A stretch of DNA of 64,000 nt from a bacterium (GTDB lineage: Bacteria > UBP15 > UBA6099 > JAJRTR01). Positions within the stretch are counted from its first letter, which is position 1. Every line of letters begins with the position of its first letter. The notes under the pieces were generated by a model, which saw only the letters and a program-made list of their open reading frames with translations, did no database searches and had not been told where the DNA came from. The DNA is taken from NCBI GenBank assembly GCA_024278215.1, contig JAJRTR010000124.1, forward strand, positions 1 through 64,000, written 5' to 3'. This document shows, piece by piece, positions 1 through 64,000 of the stretch. The translations under genes were made by a program, and so were the position numbers.

Positions 1-813
1 CACGACTCCGAGGGCGAGCAGCGCGCCCGCTTCGCCGCGCACGTCGCCGAGTGAACGGAACAGTTCGAGCGCGCCCTCCGCGCAATGTTCCGCCTGTTCG
101 TTTTCGTATATTTGTATATACAGAGCCGCCAGACGGTCGAGACAGTTGGCGATACCCCATTCTTCGTCGATGCTTTCGTTGATGGAAAGCGCTTCCGAAT
201 ATTTCTCGATAGCCTTGTCGATTTCCATCAGCTTGTGGAACATGTAGCCGAGGCACGACAGATGGTAGGCCATGCCCATCATGTCGTCGAGTTCGCGTTC
301 GAGCTCGATAGCTTCGGAATAAAAGGTGTAGGCAAGTTCGTCGTTGTCCTGATGGAGCGCTGAATCGGCGAGCGAGTCGAGGATGTCGACACGGGCGCTG
401 TTGTTATCCATCTTTTCAGCAATACGCAGACTTTTCTGCAACTCTTTGTCGGCCTCTTCATAGTGTTTCTGAGATTTCAGCAGGTTCCCTTTATTGAAAT
501 GAACGGTGAGGCTTCCCTGCGTGTCACTTATTTCAGCGAACAGGTGTTCGGCACGTGCATATTCGCTGATTGCTGTTTCCATGTCGCCGCCAGCGGCGGT
601 TGCGTTGCCGGACAGCAAGTGCAGGGCCGCTCGGTTTTTCTGCGATAGTTCGTTCCTCATGCAGTTGAGGAACAAGCCGCGAGCTTTCTCAAAGTGCAGC
701 GACTCGAGGTCCCTGACACCTTCCTGGAAAAGTTCTTTTATTTTTAATTCGGCATCCGGGAGTTCGCCGTAGTAATTCCATATAAAGCTGTTGCCTACCT
801 GCAAGTTCTTCAA
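1..813 (-). CDS. Tetratricopeptide-repeat protein (3'-partial, runs off window start)
   Basis: Manually translated open frame absent from the ORF track, with TPR-like helices (AYHLSCLGYMFHKLMEIDKAIEKYSEAL; GIANCLDRLAALY; GDVRGEAGALLALG). TTG start at 813 with GAGG just upstream; start is tentative. Confidence 0.75.
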   Translation of the reverse strand, partial: MKNLQVGNSFIWNYYGELPDAELKIKELFQEGVRDLESLHFEKARGLFLNCMRNELSQKNRAALHLLSGNATAAGGDMETAISEYARAEHLFAEISDTQGSLTVHFNKGNLLKSQKHYEEADKELQKSLRIAEKMDNNSARVDILDSLADSALHQDNDELAYTFYSEAIELERELDDMMGMAYHLSCLGYMFHKLMEIDKAIEKYSEALSINESIDEEWGIANCLDRLAALYIQIYENEQAEHCAEGALELFRSLGDVRGEAGALLALGVV

Positions 814-922
814 TTCGATACCTCGCCTTTTGCACAATCTTCCGAGACTCTTTCAATTATATTATGAGGAGGTGATATTGTTTTGTAAACTGCTGGACTG
901 TTGCAGGGTGTGCAATAGAAGG

Positions 923-1708
923 TCATACAAAAATATCTTTGTCCAGGACCCCGTATCTGGTAAAACTGCTTTTCAGCGTCAGGGTAATAGCCATGGAAAC
1001 GGTTATCACAGTGCCGGTGACGATGGCGATCATGATGGCGACCTGGTACTTGATGGCGACCATCGGCGAGGCACCACCGAGTATAACGCCGGTCATCATC
1101 CCGGGCAGCGACACGAGCCCGATGGTGCTTATTGTAGCGACTGTCGGCATGAGCGAGTCACGGTATGCGTCGCGGACAAACGGCATTACCGCCTCTCTGA
1201 GCCGCGCACCCTGCGCCAGCGACAGCAGATATCGCTTTTCGCTTTTTCTCACAGATTTATAGAATCCGCGAATGCCTATTATGTCTGCCCGCAGGCAGTT
1301 GCCCAGTATCATGCCCCCTATCGGAATCGCATATTGCGCGTCGAGCAGATGTGGCCTCTTGAGAATGAGACCAACGAAAAACGTGAGCGGTATCGCCGTG
1401 CCGATAAGCAAAGAAATGAAAACCGGCCATGCGAACCGCCGCATACGCAAGCCCACACCACGAATTATCGACACATCCGCTACCACCGTCATCACGACCA
1501 GCCAGAGCCCGTTGATCCAGAAACTGTTGAGATTGAATATATATTGCAGATAGAGCCCGACGAAAAGTAATTGTACTGTCATCCGCACGACAGCTATCGC
1601 CGATTCCTTTATGATCGGTACACGATACCAAAGCAATATCGCAAGCGGTATTATCAGAAGGGCATAGCCTGCGATGAATGCCGACCATGAGATGTTTATT
1701 GTGTCCAT
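923..1708 (-). CDS. fetB: ABC transporter permease, UPF0014/FetB (YbbM) family
   Basis: Hydrophobic protein with RMTVQL, IPIGGMILGN and GLVSLPGMMTGVILGGASP..A..YQ motifs; next to a short ABC ATPase. Confidence 0.85.
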   Translation of the reverse strand: MDTINISWSAFIAGYALLIIPLAILLWYRVPIIKESAIAVVRMTVQLLFVGLYLQYIFNLNSFWINGLWLVVMTVVADVSIIRGVGLRMRRFAWPVFISLLIGTAIPLTFFVGLILKRPHLLDAQYAIPIGGMILGNCLRADIIGIRGFYKSVRKSEKRYLLSLAQGARLREAVMPFVRDAYRDSLMPTVATISTIGLVSLPGMMTGVILGGASPMVAIKYQVAIMIAIVTGTVITVSMAITLTLKSSFTRYGVLDKDIFV

Positions 1709-1767
1709 GACGCCTGTCTGTCCGGTTTCTCAGCCTGTTAACACGACAACGCATCTTTCGGATTTTG

Positions 1768-1789
1768 CAGGCGAGACGCCTTTGCTACT
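1768..1789 (-). repeat. GTAG-type REP-like palindrome (family C)
   Basis: Minus strand GTAGCAAAGGCGTCTCGCCTG; related copies at 11462-11529. Confidence 0.55.
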
Positions 1790-1913
1790 TTCATAAAACA
1801 TCTTTTCAGCTACAAAGGTGCTCTTCTGTGTAGCTCTGCACGTTGTCTTTACGAATGTTGCGTTGTAGTGTTAAGCCATTTCGTGCATGTGCGATGTTCG
1901 CATGTCGATTCTC

Positions 1914-2543
1914 TCAGCAGATCTCAATATTATTGTCGGGAAAAAACACGCCGTTCCGGTCGTGTGAAACTGAAAGAACGGTAATATTGTTCGCGCGGCG
2001 GAAGAAATCCGCCACTGCCTTTTTGCTTTCCGCATCCAGCGCTGATGTCACTTCGTCGAGCAGATAGATGTCTCTATTCAGCAATATTGCCGATACGATG
2101 GCCACCCGCTGCTTTTCGCCGCCGGATAATGTCGCCGCGTCTTTTTCGAGCAGCGAGCGCTGGAGAAGCAACTCGTCGAAGAGCGACTCGCTCCTGCCGC
2201 TGTCGTATTCGATGTTTGAATTGATTTTATATGAAAAAGGCTTTTGAAGTATCTCCGCGACACGGCCCTCGCCGAGGTCGGGTTCCTGCTGCACGAAAGC
2301 AAGTCGACCGCGCAGCCTCCAGATGCTCGATGCGTCGACCTCTTCACCCTCGACAAATATTTCCCCGGCGGTCGGTTGTATAAAACCCATGACGGCCCTG
2401 AGGATCGACGACTTACCCGAACCCGACGGCCCCGTGAGAGACACCCTCGCGCCGACCGGCACACAAAATGATATATCGTCCAATATCCTGCGCCCGTCGA
2501 ATGTCAGAGCGAGACCGGATATTTCCACAGCGTTATTCTTCAC
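1914..2543 (-). CDS. fetA: ABC transporter ATP-binding protein, FetA/YbbL-like
   Basis: Walker A GPSGSGKS, signature LSGGEKQR, Walker B LLDEVTSALD, H-loop VSHD. GTG at 2543 chosen over the ORF-track start, which overlaps the upstream gene. Confidence 0.8.
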   Translation of the reverse strand: MKNNAVEISGLALTFDGRRILDDISFCVPVGARVSLTGPSGSGKSSILRAVMGFIQPTAGEIFVEGEEVDASSIWRLRGRLAFVQQEPDLGEGRVAEILQKPFSYKINSNIEYDSGRSESLFDELLLQRSLLEKDAATLSGGEKQRVAIVSAILLNRDIYLLDEVTSALDAESKKAVADFFRRANNITVLSVSHDRNGVFFPDNNIEIC

Positions 2544-2562
2544 TAATACTTCAACCTCATTT

Positions 2563-3732
2563 TCAAAACCAGACGATTGTCGATGGAAACGCTTTCTTTT
2601 TCGAAGCCTTTTTCTTGTTTTTACCGGTTGCGCCGGAAGTGTAGAGCGTCCAGTTGCCTGCGCCTTTTTTCCTGAGATATGCAAGGCTCTGCCCGTCGGG
2701 CGACCAGACCGGATATATGACATTATACGACGAAGATGTAATACGTTTTCTGCCTGAGCCGTCTTTGTTGATTGTATACAGAACTCTTTTCCCGCCGCGT
2801 GAAGATGTGAAGGCGATTTTCGCCCCGTCGGGCGAGAATACCATATCGGCATTGACGTTTTCGCCGTTTGTAAGACACGTACTGTTTTCAGTGTCCATAT
2901 AGTAGATGCAGAGGTCGTAAAAAGTGGAACCGGGCTTAGTGTCGGGCATGTTTGCGAGATAGATAACCGAGTTGCCGTCGGGCGACCAGCGCGGGTGCAG
3001 TTCGCTTACATAAGTTGTTTTCGTGAGACGTGTTTCCACGCGGTCGCGCGGCAGCTTCGCCATGCGCATCTTGTAGAGGTCATAGTTCCAGTTCCTGAAA
3101 GAGTAGTAGACGATGTATCTGCTGTTGGGCGAAATCTGCGGGTCGAGCGCCTGGTTGTCGGAGAGTGTTATTTGCTTGAAACTCTTGCCCGAGCGGCCGC
3201 CCTTCAGGAGAAAATAGCTTTTCTCCGCTTTCAGCATGTATAGCATATCCGAGCCGCGGGGCATGAACTGCGGGCGTAGTTCCTGCCATAGGAAATTCGA
3301 GATTTTTGTTTCCCGCATCGTCTTAAGGTCTGTGAGATAGATATTCCAGTTCAGGCTTTTGTGTCTCGTGTAGTATGTGCGTGAAGGAAAGTAACTGTAG
3401 AAATATATGTAGAATTCTTCTCGAGGGTAGAATTGCTCGCCGTTCCATTCACGCCAGAGCCGGAGCCCCTCGTCGTCGTATACTCTGTAGGAAGCATAAG
3501 AGATTCTGGTTTTGTCTGCGGAAATAGAAGGATAAAGATTATAGACGCGCTTGAGGGTTGTGTCGTTGTTGAAAGTCAGTTGAGTCTCTGCGCCTCCGGA
3601 GTCGCTGACCCGGAAGATATGTTTTTCCGCGCCCATGTCGCGCACGTAAAGAATGTCGGCCCGCGCGCCGGCGGCAGTGGCGATTGCTGAAAGGATCAGC
3701 GCTGCAATATATATGATTGTTTTATATTTCAT
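2563..3732 (-). CDS. TolB-like secreted beta-propeller protein (PD40 repeats)
   Basis: Signal peptide followed by repeated P.WSPDG / FSPDG / ISPNS motifs. Confidence 0.8.
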   Translation of the reverse strand: MKYKTIIYIAALILSAIATAAGARADILYVRDMGAEKHIFRVSDSGGAETQLTFNNDTTLKRVYNLYPSISADKTRISYASYRVYDDEGLRLWREWNGEQFYPREEFYIYFYSYFPSRTYYTRHKSLNWNIYLTDLKTMRETKISNFLWQELRPQFMPRGSDMLYMLKAEKSYFLLKGGRSGKSFKQITLSDNQALDPQISPNSRYIVYYSFRNWNYDLYKMRMAKLPRDRVETRLTKTTYVSELHPRWSPDGNSVIYLANMPDTKPGSTFYDLCIYYMDTENSTCLTNGENVNADMVFSPDGAKIAFTSSRGGKRVLYTINKDGSGRKRITSSSYNVIYPVWSPDGQSLAYLRKKGAGNWTLYTSGATGKNKKKASKKKAFPSTIVWF

Positions 3733-3765
3733 ATAAACTTCCATGCTGAAAACGAGTCCGGCATA

Positions 3766-4920
3766 TCATATCTCATTTGGATTACCGGCGATGTAATTTG
3801 TGTAGACCCTGTGCACACGTTTGCCGATCAGCGACACTACTTCATAATCTATGGTGCCCAGTATGGCCGCTATTTCATCCACTGTGATTTCGAGATCGCC
3901 CTGCCTGCCGATCAGCACTGCCTCGTTTTCCACTCCGACCGCAGGGACGTCTGTAACATCGACCATCATGAAATCCATGCACACATTGCCGATGACCGGC
4001 GCTTCGCATCCGTTGACCAGCACGCGGCCCGTATTGGACAGCCGCCTGCTGAAGCCATCCGCGTAGCCCGCCGGGAGTGTCGCCACGCGCGTGGGCCGTT
4101 TCGTGACATAAGTTCCACTGTAGCTGATCTTTGTCCCCTCCGGCACAGTCTTCAGTTCCACAATAGTGCTTTTTATCGTCATGGCCGGTTTGAAATCCGC
4201 CACATATTTGCGCATCGCCGCCGAGGGGGCGAGCCCATAGAGAACAATGCCGGGCCGCACCATATCGTATCGGGCGCGATCACAACGGAGCGCGGCGGCG
4301 CTGTTCGCCGCATGCAGCGCGGGCATCGCCATGCCTTCATCTTTCAGACCGGCAATAAGTTTGTCGAACCTGTCAAGCTGCATTTCCGTATACGCTTCAC
4401 CTCCTTCGTCGTCAGCGCACGAAAGGTGTGTGTATATACCGTCAAGTCTTATATTATCCAGAACTCCGATCTCCTTAAGAAGCGGAAGCGACCTTTCGGG
4501 GACAATGCCGATGCGGCTCATACCCGTGTCGATTTTCACGTGGACACGCGCGGTCTTATTCTGTTTTGCAGCCTGCGTGGACAGAGCGCGTGCGAGGCCG
4601 AGGTGGTAGACAGTCTGGATGAAATCGCCCTCGACGACTTCAGCGGCCCATGAAGGCTGCGTGTAGCCGAGGATAAGGATGTCGGTCTCTATACCTGCGT
4701 CGCGAAGCTCGACAGCCTCCTCGAGCGATGCCACGGCGAGGCAATCGACACCGGCGTGCAGCAGCGAGCGCGACACGGCGACAGCGCCGTGTCCGTAAGC
4801 GTCCGCCTTCACTACGCCCATGATTTTCACATCGTCCCCGACACGCGCCCTGACAAGTCGGAGGTTGTGTTCGATTTTATCGCAATCGATTTCGGCCCAG
4901 ATCGGCCTGAATATTCTCAT
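3766..4920 (-). CDS. alr: Alanine racemase
   Basis: VVKADAYGHG PLP-lysine motif, KIDTGMSRIG, AANSAA, GYADG, VCMD. Confidence 0.97.
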   Translation of the reverse strand: MRIFRPIWAEIDCDKIEHNLRLVRARVGDDVKIMGVVKADAYGHGAVAVSRSLLHAGVDCLAVASLEEAVELRDAGIETDILILGYTQPSWAAEVVEGDFIQTVYHLGLARALSTQAAKQNKTARVHVKIDTGMSRIGIVPERSLPLLKEIGVLDNIRLDGIYTHLSCADDEGGEAYTEMQLDRFDKLIAGLKDEGMAMPALHAANSAAALRCDRARYDMVRPGIVLYGLAPSAAMRKYVADFKPAMTIKSTIVELKTVPEGTKISYSGTYVTKRPTRVATLPAGYADGFSRRLSNTGRVLVNGCEAPVIGNVCMDFMMVDVTDVPAVGVENEAVLIGRQGDLEITVDEIAAILGTIDYEVVSLIGKRVHRVYTNYIAGNPNEI

Positions 4921-4961
4921 AATTGTTTCCCTTTCGCAGCTTCACGCGCAAACGCTGTTAA

Positions 4962-4985
4962 CCCGCACAGGTGAAATATGCGAGG
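4962..4985. repeat. Stand-alone terminal hairpin of MITE family B
   Basis: CCCGCACAGGTGAAATATGCGAGG flanked by TTAA/CTAA; abuts the nnr stop codon. Confidence 0.6.
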
Positions 4986-6548
4986 CTAAACGGCAGCCTC
5001 GTAAATCTTTCTGACAGCCGATGCAATCGAAGAGACGATATCCGAAGCGATCATCGAGCGGCGTCCCGACTCGGAAGCAGCCGCGTCACCGGCCATTCCA
5101 TGCAGATAAACACCAGTCATAGCCGCGAGTTCAGGCTCCATGCCCTCGCCGAGCAGCGACCCGATGATACCGCTGAGCACATCGCCGCTGCCCGCTGTGG
5201 CCATTCCGCCGTTGCCTGTCGGATTTACGTAAACCGCGCCATCGGGTGTCGCAATCAGCGAGTTCGGCCCCTTCAGCACGACTATCACCGAATATTCCAT
5301 CGCAAAATCACGGGCCGTCTCGAACCTCGCCGCCTGCACATCGGAAATCTTCTTTCCGGTCAGGCGCGCCATCTCGCCCGGATGCGGTGTCAGCACAACA
5401 GGCGCGCGCGCTATATTCAAAACATCAGGGTCGCGAGCGATGCAATTAAGTCCGTCCGCATCTATCAGCAGCGGAACACGGCACTCCTCGACGACTCTTT
5501 CGACAATCTCCTGCGCTCCGTCCGTCACGCTTATGCCCGGACCGAGAACCACGGCGTCGACATCTTCGAGTTTATCGACGATCGCGCCTGCGGCGGACAA
5601 CGCAAGGCGGCCACGGCTGTCTTCATCCTGCGGCAGAGTAATCGCTTCAGTAAATTTTCGCTCGATAATATTATTGAGTCCACGCGGGACAGCCAGATAT
5701 ATCAGGCCCGTGCCGGTGCGCAGCGCCGCTTCGCCTGCCAGTATCGTCGCGCCCGACATGCCGCGCGAACCGCCGACAATCAACACTTTACCGCAATCGC
5801 CCTTATGCACGTCGTCCGTCCTGAACGTAAATATTCTGCTCACATAATCCAGTGTCGTCAGATATGCGGCCGGTTCTGTTTCATCCAGCAGAGAGCGGGG
5901 GATACCGATGTCCACGACATAGACACTGCCCGCTTTTTCCGCGGCGGGATGCACAAAAAGCCCGATTTTCGCAGCGCCGAATGTCGCCGTGTGGTCCGCC
6001 TCGACCGCGCCGTTATAAACACGCCCTTCGTCGACACTTATCCCGGACGGCACATCCACCGCGAACACCGGGCAATCCGCGTTATTGATTGCTTTGATAA
6101 TTTTCAGATAAAAAGGTTTCACCTCACCTTTAACACCTGTTCCAAGCAACGCGTCCACAAGCAGGTCGGCTTTTTTGACCCTGTTTCGTAGTGGAGAAAG
6201 TTTTTTCGCTTCGGTAATACTTATCACCGGGATACCCATCCTGACGCAAATCTCCATATTGGTTTTCGCGTCGCCTTTTATGTCCGCCGGTTTCGCGCCC
6301 AGCACAACCTCGGGCGTCGCGCCCGCGTTCAGCAGGTAGCGCGCGACAGCGAAACCGTCGCCTCCGTTATTCCCTTTTCCGCAAACAATCAGCGCGTACT
6401 TGCCGTCCAGCGGGGCCATCTCATTACTGATCACTTTAAACAGGCCCCTGGATGCGTTTTCCATCAGCACAATACCTGGAATGCCCATATCTTTAATCGC
6501 AGTCTCATCGAGTTTTCGCATCTGTGCCGCTGTCAGTAATTTCATCAT
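4986..6548 (-). CDS. nnr: Bifunctional NAD(P)H-hydrate epimerase/dehydratase
   Basis: YjeF_N motifs CGKGNNGGDG, DALLGTG, VDVPSG; carbohydrate-kinase domain HKG..G, LTPHPGE, ATAGSGDVLSG. Confidence 0.95.
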   Translation of the reverse strand: MMKLLTAAQMRKLDETAIKDMGIPGIVLMENASRGLFKVISNEMAPLDGKYALIVCGKGNNGGDGFAVARYLLNAGATPEVVLGAKPADIKGDAKTNMEICVRMGIPVISITEAKKLSPLRNRVKKADLLVDALLGTGVKGEVKPFYLKIIKAINNADCPVFAVDVPSGISVDEGRVYNGAVEADHTATFGAAKIGLFVHPAAEKAGSVYVVDIGIPRSLLDETEPAAYLTTLDYVSRIFTFRTDDVHKGDCGKVLIVGGSRGMSGATILAGEAALRTGTGLIYLAVPRGLNNIIERKFTEAITLPQDEDSRGRLALSAAGAIVDKLEDVDAVVLGPGISVTDGAQEIVERVVEECRVPLLIDADGLNCIARDPDVLNIARAPVVLTPHPGEMARLTGKKISDVQAARFETARDFAMEYSVIVVLKGPNSLIATPDGAVYVNPTGNGGMATAGSGDVLSGIIGSLLGEGMEPELAAMTGVYLHGMAGDAAASESGRRSMIASDIVSSIASAVRKIYEAAV

Positions 6549-6604
6549 AACAAATCACTCCACAATAATTGTGAATATTCCGATACATCCTCATTTATTC
6601 TAAA

Positions 6605-6783
6605 GAACCAATTGCAAAATTCTGATTCGGCTGCGGTCGGCTGCAATTGTACATAGCTGCGTTGTCGGCACAAAATCACCCTCAACGTACTCGGTGAGTA
6701 CGTCTGCGGGGATTTTGCACCTCCGCCTTGCTTCTGAAAAATTTCGTTCGACCTCGCTACGAACATAATTGTGCAATTGGCTC
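6605..6783 (+). mobile_element. MITE family A, copy 1 (179 bp)
   Basis: Terminal inverted repeats GAACCAATTGCAAAATT...AATTGTGCAATTGGCTC, 4-bp target duplication TAAA, central CGTACTC-GGT-GAGTACG hairpin. Confidence 0.85.
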
Positions 6784-6898
6784 TAAATAAAAATCTGTTT
6801 TATGGGAAATACGACAAAAGCCGACCGTTGTACATCCGAACAGCAGCCCGGCATGTCGTTAAATAATGTCAGCATAAAAAGTGCTTGCCGCCAGTGCG

Positions 6899-7366
6899 TC
6901 AAAGGTCCATATCATCATCGTCAGCCGGCTGGATCATACTGACCCGCCGCTGGTGGCGTCCGCCCTCGAATTCTGTTTCGAGCCATTTCGTGATAATCTC
7001 GATCGCCATGTCGGACCCGATAAGTCTTGCGCCGAGGCACAGTATATTCGAGTCGTTGTGCCGCCTCGACAACATTGCCGAATATGGCTCCGAACATAGC
7101 GCCGCCCTGATGCCCGTCACTTTATTTGCCGCCATGCTCATGCCTATGCCTGAACCGCAGATAAGTATTCCCTTATCACAATTACCGGCGGCCACCTTTT
7201 CTGCCGCGGCATGGGCGAAAACCGGGTAGTCGCACGATTCCCTGGAATCCGTGCCGACATCCACCACCTCATACCCCTGGCCATCGAGCCAACCGATAAC
7301 CTGCGCCTTCATGTCATAAGCGGCGTGGTCGCTACCGACAGCTACTTTCTGCGTCCTCTTCTCCAA
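6899..7366 (-). CDS. rpiB: Ribose-5-phosphate isomerase B
   Basis: GSDHAA, DYP, ICGSGIGMSMAANK, RHNDSN, FEGGRH..R motifs; TTG start inferred. Confidence 0.95.
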   Translation of the reverse strand: MEKRTQKVAVGSDHAAYDMKAQVIGWLDGQGYEVVDVGTDSRESCDYPVFAHAAAEKVAAGNCDKGILICGSGIGMSMAANKVTGIRAALCSEPYSAMLSRRHNDSNILCLGARLIGSDMAIEIITKWLETEFEGGRHQRRVSMIQPADDDDMDL

Positions 7367-7522
7367 AACATGGCCCCCAATACTCTTTGTGAATTCATAA
7401 TATATCATGTTCCACCGGATGTAAACCCGAATCGGGGCGGGAGAGCGGCAATATCCTGTGACTTGAGCACCTGTGCGAAGCAGCAAGAAAACAAAACAGA
7501 GCACGCAGAGGGAAATACCTTT

Positions 7523-8956
7523 TCAACCTCCGTGTTTTCCGGGTTTCTGTGCCCTCCGTGTTGATCTTTGTCTTTCGTCATACAGCAGCAGGTCGACATT
7601 GACCTCGAAGATGCCGAGGGCCGTGCCGGCGAGGAGACGGTTGGTTTTCGGCGTGAGATAGAGAGCGCGGCAGTTGCGGCCTACGTAGACGCTGCCGACG
7701 CGGCGATGGTCGAAGCCGAATATCAACAGGTCTGGCCCAAGCATATTACCGACATAAATGAGTTTTCTTTTTTCATCGACAAGCACAGGTCGAGCGCCGG
7801 GTTTTGCACGCAGTGTGCCTGTTGTTCCGAACGTGTCGCGGTCCACTGCAAACACTTTTCCCGACATCGAGTTCGACACGTAAACACGTCGCCGCGCGGA
7901 ATCGAGCGCGACGCCGCCGCCGACGAATGAAAGAGGGAATTTCACCCTGATCTTTTTCAGCAGATGCAGGTCGATCTCGCTCAGCATGTACGGGAACATC
8001 CAGTTGGACGTATACATCTCACCGCTGTTCCAGTCGACCGCAACATCGATCGGCGAGCCGAAAACATTTTTTTTATGTTTCTGCTCGAGGTCCGGCAGGC
8101 TGAACTCGATCATCGTGCCGTTCCCCTCGTGCGTAACGAATGCACGGTTGAAAATCCTGTCGACGACAATAAACATCGGGTATGGATTTGTCGGTCTCGA
8201 CTCGACGGGTTCGAGAGTGGCGGCATCCAGCTTGAGGAGTTTGCCGTTGTCGTAGTCTGTGGCGAGCAGATATTTCTCATCCGGAGTGAGCTCGGCATCG
8301 TATATGCGGCTCGACGACCAGCGGATGGGTTTTTCGCTGCCCGGGATGCGCGGGTCTATGCTGCGCAGGCTGTAAAAACCGGCATCGTTTTTTTCATTCC
8401 CCTTGCCCTTTGCAGTGAAGAAGAGCCTGGACTCGTCGGAGTTCGACGTTATCCGCCTGACGCCGTCATATAAGCGGAACGCGCCGCGGTCGGGCCTCGT
8501 CGTGTTGCCCATAAACAGGAAAACCGGTCGGATATACTTTTCCGTATTGATGCGGTCGAGCAACTTGTCGGAACAGCGCGGCGGGAGAAAAAGAAGGAAG
8601 ACGCACAGGGTCGTTATATTCAGGAGCAGACCCGCCGCGAGTTCCACACGCAGTTTGCGTGCCGCCGCAAGTGCGATGCAGGCCGCGAGCGCGGGCAGCA
8701 GCACGGCGGCGTAGTGATAGACGGAAAATCTGAAAAGAAAAAATAGAAAAAAGAAGAGCAACGCGAAATAAGCGGCATAGAGAAGTTTTGCAGTGCGGCC
8801 AGGCTCGACGCCCCGCTCGCGCCGTAGCCGCACCGCCGCATAACCGCCGCACAGCACCAGAGTCAGCGCCGGCAGCGGCGGCACGACAAATGCCATCGCT
8901 CCATTGACAAACAGAAACGGGAAAAGACCTGTAAGAAAAAGAATCAGTGCTCGCAT
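7523..8956 (-). CDS. Membrane-anchored YncE/YVTN-like beta-propeller protein
   Basis: Several N-terminal TM helices then propeller blades (P.DVAVD, GVALDS.RRRVYVSN). ATG 8956 avoids overlap with the upstream gene. Confidence 0.65.
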   Translation of the reverse strand: MRALILFLTGLFPFLFVNGAMAFVVPPLPALTLVLCGGYAAVRLRRERGVEPGRTAKLLYAAYFALLFFFLFFLFRFSVYHYAAVLLPALAACIALAAARKLRVELAAGLLLNITTLCVFLLFLPPRCSDKLLDRINTEKYIRPVFLFMGNTTRPDRGAFRLYDGVRRITSNSDESRLFFTAKGKGNEKNDAGFYSLRSIDPRIPGSEKPIRWSSSRIYDAELTPDEKYLLATDYDNGKLLKLDAATLEPVESRPTNPYPMFIVVDRIFNRAFVTHEGNGTMIEFSLPDLEQKHKKNVFGSPIDVAVDWNSGEMYTSNWMFPYMLSEIDLHLLKKIRVKFPLSFVGGGVALDSARRRVYVSNSMSGKVFAVDRDTFGTTGTLRAKPGARPVLVDEKRKLIYVGNMLGPDLLIFGFDHRRVGSVYVGRNCRALYLTPKTNRLLAGTALGIFEVNVDLLLYDERQRSTRRAQKPGKHGG

Positions 8957-8966
8957 GATATTTGTA

Positions 8967-11261
8967 TCAGTAAACGAAAACGCCGCCGTAGACGGGTGCG
9001 GCGTGATACCCTTTGCGTGTATATTTGTCGATGAATTCCTGCTGTGCCCTGATGCGTGCTTTCTGTATCTCGACGGTTGCGGCAAAGTCGTACTCGTCGC
9101 CGAGCCATTTGCCGACGGGCGGCACAGGCAGGAATACGGTCGTCCGGCCCGGCACCAGCTCCGGCTGCTCGGGAACTACCAGCGTTTTTTTAAAAAGCGG
9201 CGCGAGATCGTTCTCGACCAGCGGCGCATTTCTCGCTGTCTTGACGACCATGAGTATTTCACGTTTTTCCTCGGGTATCCGCGGCACGAAGAGTTCGGCC
9301 TGTATCTTCGAGACCTGCGGCCTGGCTTTGCTGAACGGCTCGAACATCTTCGAGATGTTCCACACGATAAGCAGCGCGAAAAACAGGACGATCGCCGCGA
9401 TGGGCAGCGATTTTTTCATAAAACCGACGCGGTTGTAAGAGAACACGAAGAAGATGGCGAGCAACAGATATAACAGAACACCCGCCGGGGTGCTGTGCGA
9501 TATTTTCGACAGCAGCTTGTATACCGGCGGCGAAATCTCGAAATTGAAGCGGTTGGACAGGAAGTAGTTCGCGGGATTGAGTTTGCTGATGTAATAGTCC
9601 TGCGGATCGTCGAGATATTGCGCGAGTCGTGCGGGGTCTATCTTGAAAAGAGAGATAAACTTGCCACGCGCGACGCGGTCGGCGAATGGGAGGTCGGGGA
9701 AGAGGTCGCCGGGCCAGACCTGTGTATATATGAGATATTTCATATCGTATTTCTTTAAGACAGTAGCGACGACACGCATGTCGCCCCAGGGCACTGCGCC
9801 GGTGGGCCTGTGGCAGATGAAGTGAGTCGAGAAGAAGGGATAAGTCATGATAGTGTCGTCGGGGCCGGTCTTGCGCTTGAGGTAGTCGCAGGTGGTCTCG
9901 AGTTCGTGTATCCTGCTGTCGCGCGGCGGCTGGAGTGTTCGGACCGCGTTGAAAATGAGCGCCGGCATCGAGTCGCTCAAAAGTATGAATATCACGAGCC
10001 CCATCGCCAGCTTCAGCGAATTAATACCGGAGAAATGTTTTTTGAGCCAGTCGAACGAATACCTCATGCCCTGAGCGGCCACGAGGAAAACAAGCGGCAT
10101 AACGCACAGAAGATACCTGTCGGAATAGATAGCCATCCCCGTGTGCAGCGCTATCTGGAAGCATACTATCAGAAACGCCAGGCTGACATCCGGTCGCAGC
10201 CGCGAAAACAACAATCCGAGCAGAAAAAACGGAAACACCAGGAATCCGAATGCCTGAAAAATCCCGGGTTGATAAAATATGCCCGTCTCCCTGCCGAAGA
10301 TCACCATCTTCGTATTTGTGCGGATGACCTGCATGATGCTCGCGAGGTGTTCGCGAAGCGGCGGGTGCTTTTCCAGTGGCGGCGATTCGTTGTAGGCGCT
10401 GTAGTTGAAGATGATCCCGAAGAGGTCGCCCCTGTCGAAGCGCTCGCGCACGACTGTTCCGGACGGACTGTACGCGCGCGACACTCCCACGAACTGTTCC
10501 GTGTACAGCGGCGAGCCGAAAAGCATCCAGGCCCTCAGCAGAAACGGCACCACGAGCAGACCCGCTGCAGCGAATAGTTTCAGTGCTGGAATACCGAACA
10601 GTTGTTTGCGCCTGAAGAGCATCAGCCACACAAGTGCCGAGGGGATCAACATGATGCTGTTTCGCTTGAACGAAAACGCGAGTCCCATCAACAGTCCCGC
10701 TACAATATACCGCTCCTCGACAAGCATCAATATGAAGAAAAGGTACATCATCATCTGCCAGACTTCCGGCAGTCCGGGGTCCATAAATGTATACTGGCGC
10801 AGCACACTGGGCGACAACATTATGAGCAGCGCTGCGATGAATCCTGTCTCCTGCGAGAACATGCGCTTGCCCACACGGTATGTGACAAGCGGCAACAGGA
10901 ACAGACCGATGAATGAAGGGACCAGAAACGCCCACTGGCTCGTGCGGAATACGGCATAGAATGGAATGAGAAAATAAACATAGAGATTGGCGCGCAGGGC
11001 GGGCGGATGGGGCAGAGGCTGGTCTTTGACAGTATAAGTACGCAGCAGGTCCTCGCGCATGTGCCCGGTCTCGAAAATGCTGCGGGCTATGCCGACGTAT
11101 TCGAAAGAGTCGCCATCGTGGACGGGAGCGCGCGCCTGAACAAATAGGTGGAATACGCAAAATATGAAAGACAGGATAATAAGAGTACGCCAGTAGCGGT
11201 CTTTCTGCTCGGCGTTTTTCGCAGCAAGTTCAGCAGTCGGGTTGTTTTTTGCAGTTTCCAT
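8967..11261 (-). CDS. GT-C fold glycosyltransferase (ArnT/PMT, GT39-like)
   Basis: Acidic D.DS.EY motif after TM1, many TM helices, G...GLA..FK motif. Confidence 0.7.
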   Translation of the reverse strand: METAKNNPTAELAAKNAEQKDRYWRTLIILSFIFCVFHLFVQARAPVHDGDSFEYVGIARSIFETGHMREDLLRTYTVKDQPLPHPPALRANLYVYFLIPFYAVFRTSQWAFLVPSFIGLFLLPLVTYRVGKRMFSQETGFIAALLIMLSPSVLRQYTFMDPGLPEVWQMMMYLFFILMLVEERYIVAGLLMGLAFSFKRNSIMLIPSALVWLMLFRRKQLFGIPALKLFAAAGLLVVPFLLRAWMLFGSPLYTEQFVGVSRAYSPSGTVVRERFDRGDLFGIIFNYSAYNESPPLEKHPPLREHLASIMQVIRTNTKMVIFGRETGIFYQPGIFQAFGFLVFPFFLLGLLFSRLRPDVSLAFLIVCFQIALHTGMAIYSDRYLLCVMPLVFLVAAQGMRYSFDWLKKHFSGINSLKLAMGLVIFILLSDSMPALIFNAVRTLQPPRDSRIHELETTCDYLKRKTGPDDTIMTYPFFSTHFICHRPTGAVPWGDMRVVATVLKKYDMKYLIYTQVWPGDLFPDLPFADRVARGKFISLFKIDPARLAQYLDDPQDYYISKLNPANYFLSNRFNFEISPPVYKLLSKISHSTPAGVLLYLLLAIFFVFSYNRVGFMKKSLPIAAIVLFFALLIVWNISKMFEPFSKARPQVSKIQAELFVPRIPEEKREILMVVKTARNAPLVENDLAPLFKKTLVVPEQPELVPGRTTVFLPVPPVGKWLGDEYDFAATVEIQKARIRAQQEFIDKYTRKGYHAAPVYGGVFVY

Positions 11262-11461
11262 GAAATGTGGGTCCACTTGTTCAGGCTGTGATGAATTATA
11301 GATGCAACAGGGCAGAGAACGCAATCGGCGACCGGTCCTTTGTAATCCAACCACACAGCGGAATCAGTTTTATTATTCCGCAAACAGTTCAGGAAAACGA
11401 TATGAAACAAGCAGTTGCCTGTATTAGACGCCCAAATACCGTTTACTTAATGCTTTTTACG

Positions 11462-11529
11462 ACAGGCGAGACGCCTGTCGTACCTGCCGCGATGCTGTGA
11501 GATACAGTAGCACAGGCGTCCCGCCTGTG
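11462..11529. repeat. Inverted pair of GTAG-type REP-like palindromes (family C)
   Basis: ACAGGCGAGACGCCTGTCGTAC ... GTAGCACAGGCGTCCCGCCTGTG. Confidence 0.6.
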
Positions 11530-11566
11530 GCTGGGCATGACCTTAAGTAAACAGTGTTGGTATTAG

Positions 11567-11741
11567 CCCGCATATTTCACCAGTGCGGGCCAAAAATCGG
11601 GAGAATGCCTGTAATATAAGGCGTGGCAAGTGAGTAGTGCGGGAGCATACTGCAGGTATGTGACCAATCCCGAATCGCCGCCGCAACGCAGTATAACAGG
11701 CGTTATAGCGATTTTCCGGATTTCTTTGTGAGAAATCCGGG
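11567..11741 (+). mobile_element. MITE family B, full-length copy (175 bp)
   Basis: Ends CCCGCATATTTCAC / GTGAGAAATCCGGG, flanked by TTAG on both sides (11563-11566, 11742-11745); central CATAC-TGCAG-GTATG hairpin. Confidence 0.75.
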
Positions 11742-11767
11742 TTAGCTGAACATATATATTTGGACAC

Positions 11768-11796
11768 TTGTTTAAATGCCGGTTGGTAGTTATAAT
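11768..11796 (+). promoter_or_regulatory. Putative sigma70 promoter of the hybrid kinase
   Basis: TTGTTT-17 bp-TATAAT followed by an AT-rich leader. Confidence 0.5.
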
Positions 11797-11865
11797 GAGT
11801 ATGCAGGGTGAATGAATGTAATAATTTAACAGAATAATATAAATAATACTAATAATTGATGGACA

Positions 11866-13521
11866 GTGTTGAAGAAACCGAGTAAAAAGAGTGAGTTAAA
11901 GAGCAGAGAATGTCTCGAAGCGGCATATAATCGTGTCGTAGAAGAGAACAAAAGACTGCGCGAACTCGTCAATCTGCAAGAATTCCGGATTCAGTCGGGC
12001 ATAGATTCTCACCTCATCACAGCAGATATATTCCAGACAATCGTCAACTCAACAGAAGATGGAATAATGATAGAAGACGAAGAGGGGACTGTCATTTTTG
12101 CCAATGGCGGATTTGTAAAGATGCTGGGTTATGACAGCAGCGGCGAGGTTATCGGCAGAAAGTGGACGGATTTTTTCTCATATCATACAGAGAGAAAAAC
12201 CGGCGCGGGGCTGGAAACTGTCGAATGTATGCTGACGCGAAAAGACAGCACGAAAATGCCGGTGATTGTTACAAACTCCGCATATTATAAAAGTGGGGAC
12301 TACACGGGGGTTCTTACTTTTATCAAAGATATCAGAAATCGCAAAGACCTCGAGGAGAAAGAGTTGCGCCTCACGCAACGCGCGTCCCACATACAGAAGA
12401 TGGAAGCGCTGGTGACACTTGCAAGCGGCATTGTGCACGACTTCAATAATACTATAGGAGTAATCAGGGGTTTCGCCGAGACGGGCATCTGCAAGTCCCG
12501 GGGCGGAAATAATGTCGATAGTGATCTGAAAAGCATCATTGAAGCGACACGTATGGCGGAATCGCTGGTGTCCCAACTTCTTGATTTCTCCAGAAGCGAA
12601 AACACCGAGCGGCATCCTTGCAATATCAACGATGTGGTCGAAGATATTTGTGAAATTGTCGAGAGGACATTCCCGCCTGAAATAAGTATTCGCAGCTCTC
12701 TGGCAGGAGGCTCGCTGTCATGTATGGCAGACAAGCACCAGATTCTGCAAATGCTTCTGAATATATGTATCAATGCCCGCGATGCCATGCCCGGCGGCGG
12801 CGAACTAATCATCGAATCAAATGTGGTTTCGCTTAAAGGAACGGGGTCCAATGCACCGGAAGAATTGACCGGCGGGACTTATGCGCTGATTCGAATCCAG
12901 GACACCGGAGAAGGCATTCCGGAGGATGTCAGGGCAAGAGTTTTCGAGCCGTTCTTTACGACAAAACCCGCGGGCAAGGGGTCGGGGCTCGGGCTTGCCC
13001 AGGCTTATGGAACTGTGCGTGGACACGGCGGCTCGATACGAATCCATTCTGTCGAGGGCACCGGGACAACAGTTGAAATTTACCTGCCGGTTCAGCCTGA
13101 AACCGGTGATAATGAAAAGATGCCGAAGGGCAAAAAGATCAAAGCTGCTTCCGCTGCGCACGGCCTCACACTGCTTGCCATAGACGACAACCGGCTTATG
13201 TTGAGCCTTGTAAAGAATATTGCATCCCTGAACGGCATAAACCTCTACACTGCCGGCAACGCGGAGACCGGATTGAGGATGGCCCGTGAGCGGGCGAACG
13301 AAATAGACGTTGTTATTGTCGATCAGCGGCTTTCAGGAACAAGCGGACTTGACCTTTGCCGCGAACTTAAAAAGCTGGACAGCAATATTAAAATCGTACT
13401 GTTTTCAGGCAATGAACCGGGCAACCTCATTGTCGGCCCGGGCGCTCTGTCTGACGCCTTCCTGAAAAAACCTTTCACTGCTGATAAATTCATATCGACC
13501 ATAACGGCTCTTGTCGAATAG
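11866..13521 (+). CDS. Hybrid sensor histidine kinase (PAS-HisKA-HATPase-REC)
   Basis: H-box GIVHDFNN, N-box NARDAM, DTGEG, FEPFFTTK, GSGLGL; receiver IDD...VIVD...KPF. Confidence 0.92.
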   Translation: MLKKPSKKSELKSRECLEAAYNRVVEENKRLRELVNLQEFRIQSGIDSHLITADIFQTIVNSTEDGIMIEDEEGTVIFANGGFVKMLGYDSSGEVIGRKWTDFFSYHTERKTGAGLETVECMLTRKDSTKMPVIVTNSAYYKSGDYTGVLTFIKDIRNRKDLEEKELRLTQRASHIQKMEALVTLASGIVHDFNNTIGVIRGFAETGICKSRGGNNVDSDLKSIIEATRMAESLVSQLLDFSRSENTERHPCNINDVVEDICEIVERTFPPEISIRSSLAGGSLSCMADKHQILQMLLNICINARDAMPGGGELIIESNVVSLKGTGSNAPEELTGGTYALIRIQDTGEGIPEDVRARVFEPFFTTKPAGKGSGLGLAQAYGTVRGHGGSIRIHSVEGTGTTVEIYLPVQPETGDNEKMPKGKKIKAASAAHGLTLLAIDDNRLMLSLVKNIASLNGINLYTAGNAETGLRMARERANEIDVVIVDQRLSGTSGLDLCRELKKLDSNIKIVLFSGNEPGNLIVGPGALSDAFLKKPFTADKFISTITALVE

Positions 13522-13570
13522 TTCCCCCCCAAAACCTTGCCAGCCACCGGAAATGAAATACTTTTCAATC

Positions 13571-13748
13571 GAGCCATTTGCGAAATTATGTTCGTAGCGA
13601 GGTCGAGCGAAATTGTCAAGAGCAAGGCGGAGGTGTAAAATCCTTGCAGGCGTACTTGTAGAGTACGTCGAGGACGATTTTACACCGACAACGCAACTAT
13701 GGACAATAACAGCCGACCTCAACAGAATCAGAATTTTGCAATCGGCTC
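13571..13748 (-). mobile_element. MITE family A, copy 2 (178 bp)
   Basis: GAGCC...GGCTC ends, target duplication AATC, reverse orientation to copy 1; lies between convergent genes. Confidence 0.85.
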
Positions 13749-13750
13749 AA

Positions 13751-15592
13751 TCACCCGGGTATATCTTTCACGGCTATTTTCCCGTTGTAGTAATAGAATC
13801 TTTTGTTTTCAATCGGGTCTCTTATTTCCACTGCCGCATCTTCAATACATATCTCGACGCCCGGATGCGCGATGCCCGCGACATCGATAAATATCCGTTC
13901 ATCGTCGGAAGTCCACTGCAGGAAAGACGCAAGCGCCTTCTCCTGCTGCTTGATCTGTTTCCGAAGCGCGGCAAGCTTCTTTTCTTCTGTTTTTTTTGCT
14001 ATTGATTTCTGTTCGGCGCGCCGCTTGATACGTTGTTTTGTCAGCGCTATTTCATTGTCCAGTTCTGCGATAAGCTTTTCGAGGTAGAGACGCTCGGAGA
14101 GAGAGCCGTCATCAGCAGGCTGCTGGATTTTCAGGACGGTTTTGTTGTGATTAGGTGAGCCGGCCGCAAAAACGCTTATCGATTGTCCGGCAGTGATATT
14201 GCTGGAGACGACCCGGTTGTTTTCCCCTGTAAGTTTTACTGACTTCGCGGCATACACTTCGCTTCCGACGATAGATGATTCGACAACAATATTCATGCCC
14301 GAATGCAGGTGGCATCTTTCGGCGAACGCGGCTGATATGTTTCTTTTCGAGACGAGAAGCGCTTTTCTGTTGCCGCGGATTCCGCCTCGTATTTCTATGC
14401 TGCTGATGTGCGAAACAACTTTTGCCGCTTCGATGTGCCCCTTTACAATTATCTTCCTGCCGGCTGTGAGCGAAAACCCGGGTCTGACATTTTCATGGAT
14501 GATGACCCGCCCTTCGAAATCGATATTGCCGGTGTCATAGCCGACTTCGGGCAAATATTGTGTCGCGTCCACGCAAATAGTGTTTTTCTTCCAGTATGCG
14601 ACACCCTCCTGAGCAGCGTGCAGACGCAGTTTGTCTTCTGAAAAATAAGTGTTTGCGCCGCCCCTGAGAAGCGACTGAGCGCCGGTTTTATACTTTATTG
14701 TTTCGCCGTAAACATTCATGCCGTCGCGCGCATTTTCGGGCATAATCAGTTCAGCAAGTATCTGGTCTTTCCGCACTTTTGAAATGTTTTCAAATTCACT
14801 GTAATCGATGTCTGGCGATTCGAGCGACTTCGGGTGAAAACTGCGTGGAGTGTCGAAGTTGATCGTGAGTCGCGCTTCTCCGCCGGGTTCCGGCACCGAA
14901 CCACACGCCGCGACAAGAAGCCTGCCCCTGATGTTTTTGTCGCCCGCCGCCCTGATAAGGGTCGAGGCGAGGCCGTGCCTGATTCCTGTTTCGGCGAGCG
15001 CCTTAAGGACACTCGCAGGATTCGCGCTCGTCGCGCCGGGGCTGATGTATAGATATGCTTTCAGCTTATCTTCCGATACGCAAATATTTATATCGTCGAT
15101 GAATGTGTGAACGACATTTCCGATCCTGACCGGCTTGCCGGGAGCGGCAATTGCTTCTTTGATAAATCCATCGGCTTTTGAAATTATACCGATGTCCCCG
15201 AGGACCTCTTTTATCTCATCCGCCACGGGTTCAGGCCGGTCATTATCAAATACGGTCAGGCACAAATCATCTCGTATCTCTTCGATCCCGAAATGCTTCG
15301 AGACGGAAAGTTCGGGAGGACTTTCCACAGTTGGTTCCGTGGACTTTTTCCTGGCAGGCGCCTGTATTTCCGACGACTCGATTTCTTTATCGATTTCGTC
15401 GATCACACCGGGAAAATCATCTACAGTGGAAGTTCTTTCCGCGATCCATTTATCGAGGTGCTGAATGCGAAACCGCGTGTATCCGCTGATGCGGACAAAG
15501 GGGAGTTTCTCGTTTTTAATCAGTTCGATAAGCTGTGTCTTACCGACACCGAGATATTCGAGCGCTTCACGTGCGGTGAGGAGATTCTTCAT
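13751..15592 (-). CDS. FapA/DUF342-family protein with N-terminal excisionase-type HTH domain
   Basis: N-terminus LLTAREALEYLGVGKTQL...LPFVRI...RF...LDKWI (HTH_17/Xis-like); body with V.EDKLKAYL, G.NVYGE.I, V.YDTGNIDF.G.V.I, beta-helix and coiled-coil features of DUF342. Confidence 0.8.
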   Translation of the reverse strand: MKNLLTAREALEYLGVGKTQLIELIKNEKLPFVRISGYTRFRIQHLDKWIAERTSTVDDFPGVIDEIDKEIESSEIQAPARKKSTEPTVESPPELSVSKHFGIEEIRDDLCLTVFDNDRPEPVADEIKEVLGDIGIISKADGFIKEAIAAPGKPVRIGNVVHTFIDDINICVSEDKLKAYLYISPGATSANPASVLKALAETGIRHGLASTLIRAAGDKNIRGRLLVAACGSVPEPGGEARLTINFDTPRSFHPKSLESPDIDYSEFENISKVRKDQILAELIMPENARDGMNVYGETIKYKTGAQSLLRGGANTYFSEDKLRLHAAQEGVAYWKKNTICVDATQYLPEVGYDTGNIDFEGRVIIHENVRPGFSLTAGRKIIVKGHIEAAKVVSHISSIEIRGGIRGNRKALLVSKRNISAAFAERCHLHSGMNIVVESSIVGSEVYAAKSVKLTGENNRVVSSNITAGQSISVFAAGSPNHNKTVLKIQQPADDGSLSERLYLEKLIAELDNEIALTKQRIKRRAEQKSIAKKTEEKKLAALRKQIKQQEKALASFLQWTSDDERIFIDVAGIAHPGVEICIEDAAVEIRDPIENKRFYYYNGKIAVKDIPG

Positions 15593-15670
15593 CGTAATGT
15601 CTCCCTGAGTTCATCGTCAAGATCAGTTTGTTTCATCGTTTCCAAGTGGACCTTGGGAACGCAGACAAAG

Positions 15671-16609
15671 TCAAATCCGAATCTCCATACCCTCGCAGGC
15701 AAGAATGATATCGAGCTCCATTTCGGGGTAAGTTCTTTCACTGTAAACCTGTGTTTTTCGAAGAATTCTTCCAAGCTTCAAGTCGTCGTATGTCGGTTAA
15801 TGGTGAAAGAGAGCCAGCCGGCGCACATTCTCGGCATGCGCAAGGTCCACACCGATAAGCGACGAGCAATGGCCCCAGTCTGTTTTCGTGAGTACGTCGC
15901 CGATTGTATACATCGTATCGAGGACAAGGAGATCAGCCTTCGCGAGATATTTTGTGTCCTCTTCCTTCGTGCTTTTCATTTCTGTGTCCGACGCATAGAC
16001 AAAAACCTTGCTGTCGAACTCGACCCTGTACCCAAAGGCTTCCCCGGGATGTGACATTTTAAACGGAATAATTTTCGCGCCGCCGATCTCGACCGTCTCG
16101 CCGGGTGTAAGGATGTTGAATGTTTTCTCAGAGGCCATAGTATCGATGGAAACGGGGAAGTGGTCGGGGGCCTGCTGTGTGGTGATCCTTTCTTCGAGCC
16201 TGTCGTGGCAGCCAAAGAAATTGATCCTGTTGCCGGGAATGAAAGCCGGTGTGAAAAAAGGGAACCCCATGATATGGTCCCAGTGTGTGTGGCTAAGAAA
16301 AATATTTACCTCACCGCCGCCGTTGCCGAACTCTGTTTTCATAAGTTCAAGACCAAGAGAGCGAATTCCGGAACCGGCGTCGAATACAAAAATGGAATCA
16401 CCGGCCCTGAGTTCTACGCACGATGTATTGCCGCCGACTGTGCCGAGATCAACTATTGATCGGCTGTCGATGAATCTTTTCACGGCAAGTTCGTCGTCCA
16501 GATCGATATTGCCGGCGTTTTTCAGTAATTGTTCGGCTTTTCTCCTGATTTGACCAGTTGTTATGGGCGTTGGGATCGACCCGCGAACTCCCCAGAATTT
16601 TATGTTCAT
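15671..16609 (-). pseudogene. MBL-fold metallo-hydrolase interrupted by an in-frame TAA
   Basis: FWGVRGS, GGNTSC, DAGSG, SHTHWDHIMG, HPG, WGH motifs. TAA at 15797-15799 in LFHH*PTYDD; the same frame continues 41 codons to ...ACEGMEIRI-TGA (15671). Confidence 0.8.
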
Positions 16610-16630
16610 GCGCAACCCTTTAGTTTACTA

Positions 16631-17128
16631 TCAATCTTCAGCCAAAAAGAAAAAGTATGTCGCTTCATCTTCTGCGAATTCCATTACCTTGCCGCATTTG
16701 GGGCATTCAAAATCAGGGGCTTCGGCGTCTTCGAAATCTTCGTCAGCGTCAAAGTGTTCCGCAATGTTGACGAGCACTTCATGTGCTTTCTTGCATTCTT
16801 CGCAATAGTAGGGCGCGTAGAAGGAAACGATCCTGCCGGGCTGGAGAAAGTTTGTGATCATAATAAGCTGATCTACAATCGCACGCGAGCATTCGACATA
16901 CTCGATGTCGCATTTGCCTGCGAGCGGCCGGATGGCGTTCACCCAGTCGCGCACACCGCATGAGTTGATTCTCGTAATGCCCCGAAGATTGATTATCAGC
17001 TTTCCCTCGGGCACATCTTTGAGGACCTCGTCCAGGTTCGTCCGCTCGTTTATCACGCCCTCGAGTGTGAGAACAACCGCTCCGTCGCGTTTTTCCTTTT
17101 TCGTCGTCAGTTGAGATTCGTTATCCAC
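16631..17128 (-). CDS. STAS-like (anti-anti-sigma) protein with C-terminal zinc ribbon
   Basis: L.G.I.E..., INLRGITRINSCGVRDW (Ser at the STAS phosphorylation position), CEEC...CPKC. Confidence 0.7.
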   Translation of the reverse strand: MDNESQLTTKKEKRDGAVVLTLEGVINERTNLDEVLKDVPEGKLIINLRGITRINSCGVRDWVNAIRPLAGKCDIEYVECSRAIVDQLIMITNFLQPGRIVSFYAPYYCEECKKAHEVLVNIAEHFDADEDFEDAEAPDFECPKCGKVMEFAEDEATYFFFLAED

Positions 17129-20100
17129 TTGACGCTCTCCCCTCGATGAAACTCAAAGTTTTTATACCCCTTTTGCGGGGTTTTGAATCACTGCCGTGGC
17201 ATAACAGGCAAACTACTTCAGTTTTTCTGTCGGGCACTACATAAAATATAAGATGATCGCACATTTTGTAAAGGTGATAGAGGCCGAGGCCGGCGCCGCC
17301 GCCGCTGTGATCGACATGTTTTTCCCTGCTGTAAATCCTTTTCTCCATGTAATCGAGTATCGTTTCCCTCGTGAGGCCGCCGAAAGGGTCCGTGACACAG
17401 ATGCCGAAGAAATCATCGTCAACCCCATATTCGACGACAGGCGCTTCTCCGTCATCCAGTACAACCCGCTGCGATCTTCGAGTGTCGGCATATTTCGGAT
17501 TGCCGTTTTTGTCACGCGGCGCATCGAACATTGCGTTCATCAGCAATTCATCGACGATGGACTTCAGCAGGTTCAGGTTATGATTGTCGAAACCGGACGC
17601 GGAAGCGAGGTCGAACAAGGGCTGCATATCGTCAATTCTTGAGAAAGTGTCGTGGGTCGACAGTTTGTTGAGCGTGGTGCCTTTTGCCATGCAGCTCGCG
17701 AGGCCGGGGTCCGTGCTGCCCGGCGCGACGATTTTTCTTATCAGACACTGCGAGATGTGCAGCGAATGTTCTCCGCCGAGCTTTACGAGTCGAAGCGGGA
17801 AACCCTGTTCGGAGATGATGGGAATCACATCTTCGAAATCTGAAGGACAAAGGAAAATCATTTCCGAGTCCGGGTTGTCGCACGCAAGTTTTGTAGCGAA
17901 CCCGAGGTCTTCCATAACGCCGCCCATGGAAACGATGCAAAGGTCACATCTTTCCGGCTGGTAGTTTTCCAGTCCATCGACCGAGTCCGGCACTTGCACG
18001 ACTTCGATCCCGTAGCCGCCAAGCTGCCAGGCGAGTTGCTTCCTGAGTTCCGGGTCGCCCGCCGCGATGATCGCATTTTCAAATGCGGCGCTCTCATTCC
18101 GGCGTGCCGCAGGGGTGTCGGTGCCGGTCCCGGAGAGGGCCGATATTTCGTTGACGCGCCCGACGACAAATGTGATGTCGTCGATCTGCGTCTCTGCGCC
18201 GTAGAAACGACCCGCGTCTCCGAGCAGGTTGTTTTTTATCGTTTCGGAGTTTCTCTTCGCGTTTTCTTCGAACACCCGCTTGAGCCTGTCCATGCCGTAT
18301 TCTTCGCCATCGGAGTTCACGCACTCGACCAAGCCGTCCGTGTACCAGAGGATAGCGTCACCCGGTTCGAGCTGCATGCGGCGCACTTTATATGAAACAG
18401 TTTTTTCGTCTCCAAGCCGCATACCACGCGCCTTGATGTATGTGGTTTTCAGTTGCTTCTTTTTGCCGAATCCGGATTCCCTGAAAATCAGCGGCAGATT
18501 ATGGCCCGCGTTCGCATAGTCCATCACGCCTGTTTCGTAATAATAGACGGAGGCGAAAAGTGTCATAACGAGCTTGCCTTCGGTGGATTCGAGTATGATC
18601 TTGTTGAGGCATCTGAGCATGAAATCGGGTGACAACGGGTCGAAGAAACCACCGCCTTCGAGCACCTGTCCGGCGCATTCTCTCTGTTTTTCCTCATCTT
18701 CGTAGGCCGAGCCGGTTCTGAATATTTCGAGAGTTTTGAAAAAGCTGTGTGTCGTCGCCGTTACGATGGCGGCCGGAACACCGTGGCCGGTGACATCCGC
18801 GATAATGATTGCGATGCGCCGGTTTTCCGGCTCGTGCACGAAGCCGTACCAGTCGCCGCCTGTTTCCGAGGCGGACTGGATGAAACCCGACAGGTCGAGG
18901 CCCGGTATTTCCGGCGGATGTTTCGGGAACAGAGTGCTCTGAATGAGTCGCGCGGTTTTGAGTTCCTCCTCCATACGTGTCTTCTCGACAGTCTGTTCGA
19001 GCAATTCGATGTTTCGGAGCGAAACGGCAACGGCAGAAGCGACGATGCCGTAAAGGTGCAGATCGGTATGGGTGAAAGGCCGGCGGTCGGGACGCCCCGC
19101 CAGTGTGATTACGCCTTTAATGTTGTCTTCGAATATCACGGGAAGCAATACGGCGGGAAGGTGTCTGTCCGTGAGCCTGTCGCCTGTGTCCTCGTCCAAC
19201 AGAACCTGGACGCCGGTTGTCGCGACTCTCGCTATCTCATGGGCAAGCGCTTCGGGCAGTTGGGCGGCCTCTGTCTTTTGCCCGTTCATTATCGAGTAAA
19301 TCTTTGGAGGCGGATCATTACGTTCAAGGATCGCGACGGAAATGACAGATGTTCCGGCGATGCTCTCGAGCGCAAGCAGCGCATTTTCCGCGAGTTGCCG
19401 CCTGTCGATAATTGTGCTGATGAGCTTTGCGGTTCGATTTATATTTTCGATAGCGTTTTCGCGTTCGGAGAGGGCGCCGCCCATGTGATTGAAAGCGTCC
19501 GCCAGCATGGCCATCTCGCCGCCGCCCCTGATGTCGACTTTATGCGCGAGGTTGCCTTTTCCGATTTCTCCGGCGCCGAAGACGAGTTTATAGAGCGGGC
19601 GTGTGACGGTCGAGGTAATGAAGAGGCCTGCCGCAACAGCAAAAATAATGCTCAATAGTATGGCGATACCAACCTGTATGCGCATCAGGTCGGCTGTGTA
19701 ATAAGCGTCCCTGCGGGGTTCCTGCACAACGACATGCCAGCCGCCTGCGGCGGAGTAGGCTGTGTAGAACGCGCCCAGCATTTCGGTGCCGTCAATATCT
19801 TTAAAGTCCGCCGCCATCTGGAATTTCCTGCCGAGCATTTTCTTCACGGCGGGAATGACTGTCATGTCTTCTCTGGAAAGTGCCCGTTGCCGGTCACTGT
19901 GCGCAACGAGCCTTCCGCTGCCGTCCACCAGATAGGCCGCGCCCGTGCCCGCCCTGCCTATTTTTTCGGACGCGAATACGTCTTCGAGTGTGTCGAGGGA
20001 TATCTCGACCCCGAGAGTTCTGCGCCCGTCCGGGAACGGACGCGCGATGGTCATGAGAAGTTTTTTACCCGATTTGTCGGAATATACATCCGAGCGAAAT

Positions 20101-20561
20101 ATCCTGCGCCTGTATTCCTCGCCGCTGTTTTTAATGAGGTTTATGTGTTCTTTAACTTCGGACGGGGCGGTGTCGGGGACCATGGAGACATGTAGAACGA
20201 AATCGCCGGGCGATATTTCGGCGGGATCGAACAGCAACGTCTCCGGGGTTTTGTCCCTGTCGAGCACCGTAATAATCCTGACGGAAGCAAACTGGTTGAC
20301 AAGCGGTGAAAGGAATTCTTCGAGTTCCAGAGGTTTCATTTTATCTATACCATGGGTCAGGAACAGGCTCTCGATGCGGTTTTCGGCATCATCGAAGAAA
20401 AAGTCCGTCCGAGCGGCGAGGTTCCTCGCGAGATCAAGTTGCCTTTCGCGAATGTTCTGTTCGAGTTCATATCGGGTCATGCGAATAAAAACGACATTGC
20501 TCAGAACAAGCGGAATGCCGATTATCGCCGCCATGATTGTCAGTTTGTAAACAAGTTTCAT
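17121..20561 (-). CDS. Membrane sensor Cache-HAMP-GAF-SpoIIE/PP2C phosphatase fused to pseudo-receiver and HATPase-like (RsbW-type) domain
   Basis: Two TM helices around a Cache-like region, HAMP (TRPL..L...GEM..LA.AFN.M), GAF, PP2C motifs GGDWY, ADVTGHG, NAGH, YTDG, DDIT; C-terminal ELLMNA, VTDPFGG, GAGLGL. Confidence 0.85.
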   Translation of the reverse strand: MKLVYKLTIMAAIIGIPLVLSNVVFIRMTRYELEQNIRERQLDLARNLAARTDFFFDDAENRIESLFLTHGIDKMKPLELEEFLSPLVNQFASVRIITVLDRDKTPETLLFDPAEISPGDFVLHVSMVPDTAPSEVKEHINLIKNSGEEYRRRIFRSDVYSDKSGKKLLMTIARPFPDGRRTLGVEISLDTLEDVFASEKIGRAGTGAAYLVDGSGRLVAHSDRQRALSREDMTVIPAVKKMLGRKFQMAADFKDIDGTEMLGAFYTAYSAAGGWHVVVQEPRRDAYYTADLMRIQVGIAILLSIIFAVAAGLFITSTVTRPLYKLVFGAGEIGKGNLAHKVDIRGGGEMAMLADAFNHMGGALSERENAIENINRTAKLISTIIDRRQLAENALLALESIAGTSVISVAILERNDPPPKIYSIMNGQKTEAAQLPEALAHEIARVATTGVQVLLDEDTGDRLTDRHLPAVLLPVIFEDNIKGVITLAGRPDRRPFTHTDLHLYGIVASAVAVSLRNIELLEQTVEKTRMEEELKTARLIQSTLFPKHPPEIPGLDLSGFIQSASETGGDWYGFVHEPENRRIAIIIADVTGHGVPAAIVTATTHSFFKTLEIFRTGSAYEDEEKQRECAGQVLEGGGFFDPLSPDFMLRCLNKIILESTEGKLVMTLFASVYYYETGVMDYANAGHNLPLIFRESGFGKKKQLKTTYIKARGMRLGDEKTVSYKVRRMQLEPGDAILWYTDGLVECVNSDGEEYGMDRLKRVFEENAKRNSETIKNNLLGDAGRFYGAETQIDDITFVVGRVNEISALSGTGTDTPAARRNESAAFENAIIAAGDPELRKQLAWQLGGYGIEVVQVPDSVDGLENYQPERCDLCIVSMGGVMEDLGFATKLACDNPDSEMIFLCPSDFEDVIPIISEQGFPLRLVKLGGEHSLHISQCLIRKIVAPGSTDPGLASCMAKGTTLNKLSTHDTFSRIDDMQPLFDLASASGFDNHNLNLLKSIVDELLMNAMFDAPRDKNGNPKYADTRRSQRVVLDDGEAPVVEYGVDDDFFGICVTDPFGGLTRETILDYMEKRIYSREKHVDHSGGGAGLGLYHLYKMCDHLIFYVVPDRKTEVVCLLCHGSDSKPRKRGIKTLSFIEGRASSG

Positions 20562-20618
20562 TCAGTTTGCCATTTCCGGTATGCGCATAATGATATTACA
20601 CCACAAGGCGCGTACATC

Positions 20619-21626
20619 TCAATTCCATCCAATGGATTCAACATTTAAGAACAGTTCTTCGCCGGACTTTTCCACAGGCTCGACAGGAATATCTTTTTCG
20701 AGTTCTAGCGGTTTGTCGTCTTCTGTAAGAGAGATTTTGGCAGAGGCCACACTCACCGAGATCGCGCCCCTGTCGACAGCGATCCTTTCTTTTCCCGACT
20801 TGTCGATCGATATAGTTACATCAAAGTCCTTCTCGCTTTCCTCACTGAGCCTTACGCTTGCGAGCTCCTTCCAGGCCGAGCCGGATTCCTTGCTGCAAGC
20901 GGCGGAATCGCCTTTTGAACAACTGTGCTTCGCCCGGTCCAGAAGTCTCTCGATCCGCTGCTGATCCTGCTCGATAATGGAGGCGGTAAGAATATAGTCC
21001 TGAACAGCATCGATGTATAAAAGTTCCGGAGAATATTTCCGGCTTGTTTTATCGGCGGCGTTCGTACTTTCTTTATAGGAGTCCGAAAGCACATCGCGCT
21101 TCCTGCTGTATGTTATCACCTGTGACTGGCCGAATTCTATCAGGGCGTTGGGCGTTTTGAGACCCGCGAGCAGTTTGCCGATGCCGGAGCCTTTGACCCT
21201 TAGCGAGCCTCCCTCGAGTTCGACGACAGGACGATGGACCCTGCCGTCATTCACATCCTGCTGTATCTGGAGGAGAGCGTTTTCGCCCAGTTGAAATGAA
21301 ACATCGCCACCGAATTGTATCCTCGCGCCCGCATCTGCCGAGGTCTGGATTTTGTCGCCCGAAAAAAGTCTGGTGTCGATTACCGCTTTCTCTTTATCAA
21401 GGGCGCCGGGGCGGCTGATCGTCACCATTCCGTTTTTTTCGCTGATGTGCGCAAGGGGCGACGGAGATGCCTGTCGTGTGGTGCTGCTACTGCCGTACCG
21501 CAGGAGATTCGCGTTTTCGCGGGCAAGAAAAGCAAGTGCGGCAATAGAGCAGATAATAATAGCGGCGGCGGCAGCCGCAACATAGAGTCCGGACCTGTCT
21601 CCAGTGTTGTTATTTAAAATTTCCAT
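20619..21626 (-). CDS. FecR-domain membrane-anchored protein
   Basis: N-terminal TM helix; L..GD.IQT...A.I.F......LGENA, L..G, TPNA, F.V, V..G.I.V motifs. Confidence 0.7.
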   Translation of the reverse strand: MEILNNNTGDRSGLYVAAAAAAIIICSIAALAFLARENANLLRYGSSSTTRQASPSPLAHISEKNGMVTISRPGALDKEKAVIDTRLFSGDKIQTSADAGARIQFGGDVSFQLGENALLQIQQDVNDGRVHRPVVELEGGSLRVKGSGIGKLLAGLKTPNALIEFGQSQVITYSRKRDVLSDSYKESTNAADKTSRKYSPELLYIDAVQDYILTASIIEQDQQRIERLLDRAKHSCSKGDSAACSKESGSAWKELASVRLSEESEKDFDVTISIDKSGKERIAVDRGAISVSVASAKISLTEDDKPLELEKDIPVEPVEKSGEELFLNVESIGWN

Positions 21627-23506
21627 ATTATATTTATGTCAAACGAACCGGCGCGATTGCGCGAATAATCGTAAGATAATGTTGTCGTCAGACTGTCGTT
21701 GATGCGGTTTGACAACCTGAAACGCGACGAGTTCGTCCTCGTTCCGCGGCTTTTTCTGCGTGAAAATGAATAGAGGAACTTGCCGGCGTTGCCGAACAAT
21801 CTCCTGCTGTAGTCGATCCTGCTGGTACTGGATGGTCCGCCGGCATCCGCCGCGCGTTTCCATGTCAGCGAAACGGATTGCGAGCCCCCCGGCGACCAAC
21901 GCGCCCTGTATGATTTCTCTGTTTCACCTGTCCCGCCGCCCTGTTCCTTTTCCTGTCCGTATGCCATAGTCCAGGCGCGGTTAAGCCTGAATTCGTTGCC
22001 GATGTAGTAGTTCGTTTTACGGCCCGAGAGCGGGTTATAAACATGGTCGCGGCTGATAGTGTGTACCCACCGCCTCCCGTTTTTCCAGGCGATCCTGCCA
22101 TATATGCTTTTTTCGTCGACACCGTTACTGCCCGAGCGGCCGCTGTACTTCGGCGGATTGTTGTGATCGAGTGTAAAGTCGCGATAATACCTGTATTCCA
22201 TATCAAGTGTCACATCATCGACACCGGCCCTTTGCGCCGCAATGTACAGTCCGCTGCCCGAGTCGATTATATCAGAGTATTCGCATGTCAGGCTGCCCCA
22301 TGTCATTTTCTTTACGATATCGGTGCCGACGGCTTCGATTGCGTCGCCCGCGTCATTTGTTTCATTTACATACACGATACCCCATTTGAACTTTGGGACG
22401 GCCCACTTCTCGATCCGCAACGTCCATAACTCGTCTCCTCCGCTATCTTCGCCCCATGCCGCCACAGCGCGTGACCGCTTTCCGAACGGTGCGGATAAAA
22501 ACGTTCCTTTTACTCCGGCTGAACCGACCGTGAGACCGTTGGCGAAGGTGATATTATCGACATCTCCGAGCAGCGCGTAAGCGTCTGTTTCGGGAGTTGA
22601 CATTGAAGAATGTAATTCGAGGAGTTTCTTTGTCAGCTCGAATGAGTAGCCGCCGCCAAAGTCCATATCCGCTCCCGACCTGTATGAGTTGTCGATGCTG
22701 CCGGAAAAGTAAGTTTTTAAAAACTTTCCTTTAGTTTCATAAGTCAGGCGGTTAGTAATATTCGATTTTTCGCTTTTTTTTACGCTCGCATAGACATTTG
22801 ACGAGCCCCAGGCGCTGAAGATATTGGCGGTGGATGGATAGGGCACATTTCGCCCTGACAAAACATACGGAGCAGCCTTTTCGAGCGCCGCGAGTTCCTT
22901 CGCAAACTCCACTTCGATATAAGAAATCTTCCGCAGGTCTTCTTTTGAAAAAATGTCGGGGTGTTGCCTTTTCGACGCGATAAGGCCCGAAGCCGCCTTC
23001 GCCATATCCGCTCTTGTGAAAAGTCTGCCGCCGCGAAAGTCGGATTCAGAATATCCCGCGACGAGACCACGCGCCGCGAAAGCTGCAAGGGTGGAGTATG
23101 CCCAGTGGCCTGCGGGCACTATCGCCGACTGCGCCGCGGGCGATACCGCCTGTGGGAAGTTGGTTCCTCCCAGGCGGCCGAGTTCAGGCTCATATTCATC
23201 TCGAAGCCGTCCCAGCAGTTGGATGTCCTCAAGAGAAAAGATGTTGCGGTTTGTTATGTAGTGGGCTATTACCGCGGCCACGGCATGTGCAAGGTCTTCT
23301 CTCGTGTATTCGTTGATGCCCCTGAAATCATCAGGCCGGTATCCGGGGGCAAGTCCCTTTTCAGCAAAGTGCTCCATCGCCTTCATCGACCAGTGATCTT
23401 CAGGCACGGTTATCTGCACCTGTGCGCCGAGTTGCACCGGCAACGCGCACAGCGCAATCATCAGCAACAACAGAACATTGCGATTGTTTGTGTGTTTATC
23501 TGACAT
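21614..23506 (-). CDS. Secreted protein with two SLH domains and probable C-terminal beta-barrel
   Basis: Signal peptide; VPEDHWS...GLAPGY...FRG...TRED and VPAGHWAY...GLVAGY...FRG...TRAD; alternating beta-strand pattern ending ...INIIWKF. Confidence 0.75.
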   Translation of the reverse strand: MSDKHTNNRNVLLLLMIALCALPVQLGAQVQITVPEDHWSMKAMEHFAEKGLAPGYRPDDFRGINEYTREDLAHAVAAVIAHYITNRNIFSLEDIQLLGRLRDEYEPELGRLGGTNFPQAVSPAAQSAIVPAGHWAYSTLAAFAARGLVAGYSESDFRGGRLFTRADMAKAASGLIASKRQHPDIFSKEDLRKISYIEVEFAKELAALEKAAPYVLSGRNVPYPSTANIFSAWGSSNVYASVKKSEKSNITNRLTYETKGKFLKTYFSGSIDNSYRSGADMDFGGGYSFELTKKLLELHSSMSTPETDAYALLGDVDNITFANGLTVGSAGVKGTFLSAPFGKRSRAVAAWGEDSGGDELWTLRIEKWAVPKFKWGIVYVNETNDAGDAIEAVGTDIVKKMTWGSLTCEYSDIIDSGSGLYIAAQRAGVDDVTLDMEYRYYRDFTLDHNNPPKYSGRSGSNGVDEKSIYGRIAWKNGRRWVHTISRDHVYNPLSGRKTNYYIGNEFRLNRAWTMAYGQEKEQGGGTGETEKSYRARWSPGGSQSVSLTWKRAADAGGPSSTSRIDYSRRLFGNAGKFLYSFSRRKSRGTRTNSSRFRLSNRINDSLTTTLSYDYSRNRAGSFDINIIWKF

Positions 23507-25613
23507 TTTTCAGATTTATTACAACCGGGCCGCTTTCCATAACCTCGCCGTTATACTCCACCACAACTTTAAAGCTTATTGTAGCGTCCGGTAAAACGAA
23601 GGTGGAAATGTCGTCGAGATCGAATGAATATTTGTTTCCGGCATCGGCGACAACATCTATGAATCTGCTGCCGTTGATGTAGAGTATCACCGTCGCTCCT
23701 GCCGGTGCGGTGCCGCCTGCAACAATGGGAATGTCCTTGAAAGAAAACCCATCCTTCGGTTTTTCAATATGAACATATAATTCTATGTCGATAATATCTT
23801 CGAGCGGTGCCGCGTCCGGCTCGTCGCCGGGTTCGACAACAGGCTCGTCAGCAGGTGCGTCTCCGCCGGGCTGGTCGACAGGCGTATCGACGGGTTTGCC
23901 GCCCTGGTCATCACCGGCCTGGTCGGAATCACCCTGACCGTCATTGCCGGGATCGCCCGCCGGACTGTCGTCGGGGTTGTCAGTCAGGATGCCGTCCGGA
24001 TTATCGTCCACTGCCGGAGCCCTCACAGAGAATGTCCATTTATTCACGGCGGTGTTGCCCGCGGAGTCGGCGGCGTGCGCTTCGATACTGTGCGTCCCGG
24101 CGTCGAGCGGTTCGTCCGGTATACATGTCGCGGACGTATCCCCGGCGTCCAGGTCGCAACGCACGTTACCGTTGTCGATAACCAGAGTTATCGACCCGGT
24201 GTCAATGCCGCAGTCGCCGGAATCCGAATAGTCGAATATGAAATGATCGTCGTCGCCTGAAATCTCCTCACCCTGCGCCGGGAACTGCGGTATGACGACC
24301 GGCGCGTCGATGTCGACGATAACTGTCTGCTCGTCTGTCAGGATGCCCGTGGTGCCGTCCTCGTTTTCAATAGCCGCGGCGATGTCGTTGTAGCCGTTTG
24401 ACAATTGTATGGAATCGAAACTGAAAGTGCCGTCGGGCATAGACACGTCGCGTCTGGATTCCGCGCCGTTGACAAGCAGCAATATCGTTTCATCCGCCGG
24501 GGCGCGACCGTCTATCTGAAGTGAAGTCATGTTTGTGCAGCGGGGTAGTGGATCGATGGAAAAAGCCGACGTGTCGCGCAGTTCGGGCGACTCGATAACC
24601 GCAAGCAATTCGCCGGGCGTTGTTATGCTGAATGCGGCGTTCCTTTCGGATGTCGCAACATTTCCGGCGTTATCAGTACAGGTAACCGACGCCTCGAATC
24701 TGCCGCCGCGCGCGCCGAGTTCTTTCGCCCGTATCCTGACCACATTGCGCCCCTGCGCCGTCGGCCGTAGTTCCTTTGTCATAGTGCTGCTGAAGCCTTT
24801 TACAGCCACTTTGCAGAAATTGACATTAGCTTCCGGAACATCATCGACATTGAAAGCGATTTTTACAGTGCCGTTGTTGTCTATTTCGGCTGGAGAGGCG
24901 GAAATATTTGTGATAACAGGGGCGGTTCCGTCGATTGTGAAGGCGGTCGAGACGATATCCGATGCGTTCCCGTTTTTATCCGAAGCGGAAACGGAAACAA
25001 CATAACGGCCGTCGGGTGCAGCGGGAATCTTCCATAAATAGATGTTATTTTGTGAGGTTTTATACGGCCCGAAACCGCCGAATGGACTGCCGTTTCTCGA
25101 AACAGACAGTGAAACGGACTTCGGTTCGACACCACTGCCGCCGCCATCGGATATTTCCGCGGCTATTGCAATGTTCGAGCCGACAGCCGCGAGGAAGCCG
25201 CCGTTTCCAGGTGTCGGCGAAACAAATTTTATCAAGGGCGGTTTTGTGTCCGAAGCATCGGGATCAATAGTGAACGACCATTTTTTTATGGCCGAACTGC
25301 CGTTCATGTCGAAAACGACGACCTTCGCCGTATGCCTGCCCGGCGCGAGTGGTTCCGGCGGCCTGTAAGTTATCTTCCACTGGTCGATGGATGCGCCGGC
25401 GGTGACGTCTTTTCCGTCGACGAGTATCCGCACTCTCGATGTGTCGACCGGCGCGGACCTGGAATAGAAGTTAAGACCGATCAGGGGCTGCCTGTCCGCC
25501 GTGACACCGGCGAATGCGGACACGTGCCATGCCGCCGCCACGATGAAAACTATTATTGCGGACAGCAGCATGGTTTTATTATTGTTTTTAATATTCAGCA
25601 TATTATCCAACAC
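23496..25613 (-). CDS. Secreted Ig-like domain repeat protein with acidic Pro/Asp linker
   Basis: Signal peptide; repeated D..PP.I / G.H...V.A.D.AGN Ig motifs; D/P/G-rich linker near the C-terminus. Exact start uncertain. Confidence 0.8.
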   Translation of the reverse strand: MLDNMLNIKNNNKTMLLSAIIVFIVAAAWHVSAFAGVTADRQPLIGLNFYSRSAPVDTSRVRILVDGKDVTAGASIDQWKITYRPPEPLAPGRHTAKVVVFDMNGSSAIKKWSFTIDPDASDTKPPLIKFVSPTPGNGGFLAAVGSNIAIAAEISDGGGSGVEPKSVSLSVSRNGSPFGGFGPYKTSQNNIYLWKIPAAPDGRYVVSVSASDKNGNASDIVSTAFTIDGTAPVITNISASPAEIDNNGTVKIAFNVDDVPEANVNFCKVAVKGFSSTMTKELRPTAQGRNVVRIRAKELGARGGRFEASVTCTDNAGNVATSERNAAFSITTPGELLAVIESPELRDTSAFSIDPLPRCTNMTSLQIDGRAPADETILLLVNGAESRRDVSMPDGTFSFDSIQLSNGYNDIAAAIENEDGTTGILTDEQTVIVDIDAPVVIPQFPAQGEEISGDDDHFIFDYSDSGDCGIDTGSITLVIDNGNVRCDLDAGDTSATCIPDEPLDAGTHSIEAHAADSAGNTAVNKWTFSVRAPAVDDNPDGILTDNPDDSPAGDPGNDGQGDSDQAGDDQGGKPVDTPVDQPGGDAPADEPVVEPGDEPDAAPLEDIIDIELYVHIEKPKDGFSFKDIPIVAGGTAPAGATVILYINGSRFIDVVADAGNKYSFDLDDISTFVLPDATISFKVVVEYNGEVMESGPVVINLKNVR

Positions 25614-25716
25614 CTTATCCCGACGGTAATCATATTATATCGTTCCTGCTTTCTTCCCCTGTGGGCACAACGGCACTCCTGTTTCCGTAATTACGCACAA
25701 CGGATGCGGGAGCGCA

Positions 25717-25757
25717 CCGCAGGCCCGTTCCCACCAAAGGTGGGAACGGGCCCGCGG
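25717..25757 (-). other. Strong intergenic stem-loop
   Basis: Minus strand CCGCGGGCCCGTTCCCACC-TTT-GGTGGGAACGGGCCTGCGG: 19-bp stem with one G-U pair and no U-tract. Confidence 0.7.
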
Positions 25758-25780
25758 CGAATATACCGATCGTAACAACA

Positions 25781-28700
25781 TCACGGAAACGGCGTTCCGA
25801 ACTCGATTTCATTCTGTACCTGTACAGTGCCCTGGCACTGATTCGAATAATTGTAGGAGGAATCGACAGCATATATCCTGAAGTGGTAGTTGTCGTCTTC
25901 GACAACATTGCCGTCTTCGTCCCTGCCGTCCCAGGCCTGTGAGATTGTCTGTGGAGAAGCCGGGTCGGAAGCGCCCGCATAGCTCCTGTATAATGTGTCG
26001 TCCTTTTTGATCTCCATTTTCCATGACGATAATGCCGTGTCGTCCGCTATTTCAAATGTGATGGTTGTCGATTCCTCGCTCGGGTTGAAAGGCGATATGT
26101 CCGGGCCGTAACCCGGTGACGTGCAGTCCACCGTCGGTTTCGTTGTATCCGTGATTGCACCGCCGAACTGGAATGTGAAATCCGCGGCGGAACCGCTGTA
26201 TTCGCCGTCGAGATAATTTGCGGGTGACGCTTTGTCGGCAATGGACTGGCTCGCGGTTACAGTTATCGTCGTGGCTGACACGCTGTATGGCGAAGTATCC
26301 GGCTCGAACGCGGCGGTATATGATGAATCGTCATAGGTCCACGTACCGGCGACGGGCACGCCGCCGTCTGTTACAGAGAAAAAAGAAGAATTCGGTGACG
26401 GGGCGAGGTCCACATCTTCACTGAATACTATTTCTATTTCACTGAAGTTGGAACTGACCTTGCCCGCAGGTGAAAACTCGGTGACAAACGGCATTTCCGT
26501 GTCGACGCCGATGTCGACGTAAACCGTGTCCTCCGACAACAGTCCAGTAGTGCTGACAGCCGTAACCTCCGCCGTGCCGGGCGTGGTGCCGGACTGCAAC
26601 TGGAATTGTATAACGCCGTCCGACGACAGGACAATCGGTCCGTCGACGATTGTACCGAGTGTTGTCGACAGTGTATAGGAGGTTCCGTCGGGTATGGCGG
26701 AGCCTGTGCAATCGAGTATTTCCTGCGAACGTATTGTGGCGAAGTCTGCGCCGTCGGCATCGAGTTTATCGGGACTTGCCTGGAGAATTGTTTCCCTGTA
26801 GTTGTTTGACACTCTGACAGTGGTAGCCGCCGTGTCCGAGTCGATGCTGTCGTCATAAACTATGAGCGTAATATTATAGGTATTGGCGACATTGAATGTT
26901 TCGGGCGATGGATCGACTGTATTTATCTCATGGCCGTTCCCGAAGTTCCAGAACCAGTGAGTTAAGTTGTATCCTGAATTGGGGTAGGAACTCGCGGCAG
27001 TGAAATCGACAGAGCCGCCGGGGCAGATGTCGGTCGAGCCGGATTCGAGCGTGATAACAGCGGTTATATTCTGCACGGCGACAGCAGTTGCTGTGAAATC
27101 GACCGTAAGAGAGCCGCCAGCGTCGGCGTGCAAAGTATTTGTGCCCGGTGTCGCCCCCAGTTCCCATGCGCCCGGTGCCACCTGCCCGTTCGCACCGGTT
27201 GTCTGCACTCCGTCTGTGACGCTCCCTCCGCCCGCTGTCGCGGTGAACGTAACTGACACGCCCGAAACAGGATTACCGTAATCATCCACAACCCTGACCG
27301 TCGGCACGGTGGCCACCTCTGTCGAAACAGCTGCTGTCTGGCCGTCGCCTTCGACCTTCGATATCGCCGCCGCCGCACCTGCCGATACATTGATGCTGTT
27401 GCTTGTGCCTTCGAGCGTTCCGTATCCGATTGTGAGATCGACGGAGCTGTTCGCTTCGTACAGAGTCACCTGGTCGGTAGCGACGCCGGACACGAAGGAG
27501 TTGTCCACAATCGACGGCGCTGTCGTGTCGGGCGCTGCGTTCGCTCCGGAGAACGATACCGTCGTCGCTCCGGGATCGTAATCGGCGACAGTATTCCCGA
27601 GGTTGTTCTTCGCCGTGACGACAACATCGAACACAACTCCCGCGGTCTGCGCGTAGCCCGTTGTGGGAACAACAGTAAAATATGTCGCCGTGAGTGCGTT
27701 TTGCGTTATTGTAATGTCTTTAGATACAGTCGGCACGCTGTTGCTTACAGCGGTTACCGTGTAGTTCCCGGCACCGGTGCCGGCAGTGTACTGTGCGGTT
27801 GCGTTTCCGCTTCCGTCGGACACATCGCTTGCGTCGACAGTTCCGGCACCCGCGGCGGTCTGCACAGAGAAGTCCACCGTCTCACCGGCGATGGAGCAGT
27901 CCCCGGCATCCAGAATCCGCACCTGTACATTCACCGTGCTGCTGCCGTCCGCGTCGACGGAGAGCGCGCCGCCCGTCTGGTTTATTGTAGCGGGCAGAGC
28001 GGCGGTTTCATGTATAAGCAGCGAATCCGAAACCGCCGGGAACGCGGTAGGATAGGCGGTTACAGTCGAATCGCCGCAGGCCGTGCCCGCCGTGTATGTA
28101 GTGGCGGCGACACCCGATGCGTCAGTGTCGGCGGTAGCGGGTGAAACGCCGCCGTCGCCCGGCGGGGCGAGGTCGAATGTGATCTCTATTCCCGCCTGCG
28201 CGTTATTGCCGTAGTCATCCACCGTTTCGACCGAAACAGGGGCTGTTGTCGCGCCGTCGGCATCTATCGTTATCTCGTCCAGCGATAAGGACGTAATCGA
28301 AACCGCCGCCGGGCTGCCCGCCTCTACGCTGATATTCGATGTTGTGTATCCTTCAATTGTGCCGTACCGAACCCCGATTGCGACACTTTCGACTTTATAA
28401 AGTGTTACATCTGCTGTTGAAACACCGTTGGTGAATGCACCGCCCACGGCAGAGGGCGAAGTCGAGTCCGGTGCGTCCGACGCGCCGAGCAGTTCGAGTG
28501 CGGACGCGCCGGGATCGTAGCCCGCGACAGTCGCTCCGCCTCCGTCTATCGCTGTAATAGTGACGGTGAAAACACTTCCGGCTGTCTGTGAATACGAATC
28601 CGGGACAACATTAAATCCTGTGGCGACGGAGGCGGTTTGCTGGATAGTTATGTTCGTATTAACAGATGGAACCGAATCGCTCTCGGCGACTACGTTGAAG

Positions 28701-31700
28701 CTGCCGCCGTAGGTGCCGGCGGTATATGACACAGTGGCAATGCCGGATGAGTTTGTAACGGCTGTGGCGGCAACACTCCCCGCACCGCCTGCCGGTGTGA
28801 CGGAGAAATTCACAGTTTCATTCTCAACGGGGCATCCGCCCGCGTCGTCTGTCCGCACGGAAATGGCTACGGAGCTCACACCGTCGGCACTGACACTGTA
28901 CGGGCCGCCCGTGTCGGTTATCGAAGCGACAACAGCGGCGGTTTCGTGAACAATTATCGTATCGGTTAACGCCGGGTATGCCTGCGGGTAGGCGGTAAGT
29001 GTTGTATCTCCACATGCCGAGCCGGATGTATATAAGGACACAGCAGTTCCGGAGGCATCGGTGTCGGCGGTTGCGGGTGAAACACTGCCGTCGGCGGGAG
29101 TATCCGTCTCGAATGATACAGACATGCCGGAGATGGAATTACCGTAATCGTCGTTCACTACCGCGGAGAGCGGCAGTTGTGTCGCACCGCCGTCGGCATC
29201 AATTGTCGTCTCATCGGCCCCGCCAGTTGTAAATAATATTGTTGAAGGAGCGGCGTGCGCGACATCGACCGGGCTGCCCGCGTATCCCACGATCGTGCCG
29301 TATCGCACTCCAGGTGTGATCGTTTCATCCTTAAATAGTGTAACCTGTATCGTGGCGACTCCATCGACGAATGTCCCGTCCACAGCGGAAGGCGGAGTCG
29401 AGTCGGGTGCGTCCGAAGCGCCGAGCAGTTCGAGTGCGGACGCGCCGGGATCGTAACTGGTGACTACATTACTGTTTGCGTCGAGCGCGGTGACGGTAAT
29501 AGTGAACTGTACACCGGCGACCTGGCTGTAACTGCCAGGTTCCACCCTGAACTGTGTCGCGACCGACGCAATCTGCGTCACTGAAATGGATGTGGACACG
29601 CCGGGCGCGGTATTGCTTACAGCGTTAATGGTGAAAGTTCCGGCATCGCCGCCTGCCGTGTATACAGCGCTCGCGACGCCGTTCGATCCGGTCTGCGCCG
29701 ATGCCGCGACACTTCCCGCCCCGGCTGCCGGCACCACTGTAAAGTTGATTGTTTCACCGACCACCTCGCAGCCGCCCGCGTCTACGGCAACCACTTCCAC
29801 GGGAATGGTCGACGAGTTGTCGGCGGACACTGAATACGACGGCGAACCGGCTGTGAGTGTCGAGGGAACCGCCGCCGTGTGCGTTATCACAAGTTCGTCG
29901 GCAACAGATGTATTTGACTGCGGCCACACGCCCACTTTGCCGGTGCCGCACGAAAGACCTGCTGTGTATTCCGCAGTTGCCGCGCCGATCGAGTCGGTCG
30001 TAACAGTCGAAGGCGACACGCTCCCGCCGCCCTGCGTCACCTGTATTACGAGCGAAGCGCCGGACACTGGGTTTCCGTACTCATCCACGAGGCTGATGTC
30101 CACCTGTGCGGTGGAAGCCCCGTCCGCGGCCATCGTGACGGATTCCGTACCGCCGGATGTTATCGAAATCCCATACGGGCCGGCGTCCGACACGGTGATC
30201 TGCTGTGATGTTCCCGTGATGCCGTCGACCGCCTCCGTAACAGTGACAGCCGCCGTTTCAGCTTTATACATCGCGACCTGCACGACGGCCACCCCGCCCG
30301 CGCCTGCGGTAAACGTGTCGGCGACACTCGTCTGCGATGGGTACAAAGGCTGTGTTCCGTCCGGCGAATCGCTCACGCCTGAGAACGCGAAAGACTTTCC
30401 TGCGGCATCATAAGTTGTAACCGAATAGCCTTCGGAGTCAATGGCGGTAATCGTCAATTCCACATTCTGACCTGCCGATATATCTGTCTGCGATGCAGAC
30501 ACGTCGAATGAAGCCGGTGTCCACGGGTCGAGTTCCACATCGACAGTGAGTACCACCATCGGCGATGTGCGGGGCGCGGCAATAACAGTAGCGGAGCCGT
30601 CAGTAAGACCGGCGGAGAACACTGCCGCAGCCAAGCCCGCGCTGTCTGTTGTCGCAGTGCCAACGACTGTGCCCGGCCCGCTGGACACATTCAGGTCGAC
30701 TACTTCGTTTGCAACGGGACAGTCGCCCGCGTCTTTCACGAGCATTTGAATTGTCGCCGTGTCCCGCCCGTTCGCGGTGAGCCGCGCCGGTGTGTTGTTA
30801 AGTGTCAGAGAGGCGGGTATCGCCGGTGTTTCCGTTATCGAACTCGTTGTACGTATCGTATCATCACGATAGACATAAGCCTCGACCTCGACCTGTCCGC
30901 ACGCCGATCCAGCCACATAATATACGGAGCAGCGGCCTTCTTCATCGGTTTCACAATCTGTTTCTGTAAGCCGCCCGGAACCGTTTTTGAGCACGAAATC
31001 TATGCGTTCGCCATAGGCGTCGTTGCCGCCGGTGTCGATAGCGAGCGCCTCGAACTCGACACGCGACTGCCCGTCCGCCCGCGTTTCGCTCGACGCGGCA
31101 GTCAGCTCGATGCGCGATATGTCATATCTCTTTTTAATTATTGTGAGTGTGCCGCCGACGCCCTGCGAATCCAGCGGTACGGCTTCAATCTCTATGTCGC
31201 CTTCTGGCCATAATATCTCGACAACCGTTTCCGCCGCGCCCGCCGAATCCGTCGTGACGGTTTCCTGCCGCGTTTTTCCATCCTGTTTTGCCGTGATCAC
31301 GACATCCGCACCGGAAACACCGTTACCGAACCTGTCCAGTACGGCAACAGTGACACGCACCTCATCCTGCGCCCCAAGATAGACTTCCTGCTGGAACGCT
31401 GAAAGCTCGACAGACGCGGGCGGCAGGGGCAGAAGCCGGACCGTTGCCGGAGCTGACAGGTTCTTCCCTCCGCATTCGCATATTGCAGTGATGTTCACGA
31501 TTCCTGGTTCCGAATCCGGAGGGAACGACAGGGAGGATGTATATCTCCCGCCTCCCGCGTCGACTGCCGTGCCCGCAACGCCGGTGTCCGCAGTAAACAC
31601 GACATCGAACCCGCTTATCCCCGCGCCTGTTTCGTCCGCGATGGTCGCCGTTAGTGTAATCGTATCGCCGGGGTACACATCCTGCGCGGAAGCAGTGACG

Positions 31701-33298
31701 GATAACGCGGCCGGTACCGATGTCGGCGAGGATTCTTCTCCCGCCGACTGTCCTGTCGCGCCGGATTCAGCAGCGGGCGTATCTTCCGATTTTATGCTTG
31801 TGCCCGGCATCTCCGCCAGGGTTTCCACCTGTTTCCATTTGACGATTGCCCGCACAGGCTCGATATCCGGCCTGTCAGGCACAGAAAACTCGATTCCAAT
31901 CCTGCCGCCGTCCCATTTGTCGGGAGCAGTGTACTCAAACCGGAATCGTGATCCGGCTGCCTGTGGAGGTCCGATTTCGCCGGTGTCCGGTGTCGCAATG
32001 AGTGTGATATCAGTTTCAATAACACCGGTTTCAGTCTCTGCCTCCACCGTGAACATTACTTTTTGTCCGGGCGACACTTCGGCGGGCGCTTCGACAACAG
32101 ACAGTTCGACAGCAGGCGGTATAACTTCAACGAAGGCGGTTTTCGATTCGATAATCTCTCCGCGTCCCGGCCCGGAAGGCACTGAAGCCGAGAACCCGAT
32201 ACTTCCGTCCGGCGCGTCTGTCGGCAGAACATATTTCAATGAATAAGTTCCATCGTCACGTTCTTTCGCGCGGCCCGCGAACTCGCCGTCCGCAAATATA
32301 TCGACAGCCGCCCCATGATAGGGATTTCCCAGCGTGTCCTGTGTCCTCACCGTGATTGCAATAATACCGCCCGGCACGGCGGTTGTTTTGTCCGCCGAGA
32401 TGTCCAGCGCGGCGAGCGGCGGTGGTTGCAAGATAATCTCAGCGCGCCTGGAACGGTCTTGAATGTAAGCGACAATTTCTGCCCGCGAAGCGCTGAAGAT
32501 GGGCGATGCAGTGAACCGGGCACGGTATAAGCCGGTGGCAATTTCTGTGATCTTCGAGCATTCACCGGTGGAACATTCGAGGCGCAGGTCCGGTGCAGAT
32601 TTCGGCGCGCCGTTCTCTCCCACGACAAACACGTTCACAAACGATCCGGTTTCACCCGGTTCGAGTTCGTCGGGGAATGCCTGGACCATGAACCACAGGT
32701 TTTCACCGGCAGGGATATCAATGGGATTCGTAATCTTCGCCCTGCCTTTTTTCACCACCAGGCCGATGCGGTGAATATCAGGCGTGACGGGTATTTCAAG
32801 GTCGTATACCCCATCGTCGCCGACCCTCAGCCTTTTGCCGATCAGTTCACCGTCCGAAGTGCCGAAAAGCACCGCGCCGGGTGTTGTCCTGCCGTTGAGC
32901 TTCAGGTTCGAATACACAGTAACCACACCTGTTGCAGTGACCGGCATATTATTGTCCAGAGCGGAAGCCATAAGCAGGATATGGCCCGGCAGAGGCGGTT
33001 GCTGGGCGGGGACATCGAGCAAGGCGGTAAAGTCAGTCGCGGACACCTGTTTCAGTAGAGACAGCCTGCCCCTGTCGGCGGATAATGTCGGAACAGATGC
33101 CTCGCCCTCTGTCCCGAAAGGAAGTTTTACGGTTATCTTGACCTGCTGGTCCCTGCCCGCTTCAATAAGTTGCGGATCGTATTCTATCTCGATAGCCGAA
33201 GCAGCAAGAACCATAGAAAACAGCAGCAGCAGAACACATGCAATTTGAATACAAAATCTTTTATGTGCAAATAATATTCTCAAGAAAATAAAGTGCAT
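25781..33298 (-). CDS. Giant (~2500 aa) invasin/Big_1-type Ig-repeat surface protein with PKD, SbsA-like Ig and C-terminal FlgD-Ig domains
   Basis: Signal peptide ending ASA; repeated ADG...V.D..GN.V.G..V.F...TD..G.A...YT motifs; PKD WNFGNG; terminal WDGRDEDG..V....Y. Start uncertain (33298 or 33334); the ORF-track extension runs through a MITE remnant. Confidence 0.85.
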   Translation of the reverse strand: MHFIFLRILFAHKRFCIQIACVLLLLFSMVLAASAIEIEYDPQLIEAGRDQQVKITVKLPFGTEGEASVPTLSADRGRLSLLKQVSATDFTALLDVPAQQPPLPGHILLMASALDNNMPVTATGVVTVYSNLKLNGRTTPGAVLFGTSDGELIGKRLRVGDDGVYDLEIPVTPDIHRIGLVVKKGRAKITNPIDIPAGENLWFMVQAFPDELEPGETGSFVNVFVVGENGAPKSAPDLRLECSTGECSKITEIATGLYRARFTASPIFSASRAEIVAYIQDRSRRAEIILQPPPLAALDISADKTTAVPGGIIAITVRTQDTLGNPYHGAAVDIFADGEFAGRAKERDDGTYSLKYVLPTDAPDGSIGFSASVPSGPGRGEIIESKTAFVEVIPPAVELSVVEAPAEVSPGQKVMFTVEAETETGVIETDITLIATPDTGEIGPPQAAGSRFRFEYTAPDKWDGGRIGIEFSVPDRPDIEPVRAIVKWKQVETLAEMPGTSIKSEDTPAAESGATGQSAGEESSPTSVPAALSVTASAQDVYPGDTITLTATIADETGAGISGFDVVFTADTGVAGTAVDAGGGRYTSSLSFPPDSEPGIVNITAICECGGKNLSAPATVRLLPLPPASVELSAFQQEVYLGAQDEVRVTVAVLDRFGNGVSGADVVITAKQDGKTRQETVTTDSAGAAETVVEILWPEGDIEIEAVPLDSQGVGGTLTIIKKRYDISRIELTAASSETRADGQSRVEFEALAIDTGGNDAYGERIDFVLKNGSGRLTETDCETDEEGRCSVYYVAGSACGQVEVEAYVYRDDTIRTTSSITETPAIPASLTLNNTPARLTANGRDTATIQMLVKDAGDCPVANEVVDLNVSSGPGTVVGTATTDSAGLAAAVFSAGLTDGSATVIAAPRTSPMVVLTVDVELDPWTPASFDVSASQTDISAGQNVELTITAIDSEGYSVTTYDAAGKSFAFSGVSDSPDGTQPLYPSQTSVADTFTAGAGGVAVVQVAMYKAETAAVTVTEAVDGITGTSQQITVSDAGPYGISITSGGTESVTMAADGASTAQVDISLVDEYGNPVSGASLVIQVTQGGGSVSPSTVTTDSIGAATAEYTAGLSCGTGKVGVWPQSNTSVADELVITHTAAVPSTLTAGSPSYSVSADNSSTIPVEVVAVDAGGCEVVGETINFTVVPAAGAGSVAASAQTGSNGVASAVYTAGGDAGTFTINAVSNTAPGVSTSISVTQIASVATQFRVEPGSYSQVAGVQFTITVTALDANSNVVTSYDPGASALELLGASDAPDSTPPSAVDGTFVDGVATIQVTLFKDETITPGVRYGTIVGYAGSPVDVAHAAPSTILFTTGGADETTIDADGGATQLPLSAVVNDDYGNSISGMSVSFETDTPADGSVSPATADTDASGTAVSLYTSGSACGDTTLTAYPQAYPALTDTIIVHETAAVVASITDTGGPYSVSADGVSSVAISVRTDDAGGCPVENETVNFSVTPAGGAGSVAATAVTNSSGIATVSYTAGTYGGSFNVVAESDSVPSVNTNITIQQTASVATGFNVVPDSYSQTAGSVFTVTITAIDGGGATVAGYDPGASALELLGASDAPDSTSPSAVGGAFTNGVSTADVTLYKVESVAIGVRYGTIEGYTTSNISVEAGSPAAVSITSLSLDEITIDADGATTAPVSVETVDDYGNNAQAGIEITFDLAPPGDGGVSPATADTDASGVAATTYTAGTACGDSTVTAYPTAFPAVSDSLLIHETAALPATINQTGGALSVDADGSSTVNVQVRILDAGDCSIAGETVDFSVQTAAGAGTVDASDVSDGSGNATAQYTAGTGAGNYTVTAVSNSVPTVSKDITITQNALTATYFTVVPTTGYAQTAGVVFDVVVTAKNNLGNTVADYDPGATTVSFSGANAAPDTTAPSIVDNSFVSGVATDQVTLYEANSSVDLTIGYGTLEGTSNSINVSAGAAAAISKVEGDGQTAAVSTEVATVPTVRVVDDYGNPVSGVSVTFTATAGGGSVTDGVQTTGANGQVAPGAWELGATPGTNTLHADAGGSLTVDFTATAVAVQNITAVITLESGSTDICPGGSVDFTAASSYPNSGYNLTHWFWNFGNGHEINTVDPSPETFNVANTYNITLIVYDDSIDSDTAATTVRVSNNYRETILQASPDKLDADGADFATIRSQEILDCTGSAIPDGTSYTLSTTLGTIVDGPIVLSSDGVIQFQLQSGTTPGTAEVTAVSTTGLLSEDTVYVDIGVDTEMPFVTEFSPAGKVSSNFSEIEIVFSEDVDLAPSPNSSFFSVTDGGVPVAGTWTYDDSSYTAAFEPDTSPYSVSATTITVTASQSIADKASPANYLDGEYSGSAADFTFQFGGAITDTTKPTVDCTSPGYGPDISPFNPSEESTTITFEIADDTALSSWKMEIKKDDTLYRSYAGASDPASPQTISQAWDGRDEDGNVVEDDNYHFRIYAVDSSYNYSNQCQGTVQVQNEIEFGTPFP

Positions 33299-33402
33299 TC
33301 CCAATTTTTTGAAGGTCTTAGATAATGATACCATATTGGAGACAAAATAATGAGTTTTTTGACACTTTATATATCTGAAATGAAGTCGCGTGAAAGAGCC
33401 CC

Positions 33403-33519
33403 GGCAAGCGAGTGGTGAGGGAGCGTACTGCTGGTACGTGTCCCATCCCGAGTTGCCGACGCGACGCGGTAGAGTGGTTGTTATCGAGATTTCCCGGATT
33501 TCCCGCAAAGGAAACCGGG
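33403..33519 (+). mobile_element. MITE family B, diverged right-hand part
   Basis: Colinear with 11625-11741 (GGCAAGyGAGTrGTGmGGGAGCrTACTGCwGGTAyGTG...). Confidence 0.7.
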
Positions 33520-33531
33520 GAGCGCGAATGG

Positions 33532-35112
33532 TTAGTGCCTGAAGTGCCTGATGCCGCTCATGCAGAGAGAAATGTTATGTTCATCGCAGGCGGCGATGAT
33601 CTCCTCGTCGCGCCTTGCGCCGCCGGGTTCGATAATTGAAGAAATGCCGTGTTTGGCAGCTTCGTCGATAACATTCCTGAACGGCAGGTAAGCATCTGAA
33701 GCGAGTGCAGCGTCCACCGCTTCATCACCGGCATTTTCGAGCGCGATCTTAAGCGAGTCGAGTCTTTTCATCTGGCCCGCGCCGACGCCCAGTGTGCGCG
33801 AATCCTTGCAGATCACAATAGCATTCGACCTCACATGCTTGCAGACTTTCCAGGCCATCACGAGGTCCGCAAGCTGCTTCCTTGTCGGTTTGCGTTTTGT
33901 CGACACTTTGATCTGGCCTGAATCCGCCACCAGGATATTATCAGTGTCCTGCACTACGATACCGCCCATTACGCTCCTGATGTCCAGCGCGCCGGGCTGC
34001 TTTACCCATTTTTCCTTATTGATCTTCAGAACCCTCATCAGGGCAGCCTTACTCTCGTTCTTCAGGAAATTCAAGGCGCCGTCGGTGAAGCGAGGCGCCG
34101 CGAGCACTTCGATGTGCGGGTTGAGAAGCTCACGCGCGGTTTTTTTATCAAGTTGCGTATTAACAACGACCGTCGCCCCGAACGCGGCGACCTTATCCGT
34201 GTCGCGTGCCCGGCAGTATGCTTTAAGTATTTCCTTGTCGAGCGCCACACCCGTTGGATTCCCATGCTTGACGATAACTGCGCCCTCTTTCTCGAACTCG
34301 AGGGCAATCGACAGCGCGGAATTGAGATCGCACAGGTTATTGTATGACAGATGCGGCCCCTTCAGGAGCTCGAGGTCGCAGAGAGAAACGCCCATGGGCC
34401 GCACATCCCTGTAAAATGTTGCCCGCTGGTGAGGGTTTTCGCCATATCGCAGGTCCATGTGTTTTATGTACTTCAGGAAAATGACAGGTGTCGCGAATTT
34501 CTCTTGTTTATCTGCGTCTTCGCGGGCGATGTTGTTGTACTTATTTATATTGTAGTCGGACAGCCTCTCGAAAGCCCTGGCAGCATAGCCCCTGAGTTCC
34601 CCGGCAGGGATATCGCCACCGGTTGCCACGAAAAGTTTCCTAAAGTCTTCATATTGATCGGCGGAAGTTATGACGGCAACGCGGTCTTTATTGCCGGCGG
34701 CGGCTTCTATGAGGCAATCGATACCGATGCCCCTGTCTTCATCCATATTTTTAGTATCTTTTGTTTTTCCGCTGGTTTCTATTTTGTCTTTCGGCACCAG
34801 GTGATCCGAAATCAGCAAGTCGATCGGTTTACCGCCCGCATTAGTGAGCGCTTCCATTTCCTGATCGTTTTCCGGATCGACCGTTAATGCGAAATATACG
34901 GTTCTGGACATCATTTTCAGCCTGTTTCCGAATGCGTCCTGGGGACCGGTCATCTCGACGATGTCTTTGACTGCGGCACCCGCTTTGTCCAGCACCTTAC
35001 ACGTACCTGTCGTAGCGTATAACTCGACATCATGCTTTGATAGAAATACCGCAAGGTCCGCCACCCCCTGTTTATCTCTCACTGTTATCAGAGCAGTCTT
35101 GATCTTCGCCAT
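33532..35112 (-). CDS. purH: PurH-family protein: intact AICAR transformylase, degenerate IMP cyclohydrolase domain
   Basis: LRYGENPHQ, LSYNN, VKHGNP, SNAI, GAGQM.R, ASDA, RHFRH terminus; N-terminal MGS-like domain diverged. Confidence 0.9.
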   Translation of the reverse strand: MAKIKTALITVRDKQGVADLAVFLSKHDVELYATTGTCKVLDKAGAAVKDIVEMTGPQDAFGNRLKMMSRTVYFALTVDPENDQEMEALTNAGGKPIDLLISDHLVPKDKIETSGKTKDTKNMDEDRGIGIDCLIEAAAGNKDRVAVITSADQYEDFRKLFVATGGDIPAGELRGYAARAFERLSDYNINKYNNIAREDADKQEKFATPVIFLKYIKHMDLRYGENPHQRATFYRDVRPMGVSLCDLELLKGPHLSYNNLCDLNSALSIALEFEKEGAVIVKHGNPTGVALDKEILKAYCRARDTDKVAAFGATVVVNTQLDKKTARELLNPHIEVLAAPRFTDGALNFLKNESKAALMRVLKINKEKWVKQPGALDIRSVMGGIVVQDTDNILVADSGQIKVSTKRKPTRKQLADLVMAWKVCKHVRSNAIVICKDSRTLGVGAGQMKRLDSLKIALENAGDEAVDAALASDAYLPFRNVIDEAAKHGISSIIEPGGARRDEEIIAACDEHNISLCMSGIRHFRH

Positions 35113-35168
35113 TTGAAACTCCCGGTCTGCCGCGTTCCTGTGATGTGCGGCTTGATTATTTTCTTTAG

Positions 35169-35191
35169 CCCGCATTTGTGAAATATGCGGG
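35169..35191. repeat. Stand-alone terminal hairpin of MITE family B
   Basis: CCCGCATTTGTGAAATATGCGGG flanked by TTAG on both sides. Confidence 0.7.
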
Positions 35192-35194
35192 TTA

Positions 35195-35246
35195 GAGCCG
35201 ATTTCAAAATTCTGATCGCGCTGCAAACATAATTTGCAACTGGCCC
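35195..35246 (+). mobile_element. Internally deleted MITE family A remnant (52 bp)
   Basis: Both ends retained (GAGCCGATTTCAAAATTCTGAT...AACATAATTTGCAACTGGCCC), middle missing. Confidence 0.65.
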
Positions 35247-35247
35247 T

Positions 35248-35856
35248 CTATACTGAGAATTCGCGTATTCTCGCGATTCGTTCATCCGTCATATAAAAGT
35301 GGAAATGGCCGCCGTTCAGAAGCTTGTTTTCCCACATCATCGTCAGTGGAAGCCCGAGTATGATACATCGCGCTACACCTGAAATCACCTGGTGAGTGAC
35401 AAGCAGCACATTGCCGTCCGTGCGTGCCGCCGTCAGTTCGGTCAGTCCGTTCTTCACTCGCAACGCCACCTCCGCGAGCGATTCGCCGTCCGGAAATCTT
35501 ACCGTATGCGGCTCATATCGCCACCTGTCCATCAGGCCCGGGTAGCTCTCTTCGATCTCGGTCGTATTCATACCCTCGACTTTTCCATGATTCAGTTCGG
35601 CTATCCATTCGAGTGTTTTCACATCGAGACCGCTGCCGGAGGTCACTATTTCGGCGCTCTGTTTCGCCCTGATCAGAGGACTCGAAAACACTGTCGAGTA
35701 CTGCACAGTTTTAAAGAATTTTCCGGCACGCGCCATCTGCTCGCGGCCTTCGTCGTCGAGCGGGATGTCGATGCTGCCCTGGCATCTCAACTGGGCGTTC
35801 ATCTCTGTTTCCCCGTGCCTTATAAAAAATATCTGCCTGACGGATTTAAGCGACAT
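35248..35856 (-). CDS. Histidine phosphatase (phosphoglycerate mutase) family protein
   Basis: RHGET, SSPL.RA.QSA, E...G..EG, GES, VTH motifs. Confidence 0.9.
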   Translation of the reverse strand: MSLKSVRQIFFIRHGETEMNAQLRCQGSIDIPLDDEGREQMARAGKFFKTVQYSTVFSSPLIRAKQSAEIVTSGSGLDVKTLEWIAELNHGKVEGMNTTEIEESYPGLMDRWRYEPHTVRFPDGESLAEVALRVKNGLTELTAARTDGNVLLVTHQVISGVARCIILGLPLTMMWENKLLNGGHFHFYMTDERIARIREFSV

Positions 35857-36871
35857 TCACACTCCCGATAACTTTTCCGGATATACCTTCCCCGGCCAGA
35901 ACTTTCATTACTTCATTCACATCTTTTTCGCTCGCAGTCACGACCATACCGATCCCGCAGTTAAAAACCTTTCTCATTTCCTGTTCCTCGATGCCACCAG
36001 CTTCAGCGATATAATCGAAAACCGGTTGCCTTGTCCACGCGCTCCAGTCGATTGAAATATCGAGCCCGCCGGGAATAATCCTCTTCGTGTTCGCCTCGAG
36101 CCCGCCCCCGGTTATGTTCGCTATCCCATTTACGATACCTCCGGCGGCGAGTGCGTTTATCGGTTTCGCGTAAATCTGTGTGGGTGTTAGCAGTGCTTCG
36201 CCGATTGTGGCTCCGCCGAGCCCTTCCACCACATCGCGCACATCGTGCCCTTTCACCTCGAAGATTACTTTCCGTACAAGTGAGAACCCGTTGCTGTGAA
36301 TGCCCGAGGACGGGATACCTATTATCGCGTCACCGGCTTTTATCGCCGAACCGTCGATGATCTTCGACCTGTCGATGATACCGACGCAGAAACCGGCGAT
36401 GTCATATTCGCCGTCACCGTAGAAGCCGGGCATCTCCGCCATCTCGCCGCCGATCAGCGAGCAGCCGGCCTGCCTGCACCCCTCGGCAACACCGGAGACA
36501 ATGTCTTTAGCCGTCTCCGGATCGAGGCGGCCTGTCGCGAGATAGTCGAGAAAAAACAGCGGCTTCGCACCCGTGCATATAACATCGTTAACACACATCG
36601 CCACCGCGTCGATCCCCACCGTATCGTGCCTACCGGTCATAAATGCTACCTTCAGTTTCGTGCCCACGCCGTCCGTGCCGGACACAAGCACAGGGTCCGG
36701 CCCGACTTCATCTTTTATCGAGAAAAGACCGCCGAAACCTCCGATGTCCGTTATCACATTATCAGTAAACGTAGACTGTGTTATCCTGCGTATCATATCC
36801 ACAGCCCTGTCGCCGGCTTCGATGTTCACTCCGGCGTCCCTGTATGTCATCGGTCTTTTATCTGGTGCCAT
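35846..36871 (-). CDS. purM: Phosphoribosylformylglycinamidine cyclo-ligase (AIR synthetase)
   Basis: YRDAGV, GGFGG, TDGVGTK, VAMCVND, FFLDY, GGEMAEMPG, SSGIHSNG, FNCGIGM. Confidence 0.97.
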   Translation of the reverse strand: MAPDKRPMTYRDAGVNIEAGDRAVDMIRRITQSTFTDNVITDIGGFGGLFSIKDEVGPDPVLVSGTDGVGTKLKVAFMTGRHDTVGIDAVAMCVNDVICTGAKPLFFLDYLATGRLDPETAKDIVSGVAEGCRQAGCSLIGGEMAEMPGFYGDGEYDIAGFCVGIIDRSKIIDGSAIKAGDAIIGIPSSGIHSNGFSLVRKVIFEVKGHDVRDVVEGLGGATIGEALLTPTQIYAKPINALAAGGIVNGIANITGGGLEANTKRIIPGGLDISIDWSAWTRQPVFDYIAEAGGIEEQEMRKVFNCGIGMVVTASEKDVNEVMKVLAGEGISGKVIGSVNVA

Positions 36872-36956
36872 ATCGTTTTATTAACCTGAGTCCTGTGGAA
36901 ATCATCTGAAAGCTTCTGCAACATCATTATTGACAACTTCTTATCGTTTCCACCGT

Positions 36957-37877
36957 CTATAATCTGTCTATGTCTTTAAGTTCGAGCGAAAGGAATTTTC
37001 GCGGGTTGAGAAACCGGTTTTTATAGCGCACCTCATAGTGAACATGGGAGCCGGTCGTCGTGCCCGTGGAGCCGACATAAGCTATGATCTGTCCTTTTTT
37101 GACCTTCTCGTCCCTTTTCACAAGAGTCCTTGAACAATGTGCGTAAAGAGTAAGAAACCCGTTGTTGTGATCGATCTTGATCACTCGGCCATAGCCGCGC
37201 ATCCATCCACTGAATGACACCACCCCGTTCGCTGTCGCATAAATAGGCGTCGTATATTTCCCCTTGATATCAATCCCCGTATGGAATTCCCTTAGTCCGC
37301 TGATGGGATGTATCCTGTAGCCGAATCCTGAAGTGATTCGCGGATTCCTCACCGGACTGATCGAAGGAATTGACGCAAACTTATCGACAAGTTTTTCGAC
37401 CTGTTTTTCCGTGACATCGAGAGTTTCGCGCCGCGACTGTATCTCCGCGCCCAGTATCCGCAGGTTCTCCCTGATAGATTCGACTTCCGGCGGCACCATT
37501 TTCCTTGTGGGCATGCCGACTTCCCTGGGCGATACCGATAGATAATCCACATTGCCGGGTTCGCCGGATATGCCTGTCTTTTCCTCGATCCTGTCGTTAG
37601 CCTTCTTGAGTTCATCGAGGTCTTTTCTGATCGACTCGGCTTCTTCGCGAAGAGCTATAACTTCCGCGCCTATTTCTATGTTGATCCTGTCGGTCCGTAC
37701 CTGTTTTTTCAAGTTGTAATATTGAAACGCGAGGAATCCGTTTGCGGCGATAACAGCAACGATAATCAGCGCAATCGCCCCGATAAGGTAAGGTGAAACA
37801 ACAAAATTGTAAAATGTGCGGCCCATGCGTGGCATAACCACAAAGTTGAGTTCCTTCAATTTATTCTTGTCGTCCAT
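36957..37877 (-). CDS. M23-family metallopeptidase with TM anchor and coiled coil
   Basis: ITSGFGYR.HP, HTGID, TLYAH, GSTG.TTGSHVHYEV. Confidence 0.9.
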   Translation of the reverse strand: MDDKNKLKELNFVVMPRMGRTFYNFVVSPYLIGAIALIIVAVIAANGFLAFQYYNLKKQVRTDRINIEIGAEVIALREEAESIRKDLDELKKANDRIEEKTGISGEPGNVDYLSVSPREVGMPTRKMVPPEVESIRENLRILGAEIQSRRETLDVTEKQVEKLVDKFASIPSISPVRNPRITSGFGYRIHPISGLREFHTGIDIKGKYTTPIYATANGVVSFSGWMRGYGRVIKIDHNNGFLTLYAHCSRTLVKRDEKVKKGQIIAYVGSTGTTTGSHVHYEVRYKNRFLNPRKFLSLELKDIDRL

Positions 37878-37912
37878 TATATTCTTGCGTCTTTCAAATT
37901 CAGTCGCACTGC

Positions 37913-38575
37913 CTAAAACCCATCGTCATCGACATTATTTTCGCCGTCATCCTGATCGAAAATACCCTCGTGCACCACACACGGGAGCGCCGGAAGGTCC
38001 ATCAGCCGGCGGGAGAACGCATTCGCCGCGATTTCCGACAGAGTACTCAGGCTTTTTTCAATTCTAAACACCTTCAGGTCCAGTATAGTCACCTTATGCA
38101 GTAGATTCACGAACTCGAAATTCTGGTGTTCGAGATGATGATATAACTCATGCGCGACACAGATATTAGTGAGTTTGGAAAGAAACTGCCTCGCGAGCCC
38201 ATCGTGCGCGACAAGATTTTCGCGGCATTTTCTCAGCGCGTTCTCATAGATAACGATTGTCGCCGGATTTGAAATATAACTCGAAAGCGCGAAAAACGCG
38301 CTGCCTTTGCCCTGTTCGGTAATATCGAAAATCACACGAACGTCGAAGTTCCGCGCAAGCCTGAGCGGGTCCTTCGTCTTATAGCGTTCTACCACTCTCA
38401 CAGCCCGCTCGTCGCCTATATCGAGAGCCTTCTCGATAAGACCGGTTATTGCATCTTCGGAAATCCGGTGAAAAAGAGGGTCGGTAGCGAGGAGACCGAG
38501 AGCCGGCTTAATATCTCTCTGCGGCCATTCACTCGATTCGGGTGAATCTGTTGTGGAAATCAGACTCATATCCAT
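37913..38575 (-). CDS. Hypothetical protein with HExxH zinc-metallopeptidase motif (ImmA/IrrE-like)
   Basis: VAHELYH followed by E.AANAF; start uncertain. Confidence 0.55.
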   Translation of the reverse strand: MDMSLISTTDSPESSEWPQRDIKPALGLLATDPLFHRISEDAITGLIEKALDIGDERAVRVVERYKTKDPLRLARNFDVRVIFDITEQGKGSAFFALSSYISNPATIVIYENALRKCRENLVAHDGLARQFLSKLTNICVAHELYHHLEHQNFEFVNLLHKVTILDLKVFRIEKSLSTLSEIAANAFSRRLMDLPALPCVVHEGIFDQDDGENNVDDDGF

Positions 38576-38672
38576 GCGGAATAAAAGAAATACTCCACGT
38601 CGCTTTCGCAATATAGACGAACACAAGAAACCAGCGCGTTAAAATGATTTTAAAAACGCGAAACCCTGAAAA

Positions 38673-39836
38673 TCAGCGTCCCATTCCCACTTTCTGAGCC
38701 ATCTGGTGGAGTTTGCCCTCGGTCATGAACGAATTCGAGACAATCAACTCGGCCTCATGGAACTCGGCAAGTGTTTTCGAGCCGCACAATCCCATGCAGT
38801 TTTTCACCGACCCCAGCAGGTTCTGAGTGCCGTCTGTCCCCAGTGCCGGTCCGATGAGGATGTTCTCGAGTGTGCCGTGGACGCCGACCTGCACCCTTGT
38901 GCCGCGCGGTAGTGCCGCATGTGATGTCGCCATTCCCCAGTGGTAACCGCCGCCCGGCGCTTCCTCTGCTTTAGCGAACGGAGAGCCGATCATTACGGAA
39001 TCCGCTCCGGCCACAAGTGCCTTGCAGATGTCTCCGCCGGTTCTCATTCCACCGTCTGTGATGATAGCGACTTCACGACCGGTTTTCGCCTTGAAATCAT
39101 CCCTTGCGCGGGCTGTGTCGACCGTCGATGTGATCTGCGGAACACCTATGCCCAGCACGCCGCGTGTCGTACACGCCGCGCCGGGTCCGATACCTACGAG
39201 GATACCGGCTGCTCCGGCTTCCATCAACGCATAAGCGACGTCATAAGTAACACAGTTGCCGACAAGTACCGGTTTGGGAAAATTACCGCAGAATTTCGCG
39301 ATATCGAGAGACGGGGCCTTCGATGATTCATGTCGTACGGAAGTCACCGTTGACTGGATTACAAATATGTCGACACCGGCGTCAAGCGCGATTTCACCGA
39401 ATTTTTCCGCATCCATCGGTACTGACGATACAGCACAGATCACTCCTCCGTCACGAATCTCACGGACCCGCCTGCCGATAAGCTCTTCCTTTATCGGTTC
39501 CTTGTAAATCTCCTTAATATATGCTGTTACTTCAGCCGGAGACTTGCCGGGAATCGCCGAGAGAATCTCTTCGGGATTATCGTACCTTGTCTGGAGTCCA
39601 TTGAGGTTCAGAACGGCCAGGCCGCCCAGTTTACCCATGGCGACAGCAAATTTAACATCCACTACGCCGTCCATGGCGGACGCGAGGAAAGGGGCCGAAA
39701 ACGAATAGTCGCCTATTCGCATCGTTGTGTCGACGTCCTCCGGATCAACAGTGATGATTCCAGGTACTATGGAAACATCGTCAAACCCATAAGCGCGTCT
39801 TACTTTTTTGTCTTTTCCAATATATTCTTCACTCAT
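38673..39836 (-). CDS. guaB3: GuaB3-family IMP dehydrogenase-related protein
   Basis: RRAYGFDDVSIVP, ASAMD, VGIGPGAACTTR catalytic Cys, DGG, WGMAT...LPRGTRV; no CBS domains. Confidence 0.88.
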   Translation of the reverse strand: MSEEYIGKDKKVRRAYGFDDVSIVPGIITVDPEDVDTTMRIGDYSFSAPFLASAMDGVVDVKFAVAMGKLGGLAVLNLNGLQTRYDNPEEILSAIPGKSPAEVTAYIKEIYKEPIKEELIGRRVREIRDGGVICAVSSVPMDAEKFGEIALDAGVDIFVIQSTVTSVRHESSKAPSLDIAKFCGNFPKPVLVGNCVTYDVAYALMEAGAAGILVGIGPGAACTTRGVLGIGVPQITSTVDTARARDDFKAKTGREVAIITDGGMRTGGDICKALVAGADSVMIGSPFAKAEEAPGGGYHWGMATSHAALPRGTRVQVGVHGTLENILIGPALGTDGTQNLLGSVKNCMGLCGSKTLAEFHEAELIVSNSFMTEGKLHQMAQKVGMGR

Positions 39837-39846
39837 AAGATCATCA

Positions 39847-39875
39847 ATAGTAGCAGATTGTTTTATCTTTGTCAA
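39847..39875 (-). promoter_or_regulatory. Sigma70 promoter of guaB3
   Basis: Minus strand TTGACA-17 bp-TACTAT with extended -10 TG. Confidence 0.7.
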
Positions 39876-40016
39876 TAAATTTGTTTGTCGACAGGCAAAA
39901 AAGCCTTTAACCATGCGGATATTTTGATATTAAGTTTTTGGAAATGAGGCAAAATCACGCTACGCCCGAAAAATCCGCCGAAAAGTGGCTTCCTGTCGAT
40001 TAACATGCAAATATCA

Positions 40017-40195
40017 GAGCCAATTGCAAAATTATGTTCGTAGCGAGGTCGAACGAATTTGTTCCGAAACAAGGCGGAGATGCAAAATTCTCGCAGGTGT
40101 ACTCTGGAGAGTATGTTCAGGACGATTTTGTGCCGACGACGCAGCAATGGACGATTGCAGCCGACCGCAGCAGAATCAGAATTTCCAATCGGCTT
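40017..40195 (-). mobile_element. MITE family A, copy 3 (179 bp)
   Basis: GAGCCAATTGCAAAATT...GGCTT ends, target duplication ATCA. Confidence 0.85.
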
Positions 40196-40260
40196 ATCAG
40201 AATAAACAACTTCCCGAAAAATGTTAAAAAACTGTGCTGAAAAAGCCTTTTGAAATGTAG

Positions 40261-40326
40261 TTATTCACAATGTTTTCCACATTTCCACACTGTAGATTCC
40301 CCCAAAAGGTTGCTTTTTGTGGAAAA
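40261..40326. promoter_or_regulatory. Cluster of DnaA-box-like 9-mers
   Basis: TTATTCACA (40261), TTTTCCACA (40273), ATTTCCACA (40281), TGTGGAAAA (40318, reverse). Confidence 0.5.
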
Positions 40327-40412
40327 AATGGTAAAACCACAACTTACTTTGCCTGACTATGACTGCGTTTTGACGCGCTTAACACACTATCGCTACACTC
40401 ATGGTTCACTAA

Positions 40413-41414
40413 CTATAATGAACAGTTCGGCTGCGGGGTCAACTCTAACCCGTTTCTCCCGTTCATGAGCAGTTCGTACCCTGTTTTTGCAATCATGGCG
40501 GCGTTGTCGGTGCACATTTCAAACGGTGGTGTGAAAAAGGTGATTCCGGCCCTGTCGCATTCCTGCTTCATCATCATTCTGAGCGGTCCGTTCGCAGCGA
40601 CACCACCAGCGATCATGACCGTCGAAACGCCGCACTCGTCGGCAGCGGACAATGTTTTTTTGACGAGCACATCGACAACGGCTTCCTGAAATGATGCCGC
40701 AATATCGCTTATTGTAATCTCGCGACCGATTTTCTCTTTGCTGGTGTGCATGAAGTTGACAACCGCAGTTTTCAGTCCGCTGAAGCTCAGGTTCAGGTTC
40801 TTTTTGTGTATCATAGGACGGGGGAAGGAAATTTTTGACGGATCGCCGTTTTCTGCTGCCTGCTGGATCGCGGGGCCGCCTGGATAGCCGAGATCGAGCA
40901 ACCGGGCGACTTTGTCGAATGCTTCGCCGGCTGCATCGTCTACAGTGCCGCCCAGAAGTTTATATTTGCCTGAACGCTCCACGAACACAATATCTGTGTG
41001 ACCGCCCGAGACAAGAAGGCAGACCGCCGGGAGTTCGGGTTCCGGTTTGATGATAAAATTTGCCAGAAGGTGACCTTCCATGTGGTTCACGCCGACAGCG
41101 GGGATATCCAGCGATTCGGAAAGCGCCCTCGCCGCGGATATTCCCACCACAAGACTGATGACCAGTCCCGGACCGGCTGTCACCGCGATTAGTTCTATTT
41201 CACCGAAACGTACTCCGGCGTCTTCGATTGCCTGCTGGATAACTAAATTGATAGCCTCTGTATGTTTTCTAGCGGCCACCTCGGGGACGACACCCCCGAA
41301 TTTCGCATGAACATCTATCTGTGTCGCGACGACATTGGACAACAGTTCGACGCCGTCCTCAAGTACCGCCGCCGCACTTTCGTCGCATGATGTTTCAATC
41401 CCAAGTGTCAGCAT
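40413..41414 (-). CDS. tsaD: tRNA N6-adenosine threonylcarbamoyltransferase
   Basis: GIETSCDE, GGVVPEVAARKH, NHMEGH, SGGHT, DDAAGEAFDK, SFSGLKT, CTDNAAMI. Confidence 0.97.
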   Translation of the reverse strand: MLTLGIETSCDESAAAVLEDGVELLSNVVATQIDVHAKFGGVVPEVAARKHTEAINLVIQQAIEDAGVRFGEIELIAVTAGPGLVISLVVGISAARALSESLDIPAVGVNHMEGHLLANFIIKPEPELPAVCLLVSGGHTDIVFVERSGKYKLLGGTVDDAAGEAFDKVARLLDLGYPGGPAIQQAAENGDPSKISFPRPMIHKKNLNLSFSGLKTAVVNFMHTSKEKIGREITISDIAASFQEAVVDVLVKKTLSAADECGVSTVMIAGGVAANGPLRMMMKQECDRAGITFFTPPFEMCTDNAAMIAKTGYELLMNGRNGLELTPQPNCSL

Positions 41415-41527
41415 ATCAACCAGTGTCGTGTCTACAATGAAAAAACGTAAGAAGGGTCATCGTAAAAGCGATAAACGGCAGTACTGGAGCTGAAGGCATC
41501 CTAACCCGGCACGTTCCGACCAGCCGT

Positions 41528-42046
41528 TTATTCAGTCGGGGGATCATTCTTCTTACCTTTCATCTCTTTGAGCAACTCGTTGTAACCACTCGATTTATTG
41601 TTTAAAAGAATACGCTTGAGTTCGTCCATGAACTGGTCTACGCCTTTGAATTCCCTGTAGACCGAAGCGAATCTTACGTAAGCGACTTCGTCGAGCTTGT
41701 ACAGTTCGCTTATGACGCATTCTCCGATGTCTCTCGACGGCACTTCCTTTTTGTCGCGGTACATGCCGGACTCGACTCTGTCGATAATACTCTCGATGAC
41801 ATCCGTGGAAATAGGTCGTTTTTCGCAGGCTTTCAGTAAACCGTCGCGAATCTTTTTTCTGTCGAATTTCTCACGCCGGTTGTCTTTTTTTATTACAAGA
41901 AGCTGTATTTCTTCGATGGTTTCGTAAGATGTGAAGCGGCGCGAGCAACCAAGGCATTCGCGCCGGCGCCGTATTTCCGCGCCTTCTTTAATCAGTCTCG
42001 AATCGATCACCCTGTCGTCCAGGTTGCCGCAGAATGGACATCGCAT
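41528..42046 (-). CDS. nrdR: Transcriptional repressor NrdR
   Basis: MRCPFC, IRRRREC..C..RF, ATP-cone, VAYVRFASVY. Confidence 0.97.
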   Translation of the reverse strand: MRCPFCGNLDDRVIDSRLIKEGAEIRRRRECLGCSRRFTSYETIEEIQLLVIKKDNRREKFDRKKIRDGLLKACEKRPISTDVIESIIDRVESGMYRDKKEVPSRDIGECVISELYKLDEVAYVRFASVYREFKGVDQFMDELKRILLNNKSSGYNELLKEMKGKKNDPPTE

Positions 42047-42098
42047 CTGTTCACGCTCCATGCACGGCCCCGGCTTTCGCCGAGGTCGTCGCTATTTG

Positions 42099-43361
42099 TC
42101 ACCACTGGTTTATATCCACATAGATCGGGAACTGTTCGCAGAGTTCCTCGACCTCGCCGCGTATCTTCAGCCTGATGTCTTCGTTCCTCGGACTGTTCAG
42201 AACTTGCGAAATCCATTTGCCGATGATTTTCATTTCATCCTCTTTCATGCCGCGGGTGGTCAGTGCCGGTGTGCCGGGCCTGATACCGCTGGTGACAATC
42301 GGGCTTTTCGTGTCATACGGGATCGAATTTTTGTTGACGGTGATACCGGCCTCTTCGAGCAGGTTTGCGGCGTCGCGACCACTGAGGCCCTTGTCCGTCA
42401 GGTCCACGAGCATGAGATGGTTGTCTGTGCCGCCGGTTGTGAGGCGGAATCCTTCCTCAAGCAGCGTCTCAGCCAGTACGGCTGCGTTCCTTACGATTTG
42501 TTTCTGGTATTCCTTGAAACCGAACGATTGCGCTTCTCTGAAGCAAACGGCTTTGGCAGCTATCTGGTGCATCAGCGGACCCGACTGTGTGCCGGGGAAT
42601 ACGGCTTTGTCGATTTTCGACGCGAGCGCCTGCTTGCACATTACGATCGCGCCCCTCGGGCCGCGCAGTGTCTTGTGGGTGGTGGATGTGACGATATCGG
42701 CGATCGGTACGGGGTCGGGGTGTTCGCCGGCGCAGACGAGGCCGATAATGTGGGCGATGTCAGTCATCAGCATCGCGCCGACTTCGTCGGCTATCTCGCG
42801 GAATTTCTCGAAATCGATGGTTCTCGGATATGCACTCGCGCCGCACACGATCAGTTTTGGTTTGATCTTCTTTGCCTGGTCGCGGATTTCGTCATAATCG
42901 AGCCGTTCGTCCTTTCTGCTGACACCATAGTTGTAAAACTCGAAGTATCTGCCTGAGAAGTTGAGCTTTTTACCGTGTGTGAGGTGTCCGCCCATCGCTG
43001 TGTCCATGCCCAGGACCCTGTCACCGATATCGAGCACGGCAAAGTATGCTGCCAGGTTGGCGGACGTGCCCGTGTGCGGCTGCACGTTTATGTGTTCGCA
43101 TTTGAAAAGTTTTTTGCCGCGCTCACGTGCCAGGTTTTCGGCCATGTCGTAGTATCCGCAGCCGTTGTAGTAACGTTCGCTGGGATAACCTTCGGCATAT
43201 TTATTTGTAAGTATGCTGCCCATCGTCTTAAGAACCGCGCGGCTCGCGTAGTTCTCCGAGGGTATCATGACCAGCGTCTTTGTTTGTCTTTCGTATTCGC
43301 CCTCGATGATTTTTGATATCTCCGGGTCGGTCTGTCGCAACGATGTGTCTATAAAACTCAT
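42099..43361 (-). CDS. glyA: Serine hydroxymethyltransferase
   Basis: [36 protein letters not shown]. Confidence 0.98.
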
Positions 43362-43419
43362 ATCTTTATACCTCTGTTCATAATTATGTTTTTCTTACCC
43401 TGCTGATTGCACGGTAACC

Positions 43420-43449
43420 ATTATATGTTCCGTATGCACGCGCGATCAA
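43420..43449 (-). promoter_or_regulatory. Putative sigma70 promoter of glyA-nrdR
   Basis: Minus strand TTGATC-18 bp-TATAAT. Confidence 0.45.
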
Positions 43450-43496
43450 TACCCGGATGTAATAAGGGGTGATTGTCGGCGCTGTCTGTGGAACGG

Positions 43497-45557
43497 TCAG
43501 AAGAATTTTTTCAGTCGATCCCTGACCTTTTTTTTGAGATCGTCGACGATGTCGCCGCTGTCCCCGGGAGCAATATCATTTTTTTCAAGTATTTTGTTTA
43601 TGAGTTTATCGGTTTTCTTCTCGATAATTGTCCTGGCCTCACGTCGGAGCAGGTCATCGACTTCCCAGCGGACCACAGGCTGGGTCAGTGTTCCATAGAG
43701 ATTGAAGGACGTCTCTACCCTTTGCAGGTCTTTCAGGTTTTCGAGCTGATCGAGTGCCGCTTTGAAGTCGTTGATCTTTCCGAGCATCTCGGGTTTCAGC
43801 GCGACGCCGGCGTGGGCATTCAGCGAACTGTCGAACCCGACGACGCCCCGCATATTCATATCAATAATGTCGCTGATAAGGTCCAACTTTGCGACATTTA
43901 TGTTTTCGTCGGCGATATCGAGTTTTCCAGCGAGTGAGTGGAACTCGAATTTTGAAAGTGTTTCATTCAACTTAAGAAGCGTGGATTTTTCGCCGTAAGG
44001 ATTGCTGACGACTCCGTTTTTCAGAACGAAAGTTGCCGCACCTTTGAACGAGGAAGGATCGCCGGTCGTGCCCTCGAGGGTACCGGTGCCGGTGAATTCG
44101 CCGGAAACAAACGGCCCCAGGTACGGGTTCTGCATGAGAATGGCGCGCACCTGCGGACTGTCCAGAGACGCGGAGACGTAGAAATCCATCGGGCCTCCGG
44201 CAGCATCGCCGGTTTCTTTATCCACCTCATATTTTAGTGTTCCTTTGCCCGAGGCGCTTATAGAAGGTCCCTTGATACTGAAATCCTTGATCTCGAGTTT
44301 CGGGCCGGTGTGAAATATTCTTGCCTTGATCGTGTCATATTTAATGGGTGCCCAGGCCCCTGTTTGTTTGTCCAGTGTAGGAGTTGGGTAGTTTATGTGA
44401 CCGCCCGTGACGGTGATAGAAGACGCGAGCTCGAGTTGTTGCGGATCAAGACCCGGCCCCGACAGGAAAGCTTTTCCCGACAACAGACCGGTAGCAACCT
44501 CGGGCATGTCGGGAAAGAGTTTGCTGATAGTGTCTTTTACTTCTATACCCTTGAAATTCGTCTCGAGCCGGAAACTCTTCTGCTCTCCGGTGGACAGTCC
44601 TCCGTTGAAAGTAAATTCTGTTTTTTCCCCGCCCACCACACCGTCGAATTTTATGTCGCTGGTCCTGACAGTCACATCGATTCCGCCGCCGCCGATAATC
44701 TGATCGAAAGCAGACACGTCGCCCATACTGATCTTTGCACCTATAACCGCGTCATCCGCGCCGCCCTTGAGGGTTCCTTCCGCGCGCAGTTGCGCGTGAA
44801 TCCCGAACTCATCAAGTGTCTTCTTCAATTCGTCCAGCGCACCCGGCGCATCCACCGTGGCTATCTCGTTTGTCTTCCATGCGATATCGAATGTATCGTC
44901 CTGCCCGATATTGACTTTGCCCGAAGCGTTAAGTTCGATATTTTCAAACTTTATTTCCGCATCCATATTGAAAGATTTCATGCTGCCCTCTTCGACCGGT
45001 ACTGCCGAAGCACTGACAATGTCAAAGACAAAATCCTGTGTTTTCTTTTCATCGGAATGTATTCGCAACACGAGGCGTCCGTCCCTGACCGTGATCCGGT
45101 TCACTATCACCCGCGCTTCGCCTTCAGTCCGGGGCGTTTCCACTTTTTCGCCGGCGCTGCCGCCGGAAACCTTTTCGACAACATCACTGAGGCTGTGGCC
45201 TTCTTCTCCATTTTTTTCGATAAAGATAACAGGCTTATCAAACAACATGTAATTGAAAACAAGTTTTCTGTGCAGGAGGTCCTTAAACGAAAGGCGGAAC
45301 CCGAGACGGTCGAGTGTTATGGAATCGGGAGCACTCGCGACAGAACCGCTTATCACGACATCGTCGACGTGAAAGCCGGTGAAAGGATTGCCGCCGAATT
45401 CGCCTGCTGTTATGCTGCGGCCAATGCGTTTTTCCGCCTTCCGCAGCACCGCTTCTTTTATCTGCTCGGCACGGTTTTTTGTCAGGTAAGTTGCTGCGGC
45501 GGCGGCCAAAAGCAACAGCACGACAATTATCAGACTTATCCTGAACAAAACTTTCAT
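43497..45557 (-). CDS. AsmA-family protein
   Basis: N-terminal anchor, beta-rich body, AsmA-like C-terminus (L.GTL..P). Confidence 0.7.
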   Translation of the reverse strand: MKVLFRISLIIVVLLLLAAAAATYLTKNRAEQIKEAVLRKAEKRIGRSITAGEFGGNPFTGFHVDDVVISGSVASAPDSITLDRLGFRLSFKDLLHRKLVFNYMLFDKPVIFIEKNGEEGHSLSDVVEKVSGGSAGEKVETPRTEGEARVIVNRITVRDGRLVLRIHSDEKKTQDFVFDIVSASAVPVEEGSMKSFNMDAEIKFENIELNASGKVNIGQDDTFDIAWKTNEIATVDAPGALDELKKTLDEFGIHAQLRAEGTLKGGADDAVIGAKISMGDVSAFDQIIGGGGIDVTVRTSDIKFDGVVGGEKTEFTFNGGLSTGEQKSFRLETNFKGIEVKDTISKLFPDMPEVATGLLSGKAFLSGPGLDPQQLELASSITVTGGHINYPTPTLDKQTGAWAPIKYDTIKARIFHTGPKLEIKDFSIKGPSISASGKGTLKYEVDKETGDAAGGPMDFYVSASLDSPQVRAILMQNPYLGPFVSGEFTGTGTLEGTTGDPSSFKGAATFVLKNGVVSNPYGEKSTLLKLNETLSKFEFHSLAGKLDIADENINVAKLDLISDIIDMNMRGVVGFDSSLNAHAGVALKPEMLGKINDFKAALDQLENLKDLQRVETSFNLYGTLTQPVVRWEVDDLLRREARTIIEKKTDKLINKILEKNDIAPGDSGDIVDDLKKKVRDRLKKFF

Positions 45558-45620
45558 GGTGTCTCCTTAACTGAATTGTTGTAAAAGGCAATTGTGTTTC
45601 CGGGGAACCACGACCCGGAA

Positions 45621-45656
45621 TTAAAGGGCAAACTCCAATCATGTCCCCGGATTTCC
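45621..45656 (+). repeat. Short dispersed repeat (family D)
   Basis: TTAAAGGGCAAACTCCAATCATGTCCCCGGATTTCC; reverse-complement relative at 51969-52002. Confidence 0.55.
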
Positions 45657-45743
45657 AGGATTCACCTCAGATGGCTGCTATGTTATAACAAAAAGGTCTA
45701 CTATCGGGTGTGCCGTTTATACAGATGTGCGTTTCGGCAATTA

Positions 45744-46751
45744 TTATTTTTCCTGTATCGTTTCCTGTATCTTCATACCGAAATGGCGTGCCTCGCCGCT
45801 GACATGCGCCATAATCCTGTCACCCGCTTTCAGATCGACAATTGAAATCGGCGCGCCGTCGGGTTTTACAAGCCTGATAGTTTCTGCATTCTGCAAAACG
45901 ATGGATATTTTCTTTTCGTCGCCGACGTCCGTTTTTGCCGCGGCTTCGACAAGCATCAGTGGTCTTCTCTCGACTTTCGCGCGCCCCACAATCGCCGGTA
46001 CGCTGGAGCCGTCACAGTTGACAATAAGCACTTCCACGCCGGCTTCTATCTCACTGAGGTATTTCGTCTTACCGCCCGGCACACGCACATACGCATGAAC
46101 CGCACCGGCGTTGACCCTGAACGGCCTGGCGGCAACATAAGGGTTGTCCACACTTTCCGAATGCACGAGAAACATCGCACCGCCCGCGTTGCCCACAAGC
46201 AAACCCTGCCCCGGCGACATATTCGAGCATGTGTCCACACACACCCGGTCGCCCATGCCCAGCGGTTTGATGCCTGTAACCTCGACCTCCACCAGGTCGA
46301 CCTTTTCGCTGTCTGCCATGAGGGCGGCGGCGGTTTTTTTTATTTCACTGAAGTCTTCTGTTTTCAACAATATGCCGGTAACGCCTTTTTCGAGCACCTG
46401 CGCGGCGGTTTGCGCTTCCGCGGAATTTGTGACTTTCGCTATAATGCCGTCGCTCTGCGCCACAAGGCTCTCCAGCGGGATCACTGTCCAATCCGAAGTT
46501 TCGACGATTACAAGTTTCGACAGGCTTGACTTTGCCGCCGCGTCTTCATCTTCTTTCGATTCTATTTTTATCTCGACGACATCGGCACCCAGTTTCAAAT
46601 CGCCGTCTTCCGCGACAGTTGTGATGAGCCCGAGCTGCTTCACCTTTTCAGTGCAATCCGGCGGTACAACCACAGCGTTCGCGCCGCTTTCGAGCGCGGT
46701 GGTGACGATCTTTTTGTTCCACGGCCTTGCGTCGACCCAGAATTTCTTCAT
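45744..46751 (-). CDS. 3-dehydroquinate synthase II (archaeal-type AroB')
   Basis: DW.VIPLE.L.A, LEKGV.G, GDRVCVDTC, RPFRVNAGAVH.Y, LQNAETI, RHFG..I.E.I.EK. Confidence 0.92.
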   Translation of the reverse strand: MKKFWVDARPWNKKIVTTALESGANAVVVPPDCTEKVKQLGLITTVAEDGDLKLGADVVEIKIESKEDEDAAAKSSLSKLVIVETSDWTVIPLESLVAQSDGIIAKVTNSAEAQTAAQVLEKGVTGILLKTEDFSEIKKTAAALMADSEKVDLVEVEVTGIKPLGMGDRVCVDTCSNMSPGQGLLVGNAGGAMFLVHSESVDNPYVAARPFRVNAGAVHAYVRVPGGKTKYLSEIEAGVEVLIVNCDGSSVPAIVGRAKVERRPLMLVEAAAKTDVGDEKKISIVLQNAETIRLVKPDGAPISIVDLKAGDRIMAHVSGEARHFGMKIQETIQEK

Positions 46752-46774
46752 TGCAAACTCCAATCAGGTGTTAT

Positions 46775-46824
46775 CCCGCATATTTCACCAATGCGGGCCA
46801 AAATTCGAGAAAATGCCTGTAATA
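46775..46824 (+). mobile_element. MITE family B, left-hand fragment
   Basis: CCCGCATATTTCACCAATGCGGGCCAAAATTCGAGAAAATGCCTGTAATA matches 11567-11616. Confidence 0.75.
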
Positions 46825-46835
46825 CAGCGGCAGAA

Positions 46836-47630
46836 TTATTTCTTAAGGATTTCGAGCGCTTCTTCGACTTCCACGCCTTCATGCACAATAGCACTGATAG
46901 CGGCAACCATTTTTCGAGGCTTTTCCGCCTGAAAAACATTCCTGCCGATAGACACGCCCCTTCCGCCCGCCTGCCTCATTCCCTTGACCATATCGAGCAC
47001 TTCCTCGACAGTCTCCATCTTTTCGCCACCTGCGATTACGACAGGAATCGAGCAGCCGTCTACAACTTCTTTGAATGATTCGGGGCTGCCCGTATAGTTG
47101 ACTTTCACTATATCGCAACCAAGTTCGGCGGCAACGCGTGCGGCGTGTTTGACCACTTTCACGTCATATTCGTTTTTTATCTTTTTGCCGCGGCAGTACA
47201 TCATCGCCAGCAGCGGCATGCCCCATTCCATGCAGGCGCATGAGACCTGGCCGAGGTCCCGCAGCATCTGCCACTCTGTGTCTGCCCCGAGATTGACGTG
47301 GATGGAAACAGCGTCCGCTCCCATTTTAATGCAGCGTTCGACGTTGTTCACAAGCACCTTCTGGTTGGGGTCCGCGTTCATGGAAGTGCTGGCGGAAAGG
47401 TGCAGTATGAGGCCGACATCCTTGCCGTAGCCGCGATGGCCGTGCAGGGGAAGCCCGACATGGCCTATGACAGCGTTCGCGCCGCCCTCGGCGACTTCGT
47501 CCACCGCTTCGCCAAGGTCGATCAGACCCGGTATCGGGCCTACCGAAACACCGTGATCCATCGGCACAATTACACTGCACTCGGTTCTGCGGCTGATTAT
47601 TCTCTCGAGCCGTATGTTTTTACCGATCAT
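46836..47630 (-). CDS. 2-amino-3,7-dideoxy-D-threo-hept-6-ulosonate synthase (AroA', DhnA-type class I aldolase family)
   Basis: [48 protein letters not shown]; directly upstream of DHQ synthase II. Confidence 0.88.
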
Positions 47631-48132
47631 CTTTTATAGCCTCCAATATTCTTTTCATCGCTATTCGCCTAACCCGGCAAAGCCGGAACCCAAAAGATCG
47701 CATTTTCGTGCCCAAACAAATGCGGTTTGAGCACGGCACACAGAGTTTCATCGTTCCCAAGGTCTACATTGGAAACGTCTGTAACTGGAAGCTCCAGCTT
47801 TCACCGATCTCTTTTCAGCATTTTTTACCACCCTGCTTAGCATTTCAGTCGTAAGATACTACGGTATTATTAACATGTATCGCAAATGAACCGGTCCGCG
47901 AAATATTGTTGCAAAACAGACTCTATTTTATCACTTGAAAAAACGAAGTCAATAAGTGAGTGCCTGCTGGGTGTGCGACATAAAAGTGGGTTAAAAACAA
48001 CCACATTTTTAATGTTCGAAAAACAGGGACTGGTAACGCTGTTTTTTGCGGTACCTGTCCCGCTTTTCGTAAAAACCCGCTTTTGTGTCGCACACCCGTG
48101 CCTGCTTGTGCACGAGCGGCATATCACGTCAA

Positions 48133-48918
48133 TTATAACCCGGCATTCCGCTTAATAACGTCTTTTACCTTATTCGCATAGTGCGAGAAAAACGACGAAG
48201 CGGCCTCGCGGTGAAGTCTGCGCGCGGCATCTTTTCCGTCAGGCCCGAGAAGCGCATCCGCAAGTTCGACGCAGTTGCGCACAAAGAGTTCGATGACTTC
48301 GTCGCCCAGTTCGGTCGACGCGTGCTTTGCCGGATTCTCTCCGCGGACGCCCTTGCGGAAGAGGTCGAGCCAGTTGTCGTCGTGCAGGTCCGCGAGGTTG
48401 TCTTCGCCGACAAGGTCGGGGCGCAGGGCCTTCATAAACGACGTTTCCCATTTCGCCGCGTGATCGCCAAAATAATCTATGTCGCCGCAGAAAGCAAATT
48501 CCGGGACAGCCGCGACAGACATGTTATGTGTCGCCATAAAAGATTCGGCCAGTGCCATAAGAAGAGCAACCTGCATCTCCGGGTAGTGGCCGGTTATCAG
48601 AATGACGGCCCTGAATCCATATTTATGCAGGTTCCTGAAAGTGCCGTTTATGTACTGGGTGAAAGAAAGAGCGGAATATTTAAAAGTCCATGGGAACGAC
48701 ATTCCCCAGGGCGAAAAGTAGGTGGGAGGCAGCACTGCGCCTCCGCCGGCCCGCGCCGCGCGGACACATATGTCGTGCGCTTTTATCGCGTCCAGACCTA
48801 CAGGCAGGTGCCTTCCGTGCCATTCGAGAGTACCGAGCGGCATCCATGCGAGTGGCTTTTCAGCAACAATCGCCTCGAGTTCGCCGGGACGCATCTGTTC
48901 AAATTGTACTTTATTCAT
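48133..48918 (-). CDS. Creatininase-family amidohydrolase
   Basis: P.G.LEWHG.HLP.G.D, TGH, DHA...ETS metal-binding motifs. Confidence 0.88.
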   Translation of the reverse strand: MNKVQFEQMRPGELEAIVAEKPLAWMPLGTLEWHGRHLPVGLDAIKAHDICVRAARAGGGAVLPPTYFSPWGMSFPWTFKYSALSFTQYINGTFRNLHKYGFRAVILITGHYPEMQVALLMALAESFMATHNMSVAAVPEFAFCGDIDYFGDHAAKWETSFMKALRPDLVGEDNLADLHDDNWLDLFRKGVRGENPAKHASTELGDEVIELFVRNCVELADALLGPDGKDAARRLHREAASSFFSHYANKVKDVIKRNAGL

Positions 48919-49081
48919 TGATGTAACCCCCGTGAAGCAGTCGGTGGCCTTCCTTATATAACTCCCGTTTTGTTCTCTATCTCTCACAGCAACAAGCCTC
49001 CGGCATCAGAAATTATCGCTCCACTGTCAGATTTGCCTGCTACGCATCTTCCGTTGTATCTTTGAAATCCTACACTCTTTA

Positions 49082-49113
49082 GAGCCAATTGCAAAATTCT
49101 GATTCGGCTACGG
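49082..49113 (+). mobile_element. MITE family A left-end fragment
   Basis: GAGCCAATTGCAAAATTCTGATTCGGCTACGG; overlaps the stop codon of the radical SAM gene. Confidence 0.7.
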
Positions 49114-50310
49114 GAGGCGCAGCAAGTGCGGGAGGAAATAGCTTCGGCGGAAATCGGGGTCGGCGACAGCACGCCGTATGAACCAGGGGATGATGTCGCC
49201 GGAAAAAAAGATCGAAGGGTTGATGTCGCACTCGATCCAGCAACCTTTGCAGGCGAGCACCTTTCTCCTGAGTTTCGCAGCGGATTCTCCATGCCATATT
49301 TCAGAGAAAGAACTCTTTTTGATATTACCGACAGAATAGTTGTTTAAGGCGCTGCATGCATAAATTGTTCCATTGGGCGCCAGCCTGAAGTGAGTGAACA
49401 TTGCCATGCAGGGCGGGTTCGGTACGGAACGACCGGCGAGCACCCTGTTACGGCCACCCTCGTTGAGGTATTCTTCTGAGATGTCGCGCAGCAGCGAACT
49501 TGCGAAATCTCTTCTCGGGCCGGTTCCGGAACCGTCTCTTTTCAGCATGTTATGCAATCTGTAAAACTCTTTTAATTCATCTTCATTCATTCCGCCTTCC
49601 GGTGTAAATGTCATTTCATTTTCAAGTGGATCGACTCCGTTCATGTCCTTACCTTCGTGGAACTCCGCTCCGAGAAACATGTGGTGCCCAAGACCAAGGC
49701 CCTTTGCGTATTCATGCACACTTTCCATGTGCTGAAGCGTGTCCCTCATGACCGTCTGGTTGATACCGCCGTAGAAATCGTACCGTTTTTTCAATTCGGC
49801 GATACGGCTGCATGTTTCTTTTGCTTTTTCGGCCATGCCTTCCACACAACGCAGTTGATCGTGTGTGGCGTCGAGCGCGTCGAGGCTCACCTGCACATGC
49901 AGGCGTGCCCCGCCTTTGTCAGCCGTCTCGACAACCTTTTTCAGCCGTTCGGGGAAGGAACCGTTGGTCGTTATATAAATAATTTTTACACCGGTGTGTA
50001 GCCCGATGATAGCGACAAGTTCCGGCAGGTCGCGCCTCAGAAAAGGTTCGCCGCCGGTGATGCGGATCAGCTCCAGCGCTTTGAGCGCCGGGTCTTCGAG
50101 AAGTTTCGCGAATTCCGATGGAGTTATTTCCTCTCCGGATGAAGTTCCTCGCTGGTGTATCTCGCACATAACACAACGCGAGTTGCACCGGTTGGTGACG
50201 TTCCACGTCATAAGTTTCGGCGCAGCCGGTTCGCCGCGGCTGCGTGAAATGCGTGCCGCGATTATGTCCACAATTCTTTTTATCATATTCTGGCGTTCAG
50301 GTTCAAACAC
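49108..50310 (-). CDS. Radical SAM protein with SPASM/Twitch domain
   Basis: CNSRCVMC, TGGEP, TNG, SLD; C-terminal C...NG.IYAC...GNI...F.EIW...CKGC...C. Confidence 0.9.
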   Translation of the reverse strand: MFEPERQNMIKRIVDIIAARISRSRGEPAAPKLMTWNVTNRCNSRCVMCEIHQRGTSSGEEITPSEFAKLLEDPALKALELIRITGGEPFLRRDLPELVAIIGLHTGVKIIYITTNGSFPERLKKVVETADKGGARLHVQVSLDALDATHDQLRCVEGMAEKAKETCSRIAELKKRYDFYGGINQTVMRDTLQHMESVHEYAKGLGLGHHMFLGAEFHEGKDMNGVDPLENEMTFTPEGGMNEDELKEFYRLHNMLKRDGSGTGPRRDFASSLLRDISEEYLNEGGRNRVLAGRSVPNPPCMAMFTHFRLAPNGTIYACSALNNYSVGNIKKSSFSEIWHGESAAKLRRKVLACKGCWIECDINPSIFFSGDIIPWFIRRAVADPDFRRSYFLPHLLRLP

Positions 50311-50343
50311 AACGGATTCGAAGATGCTTCCGGCGTAATCATG

Positions 50344-51042
50344 TTACTGATTTCTCAATTTACTCCTGAGCCGCGACATGTCGCGAAGCAGCAACTGAAC
50401 ATTCCCCGGCGACATGGACGACGATCTGCCGGACTTGCGCGGATAGCAGTTCGCGGGCGCTTCGACCACCCTGAAACCCGCGTAATGCGCCCGGAGAACA
50501 AGTTCGCCCTGTGCGAATATCCCGTCCGGCTCAGGCATACACTTTTGGGCAACTTCACGCCTGAAAACTTTTATCGAGCAGCCAAGGTCTTTGAACGGAA
50601 CACTAAAAATACTTCTGATGCAAAGGTTATAAAACCTCGATATCAGCAGGCGCTTCATACCATTAGGATAAACCCGCCTGCGCCCCTGCACAAGATCGGC
50701 ATCTTCGAGCAGATCAAGCATCAGGCGCAGATCGACCGGATCGTACTGTCCATCGCCGTCCATGAAAGCGATTATCGGCTTCGAGCAATTCGCGATACCT
50801 GTCTTGAGCGCCGCGCCGTGGCCCCTGTTTTTCTCGTGGTGCACGGCAGTGACTTCATGGTGACGCGCGGCGAGCGAGTCCGCCACGCGGCCTGTGCCGT
50901 CAGGGCTGCCGTCCTCGACGATGATTATCTCGAGTTCGTCGCATAAGCCAGCCAGTGTTTCGAGACTTCGCTCGACAAGCGGGCCGATGTTGTTCTCATC
51001 GTAGTAGGCAGGGAATATAAGGCTCAGTGCAAGCTCAGTCAA
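50344..51042 (-). CDS. Glycosyltransferase family 2 (DPM1-like)
   Basis: PAY.DE, EDGSPD.T, N.G.G.A...G, MDGDGQY; TTG start with GGAG upstream. Confidence 0.88.
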   Translation of the reverse strand: MTELALSLIFPAYYDENNIGPLVERSLETLAGLCDELEIIIVEDGSPDGTGRVADSLAARHHEVTAVHHEKNRGHGAALKTGIANCSKPIIAFMDGDGQYDPVDLRLMLDLLEDADLVQGRRRVYPNGMKRLLISRFYNLCIRSIFSVPFKDLGCSIKVFRREVAQKCMPEPDGIFAQGELVLRAHYAGFRVVEAPANCYPRKSGRSSSMSPGNVQLLLRDMSRLRSKLRNQ

Positions 51043-51277
51043 GATTATTCTCCATGTTGATAATACGAAAGCAAATGCAGAGACACAACATTTATCTACT
51101 CGTGTTTTTCCCAAGTCCGACCCATAACATTTTAGCATAATAAGGTTCGTGTTTTCGTTTATGAGCCTATTTTATGGGATTGTTTTGTTTATAGTGTTCC
51201 GGCAGGCTATTATTATTCGGGTGACGATTGTTTATGCAGTATGGGCACATGCAGAACAACATTAAGAGGGAATCAAC

Positions 51278-51934
51278 ATGACAAAACCTGAAAACCGTGA
51301 AGAGATGAAACTCATCGAGACGATGCTCTGGACGGGTGATACAGGTTTCTATCTTCTCGATCTGCATATAGAGCGGCTCGAAGCGTCGGCGAAGTATTTC
51401 GGTTTTATTTGTGACAGAAAATATATTCTGTCCGAACTGAAAAGGCTTGAATCCGGTTTCAGGACAGTACATAAGTTTAAAGTGCGCCTTTTGCTGAGCA
51501 AAGATGGAACCGTCGTCCTGTCTTCGGAATCCATCAGGGCGCGGAAACATTCTTCGATTCCCAAAATCACAATGTCGACAGACCGTGTAGACAGCGGCGA
51601 CATGCTGCTCTTTCACAAAACCACATTCAGGAATCTTTATGACAGTACACTCGAACATTTTATGCGGAAGGGTTTTTACGACGCCGTGTTCATGAACGAA
51701 AAGGACGAACTGACCGAGGGTGCATGGAATAATATCCTTCTGAAAATCGCGGGTGTCATGTATACGCCGCCTGTGTCGTGCGGGTTGCTGAACGGAGTCT
51801 ACAGGCGGTTTCTTGTCGGCAAGGGCAAGGTGCGGGAGCGTATTCTGTATCGGGAAGATATTGAAAATGCAACGTCGATTTATTGCTGCAACTCGGTCCG
51901 CGGTTATGTGTCGGTGAAGTACATAAGCGAGTAA
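51278..51934 (+). CDS. Class IV aminotransferase, PabC-like aminodeoxychorismate lyase
   Basis: LIETM, H..RL..SA, HKTT.R, EG...N, TPP...GLL.G..R, NSVRG. Confidence 0.8.
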   Translation: MTKPENREEMKLIETMLWTGDTGFYLLDLHIERLEASAKYFGFICDRKYILSELKRLESGFRTVHKFKVRLLLSKDGTVVLSSESIRARKHSSIPKITMSTDRVDSGDMLLFHKTTFRNLYDSTLEHFMRKGFYDAVFMNEKDELTEGAWNNILLKIAGVMYTPPVSCGLLNGVYRRFLVGKGKVRERILYREDIENATSIYCCNSVRGYVSVKYISE

Positions 51935-51968
51935 TTACTGAATCTTGTGCGAATTCAGATATTTGCAA

Positions 51969-52025
51969 GGAATTCGGGGACATGACTGGAATTTGCCTTT
52001 AACCCGCATTGGTGAAATATGCGGG
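51969..52025. repeat. Family D repeat abutting a family B terminal hairpin
   Basis: GGAATTCGGGGACATGACTGGAATTTGCCTTTAA then CCCGCATTGGTGAAATATGCGGG followed by TTAG. Confidence 0.6.
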
Positions 52026-52838
52026 TTAGTCCCACCTGATTGCGATAAGGTTGAAATCGAAACCGGCGGCATGAATATTTCCATGCTTTATTTGTTGAAG
52101 CCGTTTGAGGATATCATAATACAATCTGTCGCCGAGGTTCGCTATCATGTTCAGGTCGGTATATTGAATCTGTTCGACTGAAAAGTTCTCGCTCTCGAGT
52201 ATTGCTTTTACCTTTTTCGGGTCGATTCCATCGCTGAAGTTGACGTGATATTCGGCCAGCAATTCTTCATCGGCGCCGAGTAAGCCCGAGTCCGTATGCT
52301 TTTTTACTCTCGATTCCGGCAGGAACTTCTTTGTGAAGCGGCGAACCTGCCTGAACCGGCGATACCCTTTCACGCATGGCTCGTTCAGAATAAGCAGCAG
52401 CCCGCCGGGTTTCACACACACCGCCGCAGCTCTGAGCGCGGGTTCATAGTGTGCAAGGTGGTGCAGCACACCCGAGATCGCAACCACATCGAAGGCCGAT
52501 TGTCTGAACGGCACAGCCCCGGCGTCCGCCACAACGAATATGCCGTCCGGAAGATTCTGTCGCGCTCTTTTTATCATTTCAGGCGTAATATCAAAACCCG
52601 TGACCTCGAAGTCATAGTTTTCGACCAGGCGTGCCGCGTATCCTGTGCCGCATCCGACATCCAGAAACTTATTGCCGATGCTCGTCTCGATATACGGAGC
52701 GATCAGTTCTTTCAGATTCGCAACGACCACAGGGTGAAAAACCGCCTGCCGGTCGTCGTAATCGCCGGCTATCAGGCTGTGCAGCCGTATATTTGCACGC
52801 TGCACTTTCTCTGTGATTTTATCTTTTGTTTTTCCCAT
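52026..52838 (-). CDS. Class I SAM-dependent methyltransferase
   Basis: LDVGCGTG, D.TPEM, PF....FD, LHH, KPGG. Confidence 0.88.
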   Translation of the reverse strand: MGKTKDKITEKVQRANIRLHSLIAGDYDDRQAVFHPVVVANLKELIAPYIETSIGNKFLDVGCGTGYAARLVENYDFEVTGFDITPEMIKRARQNLPDGIFVVADAGAVPFRQSAFDVVAISGVLHHLAHYEPALRAAAVCVKPGGLLLILNEPCVKGYRRFRQVRRFTKKFLPESRVKKHTDSGLLGADEELLAEYHVNFSDGIDPKKVKAILESENFSVEQIQYTDLNMIANLGDRLYYDILKRLQQIKHGNIHAAGFDFNLIAIRWD

Positions 52839-52871
52839 TTATGAACAGTTACGCATATCCTTTATTCAGTG

Positions 52872-53049
52872 GAGCCAATTGCAAAATTATGATTCTGCTG
52901 CGGTCGGCTGCTATTGTCCATAGCTGCGTTGTCGGCGCGAAATCGTCCTCGACGTACTCTACAAGTACGCCTGCGAGGATTTCACACCACCGCCTTGCTC
53001 TGAACAATTTCGCTCGACCTCGCTACGAACATAATTTTGCAATTGGCTC
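52872..53049 (+). mobile_element. MITE family A, copy 4 (178 bp)
   Basis: TIR GAGCCAATTGCAAAATTATG / CATAATTTTGCAATTGGCTC, target duplication AGTG. Confidence 0.88.
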
Positions 53050-53062
53050 AGTGGTCATTTTA

Positions 53063-53782
53063 TCAAAGATCGAGTATCTTCGCCGCATTGCCGTAAAATA
53101 CTTTTTCACGGTCATCAGGCGCAAGAATCAGTTCATATTTCACTTTCTCGACTGCCGGGTGCGAATAGGGCAGGTCGGAGCCGAAAACGAGGCGGTCGGG
53201 GCCGACTGCTTCATATATGTACCTTGTGCGGAAGTATGACGCAGCGGTTGTGTCGACATAGAGATTCGGGAATTCCGGAACGATTTCGGCAAGACGGCGG
53301 TAGTTGTCTTTTCCGTTGTGTGCGGCGATTACGGGCGTCTCGGCGATCTCGAATATCTTCATCCATCCGTCTGCCTCTTCTCTGTAGGAACGCTGGGACG
53401 AATGTATGAGAACCGGCAGCCGCAGTTCGTTCGTTTTGAGAATTATTTCCTTCACCGCGGCAGGGCCGAAGTGCTCGGAATGCGGGTGGAGCTTCAGGCC
53501 TTTCAAGCCGAGTTCGTCGAATCGCTCGATCTCCTCTATAGCACGCGCCCCGGCGTTGGGGTCCACGCGACCGAACGGTACTATACGATCATCTTTTTTA
53601 GCGAGTTCGGCAAGGCGGCTGTTCAGAATCGTGTATGTCGCGCCTTTGTCCTCCTCGTCGATGGGAAAAACCACAATCTTATCGACGGGGTCGGCTTCGA
53701 GGATTTTGCATAGTTGCTCATAAGTGACACCGGCACCATCGACGCTTATACCCACGTGGCAGTGTATATCGATTATCTTCAT
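53063..53782 (-). CDS. Amidohydrolase family 2 protein
   Basis: IDIHCH, GLKLHP, PVLIH, AH.G, FGSD.P, NAA.IL. Confidence 0.85.
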   Translation of the reverse strand: MKIIDIHCHVGISVDGAGVTYEQLCKILEADPVDKIVVFPIDEEDKGATYTILNSRLAELAKKDDRIVPFGRVDPNAGARAIEEIERFDELGLKGLKLHPHSEHFGPAAVKEIILKTNELRLPVLIHSSQRSYREEADGWMKIFEIAETPVIAAHNGKDNYRRLAEIVPEFPNLYVDTTAASYFRTRYIYEAVGPDRLVFGSDLPYSHPAVEKVKYELILAPDDREKVFYGNAAKILDL

Positions 53783-53858
53783 TTAAAACGCACCTTTATG
53801 TTATGTCATCAACGCATCATGTTTATAGACTGTAGTGATTGCGAAGTTGTGAGAGCAA

Positions 53859-55220
53859 TTATCCGGGTTTCAATGTGAATGTGGGGACCATGCCACCGCC
53901 CGCGCTGACATTGATGATCGAGTATTTCGATATGCGCGATATGCAGCCCGCGTACCTGCCGCCGATCGTAAACGGGTTCAGATTCACTTTTCGTTTTTCG
54001 AGCGAGAATCGCCTGTTCTCGAAGATCGGGAAGTCTTCTTCGGGGATATCCACAAGCGTCTGGAGCACCCATACTCTCCCGCCCGCGGCGGCGGTATCGA
54101 GAACATCGCTCCATTCGGATTTCGACACTTCATGACCGATGTATACATCTTTTCCGCCGTAGCCGTCGGCGGGTTTGATCACGAAGCTGTCCTGAGCACG
54201 CGCCGCGAGTTCGAATATATCTTCCTGCGCTCCCCGATAGTCAACCATGCCGGGAATCAGATTACGGGTCCACGGGATGTGCCTGTATTTTATTTCGTTT
54301 TCTTCGGCGGTAAAAAGGTTGTCGAAACGCGAGTCGGTGAGAACGGCTAGGGTGGATTTATTCGACACGACCTTCGACTTAAACGGGTTCGCAACACACA
54401 CAAGATGATCCCTGTATGCCTGCAGGAAATCCCTGACCTCGTCTTTTCTATCGAGCACTTCGCGAATGATCACACGGCGGTAAACCATATCCACCGGCCT
54501 GCCGCCCACGCAAAGCCGCCCACCGCTGATCTCGAATTCGCGGGGATCGCACACGCTCGTGGGATAGCCCCGCGCCTCGAAATAGTGCTTGAGCATATAG
54601 AACTCATGTATCGTTTTAACATCGCGCCAGTCGGTTATCGCGAAGTGCGGTTTTTCCTCTTTTCCGCCATATTCGCGGTAAGCCTGCAAAAGCGCGTCGA
54701 GCATCATCTGCCGTCTCGGAACCCAGTCGATGCGGAACTTCTCTTTAACCCTTTTCATAATTTCCGTCTCGTCGAATATCTCGCTCTGCACCTCGCCGTA
54801 AGCAAGCCCCGCCGGGCTGTCGCAATTGAACTCGAGGAACTTCAGATCGAGACCCTGCAGGAAAGCATCGAGTCTGCCCTTGAGTATCACGCGATCAAGC
54901 CCCGTGTCGAAAGATACTATTTCCCTCTCGAGCGGATTCAGCCGTATCACACCGTGGAGCGTGTCGCTCTCGAAATACAGGCGTACCACTTTCTCGAGTG
55001 CATTCATGACGACAAGCGCAACATGTTCGAGCAACTTCGTCTGTTCGCCCGACAGAAAATTTGGGCGCAGCAGCGTGGGCACCGGATCGCCGCCGAACAT
55101 GACTTCTTTCTTTATCTGCTGCGCGTTGATCCACTCGAGCATTTCGCGTGCGGCGACCGGGTCGCTGCACGCGTTGGAGTTGCATATTTCCTCTGCCTGA
55201 CGTGTGATATCCTGTTTCAT
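53859..55220 (-). CDS. Circularly permuted ATP-grasp / glutathionylspermidine-synthase-like ligase
   Basis: RLD.F, LEFN.DSP.G, VYRR, PWT, KP..GYGG..V..G, SR...INVS.GGG; ATGA overlap with nth. Confidence 0.75.
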   Translation of the reverse strand: MKQDITRQAEEICNSNACSDPVAAREMLEWINAQQIKKEVMFGGDPVPTLLRPNFLSGEQTKLLEHVALVVMNALEKVVRLYFESDTLHGVIRLNPLEREIVSFDTGLDRVILKGRLDAFLQGLDLKFLEFNCDSPAGLAYGEVQSEIFDETEIMKRVKEKFRIDWVPRRQMMLDALLQAYREYGGKEEKPHFAITDWRDVKTIHEFYMLKHYFEARGYPTSVCDPREFEISGGRLCVGGRPVDMVYRRVIIREVLDRKDEVRDFLQAYRDHLVCVANPFKSKVVSNKSTLAVLTDSRFDNLFTAEENEIKYRHIPWTRNLIPGMVDYRGAQEDIFELAARAQDSFVIKPADGYGGKDVYIGHEVSKSEWSDVLDTAAAGGRVWVLQTLVDIPEEDFPIFENRRFSLEKRKVNLNPFTIGGRYAGCISRISKYSIINVSAGGGMVPTFTLKPG

Positions 55221-55849
55221 TTGTCCTGTTCCTGTCCGTAGTCGCAATATTTCAGCAGCGGGCACTCACCGCATTTGGGCGAACGCGACGCGCAGATTTT
55301 CCGCCCGTGTTGTATGAATTGGTGGCTGAGCATCGTCCAGCTATTTTTCGGGAAGAGTTCCATCAAGTCATATTCGATCTTGACGGCGTCTTTGTTTTCA
55401 GTTAGTCCGAGCCGTTGCGCGACACGACCGACATGTGTATCGACGACTACGCCCGGCGTATCGTAGGCGTTGCCCAGTACTACGTTCGCCGTTTTGCGTC
55501 CTATCCCGGCCAGCTTCACGAGCTCGTCCATGCTGTCCGGCACTCGGCCTCCGTGCTCCCTGACGATTGCACCGCAGCAAGCTTTTATATTCTTCGCCTT
55601 GTTTTTGTAAAAACCTGTCGAGCGGATATCTTCCTGCAGTTCCTCTATGTCGGCATCAGCGAAATCTTTTACTTTCTTATATTTCTTGAAAAGTTCTCTG
55701 GTGACCTTGTTGACACGCACGTCTGTGCACTGTGCCGAAAGAATCGTCGCCACAAGCAGTTGGAGCGGACTTTTGAACACCAGTGAACATTCCGCATCCG
55801 GATATGTTTTCTTTATTATCCGATGAATGGCCACCGCTTTTTTCTTCAT
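55217..55849 (-). CDS. nth: Endonuclease III
   Basis: LLVATILSAQCTD..VN, HhH L.GIGRKTANVV, VDTHV, C-x6-C-x2-C-x5-C Fe-S motif. Confidence 0.97.
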   Translation of the reverse strand: MKKKAVAIHRIIKKTYPDAECSLVFKSPLQLLVATILSAQCTDVRVNKVTRELFKKYKKVKDFADADIEELQEDIRSTGFYKNKAKNIKACCGAIVREHGGRVPDSMDELVKLAGIGRKTANVVLGNAYDTPGVVVDTHVGRVAQRLGLTENKDAVKIEYDLMELFPKNSWTMLSHQFIQHGRKICASRSPKCGECPLLKYCDYGQEQDK

Positions 55850-55904
55850 GTTATTCTCCGCCACTTTCCGCACCTCTTCAGATTCTTCAGGCCCTTATCG
55901 CGCC

Positions 55905-56009
55905 AGCGGCGACAGGGTGTTGTCGCTAACTCCAATACTGCTTAATAAACAACAACCGACTTGAATTTGGAGTGCGACAATTTATTGTCGCTTTCGCGGC
56001 CGGGAGTTA
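55905..56009. repeat. GGAGTGCG-type REP-like palindromes (family E)
   Basis: TTGGAGTGCGACAAT-TT-ATTGTCGCTTTC with a degenerate inverted partner at 55905-55935; related sequence at 57429-57500. Confidence 0.55.
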
Positions 56010-56074
56010 ATCCCGACGTAGCCGGGGCTTATGGCGATTTCGCGACTGAGAACCGGCGCGAAAGTGAATTTCGT

Positions 56075-57430
56075 TCATGGTTTATCGAATTTTGTGTCGC
56101 CGTCATAAACGAGGGCGTCCTGGCTGCGCAAAGTTTCCTGAATATCTCGTGTCAAATCTTCAAAATCTTTTCCGCGCGCCGCACGCAACGCGGCGGCAAC
56201 TCCGCCCGCATGGCCCACCGCCATACATGTAGGCATCACGCGCGTCGATGAAAATCCTTCGTGTGTTACAGATATGCACCTGCCGACCGTGACAAGGTTT
56301 TCCACCTGTATGCCGAGGAGCGAGCGCAGCGGGATGTCGTAGTATCCTTTGCCTTCGATCATGCGGGATTCGAGCCCCGCGCTGTCGGCCCGGTGGATAT
56401 CCATCGGGAACGCGCCTTTGGCGACGACATCGGCGAACCCTTCGCAGGCGACGACATCGTTTTCATTCATCACATATCTTCCTTTGAGCCGCCGTGTCTC
56501 ACGCACTCCTATGTGGTCGGCCACACGCACAAGACGCGCCCAGTTGAATCCGGGTATCTCATCTTTCATGAACCTGACGAGCTCATCCACCTGCCGCAGC
56601 CCTTCCCGCACAGCCGCTGAAAGCTGTTCACCATGCAGCGCGTTGTAACCGGTGACGCGCGTAGTGTTTACGGCGACTTCGGCCGAACGCCCCGTGCCGA
56701 AAAAGAGAAGCCTGTCGCGCATAATGTTCAGCCTGCCCTCGGCGCGCGCTTTATCGACCTGCGGGAAAAAACCCGCGACTCCGATATATCCGTGATCCAG
56801 AACAGATATATCTTTGTTCATATAAAATTCGCCGGAGTGTGATTTCTGGTATTCGATTATCCCGGCGGCATCGACACGGTCCATAATAAAGATAAGCGTC
56901 ATCGGCTGGCAATTGTCGTCGATCTCCATATCGCAGCCCGCCGCCGTTGCCAGGTCACCGTTGCCGCTCGCGTCTACATAACATTTCGCTTTTACCTCCA
57001 GCAGGCCGCCCTGCCGGTCTTCGACGACGACGCTTTCGATCCTCGTCGCGGTCGCCCGGACCTCGCGCAACCTGAATCCCAGTGCGACTTCCACCCCCTC
57101 GGACGACAGCCATTCGGAAAGGAAGATTTTCAGGGCATCGGGGTCCACAGGCGTAACAGAGGCAGCGAAACCGACGGGGTCGGGCAGGTGGCCTGGAGTG
57201 GCACCCCGGCTTTTCAGGCGTTCGATCATCTCCTGCGCCACGCCGCCTATCACACGCCTGCCCGGTGCGTGGAAAGTCTGCATCGGTGTCACGAGCGACA
57301 GCGTGGCTGTGCCACCGAGTACAAACGCTCTCTCGGCGAGCAGCACCTTCGCGCCGGCCCGTGCCGCGCCGACTGCCGCCGCCACTCCGGACAGACCGCC
57401 GCCCAGTATGAATATATCAGTTTCCTTCAT
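56075..57430 (-). CDS. FAD-dependent oxidoreductase
   Basis: GGGLSG..AA..AAR, LGG..T, DASG.GD, RETRR..G, Y.IP..SL, GRCIS. Confidence 0.88.
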   Translation of the reverse strand: MKETDIFILGGGLSGVAAAVGAARAGAKVLLAERAFVLGGTATLSLVTPMQTFHAPGRRVIGGVAQEMIERLKSRGATPGHLPDPVGFAASVTPVDPDALKIFLSEWLSSEGVEVALGFRLREVRATATRIESVVVEDRQGGLLEVKAKCYVDASGNGDLATAAGCDMEIDDNCQPMTLIFIMDRVDAAGIIEYQKSHSGEFYMNKDISVLDHGYIGVAGFFPQVDKARAEGRLNIMRDRLLFFGTGRSAEVAVNTTRVTGYNALHGEQLSAAVREGLRQVDELVRFMKDEIPGFNWARLVRVADHIGVRETRRLKGRYVMNENDVVACEGFADVVAKGAFPMDIHRADSAGLESRMIEGKGYYDIPLRSLLGIQVENLVTVGRCISVTHEGFSSTRVMPTCMAVGHAGGVAAALRAARGKDFEDLTRDIQETLRSQDALVYDGDTKFDKP

Positions 57431-57500
57431 TGTCGCTTTCCGGGCCGGGAATTATCTTTCGGCAATAATAAAGCAATAATAGGTGTCGCCGCACTCCATT
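57429..57500. repeat. Family E REP-like remnant overlapping the oxidoreductase start
   Basis: ATTGTCGCTTTCCGGGCCGGGAATTA (23/26 identical to 55984-56009) and AAAGC...TGTCGCCGCACTCCA. Confidence 0.5.
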
Positions 57501-57535
57501 TGTGAAGAAGCATATCTCTGCGTGAATGTCCGCCG

Positions 57536-59431
57536 TCAAACGAACTTTGCGCTCTTGAGTTTCTTTTTGGCAATGCGCAGCCCACGGGCTTTCAGTCCGC
57601 GCACCGGGTAGTCGGCGATGCTGAACTCGCCGTCGAGCACCCTCATTCTCAGTTCGTGCTTGTATTGCAGGGACAGCTTTTTGCTCGAATCGGTCGTCAG
57701 TTTCAGCGCGACGCACCCGTCGGGCACAAGGCTGTATTCCTTGTTGAGGATGAACTTGTCGATCCGGCAGCGCTTTATATACGGGTACGACGTTTTTTTC
57801 TCTTTGTACAGCACGTTGAATATGACATCCTTATCGACGAACCCGCAATAGAGCATTCCTTTGCCGACAAAAAGTTTTTCCGGCACGTCGATCACCGAAT
57901 ATTCGCCGTTTTTGCGTATCACGAGCACACGGTCGTATTCCGACACGTCGAGTATTTCCGTGCCCTCGACATCACTGTAGCCGAGGTAGCCGGTTTCCCT
58001 GTCGTAGCATAGTTTGAGGTCGCGTTTCGCGGCAGCGCGCGCGTCCACTTTGTCGATGGATTTTATCTCCGTGCGGCGCGGGAACTGCGGCCTGTATATC
58101 TCGATGAGCGCACGGAGGAAATCTATCGAATATTCTGTAATATTCGACAGCGCCTCCCTTATTTCGCGGAGCCGCCTGCGGATGTCGCTCATTTCTTTTT
58201 TCGCTTTGTTTATGTCGTAGAGGGAAATGCGCCTGATGGGAATCTTCAACAGCGTCTCGACATCTTCGCTGGTTACATCGCGCTTGATCTTATCCTTGAA
58301 GGGTTCGAGCCCGGCAATCACGGCGTTTTGCACGTTTTTCTTCGTTTTTTCCTCTTCGATCAGTTTGTATATGCGGTTTTCGATAAATATCTGCTCGATA
58401 GTCTTCGCGTGGAGCCGCGCCCGGAGTTTTTCTTTTTCTATATTAAGTTCGGCTGTGAGTATCTCGACGAGCCGCTCGGAACTGTACTTTATCACTTCCG
58501 TCACAGTCATCTGCTGCGGCCTGTTGTCACGGTTGATAATCATCAGGTGCGTCGAGATCGAATTCTCGCAGTTTGTGAAAGCATAGAGCGCGTCGACGAC
58601 ATCTTTTGTCTTCACGTTGCGGGCGAGCCGCACTTCGATCTCGACGTTTTCCGCCGTGTAGTCGTTGATGCTCGATACTTTAATGTGATTTTTTTTCGAA
58701 GCCGCTTCGATGGAGTTTATGAGCGATTCGGTCGTGGTGCCGTAAGGTATTTCCCTGATAATGATGCGTTTGGGGTCTTTTGTGTCGAGCCGCGCCCGCA
58801 CGACGACTTTGCCGTTGCCGTCCTCATATTCCGAGACGTCGACGAGTCCGCCTGTCGGGAAATCGGGATAGACAGTGAACTCTTCATTTCTCAGGCAGTT
58901 GATCTGCGCTTCGAGCAGTTCGATGAAATTGTGGGGCAGAATCTTTGTGGACATACCGACCGCGATGCCCTCCGCGCCGTGCGCCAGCACGATAGGCACT
59001 TTGGCGGGAAACGCCACGGGTTCTTTGTTGCGACCGTCGTAAGAATCGACAAATTGCGTTATTTCCGGGTTGTAGAGAACTTCTTTCGTCAGCGGGAGCA
59101 GGCGGCATTCGATGTATCTCGCGGCCGATGCCTCGTCGCCCGTGTATATGTTGCCGAAGTTACCCTGTTTCTCGATCAGAAGGTCTTTATTCGCGATCAC
59201 AACAAGCGCGGAATATATCGACTGGTCGCCGTGCGGATGATATTTCATCGTGTGGCCGACGACATTCGCCACTTTGTGGAACTTGCCGTCGTCGAGCTCC
59301 AGCAGGGAATGGATTATGCGCCGCTGCACTGGCTTGAGACCATCGTCGATGTGCGGTATTGCCCTATCCTTTATTACATAGGAAGCATATTCCAGAAAGT
59401 TTTCGTCGTATATATTGTGTACATAAGCCAT
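57536..59431 (-). CDS. parC: DNA topoisomerase IV subunit A (short type)
   Basis: DGLKPVQRR, YHPHGD, catalytic AARY, GIAVG, PDFPTGG; 631 aa with no recognisable GyrA box. Confidence 0.88.
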   Translation of the reverse strand: MAYVHNIYDENFLEYASYVIKDRAIPHIDDGLKPVQRRIIHSLLELDDGKFHKVANVVGHTMKYHPHGDQSIYSALVVIANKDLLIEKQGNFGNIYTGDEASAARYIECRLLPLTKEVLYNPEITQFVDSYDGRNKEPVAFPAKVPIVLAHGAEGIAVGMSTKILPHNFIELLEAQINCLRNEEFTVYPDFPTGGLVDVSEYEDGNGKVVVRARLDTKDPKRIIIREIPYGTTTESLINSIEAASKKNHIKVSSINDYTAENVEIEVRLARNVKTKDVVDALYAFTNCENSISTHLMIINRDNRPQQMTVTEVIKYSSERLVEILTAELNIEKEKLRARLHAKTIEQIFIENRIYKLIEEEKTKKNVQNAVIAGLEPFKDKIKRDVTSEDVETLLKIPIRRISLYDINKAKKEMSDIRRRLREIREALSNITEYSIDFLRALIEIYRPQFPRRTEIKSIDKVDARAAAKRDLKLCYDRETGYLGYSDVEGTEILDVSEYDRVLVIRKNGEYSVIDVPEKLFVGKGMLYCGFVDKDVIFNVLYKEKKTSYPYIKRCRIDKFILNKEYSLVPDGCVALKLTTDSSKKLSLQYKHELRMRVLDGEFSIADYPVRGLKARGLRIAKKKLKSAKFV

Positions 59432-59449
59432 GTTCGGTTCTGATTCCGT

Positions 59450-61258
59450 TTAAACTAAATTCTCGATAATGTATTCCCGTCTTTCGGGAGTGTTTTTCCC
59501 CATATAGAACCGCAGAGTATCGGGAATGTGCGCCACGGATTTCACATTTATGCGCACAAGCCTGATGTTGTCGCCGATGAACTGGCCGAACTCGCCGGGT
59601 GAAATTTCGCCAAGCCCTTTGAATCTCGTGATCTCCGGATTTTTGACCTTTTTCAGCAACGCGTCGCGCTCTTTGTTATTGTAGGCGTAATAGGTATTTG
59701 TTTTATTGCGCACCCTGAACAGCGGCGTCTCCAGAATATATACATGGCCCCTGATGACGAGGTTTTCGAAGTAGTTGAGGAAATATGTCAGCAACAGGTT
59801 CCTGATATGGTAACCGTCCACGTCGGCATCGGTCGCGATGATGACTTTGTTGAAACGAAGGGTGTCGATATCGTCCTCGATATTGAGAGCCTTCATAAGA
59901 TTGTATAGTTCGGCATTCTTGTAAATCGCGGCGCGTGTTTTCCCGAAAAGGTTCTGCGGTTTGCCTCTCAATGTGAAAATGGCCTGAGTCATAGCGTCGC
60001 GTGAAGATACGATCGAACCGGCGGCCGACTGGCCTTCTGTAATAAAAATCATAGTCCGGTCACCATGCTTCTTGTGGTCCCTGTGATACTTGCAATCTTT
60101 GAGATTCGGTATCTTTATCTGGATTCGTTTTGCGGCTTCGCGGGCTTCCTTTTTAACGGCGTTCAGTTCCTTGCGCAGTTTTTCATTGTTGACAATCTTC
60201 AACTCTATTTTCTCGGCGGCATCATGATTCTTATGCAGGAAGTCAACAACACTGGCTTTGACCTCGTTGACAATCCAGCTTCGTATCTCCGTGTTGCCCA
60301 GCTTGTTTTTTGTCTGCGACTCGAAAATGGGAGACTTGAGTTTTATCGCAATCGCTCCGATAACACCGTCCCTGACATCCTGCCCCGCGAATGACTTTTT
60401 ATAAAATTCATTGACACCTTTCAGGATGCCTTCGCGAAACGCGCTCTGATGTGTGCCTCCGTCATTTGTATACTGCCCGTTGACAAAAGAAAAATACGAT
60501 TCACCGTAAGAATTCGTATGTGTGAAGGAGAATTCGAGCTTTTTCGATTTGTAATAAACAGGGTCGTATATGGGAGAACTGCCGGTCTGTCCGAGCAGCA
60601 GGTCAAGCAGTCCATTTTTCGATTCGAACTTTTTGCCGTTAAGGTACAGGGCCAGCCCGCTGTTGAGACATGCGTATCGCCACACTCTCTTTTCGACATG
60701 ATCGAGGTTGAATTCATATTCGCCGAAAATCTCTTCGTCGGGCTCGAACTCGATCAGGGTGCCGTCGGGCTCCGACTTCGCGCCGCCTCTTTTCTTCCCC
60801 CTGATATCGCCGCGCGAAAACTCCGCGCTCATGTACTTGCCTTCTCGATATGATGTGACTTTAAAAAATGAGGACAGCCCGTTCACCGCCTTGGTCCCTA
60901 CCCCGTTGAGCCCCACGCTGAACTGGAATACATCGTCGTTATATTTCGCGCCGGTGTTTATCACCGACACACATTCGATGACTTTGCCAAGCGGTATGCC
61001 GCGACCGTAATCACGCACTTTCACGTTTATTCCATCTATTCTTATGTCGACTCTCTTTCCGTAGCCCATGATGAATTCGTCCACGGAATTATCAATCACC
61101 TCTTTGAGCAGAATATATATCCCGTCTTCAGGATCGGAGCCGTTGCCCAGCCGCCCGATGTACATCCCTGTCCTCATCCTGATATGTTCAAGTGAACTCA
61201 GGGTCTTGATCTTGCTTTCGTCGTAAACCGACGACTGTTGTTTCATTGCTTTGCTCAT
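59450..61258 (-). CDS. parE: DNA topoisomerase IV subunit B
   Basis: EHIR.R.GMYIG, EVIDNSVDE, D.GRGIP, GLNGVG, EGQSA, LRGK, TDADVDG, RFKGLGE. Confidence 0.9.
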   Translation of the reverse strand: MSKAMKQQSSVYDESKIKTLSSLEHIRMRTGMYIGRLGNGSDPEDGIYILLKEVIDNSVDEFIMGYGKRVDIRIDGINVKVRDYGRGIPLGKVIECVSVINTGAKYNDDVFQFSVGLNGVGTKAVNGLSSFFKVTSYREGKYMSAEFSRGDIRGKKRGGAKSEPDGTLIEFEPDEEIFGEYEFNLDHVEKRVWRYACLNSGLALYLNGKKFESKNGLLDLLLGQTGSSPIYDPVYYKSKKLEFSFTHTNSYGESYFSFVNGQYTNDGGTHQSAFREGILKGVNEFYKKSFAGQDVRDGVIGAIAIKLKSPIFESQTKNKLGNTEIRSWIVNEVKASVVDFLHKNHDAAEKIELKIVNNEKLRKELNAVKKEAREAAKRIQIKIPNLKDCKYHRDHKKHGDRTMIFITEGQSAAGSIVSSRDAMTQAIFTLRGKPQNLFGKTRAAIYKNAELYNLMKALNIEDDIDTLRFNKVIIATDADVDGYHIRNLLLTYFLNYFENLVIRGHVYILETPLFRVRNKTNTYYAYNNKERDALLKKVKNPEITRFKGLGEISPGEFGQFIGDNIRLVRINVKSVAHIPDTLRFYMGKNTPERREYIIENLV

Positions 61259-61668
61259 TATGTTATTTTTTCCGCGCCGAACTTGCGTCCGGCATGACAT
61301 CCCGTTTTTTTATCGTATTGCTAAAGAGCACATACCTCTTTTATGTCGAATCTAATATTCGGATAGCTTTTCGGCTTCCTGCTCCACAATAAAATACTTT
61401 ACCAGATTTTTCATTATAAATAATAGCGCAATATGTTGCAAATCATTTTAAAAAATATTCATCAGTTCCTGAAAACCTGCATAGTGCGCTATCATGCGTC
61501 ATAGTTGCCTATAGTTCGCAATACCGCCCTTTACTGTTGTTGCTCCGGGCAGTCCTCCGGTTCAACTGTAAGCAATAGGATGTTGTAGTAGGGAAATATT
61601 ACTGCGTTTGCCTGAAATCGCCCCGTCACAAACACGCTTTTGCAAAAAGCTCCGAAGAAAAAAAAGAA

Positions 61669-61698
61669 TTGCATTTTATGGCAATATCCTAATATAAT
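61669..61698 (+). promoter_or_regulatory. Putative sigma70 promoter with upstream A-tract
   Basis: TTGCAT-18 bp-TATAAT preceded by AAGAAAAAAAAGAA. Confidence 0.55.
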
Positions 61699-62023
61699 GT
61701 CTATCGGCTGACGGGCCGAGAAGGCACGTAAATAGCACAGGAGACTGTTCGGGAGCCGTTTTGTTCGAAGGCTGTGACGTCCGATCTATTTTTTTACGCT
61801 CCGAGCGTCAGTCTATCCTACACAATTTCCTTTCGGAAAATTACATGTTGTTTTTAACGGCAAAGACGCTTGAGCATTGTATTGCGAAGGCGCGCTGCGC
61901 TATTGCGAAATATGCAACGGACTCATGCTGTACGAGTTTGCATATACCACACACATTTTTCACTGTGAGCTCTCACAGAGGTCAAAATATTTTATGAATA
62001 ATTCACTTTACAACAGAGGGAAA

Positions 62024-64000
62024 TTGAAATTGATGATCGCAGTGATTGCGGCGATTACCGTTCTGTCTTTTGCGCCGCAACCGGCGGCGGCTCTCGACAT
62101 CATGCCTGTAGACCAGGTCAAAGAGGGGATGAAGGGTTACGGTAAGACGGTATTCGCGGGGGACAGGATATCCCGGTTCCCGGTGAAGGTGCGCGGAGTA
62201 GTGCCCGGCAGCGGTATGAGCGGCGAGCCGCTGATACTGGTGGAGCTTACGGGCCGCGAGGTCGAGCGCTACGGCGGTGTGTCGATGGGAATGAGCGGTT
62301 CGCCGATATATGTGAACAACAAGTTGATCGGAGCGCTGTCACTGGCATTCCCGTTGAGCGACCATAGTCTCGGCGGTGTGACACCTATCGAGGTGATGCT
62401 CGAGGCGTCGAAGTATGACACGAAAACCGGGCCAGGCTCCGAGCAGGGTAAGATTCCGCTGGAAAAACCGCTGCGGGTGGCCGGCAAAACTTATAAATGG
62501 ATACAGCACGGCGTTGCCGATTCGATGGAACCCGGCGTGTTGTATGCCCGCCCTGCCCTTGCGCCGGTGGCGGTCGGCGGCCTGAGCGACAGGGCGATGG
62601 GCCTGATGAAACGGCAGTTCGCACAGAACGGTATCGAGATACGGCCTATAAAAAAGTTACAGAAAGGCACGGCGAAATCCGACGGGATCATCGGACCCGG
62701 CTCGGCGCTCGAGCCCGGCAGTTCCGTGGCGGTGCAGCTCATCAGGGGCGACATCGACTTCTCGGCTGTCGGCACGGTCACTGCGATCGAAGACGGGCGT
62801 GTGCTGCTGTTCGGACATCCGTTTTTCCGCAAAGGGCCGGTGGAATACCTGCTCGCGGACGCCTATGTGAACGCGATCGTAACATCGACGGATGTGCCGT
62901 ATAAAATCACTACGACGGGCCTTCTGCGCGGCATGGTAGTGCAGGACAGGGGCAGCGCGCTGGTGGGCAGGCTGGACAGCTATCCGCTGCTGGTGCCGGT
63001 GAAAGTGAATGTGACCGACGCGGACATCGGGCGCAAAAAGACTGTCGCCGTAAAGATCGTGCGCGACCCGGATTTCATTGTTAATCTCATACTGATGACA
63101 GCGCTGGAAGCTATCGACAATTCGATAGACCGCATTGGGCGCGGTACGGCGAGAATGAGGTTCAACCTGCGCGCTTCGGGACACGACGGCACTGTTAAGA
63201 TGGAAAACATGTTTTATGACAGGTACGATATAGCGATCCGGTCGCTGTCGGACCTTGTAGACGCGCTGATGCTGTTCTCCGAAAACCGCTTTTTCGACTC
63301 GATGGTCACGGGCCTGGAGATAAATCTCGATATTGATTCGTCGAACTCCGTGGCGTCTATTGAAAAAGTGGAGATAGCGGAAAGGATAGAGAACCCGGCG
63401 GACGAAGCGGCCCGCACGGCGGCGGAACAACGGGCGCAGGCAAAGGGGAAAACCGCTGAAACGGAATCGGCAAAGGGAGATACGAAAGAAACAGCACCCG
63501 AAGAAACTACCGAAGAAACTTCAGCGAAAACGAAAGTATCCATCGAAAAAACGGAACTTGAAAGTATTGAAGGGAAGACGGACGAAGAAAAGGATTTCGA
63601 CGATTTTCTCGACAATATTTTCTCGACGAAAGCTAAAAATAAAAAGGGAAACGACAAGAAAGAAGAGTTTCCGCGTGTGATGCGGGGCGAGAAACTCAAG
63701 CTCAGTGTCCGCGTGCGACCATATAAGGAAGATACTGTCGGCGAGAATCTTTTTCTGAAAGTGCCGCAAAACATTGCCCTGGGCAACGCTGTGATAAAGG
63801 TTTTCTCCGGCAAACCCGAGCCCACTATGAGCGCCGGGGTTTTCAATATCGACATAAGCGCGGATAACCCCGAAGATCGTGAGCAGGCTGAAAATAATAC
63901 GTATGACGAGGAGGAAAAGGAGGAATCTTTCGATGATGTTCTCAATGATTTCCTCGATCGCGACCTCAACAACGAACTTGTGGCGACTATTATGCCGGTC
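62024..64000 (+). CDS. SpoIVB peptidase S55-domain secreted protein (3'-partial)
   Basis: Manually translated: signal peptide, GMKGYGKTVF.G, GMSGSPIY...LIGA, GTVT, FGHPF. Absent from the ORF track because no stop is reached; start 61994, 62024 or 62033. Confidence 0.85.
   Translation, partial: MKLMIAVIAAITVLSFAPQPAAALDIMPVDQVKEGMKGYGKTVFAGDRISRFPVKVRGVVPGSGMSGEPLILVELTGREVERYGGVSMGMSGSPIYVNNKLIGALSLAFPLSDHSLGGVTPIEVMLEASKYDTKTGPGSEQGKIPLEKPLRVAGKTYKWIQHGVADSMEPGVLYARPALAPVAVGGLSDRAMGLMKRQFAQNGIEIRPIKKLQKGTAKSDGIIGPGSALEPGSSVAVQLIRGDIDFSAVGTVTAIEDGRVLLFGHPFFRKGPVEYLLADAYVNAIVTSTDVPYKITTTGLLRGMVVQDRGSALVGRLDSYPLLVPVKVNVTDADIGRKKTVAVKIVRDPDFIVNLILMTALEAIDNSIDRIGRGTARMRFNLRASGHDGTVKMENMFYDRYDIAIRSLSDLVDALMLFSENRFFDSMVTGLEINLDIDSSNSVASIEKVEIAERIENPADEAARTAAEQRAQAKGKTAETESAKGDTKETAPEETTEETSAKTKVSIEKTELESIEGKTDEEKDFDDFLDNIFSTKAKNKKGNDKKEEFPRVMRGEKLKLSVRVRPYKEDTVGENLFLKVPQNIALGNAVIKVFSGKPEPTMSAGVFNIDISADNPEDREQAENNTYDEEEKEESFDDVLNDFLDRDLNNELVATIMPV

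Follow-up and report, generated by a model that had tools for sequence, protein, structure and literature searches.

Gene organization of the locus

The locus lies in a window of 64,000 nucleotides (contig JAJRTR010000124.1, positions 1 to 64,000). A sequence-only reading had proposed eight co-oriented genes between positions 13751 and 33298. The ORF check bore this out, with small corrections: eight neighboring ORFs, all on the minus strand, were recovered at the coordinates of that reading. From the highest coordinate to the lowest they are as follows.

25781-33298, minus strand: giant Ig-repeat gene, about 2505 aa if started at the ATG of 33298, with an open frame reaching back to a TTG at 33508
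23496-25613, minus strand: second Ig-like gene (Ig2), Big_13 and Glucodextran_B domains
21614-23506, minus strand: SLH-barrel gene, encoding a signal peptide, two SLH repeats, and what is presumed to be an outer membrane beta-barrel at the C terminus
20619-21626, minus strand: FecR-domain gene, with an inner membrane anchor and a periplasmic FecR domain
17121-20561, minus strand: sensor-switch gene, 1146 aa, TM-dCache-TM-HAMP-GAF-PP2C-pseudo-receiver-Bergerat kinase domain
16631-17128, minus strand: STAS-Zn gene, 165 aa, STAS domain and C-terminal four-cysteine zinc ribbon
15671-16615, minus strand: MBL-fold hydrolase gene (Lactamase_B_2), including a part past an in-frame TAA; the ORF as called is 15797-16615
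13751-15592, minus strand: HTH-FapA gene, HTH_17-FapA_N-FapA (DUF342), candidate output

Three overlapping junctions had also been described, and these are real with the start codons given, amounting to 11 nt (Ig2/barrel), 13 nt (barrel/FecR), and 8 nt (sensor/STAS-Zn). The giant Ig and Ig2 genes are separated by 167 nt and the FecR and sensor genes by 57 nt. In the gene-called parts of the window, the minus strand also holds 27 of the 33 ORFs outside the cluster, and it also carries purH, a histidine phosphatase gene, purM, and an M23 peptidase gene, which are the four immediate upstream neighbors of the cluster. Co-orientation alone was therefore given little weight, since the region is a long minus-strand gene run. 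The arrangement is taken to exceed chance because it is conserved elsewhere (see below). A promoter and terminator scan found more promoter-like sites than in shuffled sequence, yet these were unspecific, and no RNA family was found by Rfam between positions 13000 and 34000.

The partner-switching core

The sensor protein was matched by Pfam to dCache_1, HAMP, GAF, and SpoIIE/PP2C, the last with an E value of 2.4e-37 across profile positions 2 to 191 of 192. What we take to be the metal-site motifs of PP2C phosphatases are visible in the sequence, and the domain is intact-looking as far as these motifs indicate. The remaining tail, read earlier as a degenerate receiver followed by a histidine kinase-type ATPase domain, is not called by Pfam; it was substantiated by a receiver profile (E 1.2e-8) and by its fold. 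The receiver-like domain sits between the PP2C and kinase domains and has lost the acceptor Asp, with Ser or Pro in its place. The AF2 model of the tail (pLDDT 83.5) gave as its best Foldseek matches LvrC (9qih, E 1.5e-9) and SpoIIAB (TM 0.70-0.75). The N, G1, and G2 boxes of the kinase are present, and the box residues are invariant in 9/9 homologues. HATPase_c_2 was reached by two stand-alone kinase homologues (E 7e-5 and 7e-4) and by a kinase paralogue from the same genome (E 4.4e-11). From the model and these sequence matches, the C-terminal domain was assigned an RsbW/SpoIIAB-type Bergerat kinase fold, and its activity is predicted.

The STAS call for the downstream 165-aa protein was likewise not given by Pfam, which detected only a faint zinc ribbon, and it was upheld by the fold. 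The AF2 model (pLDDT 90.8, pTM 0.86) gave top Foldseek matches to the anti-sigma antagonists 4hyl, SpoIIAA, and RsfB (E 5e-5 to 9e-4; TM 0.6-0.7 on the target), with TM1442 and RsbV among further matches. Sequence comparisons returned less: TIGR00377 matched at E 1.8e-3, phmmer and profile searches of the PDB listed zinc fingers first and SpoIIAA-type chains at E 0.16-1.2, and an hhalign comparison of the family with the canonical STAS protein of contig C186 gave nothing (probability 0.3). Since the sequence-only support is weak, the assignment was based on the fold, together with weak STAS matches among members of the family. Ser56, C109, C112, C142, and C145 are invariant in 22/22 aligned sequences, and Ser56 stands at the start of helix 2 (residues 56-71) in the model. 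The protein was accordingly modeled as a SpoIIAA-fold STAS domain with Ser56 as the presumed phospho-site. Taken with the Pfam, profile, and fold evidence for the sensor, the proposed core of PP2C, RsbW-type kinase, and STAS held up, and a partner-switching core is well supported.

Beyond this clade, STAS-Zn modules are widespread: 3504 clusters matched at E <= 1e-10, and fusions of the module with FIST sensors, Ser/Thr kinases, or PDZ domains occur in some cases. A literature search found no paper on a STAS plus zinc-ribbon module, which is unnamed. Among 155 STAS-Zn loci, a gene for a kinase-like domain adjoins on the same strand in 23, and a PP2C domain lies 0.8 to 1.2 kb upstream in 10 and 3.3 to 3.9 kb upstream in 38. 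Neither neighbor was present in 69 loci, of which 34 are shorter than 5 kb. FecR, SLH-barrel, and MBL genes occur in 4/155 loci and FapA genes in 2/155, all of them from the clade; outside it, none of the 155 loci has any of these genes, and none was found in 12 diverse loci scanned with Pfam. A Fibrobacteria locus (L014), which has Ig-like genes (Big_2; Big_13 plus Glucodextran_B) near PP2C, kinase, and STAS-Zn genes, was considered as a fourth cassette and rejected, as BLASTP gave no similarity to the Ig2, FecR, and barrel proteins of the window.

Envelope proteins

In the giant, presumably secreted protein, Big_1 matches 11 stretches (E 8.9e-69) and Invasin_D3 matches 9, and a signal-peptide-like stretch comes right after the ATG at 33298. 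Orthologues occupy the same position on a metagenome contig (L089/L090; E 5e-75) and on contig C428 of the order relative G004 (E 1.4e-147). Ig2 carries Big_13 (E 1.3e-23) and Glucodextran_B behind an N-terminal signal or anchor, and its orthologues in the same two lineages were found at E 4e-64 and 5.5e-56, respectively.

The third protein had been described as a barrel with two SLH repeats. The SLH part stood, with Pfam detecting one repeat (E 2.9e-5) and another, SLH-like, recognized by eye, while the barrel is presumed. SLH was found in an orthologue at E 4.1e-8, and the SLH/coiled region matches the NCBIfam model por_somb (E 1.4e-10). The C-terminal residue is aromatic, and this is conserved in the orthologue. 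No barrel family was found in the protein by Pfam, and its atlas look-alikes are SLH proteins in which OMP_b-brl or Porin occurs in only 11 to 19% of cluster members.

The FecR domain of the window copy scored 21.7 bits, under the Pfam cut-off of 24, and the domains of two orthologues scored 29.2 and 30.7 bits, above it. Considered across the window copy and its orthologues, the protein is predicted to carry a periplasmic FecR domain. As read from the sequence, about 14 cytoplasmic residues precede a single TM helix. The general statement that FecR domains relay envelope signals, on which the earlier reading had drawn, is therefore only a loose fit here, with so short a cytoplasmic part and no anti-sigma domain.

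HTH-FapA protein and MBL hydrolase

The last gene encodes HTH_17 (E 3.3e-9), FapA_N (PF20250, E 2.8e-28), and FapA (PF03961, E 2.3e-43), the latter two above their cut-offs, and the FapA_N plus FapA beta-solenoid with its helical hairpin is complete. A homologue search yielded at least three proteins, and the atlas look-alikes are plain DUF342 clusters only (at 0.88). The genome is flagellated and has 11 FapA paralogues. The HTH is confined to this one, being found in none of the 9 examined of the 10 others. Three of these 9 are fused to receiver domains and others lie beside HD-GYP or GGDEF genes, and it follows that FapA proteins here behave as signal-controlled effectors. The canonical flagellar FapA is a different paralogue, located on contig C79 after FlhF-FlhG-FliA-like genes. 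The gene for HTH-FapA is next to the cassette in two of three lineages. On the metagenome contig the orthologue adjoins the cassette and is followed by a second HTH-FapA, and in G004 it is on another contig, beside genes without a Pfam family. The N-terminal HTH suggests DNA binding rather than motor binding.

The hydrolase was assigned to Lactamase_B_2 (E 5e-16). Its NCBIfam matches to RNase Z and cyclic-nucleotide phosphodiesterase are distant, and a PDB search gave a distant RNase Z match only. One correction concerns its end: an in-frame TAA (15797-15799) ends the ORF at a codon that specifies Glu in both orthologues, and the next 41 codons continue in frame, conserved, to a TGA at 15671-15673. 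Given this stop codon, the hydrolase in the window may be dispensable, broken, or mis-assembled. In each of the three lineages the MBL gene is the one immediately downstream of STAS-Zn. MBL paralogues encoded on contigs C55, C165, and C206 of the genome share no common gene context.

Conservation of the cassette

The metagenome contig carries all eight genes in the same order at 27 to 62% protein identity, and G004, the one order relative with the switch, carries seven genes in order, with the barrel gene split by a contig break. Where the flanks are readable they differ, on both sides in G004 and on the downstream side on the metagenome contig; no purH block lies upstream of the cassette in G004, and the downstream genes are different in each of the three lineages. 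The 13-nt barrel/FecR overlap is kept in 3/3 lineages, and a gap of 24 to 57 nt separates the FecR gene from the downstream sensor gene in each. Only two of 13 genomes of the order have the FecR-like gene, and the same two are the only ones with STAS-Zn, so that presence and absence are concordant in 13/13. One genome, G005, has a solitary, distant barrel homologue.

Co-occurrence of the surface and signaling homologues, on which the original idea depended, was thus found, with the gene order unchanged among the three switch-bearing lineages. The eight genes travel as a unit. This is known from three distantly related uncultured lineages only, and the kin among them are not independent. It is this conservation, and not co-orientation, that constitutes real evidence for a cassette.

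Proposed mechanism and alternatives

We favor, as on balance probable, an interpretation in which the cassette is a clade-specific accessory unit in which an envelope module is joined with a partner switch that works without a sigma factor. The kinase domain would phosphorylate Ser56 of STAS-Zn and the PP2C domain would remove the phosphate, with a periplasmic signal setting the balance between the two. This signal may reach dCache directly or via the FecR protein, the presumed SLH-tethered outer membrane barrel, and the two Ig-repeat proteins; trans-envelope sensing is plausible. The phospho-state would decide whether STAS-Zn is kept on the membrane-bound kinase domain or is free for its target. 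That target would not be a cassette-encoded sigma factor and would most likely be the adjacent HTH-FapA, a relative of the stator-binding motor clutch, in which case envelope state would change motility or attachment. The MBL hydrolase would be accessory, possibly a nucleotide phosphodiesterase that feeds the GAF domain.

HTH-FapA is the best candidate for the output, by its adjacency in two of the three lineages and by analogy with other FapA proteins. Borrelia FapA (BB0267) binds MotA and masks the rotor interface, according to the available text of one preprint (10.64898/2026.10.14.759253), and H. pylori FapA holds back migration and promotes biofilm, according to that of another (10.64898/2026.10.23.761471). 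The role of FapA as stator clutch and swim-or-settle regulator is shown only in these October 2026 preprints, as far as their available text goes (10.64898/2026.10.14.759253; 10.64898/2026.10.23.761471). Together these points suggest a pathway that alters swimming or sticking in response to envelope events.

The surface proteins could instead be the regulated product, with dCache alone sensing a small periplasmic ligand and the switch controlling production, export, or anchoring of the co-transcribed giant adhesin, Ig2, and the SLH-barrel anchor. Small-ligand binding is common among dCache domains, and STAS-Zn modules elsewhere use many other inputs (sCache, HisKA-REC, FIST, and Ser/Thr kinases, for example) in loci without surface genes. 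A second cassette of the same genome, on contig C186, consists of STAS, REC-kinase, and Ig2-like genes; the pair of STAS and true receiver-kinase genes is directly upstream of the Ig2 paralogue, and there is no periplasmic sensor. This arrangement fits the Ig protein as product as well as sensor. Against such a role, the FecR protein would have no obvious function in an adhesin-only operon, yet its gene overlaps the barrel gene and closely precedes the sensor gene in all three lineages, and no transcription factor is encoded besides the HTH of the FapA protein. This explanation was judged somewhat unlikely.

A canonical anti-sigma switch, in which a sigma factor encoded elsewhere in the genome would be held by the Bergerat domain and set free by STAS-Zn, as in the proposal for Leptospira LvrC, is unlikely. 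Sigma-70 family genes are indeed present elsewhere in the genome, a FliA-like gene among them. However, the earlier statement that the cluster encodes no sigma factor was confirmed by Pfam for the eight genes and the scanned neighbors on either side; the orthologous loci also lack any sigma-70 family domain, hence none is in the cassette of any of the three lineages, and Pfam found no sigma factor within about 6 kb of STAS-Zn in 12/12 diverse loci. The kinase domain, moreover, is membrane tethered in one chain with the opposing phosphatase, in which it resembles SypE/SypA, described as sigma independent in the available text of PMC8256260. Finally, it is very improbable that an adhesin operon and a signaling operon are mere neighbors with no functional link: the strand bias of the region (27/33), possible transcript breaks at the 167-nt and 57-nt gaps, and the unspecific excess of promoter-like sites would allow it, but against it stand an order that persists at 27 to 62% identity with different flanks, the identical FecR-like/STAS-Zn pattern in 13/13 genomes, and the solitary occurrence of the distant barrel homologue in one genome.

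Within the favored interpretation, that of an envelope module joined to a sigma-free switch, a more specific relay may be envisaged and is regarded as doubtful. Contact would pass from the giant adhesin and Ig protein to the SLH barrel, FecR, and dCache and set the STAS-Zn phospho-state; STAS-Zn would gate HTH-FapA, so that surface touch would brake or release the flagellar motor and possibly free the DNA-binding domain. If this were true, the 11 FapA paralogues would be parallel clutch inputs, three receiver-wired, several beside c-di-GMP enzymes, and HTH-FapA on a partner switch. It would also be the first signaling pathway upstream of the FapA clutch and a case of sigma-free partner switching for mechanosensing.

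Relationship to known systems

Partner-switching modules are textbook regulators of sigma factors. The present cassette is placed among them as a sigma-free variant, and to our knowledge sigma-free versions such as SypE/SypA and HsbR/HsbA are mostly without known targets. It offers new handles in a very widespread, unnamed STAS plus zinc-ribbon module, in one membrane protein that combines a periplasmic sensor with both opposing enzymes, and in a conserved genetic linkage that connects the switch with envelope proteins at one end of the cassette and with a FapA-family protein at the opposite end. The candidate upstream pathway makes the control of FapA proteins a testable question; as the organism is uncultured, the tests must be heterologous.

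HsbR of Pseudomonas aeruginosa is cytoplasmic and receives its input from HptB through a true, N-terminal receiver domain that precedes PP2C and kinase. The HsbR/HsbA pair (PA3346/PA3347) resembles the present core in having PP2C and an RsbW-type kinase/anti-sigma domain in one protein, a single-domain STAS substrate, and an output on flagellar genes, as described in the available text of PMC8256260. Here, in contrast, the input is a periplasmic dCache-HAMP-GAF and the receiver-like domain follows PP2C and is devoid of the acceptor Asp. HsbA is without a zinc ribbon, and the present cassette has neither a FlgM-like gene nor an Hpt gene. The domain order of Vibrio fischeri SypE is kinase-REC-PP2C. 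The likeness to SypE/SypA lies in a dual serine kinase/phosphatase with a receiver that controls a STAS protein; the phosphorylated residue of SypA is a Ser56, and SypA switches biofilm formation through a target that is unknown but is not a sigma factor, again going by the available text of PMC8256260. Unlike the present sensor, SypE is soluble and is encoded in a polysaccharide locus, and SypA lacks a zinc ribbon.

The Bacillus systems RsbU/RsbV/RsbW and SpoIIE/SpoIIAA/SpoIIAB have the same folds (PPM phosphatase, Bergerat kinase, and STAS) in three separate proteins with a sigma target, whereas the present cassette fuses phosphatase to kinase, encodes no sigma factor, and has a zinc ribbon on its STAS protein. 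Leptospira LvrC (PDB 9qih), which of all structures best matches the last 336 residues of the sensor, has the same succession of a receiver and an RsbW-like Bergerat domain (PMC13269768). LvrC is, however, a stand-alone response regulator whose working acceptor Asp is phosphorylated by LvrB, while the present domains form the tail of a PP2C sensor with Ser or Pro at the acceptor position. The succession of a gene for a presumed outer membrane barrel and a gene for an inner membrane protein with a periplasmic FecR domain recalls FecA-FecR-FecI, but here there is no TonB-dependent transducer, anti-sigma domain, or ECF sigma factor, and the presumed barrel is SLH tethered; among the eight genes and the scanned neighbors, Pfam found neither an ECF sigma domain nor a TonB-dependent receptor domain. 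With the FapA/DUF342 proteins of Vibrio, Borrelia (BB0267), and H. pylori, HTH-FapA shares a complete FapA_N plus FapA and a flagellated organism, and it differs from them in its N-terminal HTH_17 and in being a copy encoded outside the flagellar gene cluster.

Gene content of the cluster

ORF calling recovered the eight minus-strand genes where the sequence-only reading had placed them, and their products were assigned as follows.

Genes of the cluster (13751..33298), in order from the giant Ig gene
Minus strand; giant Ig protein; 11 Big_1 stretches (E 8.9e-69) and Invasin_D3 (Pfam/NCBIfam)
Minus strand; second Ig protein (Ig2); Big_13 and Glucodextran_B (Pfam/NCBIfam)
Minus strand; putative SLH barrel protein, 630 aa; SLH repeat, one scored and a second obvious by eye
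Minus strand; FecR-like protein; FecR at 21.7 bits, slightly below the Pfam cut-off
Minus strand; sensor, 1146 aa; dCache_1, HAMP, GAF and SpoIIE/PP2C (E 2.4e-37)
Minus strand; STAS-Zn, 165 aa; faint zinc-ribbon and anti-sigma-antagonist signals only (Pfam/NCBIfam)
Minus strand; MBL hydrolase; Lactamase_B_2
Minus strand; HTH-FapA, last gene; HTH_17-FapA_N-FapA

The giant gene has an ATG at 33298 before a signal-peptide-like stretch. Codon 273 of the MBL gene is an in-frame TAA (15797-15799, minus), against Glu in both orthologues, and a further 41 codons past it are in frame and conserved (15671-15799, minus); the TAA may reflect a recent nonsense mutation, variation within the population or an error in the assembly. 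The co-orientation of the eight genes was confirmed but is uninformative, since 27 of the 33 ORFs outside the cluster in the gene-called parts of the window, and the purine-synthesis genes immediately upstream, are also on the minus strand. A hybrid histidine kinase gene (PAS-HisKA-HATPase-REC; 11866-13521, plus) is convergent with the end of the HTH-FapA gene and was not kept beside the cassette in other lineages.

Switch proteins

Eight homologues, among them several stand-alone proteins of ~300 aa, were aligned with the sensor tail (its final 336 residues). The profile of this alignment matched response-regulator receivers (E 1.2e-8), and since the acceptor position was Ser in the window sensor and Pro in its two close orthologues, the domain is a pseudo-receiver. 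In the second half of this tail, all nine sequences retained the N-box, G1 and G2 residues that characterize Bergerat ATP-binding domains. The Pfam family HATPase_c_2 was reached by two of the homologues, and the match of a paralogue from the same genome had an E value of 4.4e-11. The best match to the AF2 model of the tail (pLDDT 83.5) was Leptospira LvrC (9qih, E 1.5e-9), described in PMC13269768 as a receiver plus an RsbW-like domain, while the second half alone matched SpoIIAB chains (TM 0.70-0.75). The PP2C motifs of the sensor were intact by eye.

In an alignment of STAS-Zn with 21 relatives, Ser56 and Cys109, 112, 142 and 145 were invariant. The first matches to its AF2 model (pLDDT 90.8, pTM 0.86) were the anti-sigma antagonists 4hyl, SpoIIAA, RsfB, TM1442 and RsbV. 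Helix 56-71 begins at Ser56, the position that the phospho-serine occupies in SpoIIAA. Given the intact PP2C motifs and the kinase and STAS evidence, the proposed PP2C/kinase-STAS reading holds, and enzymatic activity is presumed. The cassette resembles HsbR/HsbA and SypE/SypA in having a fused phosphatase-kinase for a STAS protein and, presumably, a non-canonical output, and would work likewise, but it belongs to neither, as the domain order, periplasmic sensor, pseudo-receiver and zinc ribbon differ.

The wider STAS-Zn family

Relatives of STAS-Zn numbered 405 in species genomes, mostly of Myxococcota, with others in Fibrobacteria, Omnitrophota, Eisenbacteria and UBA10199, and 416 in metagenomes. 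In a library of 50%-identity representatives, 3504 clusters matched with E ≤ 1e-10, and 424 clusters did so with E ≤ 1e-30. No paper combining 'anti-sigma factor antagonist', 'zinc ribbon' and 'STAS' was found, and a term search gave no mention of zinc in a STAS review (PMC8256260). Among 155 loci, STAS-Zn was adjoined by a kinase-like gene in 23, and a PP2C domain lay 0.8-1.2 kb upstream in 10 and 3.3-3.9 kb upstream in 38, the last being the Myxococcota pattern; neither was present at these positions in 69 loci, 34 of which were shorter than 5 kb. The Myxococcota loci (L018-L066 and others) had, at this constant spacing, sCache-HAMP-PP2C, a ~1150-aa protein with a phosphonate-binding-like region, STAS-Zn and a PAS histidine kinase, and some had two STAS-Zn copies. 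Of 32 longer family members sampled, some were fused to FIST, Ser/Thr kinase or PDZ domains and some were tandem. Long proteins containing the module include P0130, P0131, P0138, P0157, P0134, P0175 and P0040; the tandem copies were in proteins of ~700-750 aa, the remainder of which had no Pfam family.

In 12 loci scanned with Pfam, the inputs were sCache-HAMP(-GAF) or HisKA-HATPase-REC, and the neighbors included GGDEF, patatin and PAS kinase genes. Homologues of the FecR-like, SLH-barrel and MBL proteins were limited to 4 clade loci among the 155, and those of Ig2 and HTH-FapA to 2. One Fibrobacteria locus (L014) had a split switch, with sCache-HAMP-PP2C, a separate 329-aa pseudo-receiver/kinase protein and then STAS-Zn, flanked by Big_2-like, TPR and Glucodextran_B/Big_13/SH3 proteins; no similarity of its proteins to the window surface proteins was found by BLASTP.

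The varied inputs elsewhere support an alternative in which the surface proteins may be products of the switch rather than sensors. This is also supported by a second mini-cassette in the same genome (contig C186, ~70.2-73.8 kb; L167:8282-11835), comprising a canonical 100-aa STAS protein (PF01740, E 6.5e-17), a receiver plus HATPase_c_2 protein homologous to the sensor tail (E 5.5e-35) and an Ig2 paralogue (Big_13/Glucodextran_B; 30% identity over 536 residues, E 3e-55). It provides a second link between this kinase type and this Ig type, without a periplasmic sensor. Another possibility, already put forward for LvrC, is that the kinase domain sequesters a sigma factor whose gene lies elsewhere in the genome. 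No sigma factor was found near STAS-Zn in the 12 scanned loci. Bacillus systems have a sigma factor whereas the cassette does not, and it also lacks the anti-sigma domain, ECF sigma factor and TonB transducer of Fec signaling.

Conservation of the cassette

STAS-Zn is single copy in the genome and was found in 1 of 12 other genomes of the same order (G004); 28 more distant genomes yielded no copy. One G004 contig begins at the barrel C terminus and continues with the FecR-like, sensor (45% identity over full length), STAS-Zn (62%) and MBL genes, and another has the genes for the giant Ig protein and Ig2, then the barrel N terminus, at its end. Since these contigs meet inside the barrel gene, seven cassette genes are in order in G004, interrupted only by the assembly break. 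HTH-FapA was not in this cassette, its best orthologue (40%) being on a third contig; a short contig (L088) had the same form. Two near-identical metagenome contigs (L089/L090) had all eight genes in the same order at 27-62% identity; downstream of these came another HTH-FapA in tandem and then a gene for a SpoT-like HD-TGS-ACT protein (L089:13470-17689). The 13-nt barrel/FecR overlap was kept in all three lineages. The downstream genes differed in each, and upstream in G004 unknown genes replaced the purH block. The FecR-like and STAS-Zn genes were confined to the same two of 13 order genomes, as was the barrel gene apart from one distant homologue at 28% identity. That homologue is at G005:C36:1295-2866, in an order genome that yielded neither STAS-Zn nor a FecR-like gene.

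The case that the surface and signaling genes belong together rests mainly on this conservation, seen in three lineages only; this and the common phyletic pattern speak against the suggestion that the two halves may be unrelated neighbors. The cassette is real, conserved and clade specific, and adds a new variant to the known partner-switching systems. New in it are STAS-Zn, a widespread module without a name, and the connection with envelope proteins and with a FapA paralogue.

Proposed mechanism

With folds, motifs, gene order and the conservation of that order established, the bifunctional sensor would set the phospho-state of STAS-Zn Ser56 in response to a signal presumed to originate in the periplasm. 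The cytoplasmic part of the FecR-domain protein is almost nil, limiting its action to the membrane or periplasm, and the dCache domain would thus be its most economical partner. MBL directly follows STAS-Zn in all three lineages, although it is broken in the window copy, and distantly resembles a cyclic-nucleotide phosphodiesterase (NCBIfam, E 1.3e-12, far below the cut-off); together with the sensor GAF domain this suggests a nucleotide input, which is a guess.

STAS-Zn would move back and forth between a target and the kinase domain at the membrane. HTH-FapA is favored as this target, the weakest step of the mechanism, because it lies next to the cassette in two lineages, with a second copy in one, because FapA paralogues in the genome are visibly wired to signaling inputs, and because of FapA function elsewhere. 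In Borrelia, its solenoid-hairpin domain is reported to bind MotA and mask the rotor interface (10.64898/2026.10.14.759253), and in H. pylori FapA is reported to restrain migration and promote biofilm (10.64898/2026.10.23.761471). The window organism is flagellated, with one FliG_C and 15 Flagellin_N matches. Trans-envelope sensing with motility control is a plausible and testable proposal.

The genome had 11 FapA/DUF342 matches (contigs C79, C98 (79.6 kb), C106, C151, C175, C185, C196 and C1). Nine of the 10 paralogues other than HTH-FapA were surveyed, and none of the nine had an HTH. One follows FlhF-, FlhG- and FliA-like genes, the canonical position, and three carry C-terminal receiver domains. 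Among the same nine, two adjoin HD-GYP-type genes, one sits within a chemotaxis cluster and one adjoins a GGDEF gene; a GGDEF gene is also beside the tenth copy, on C151.
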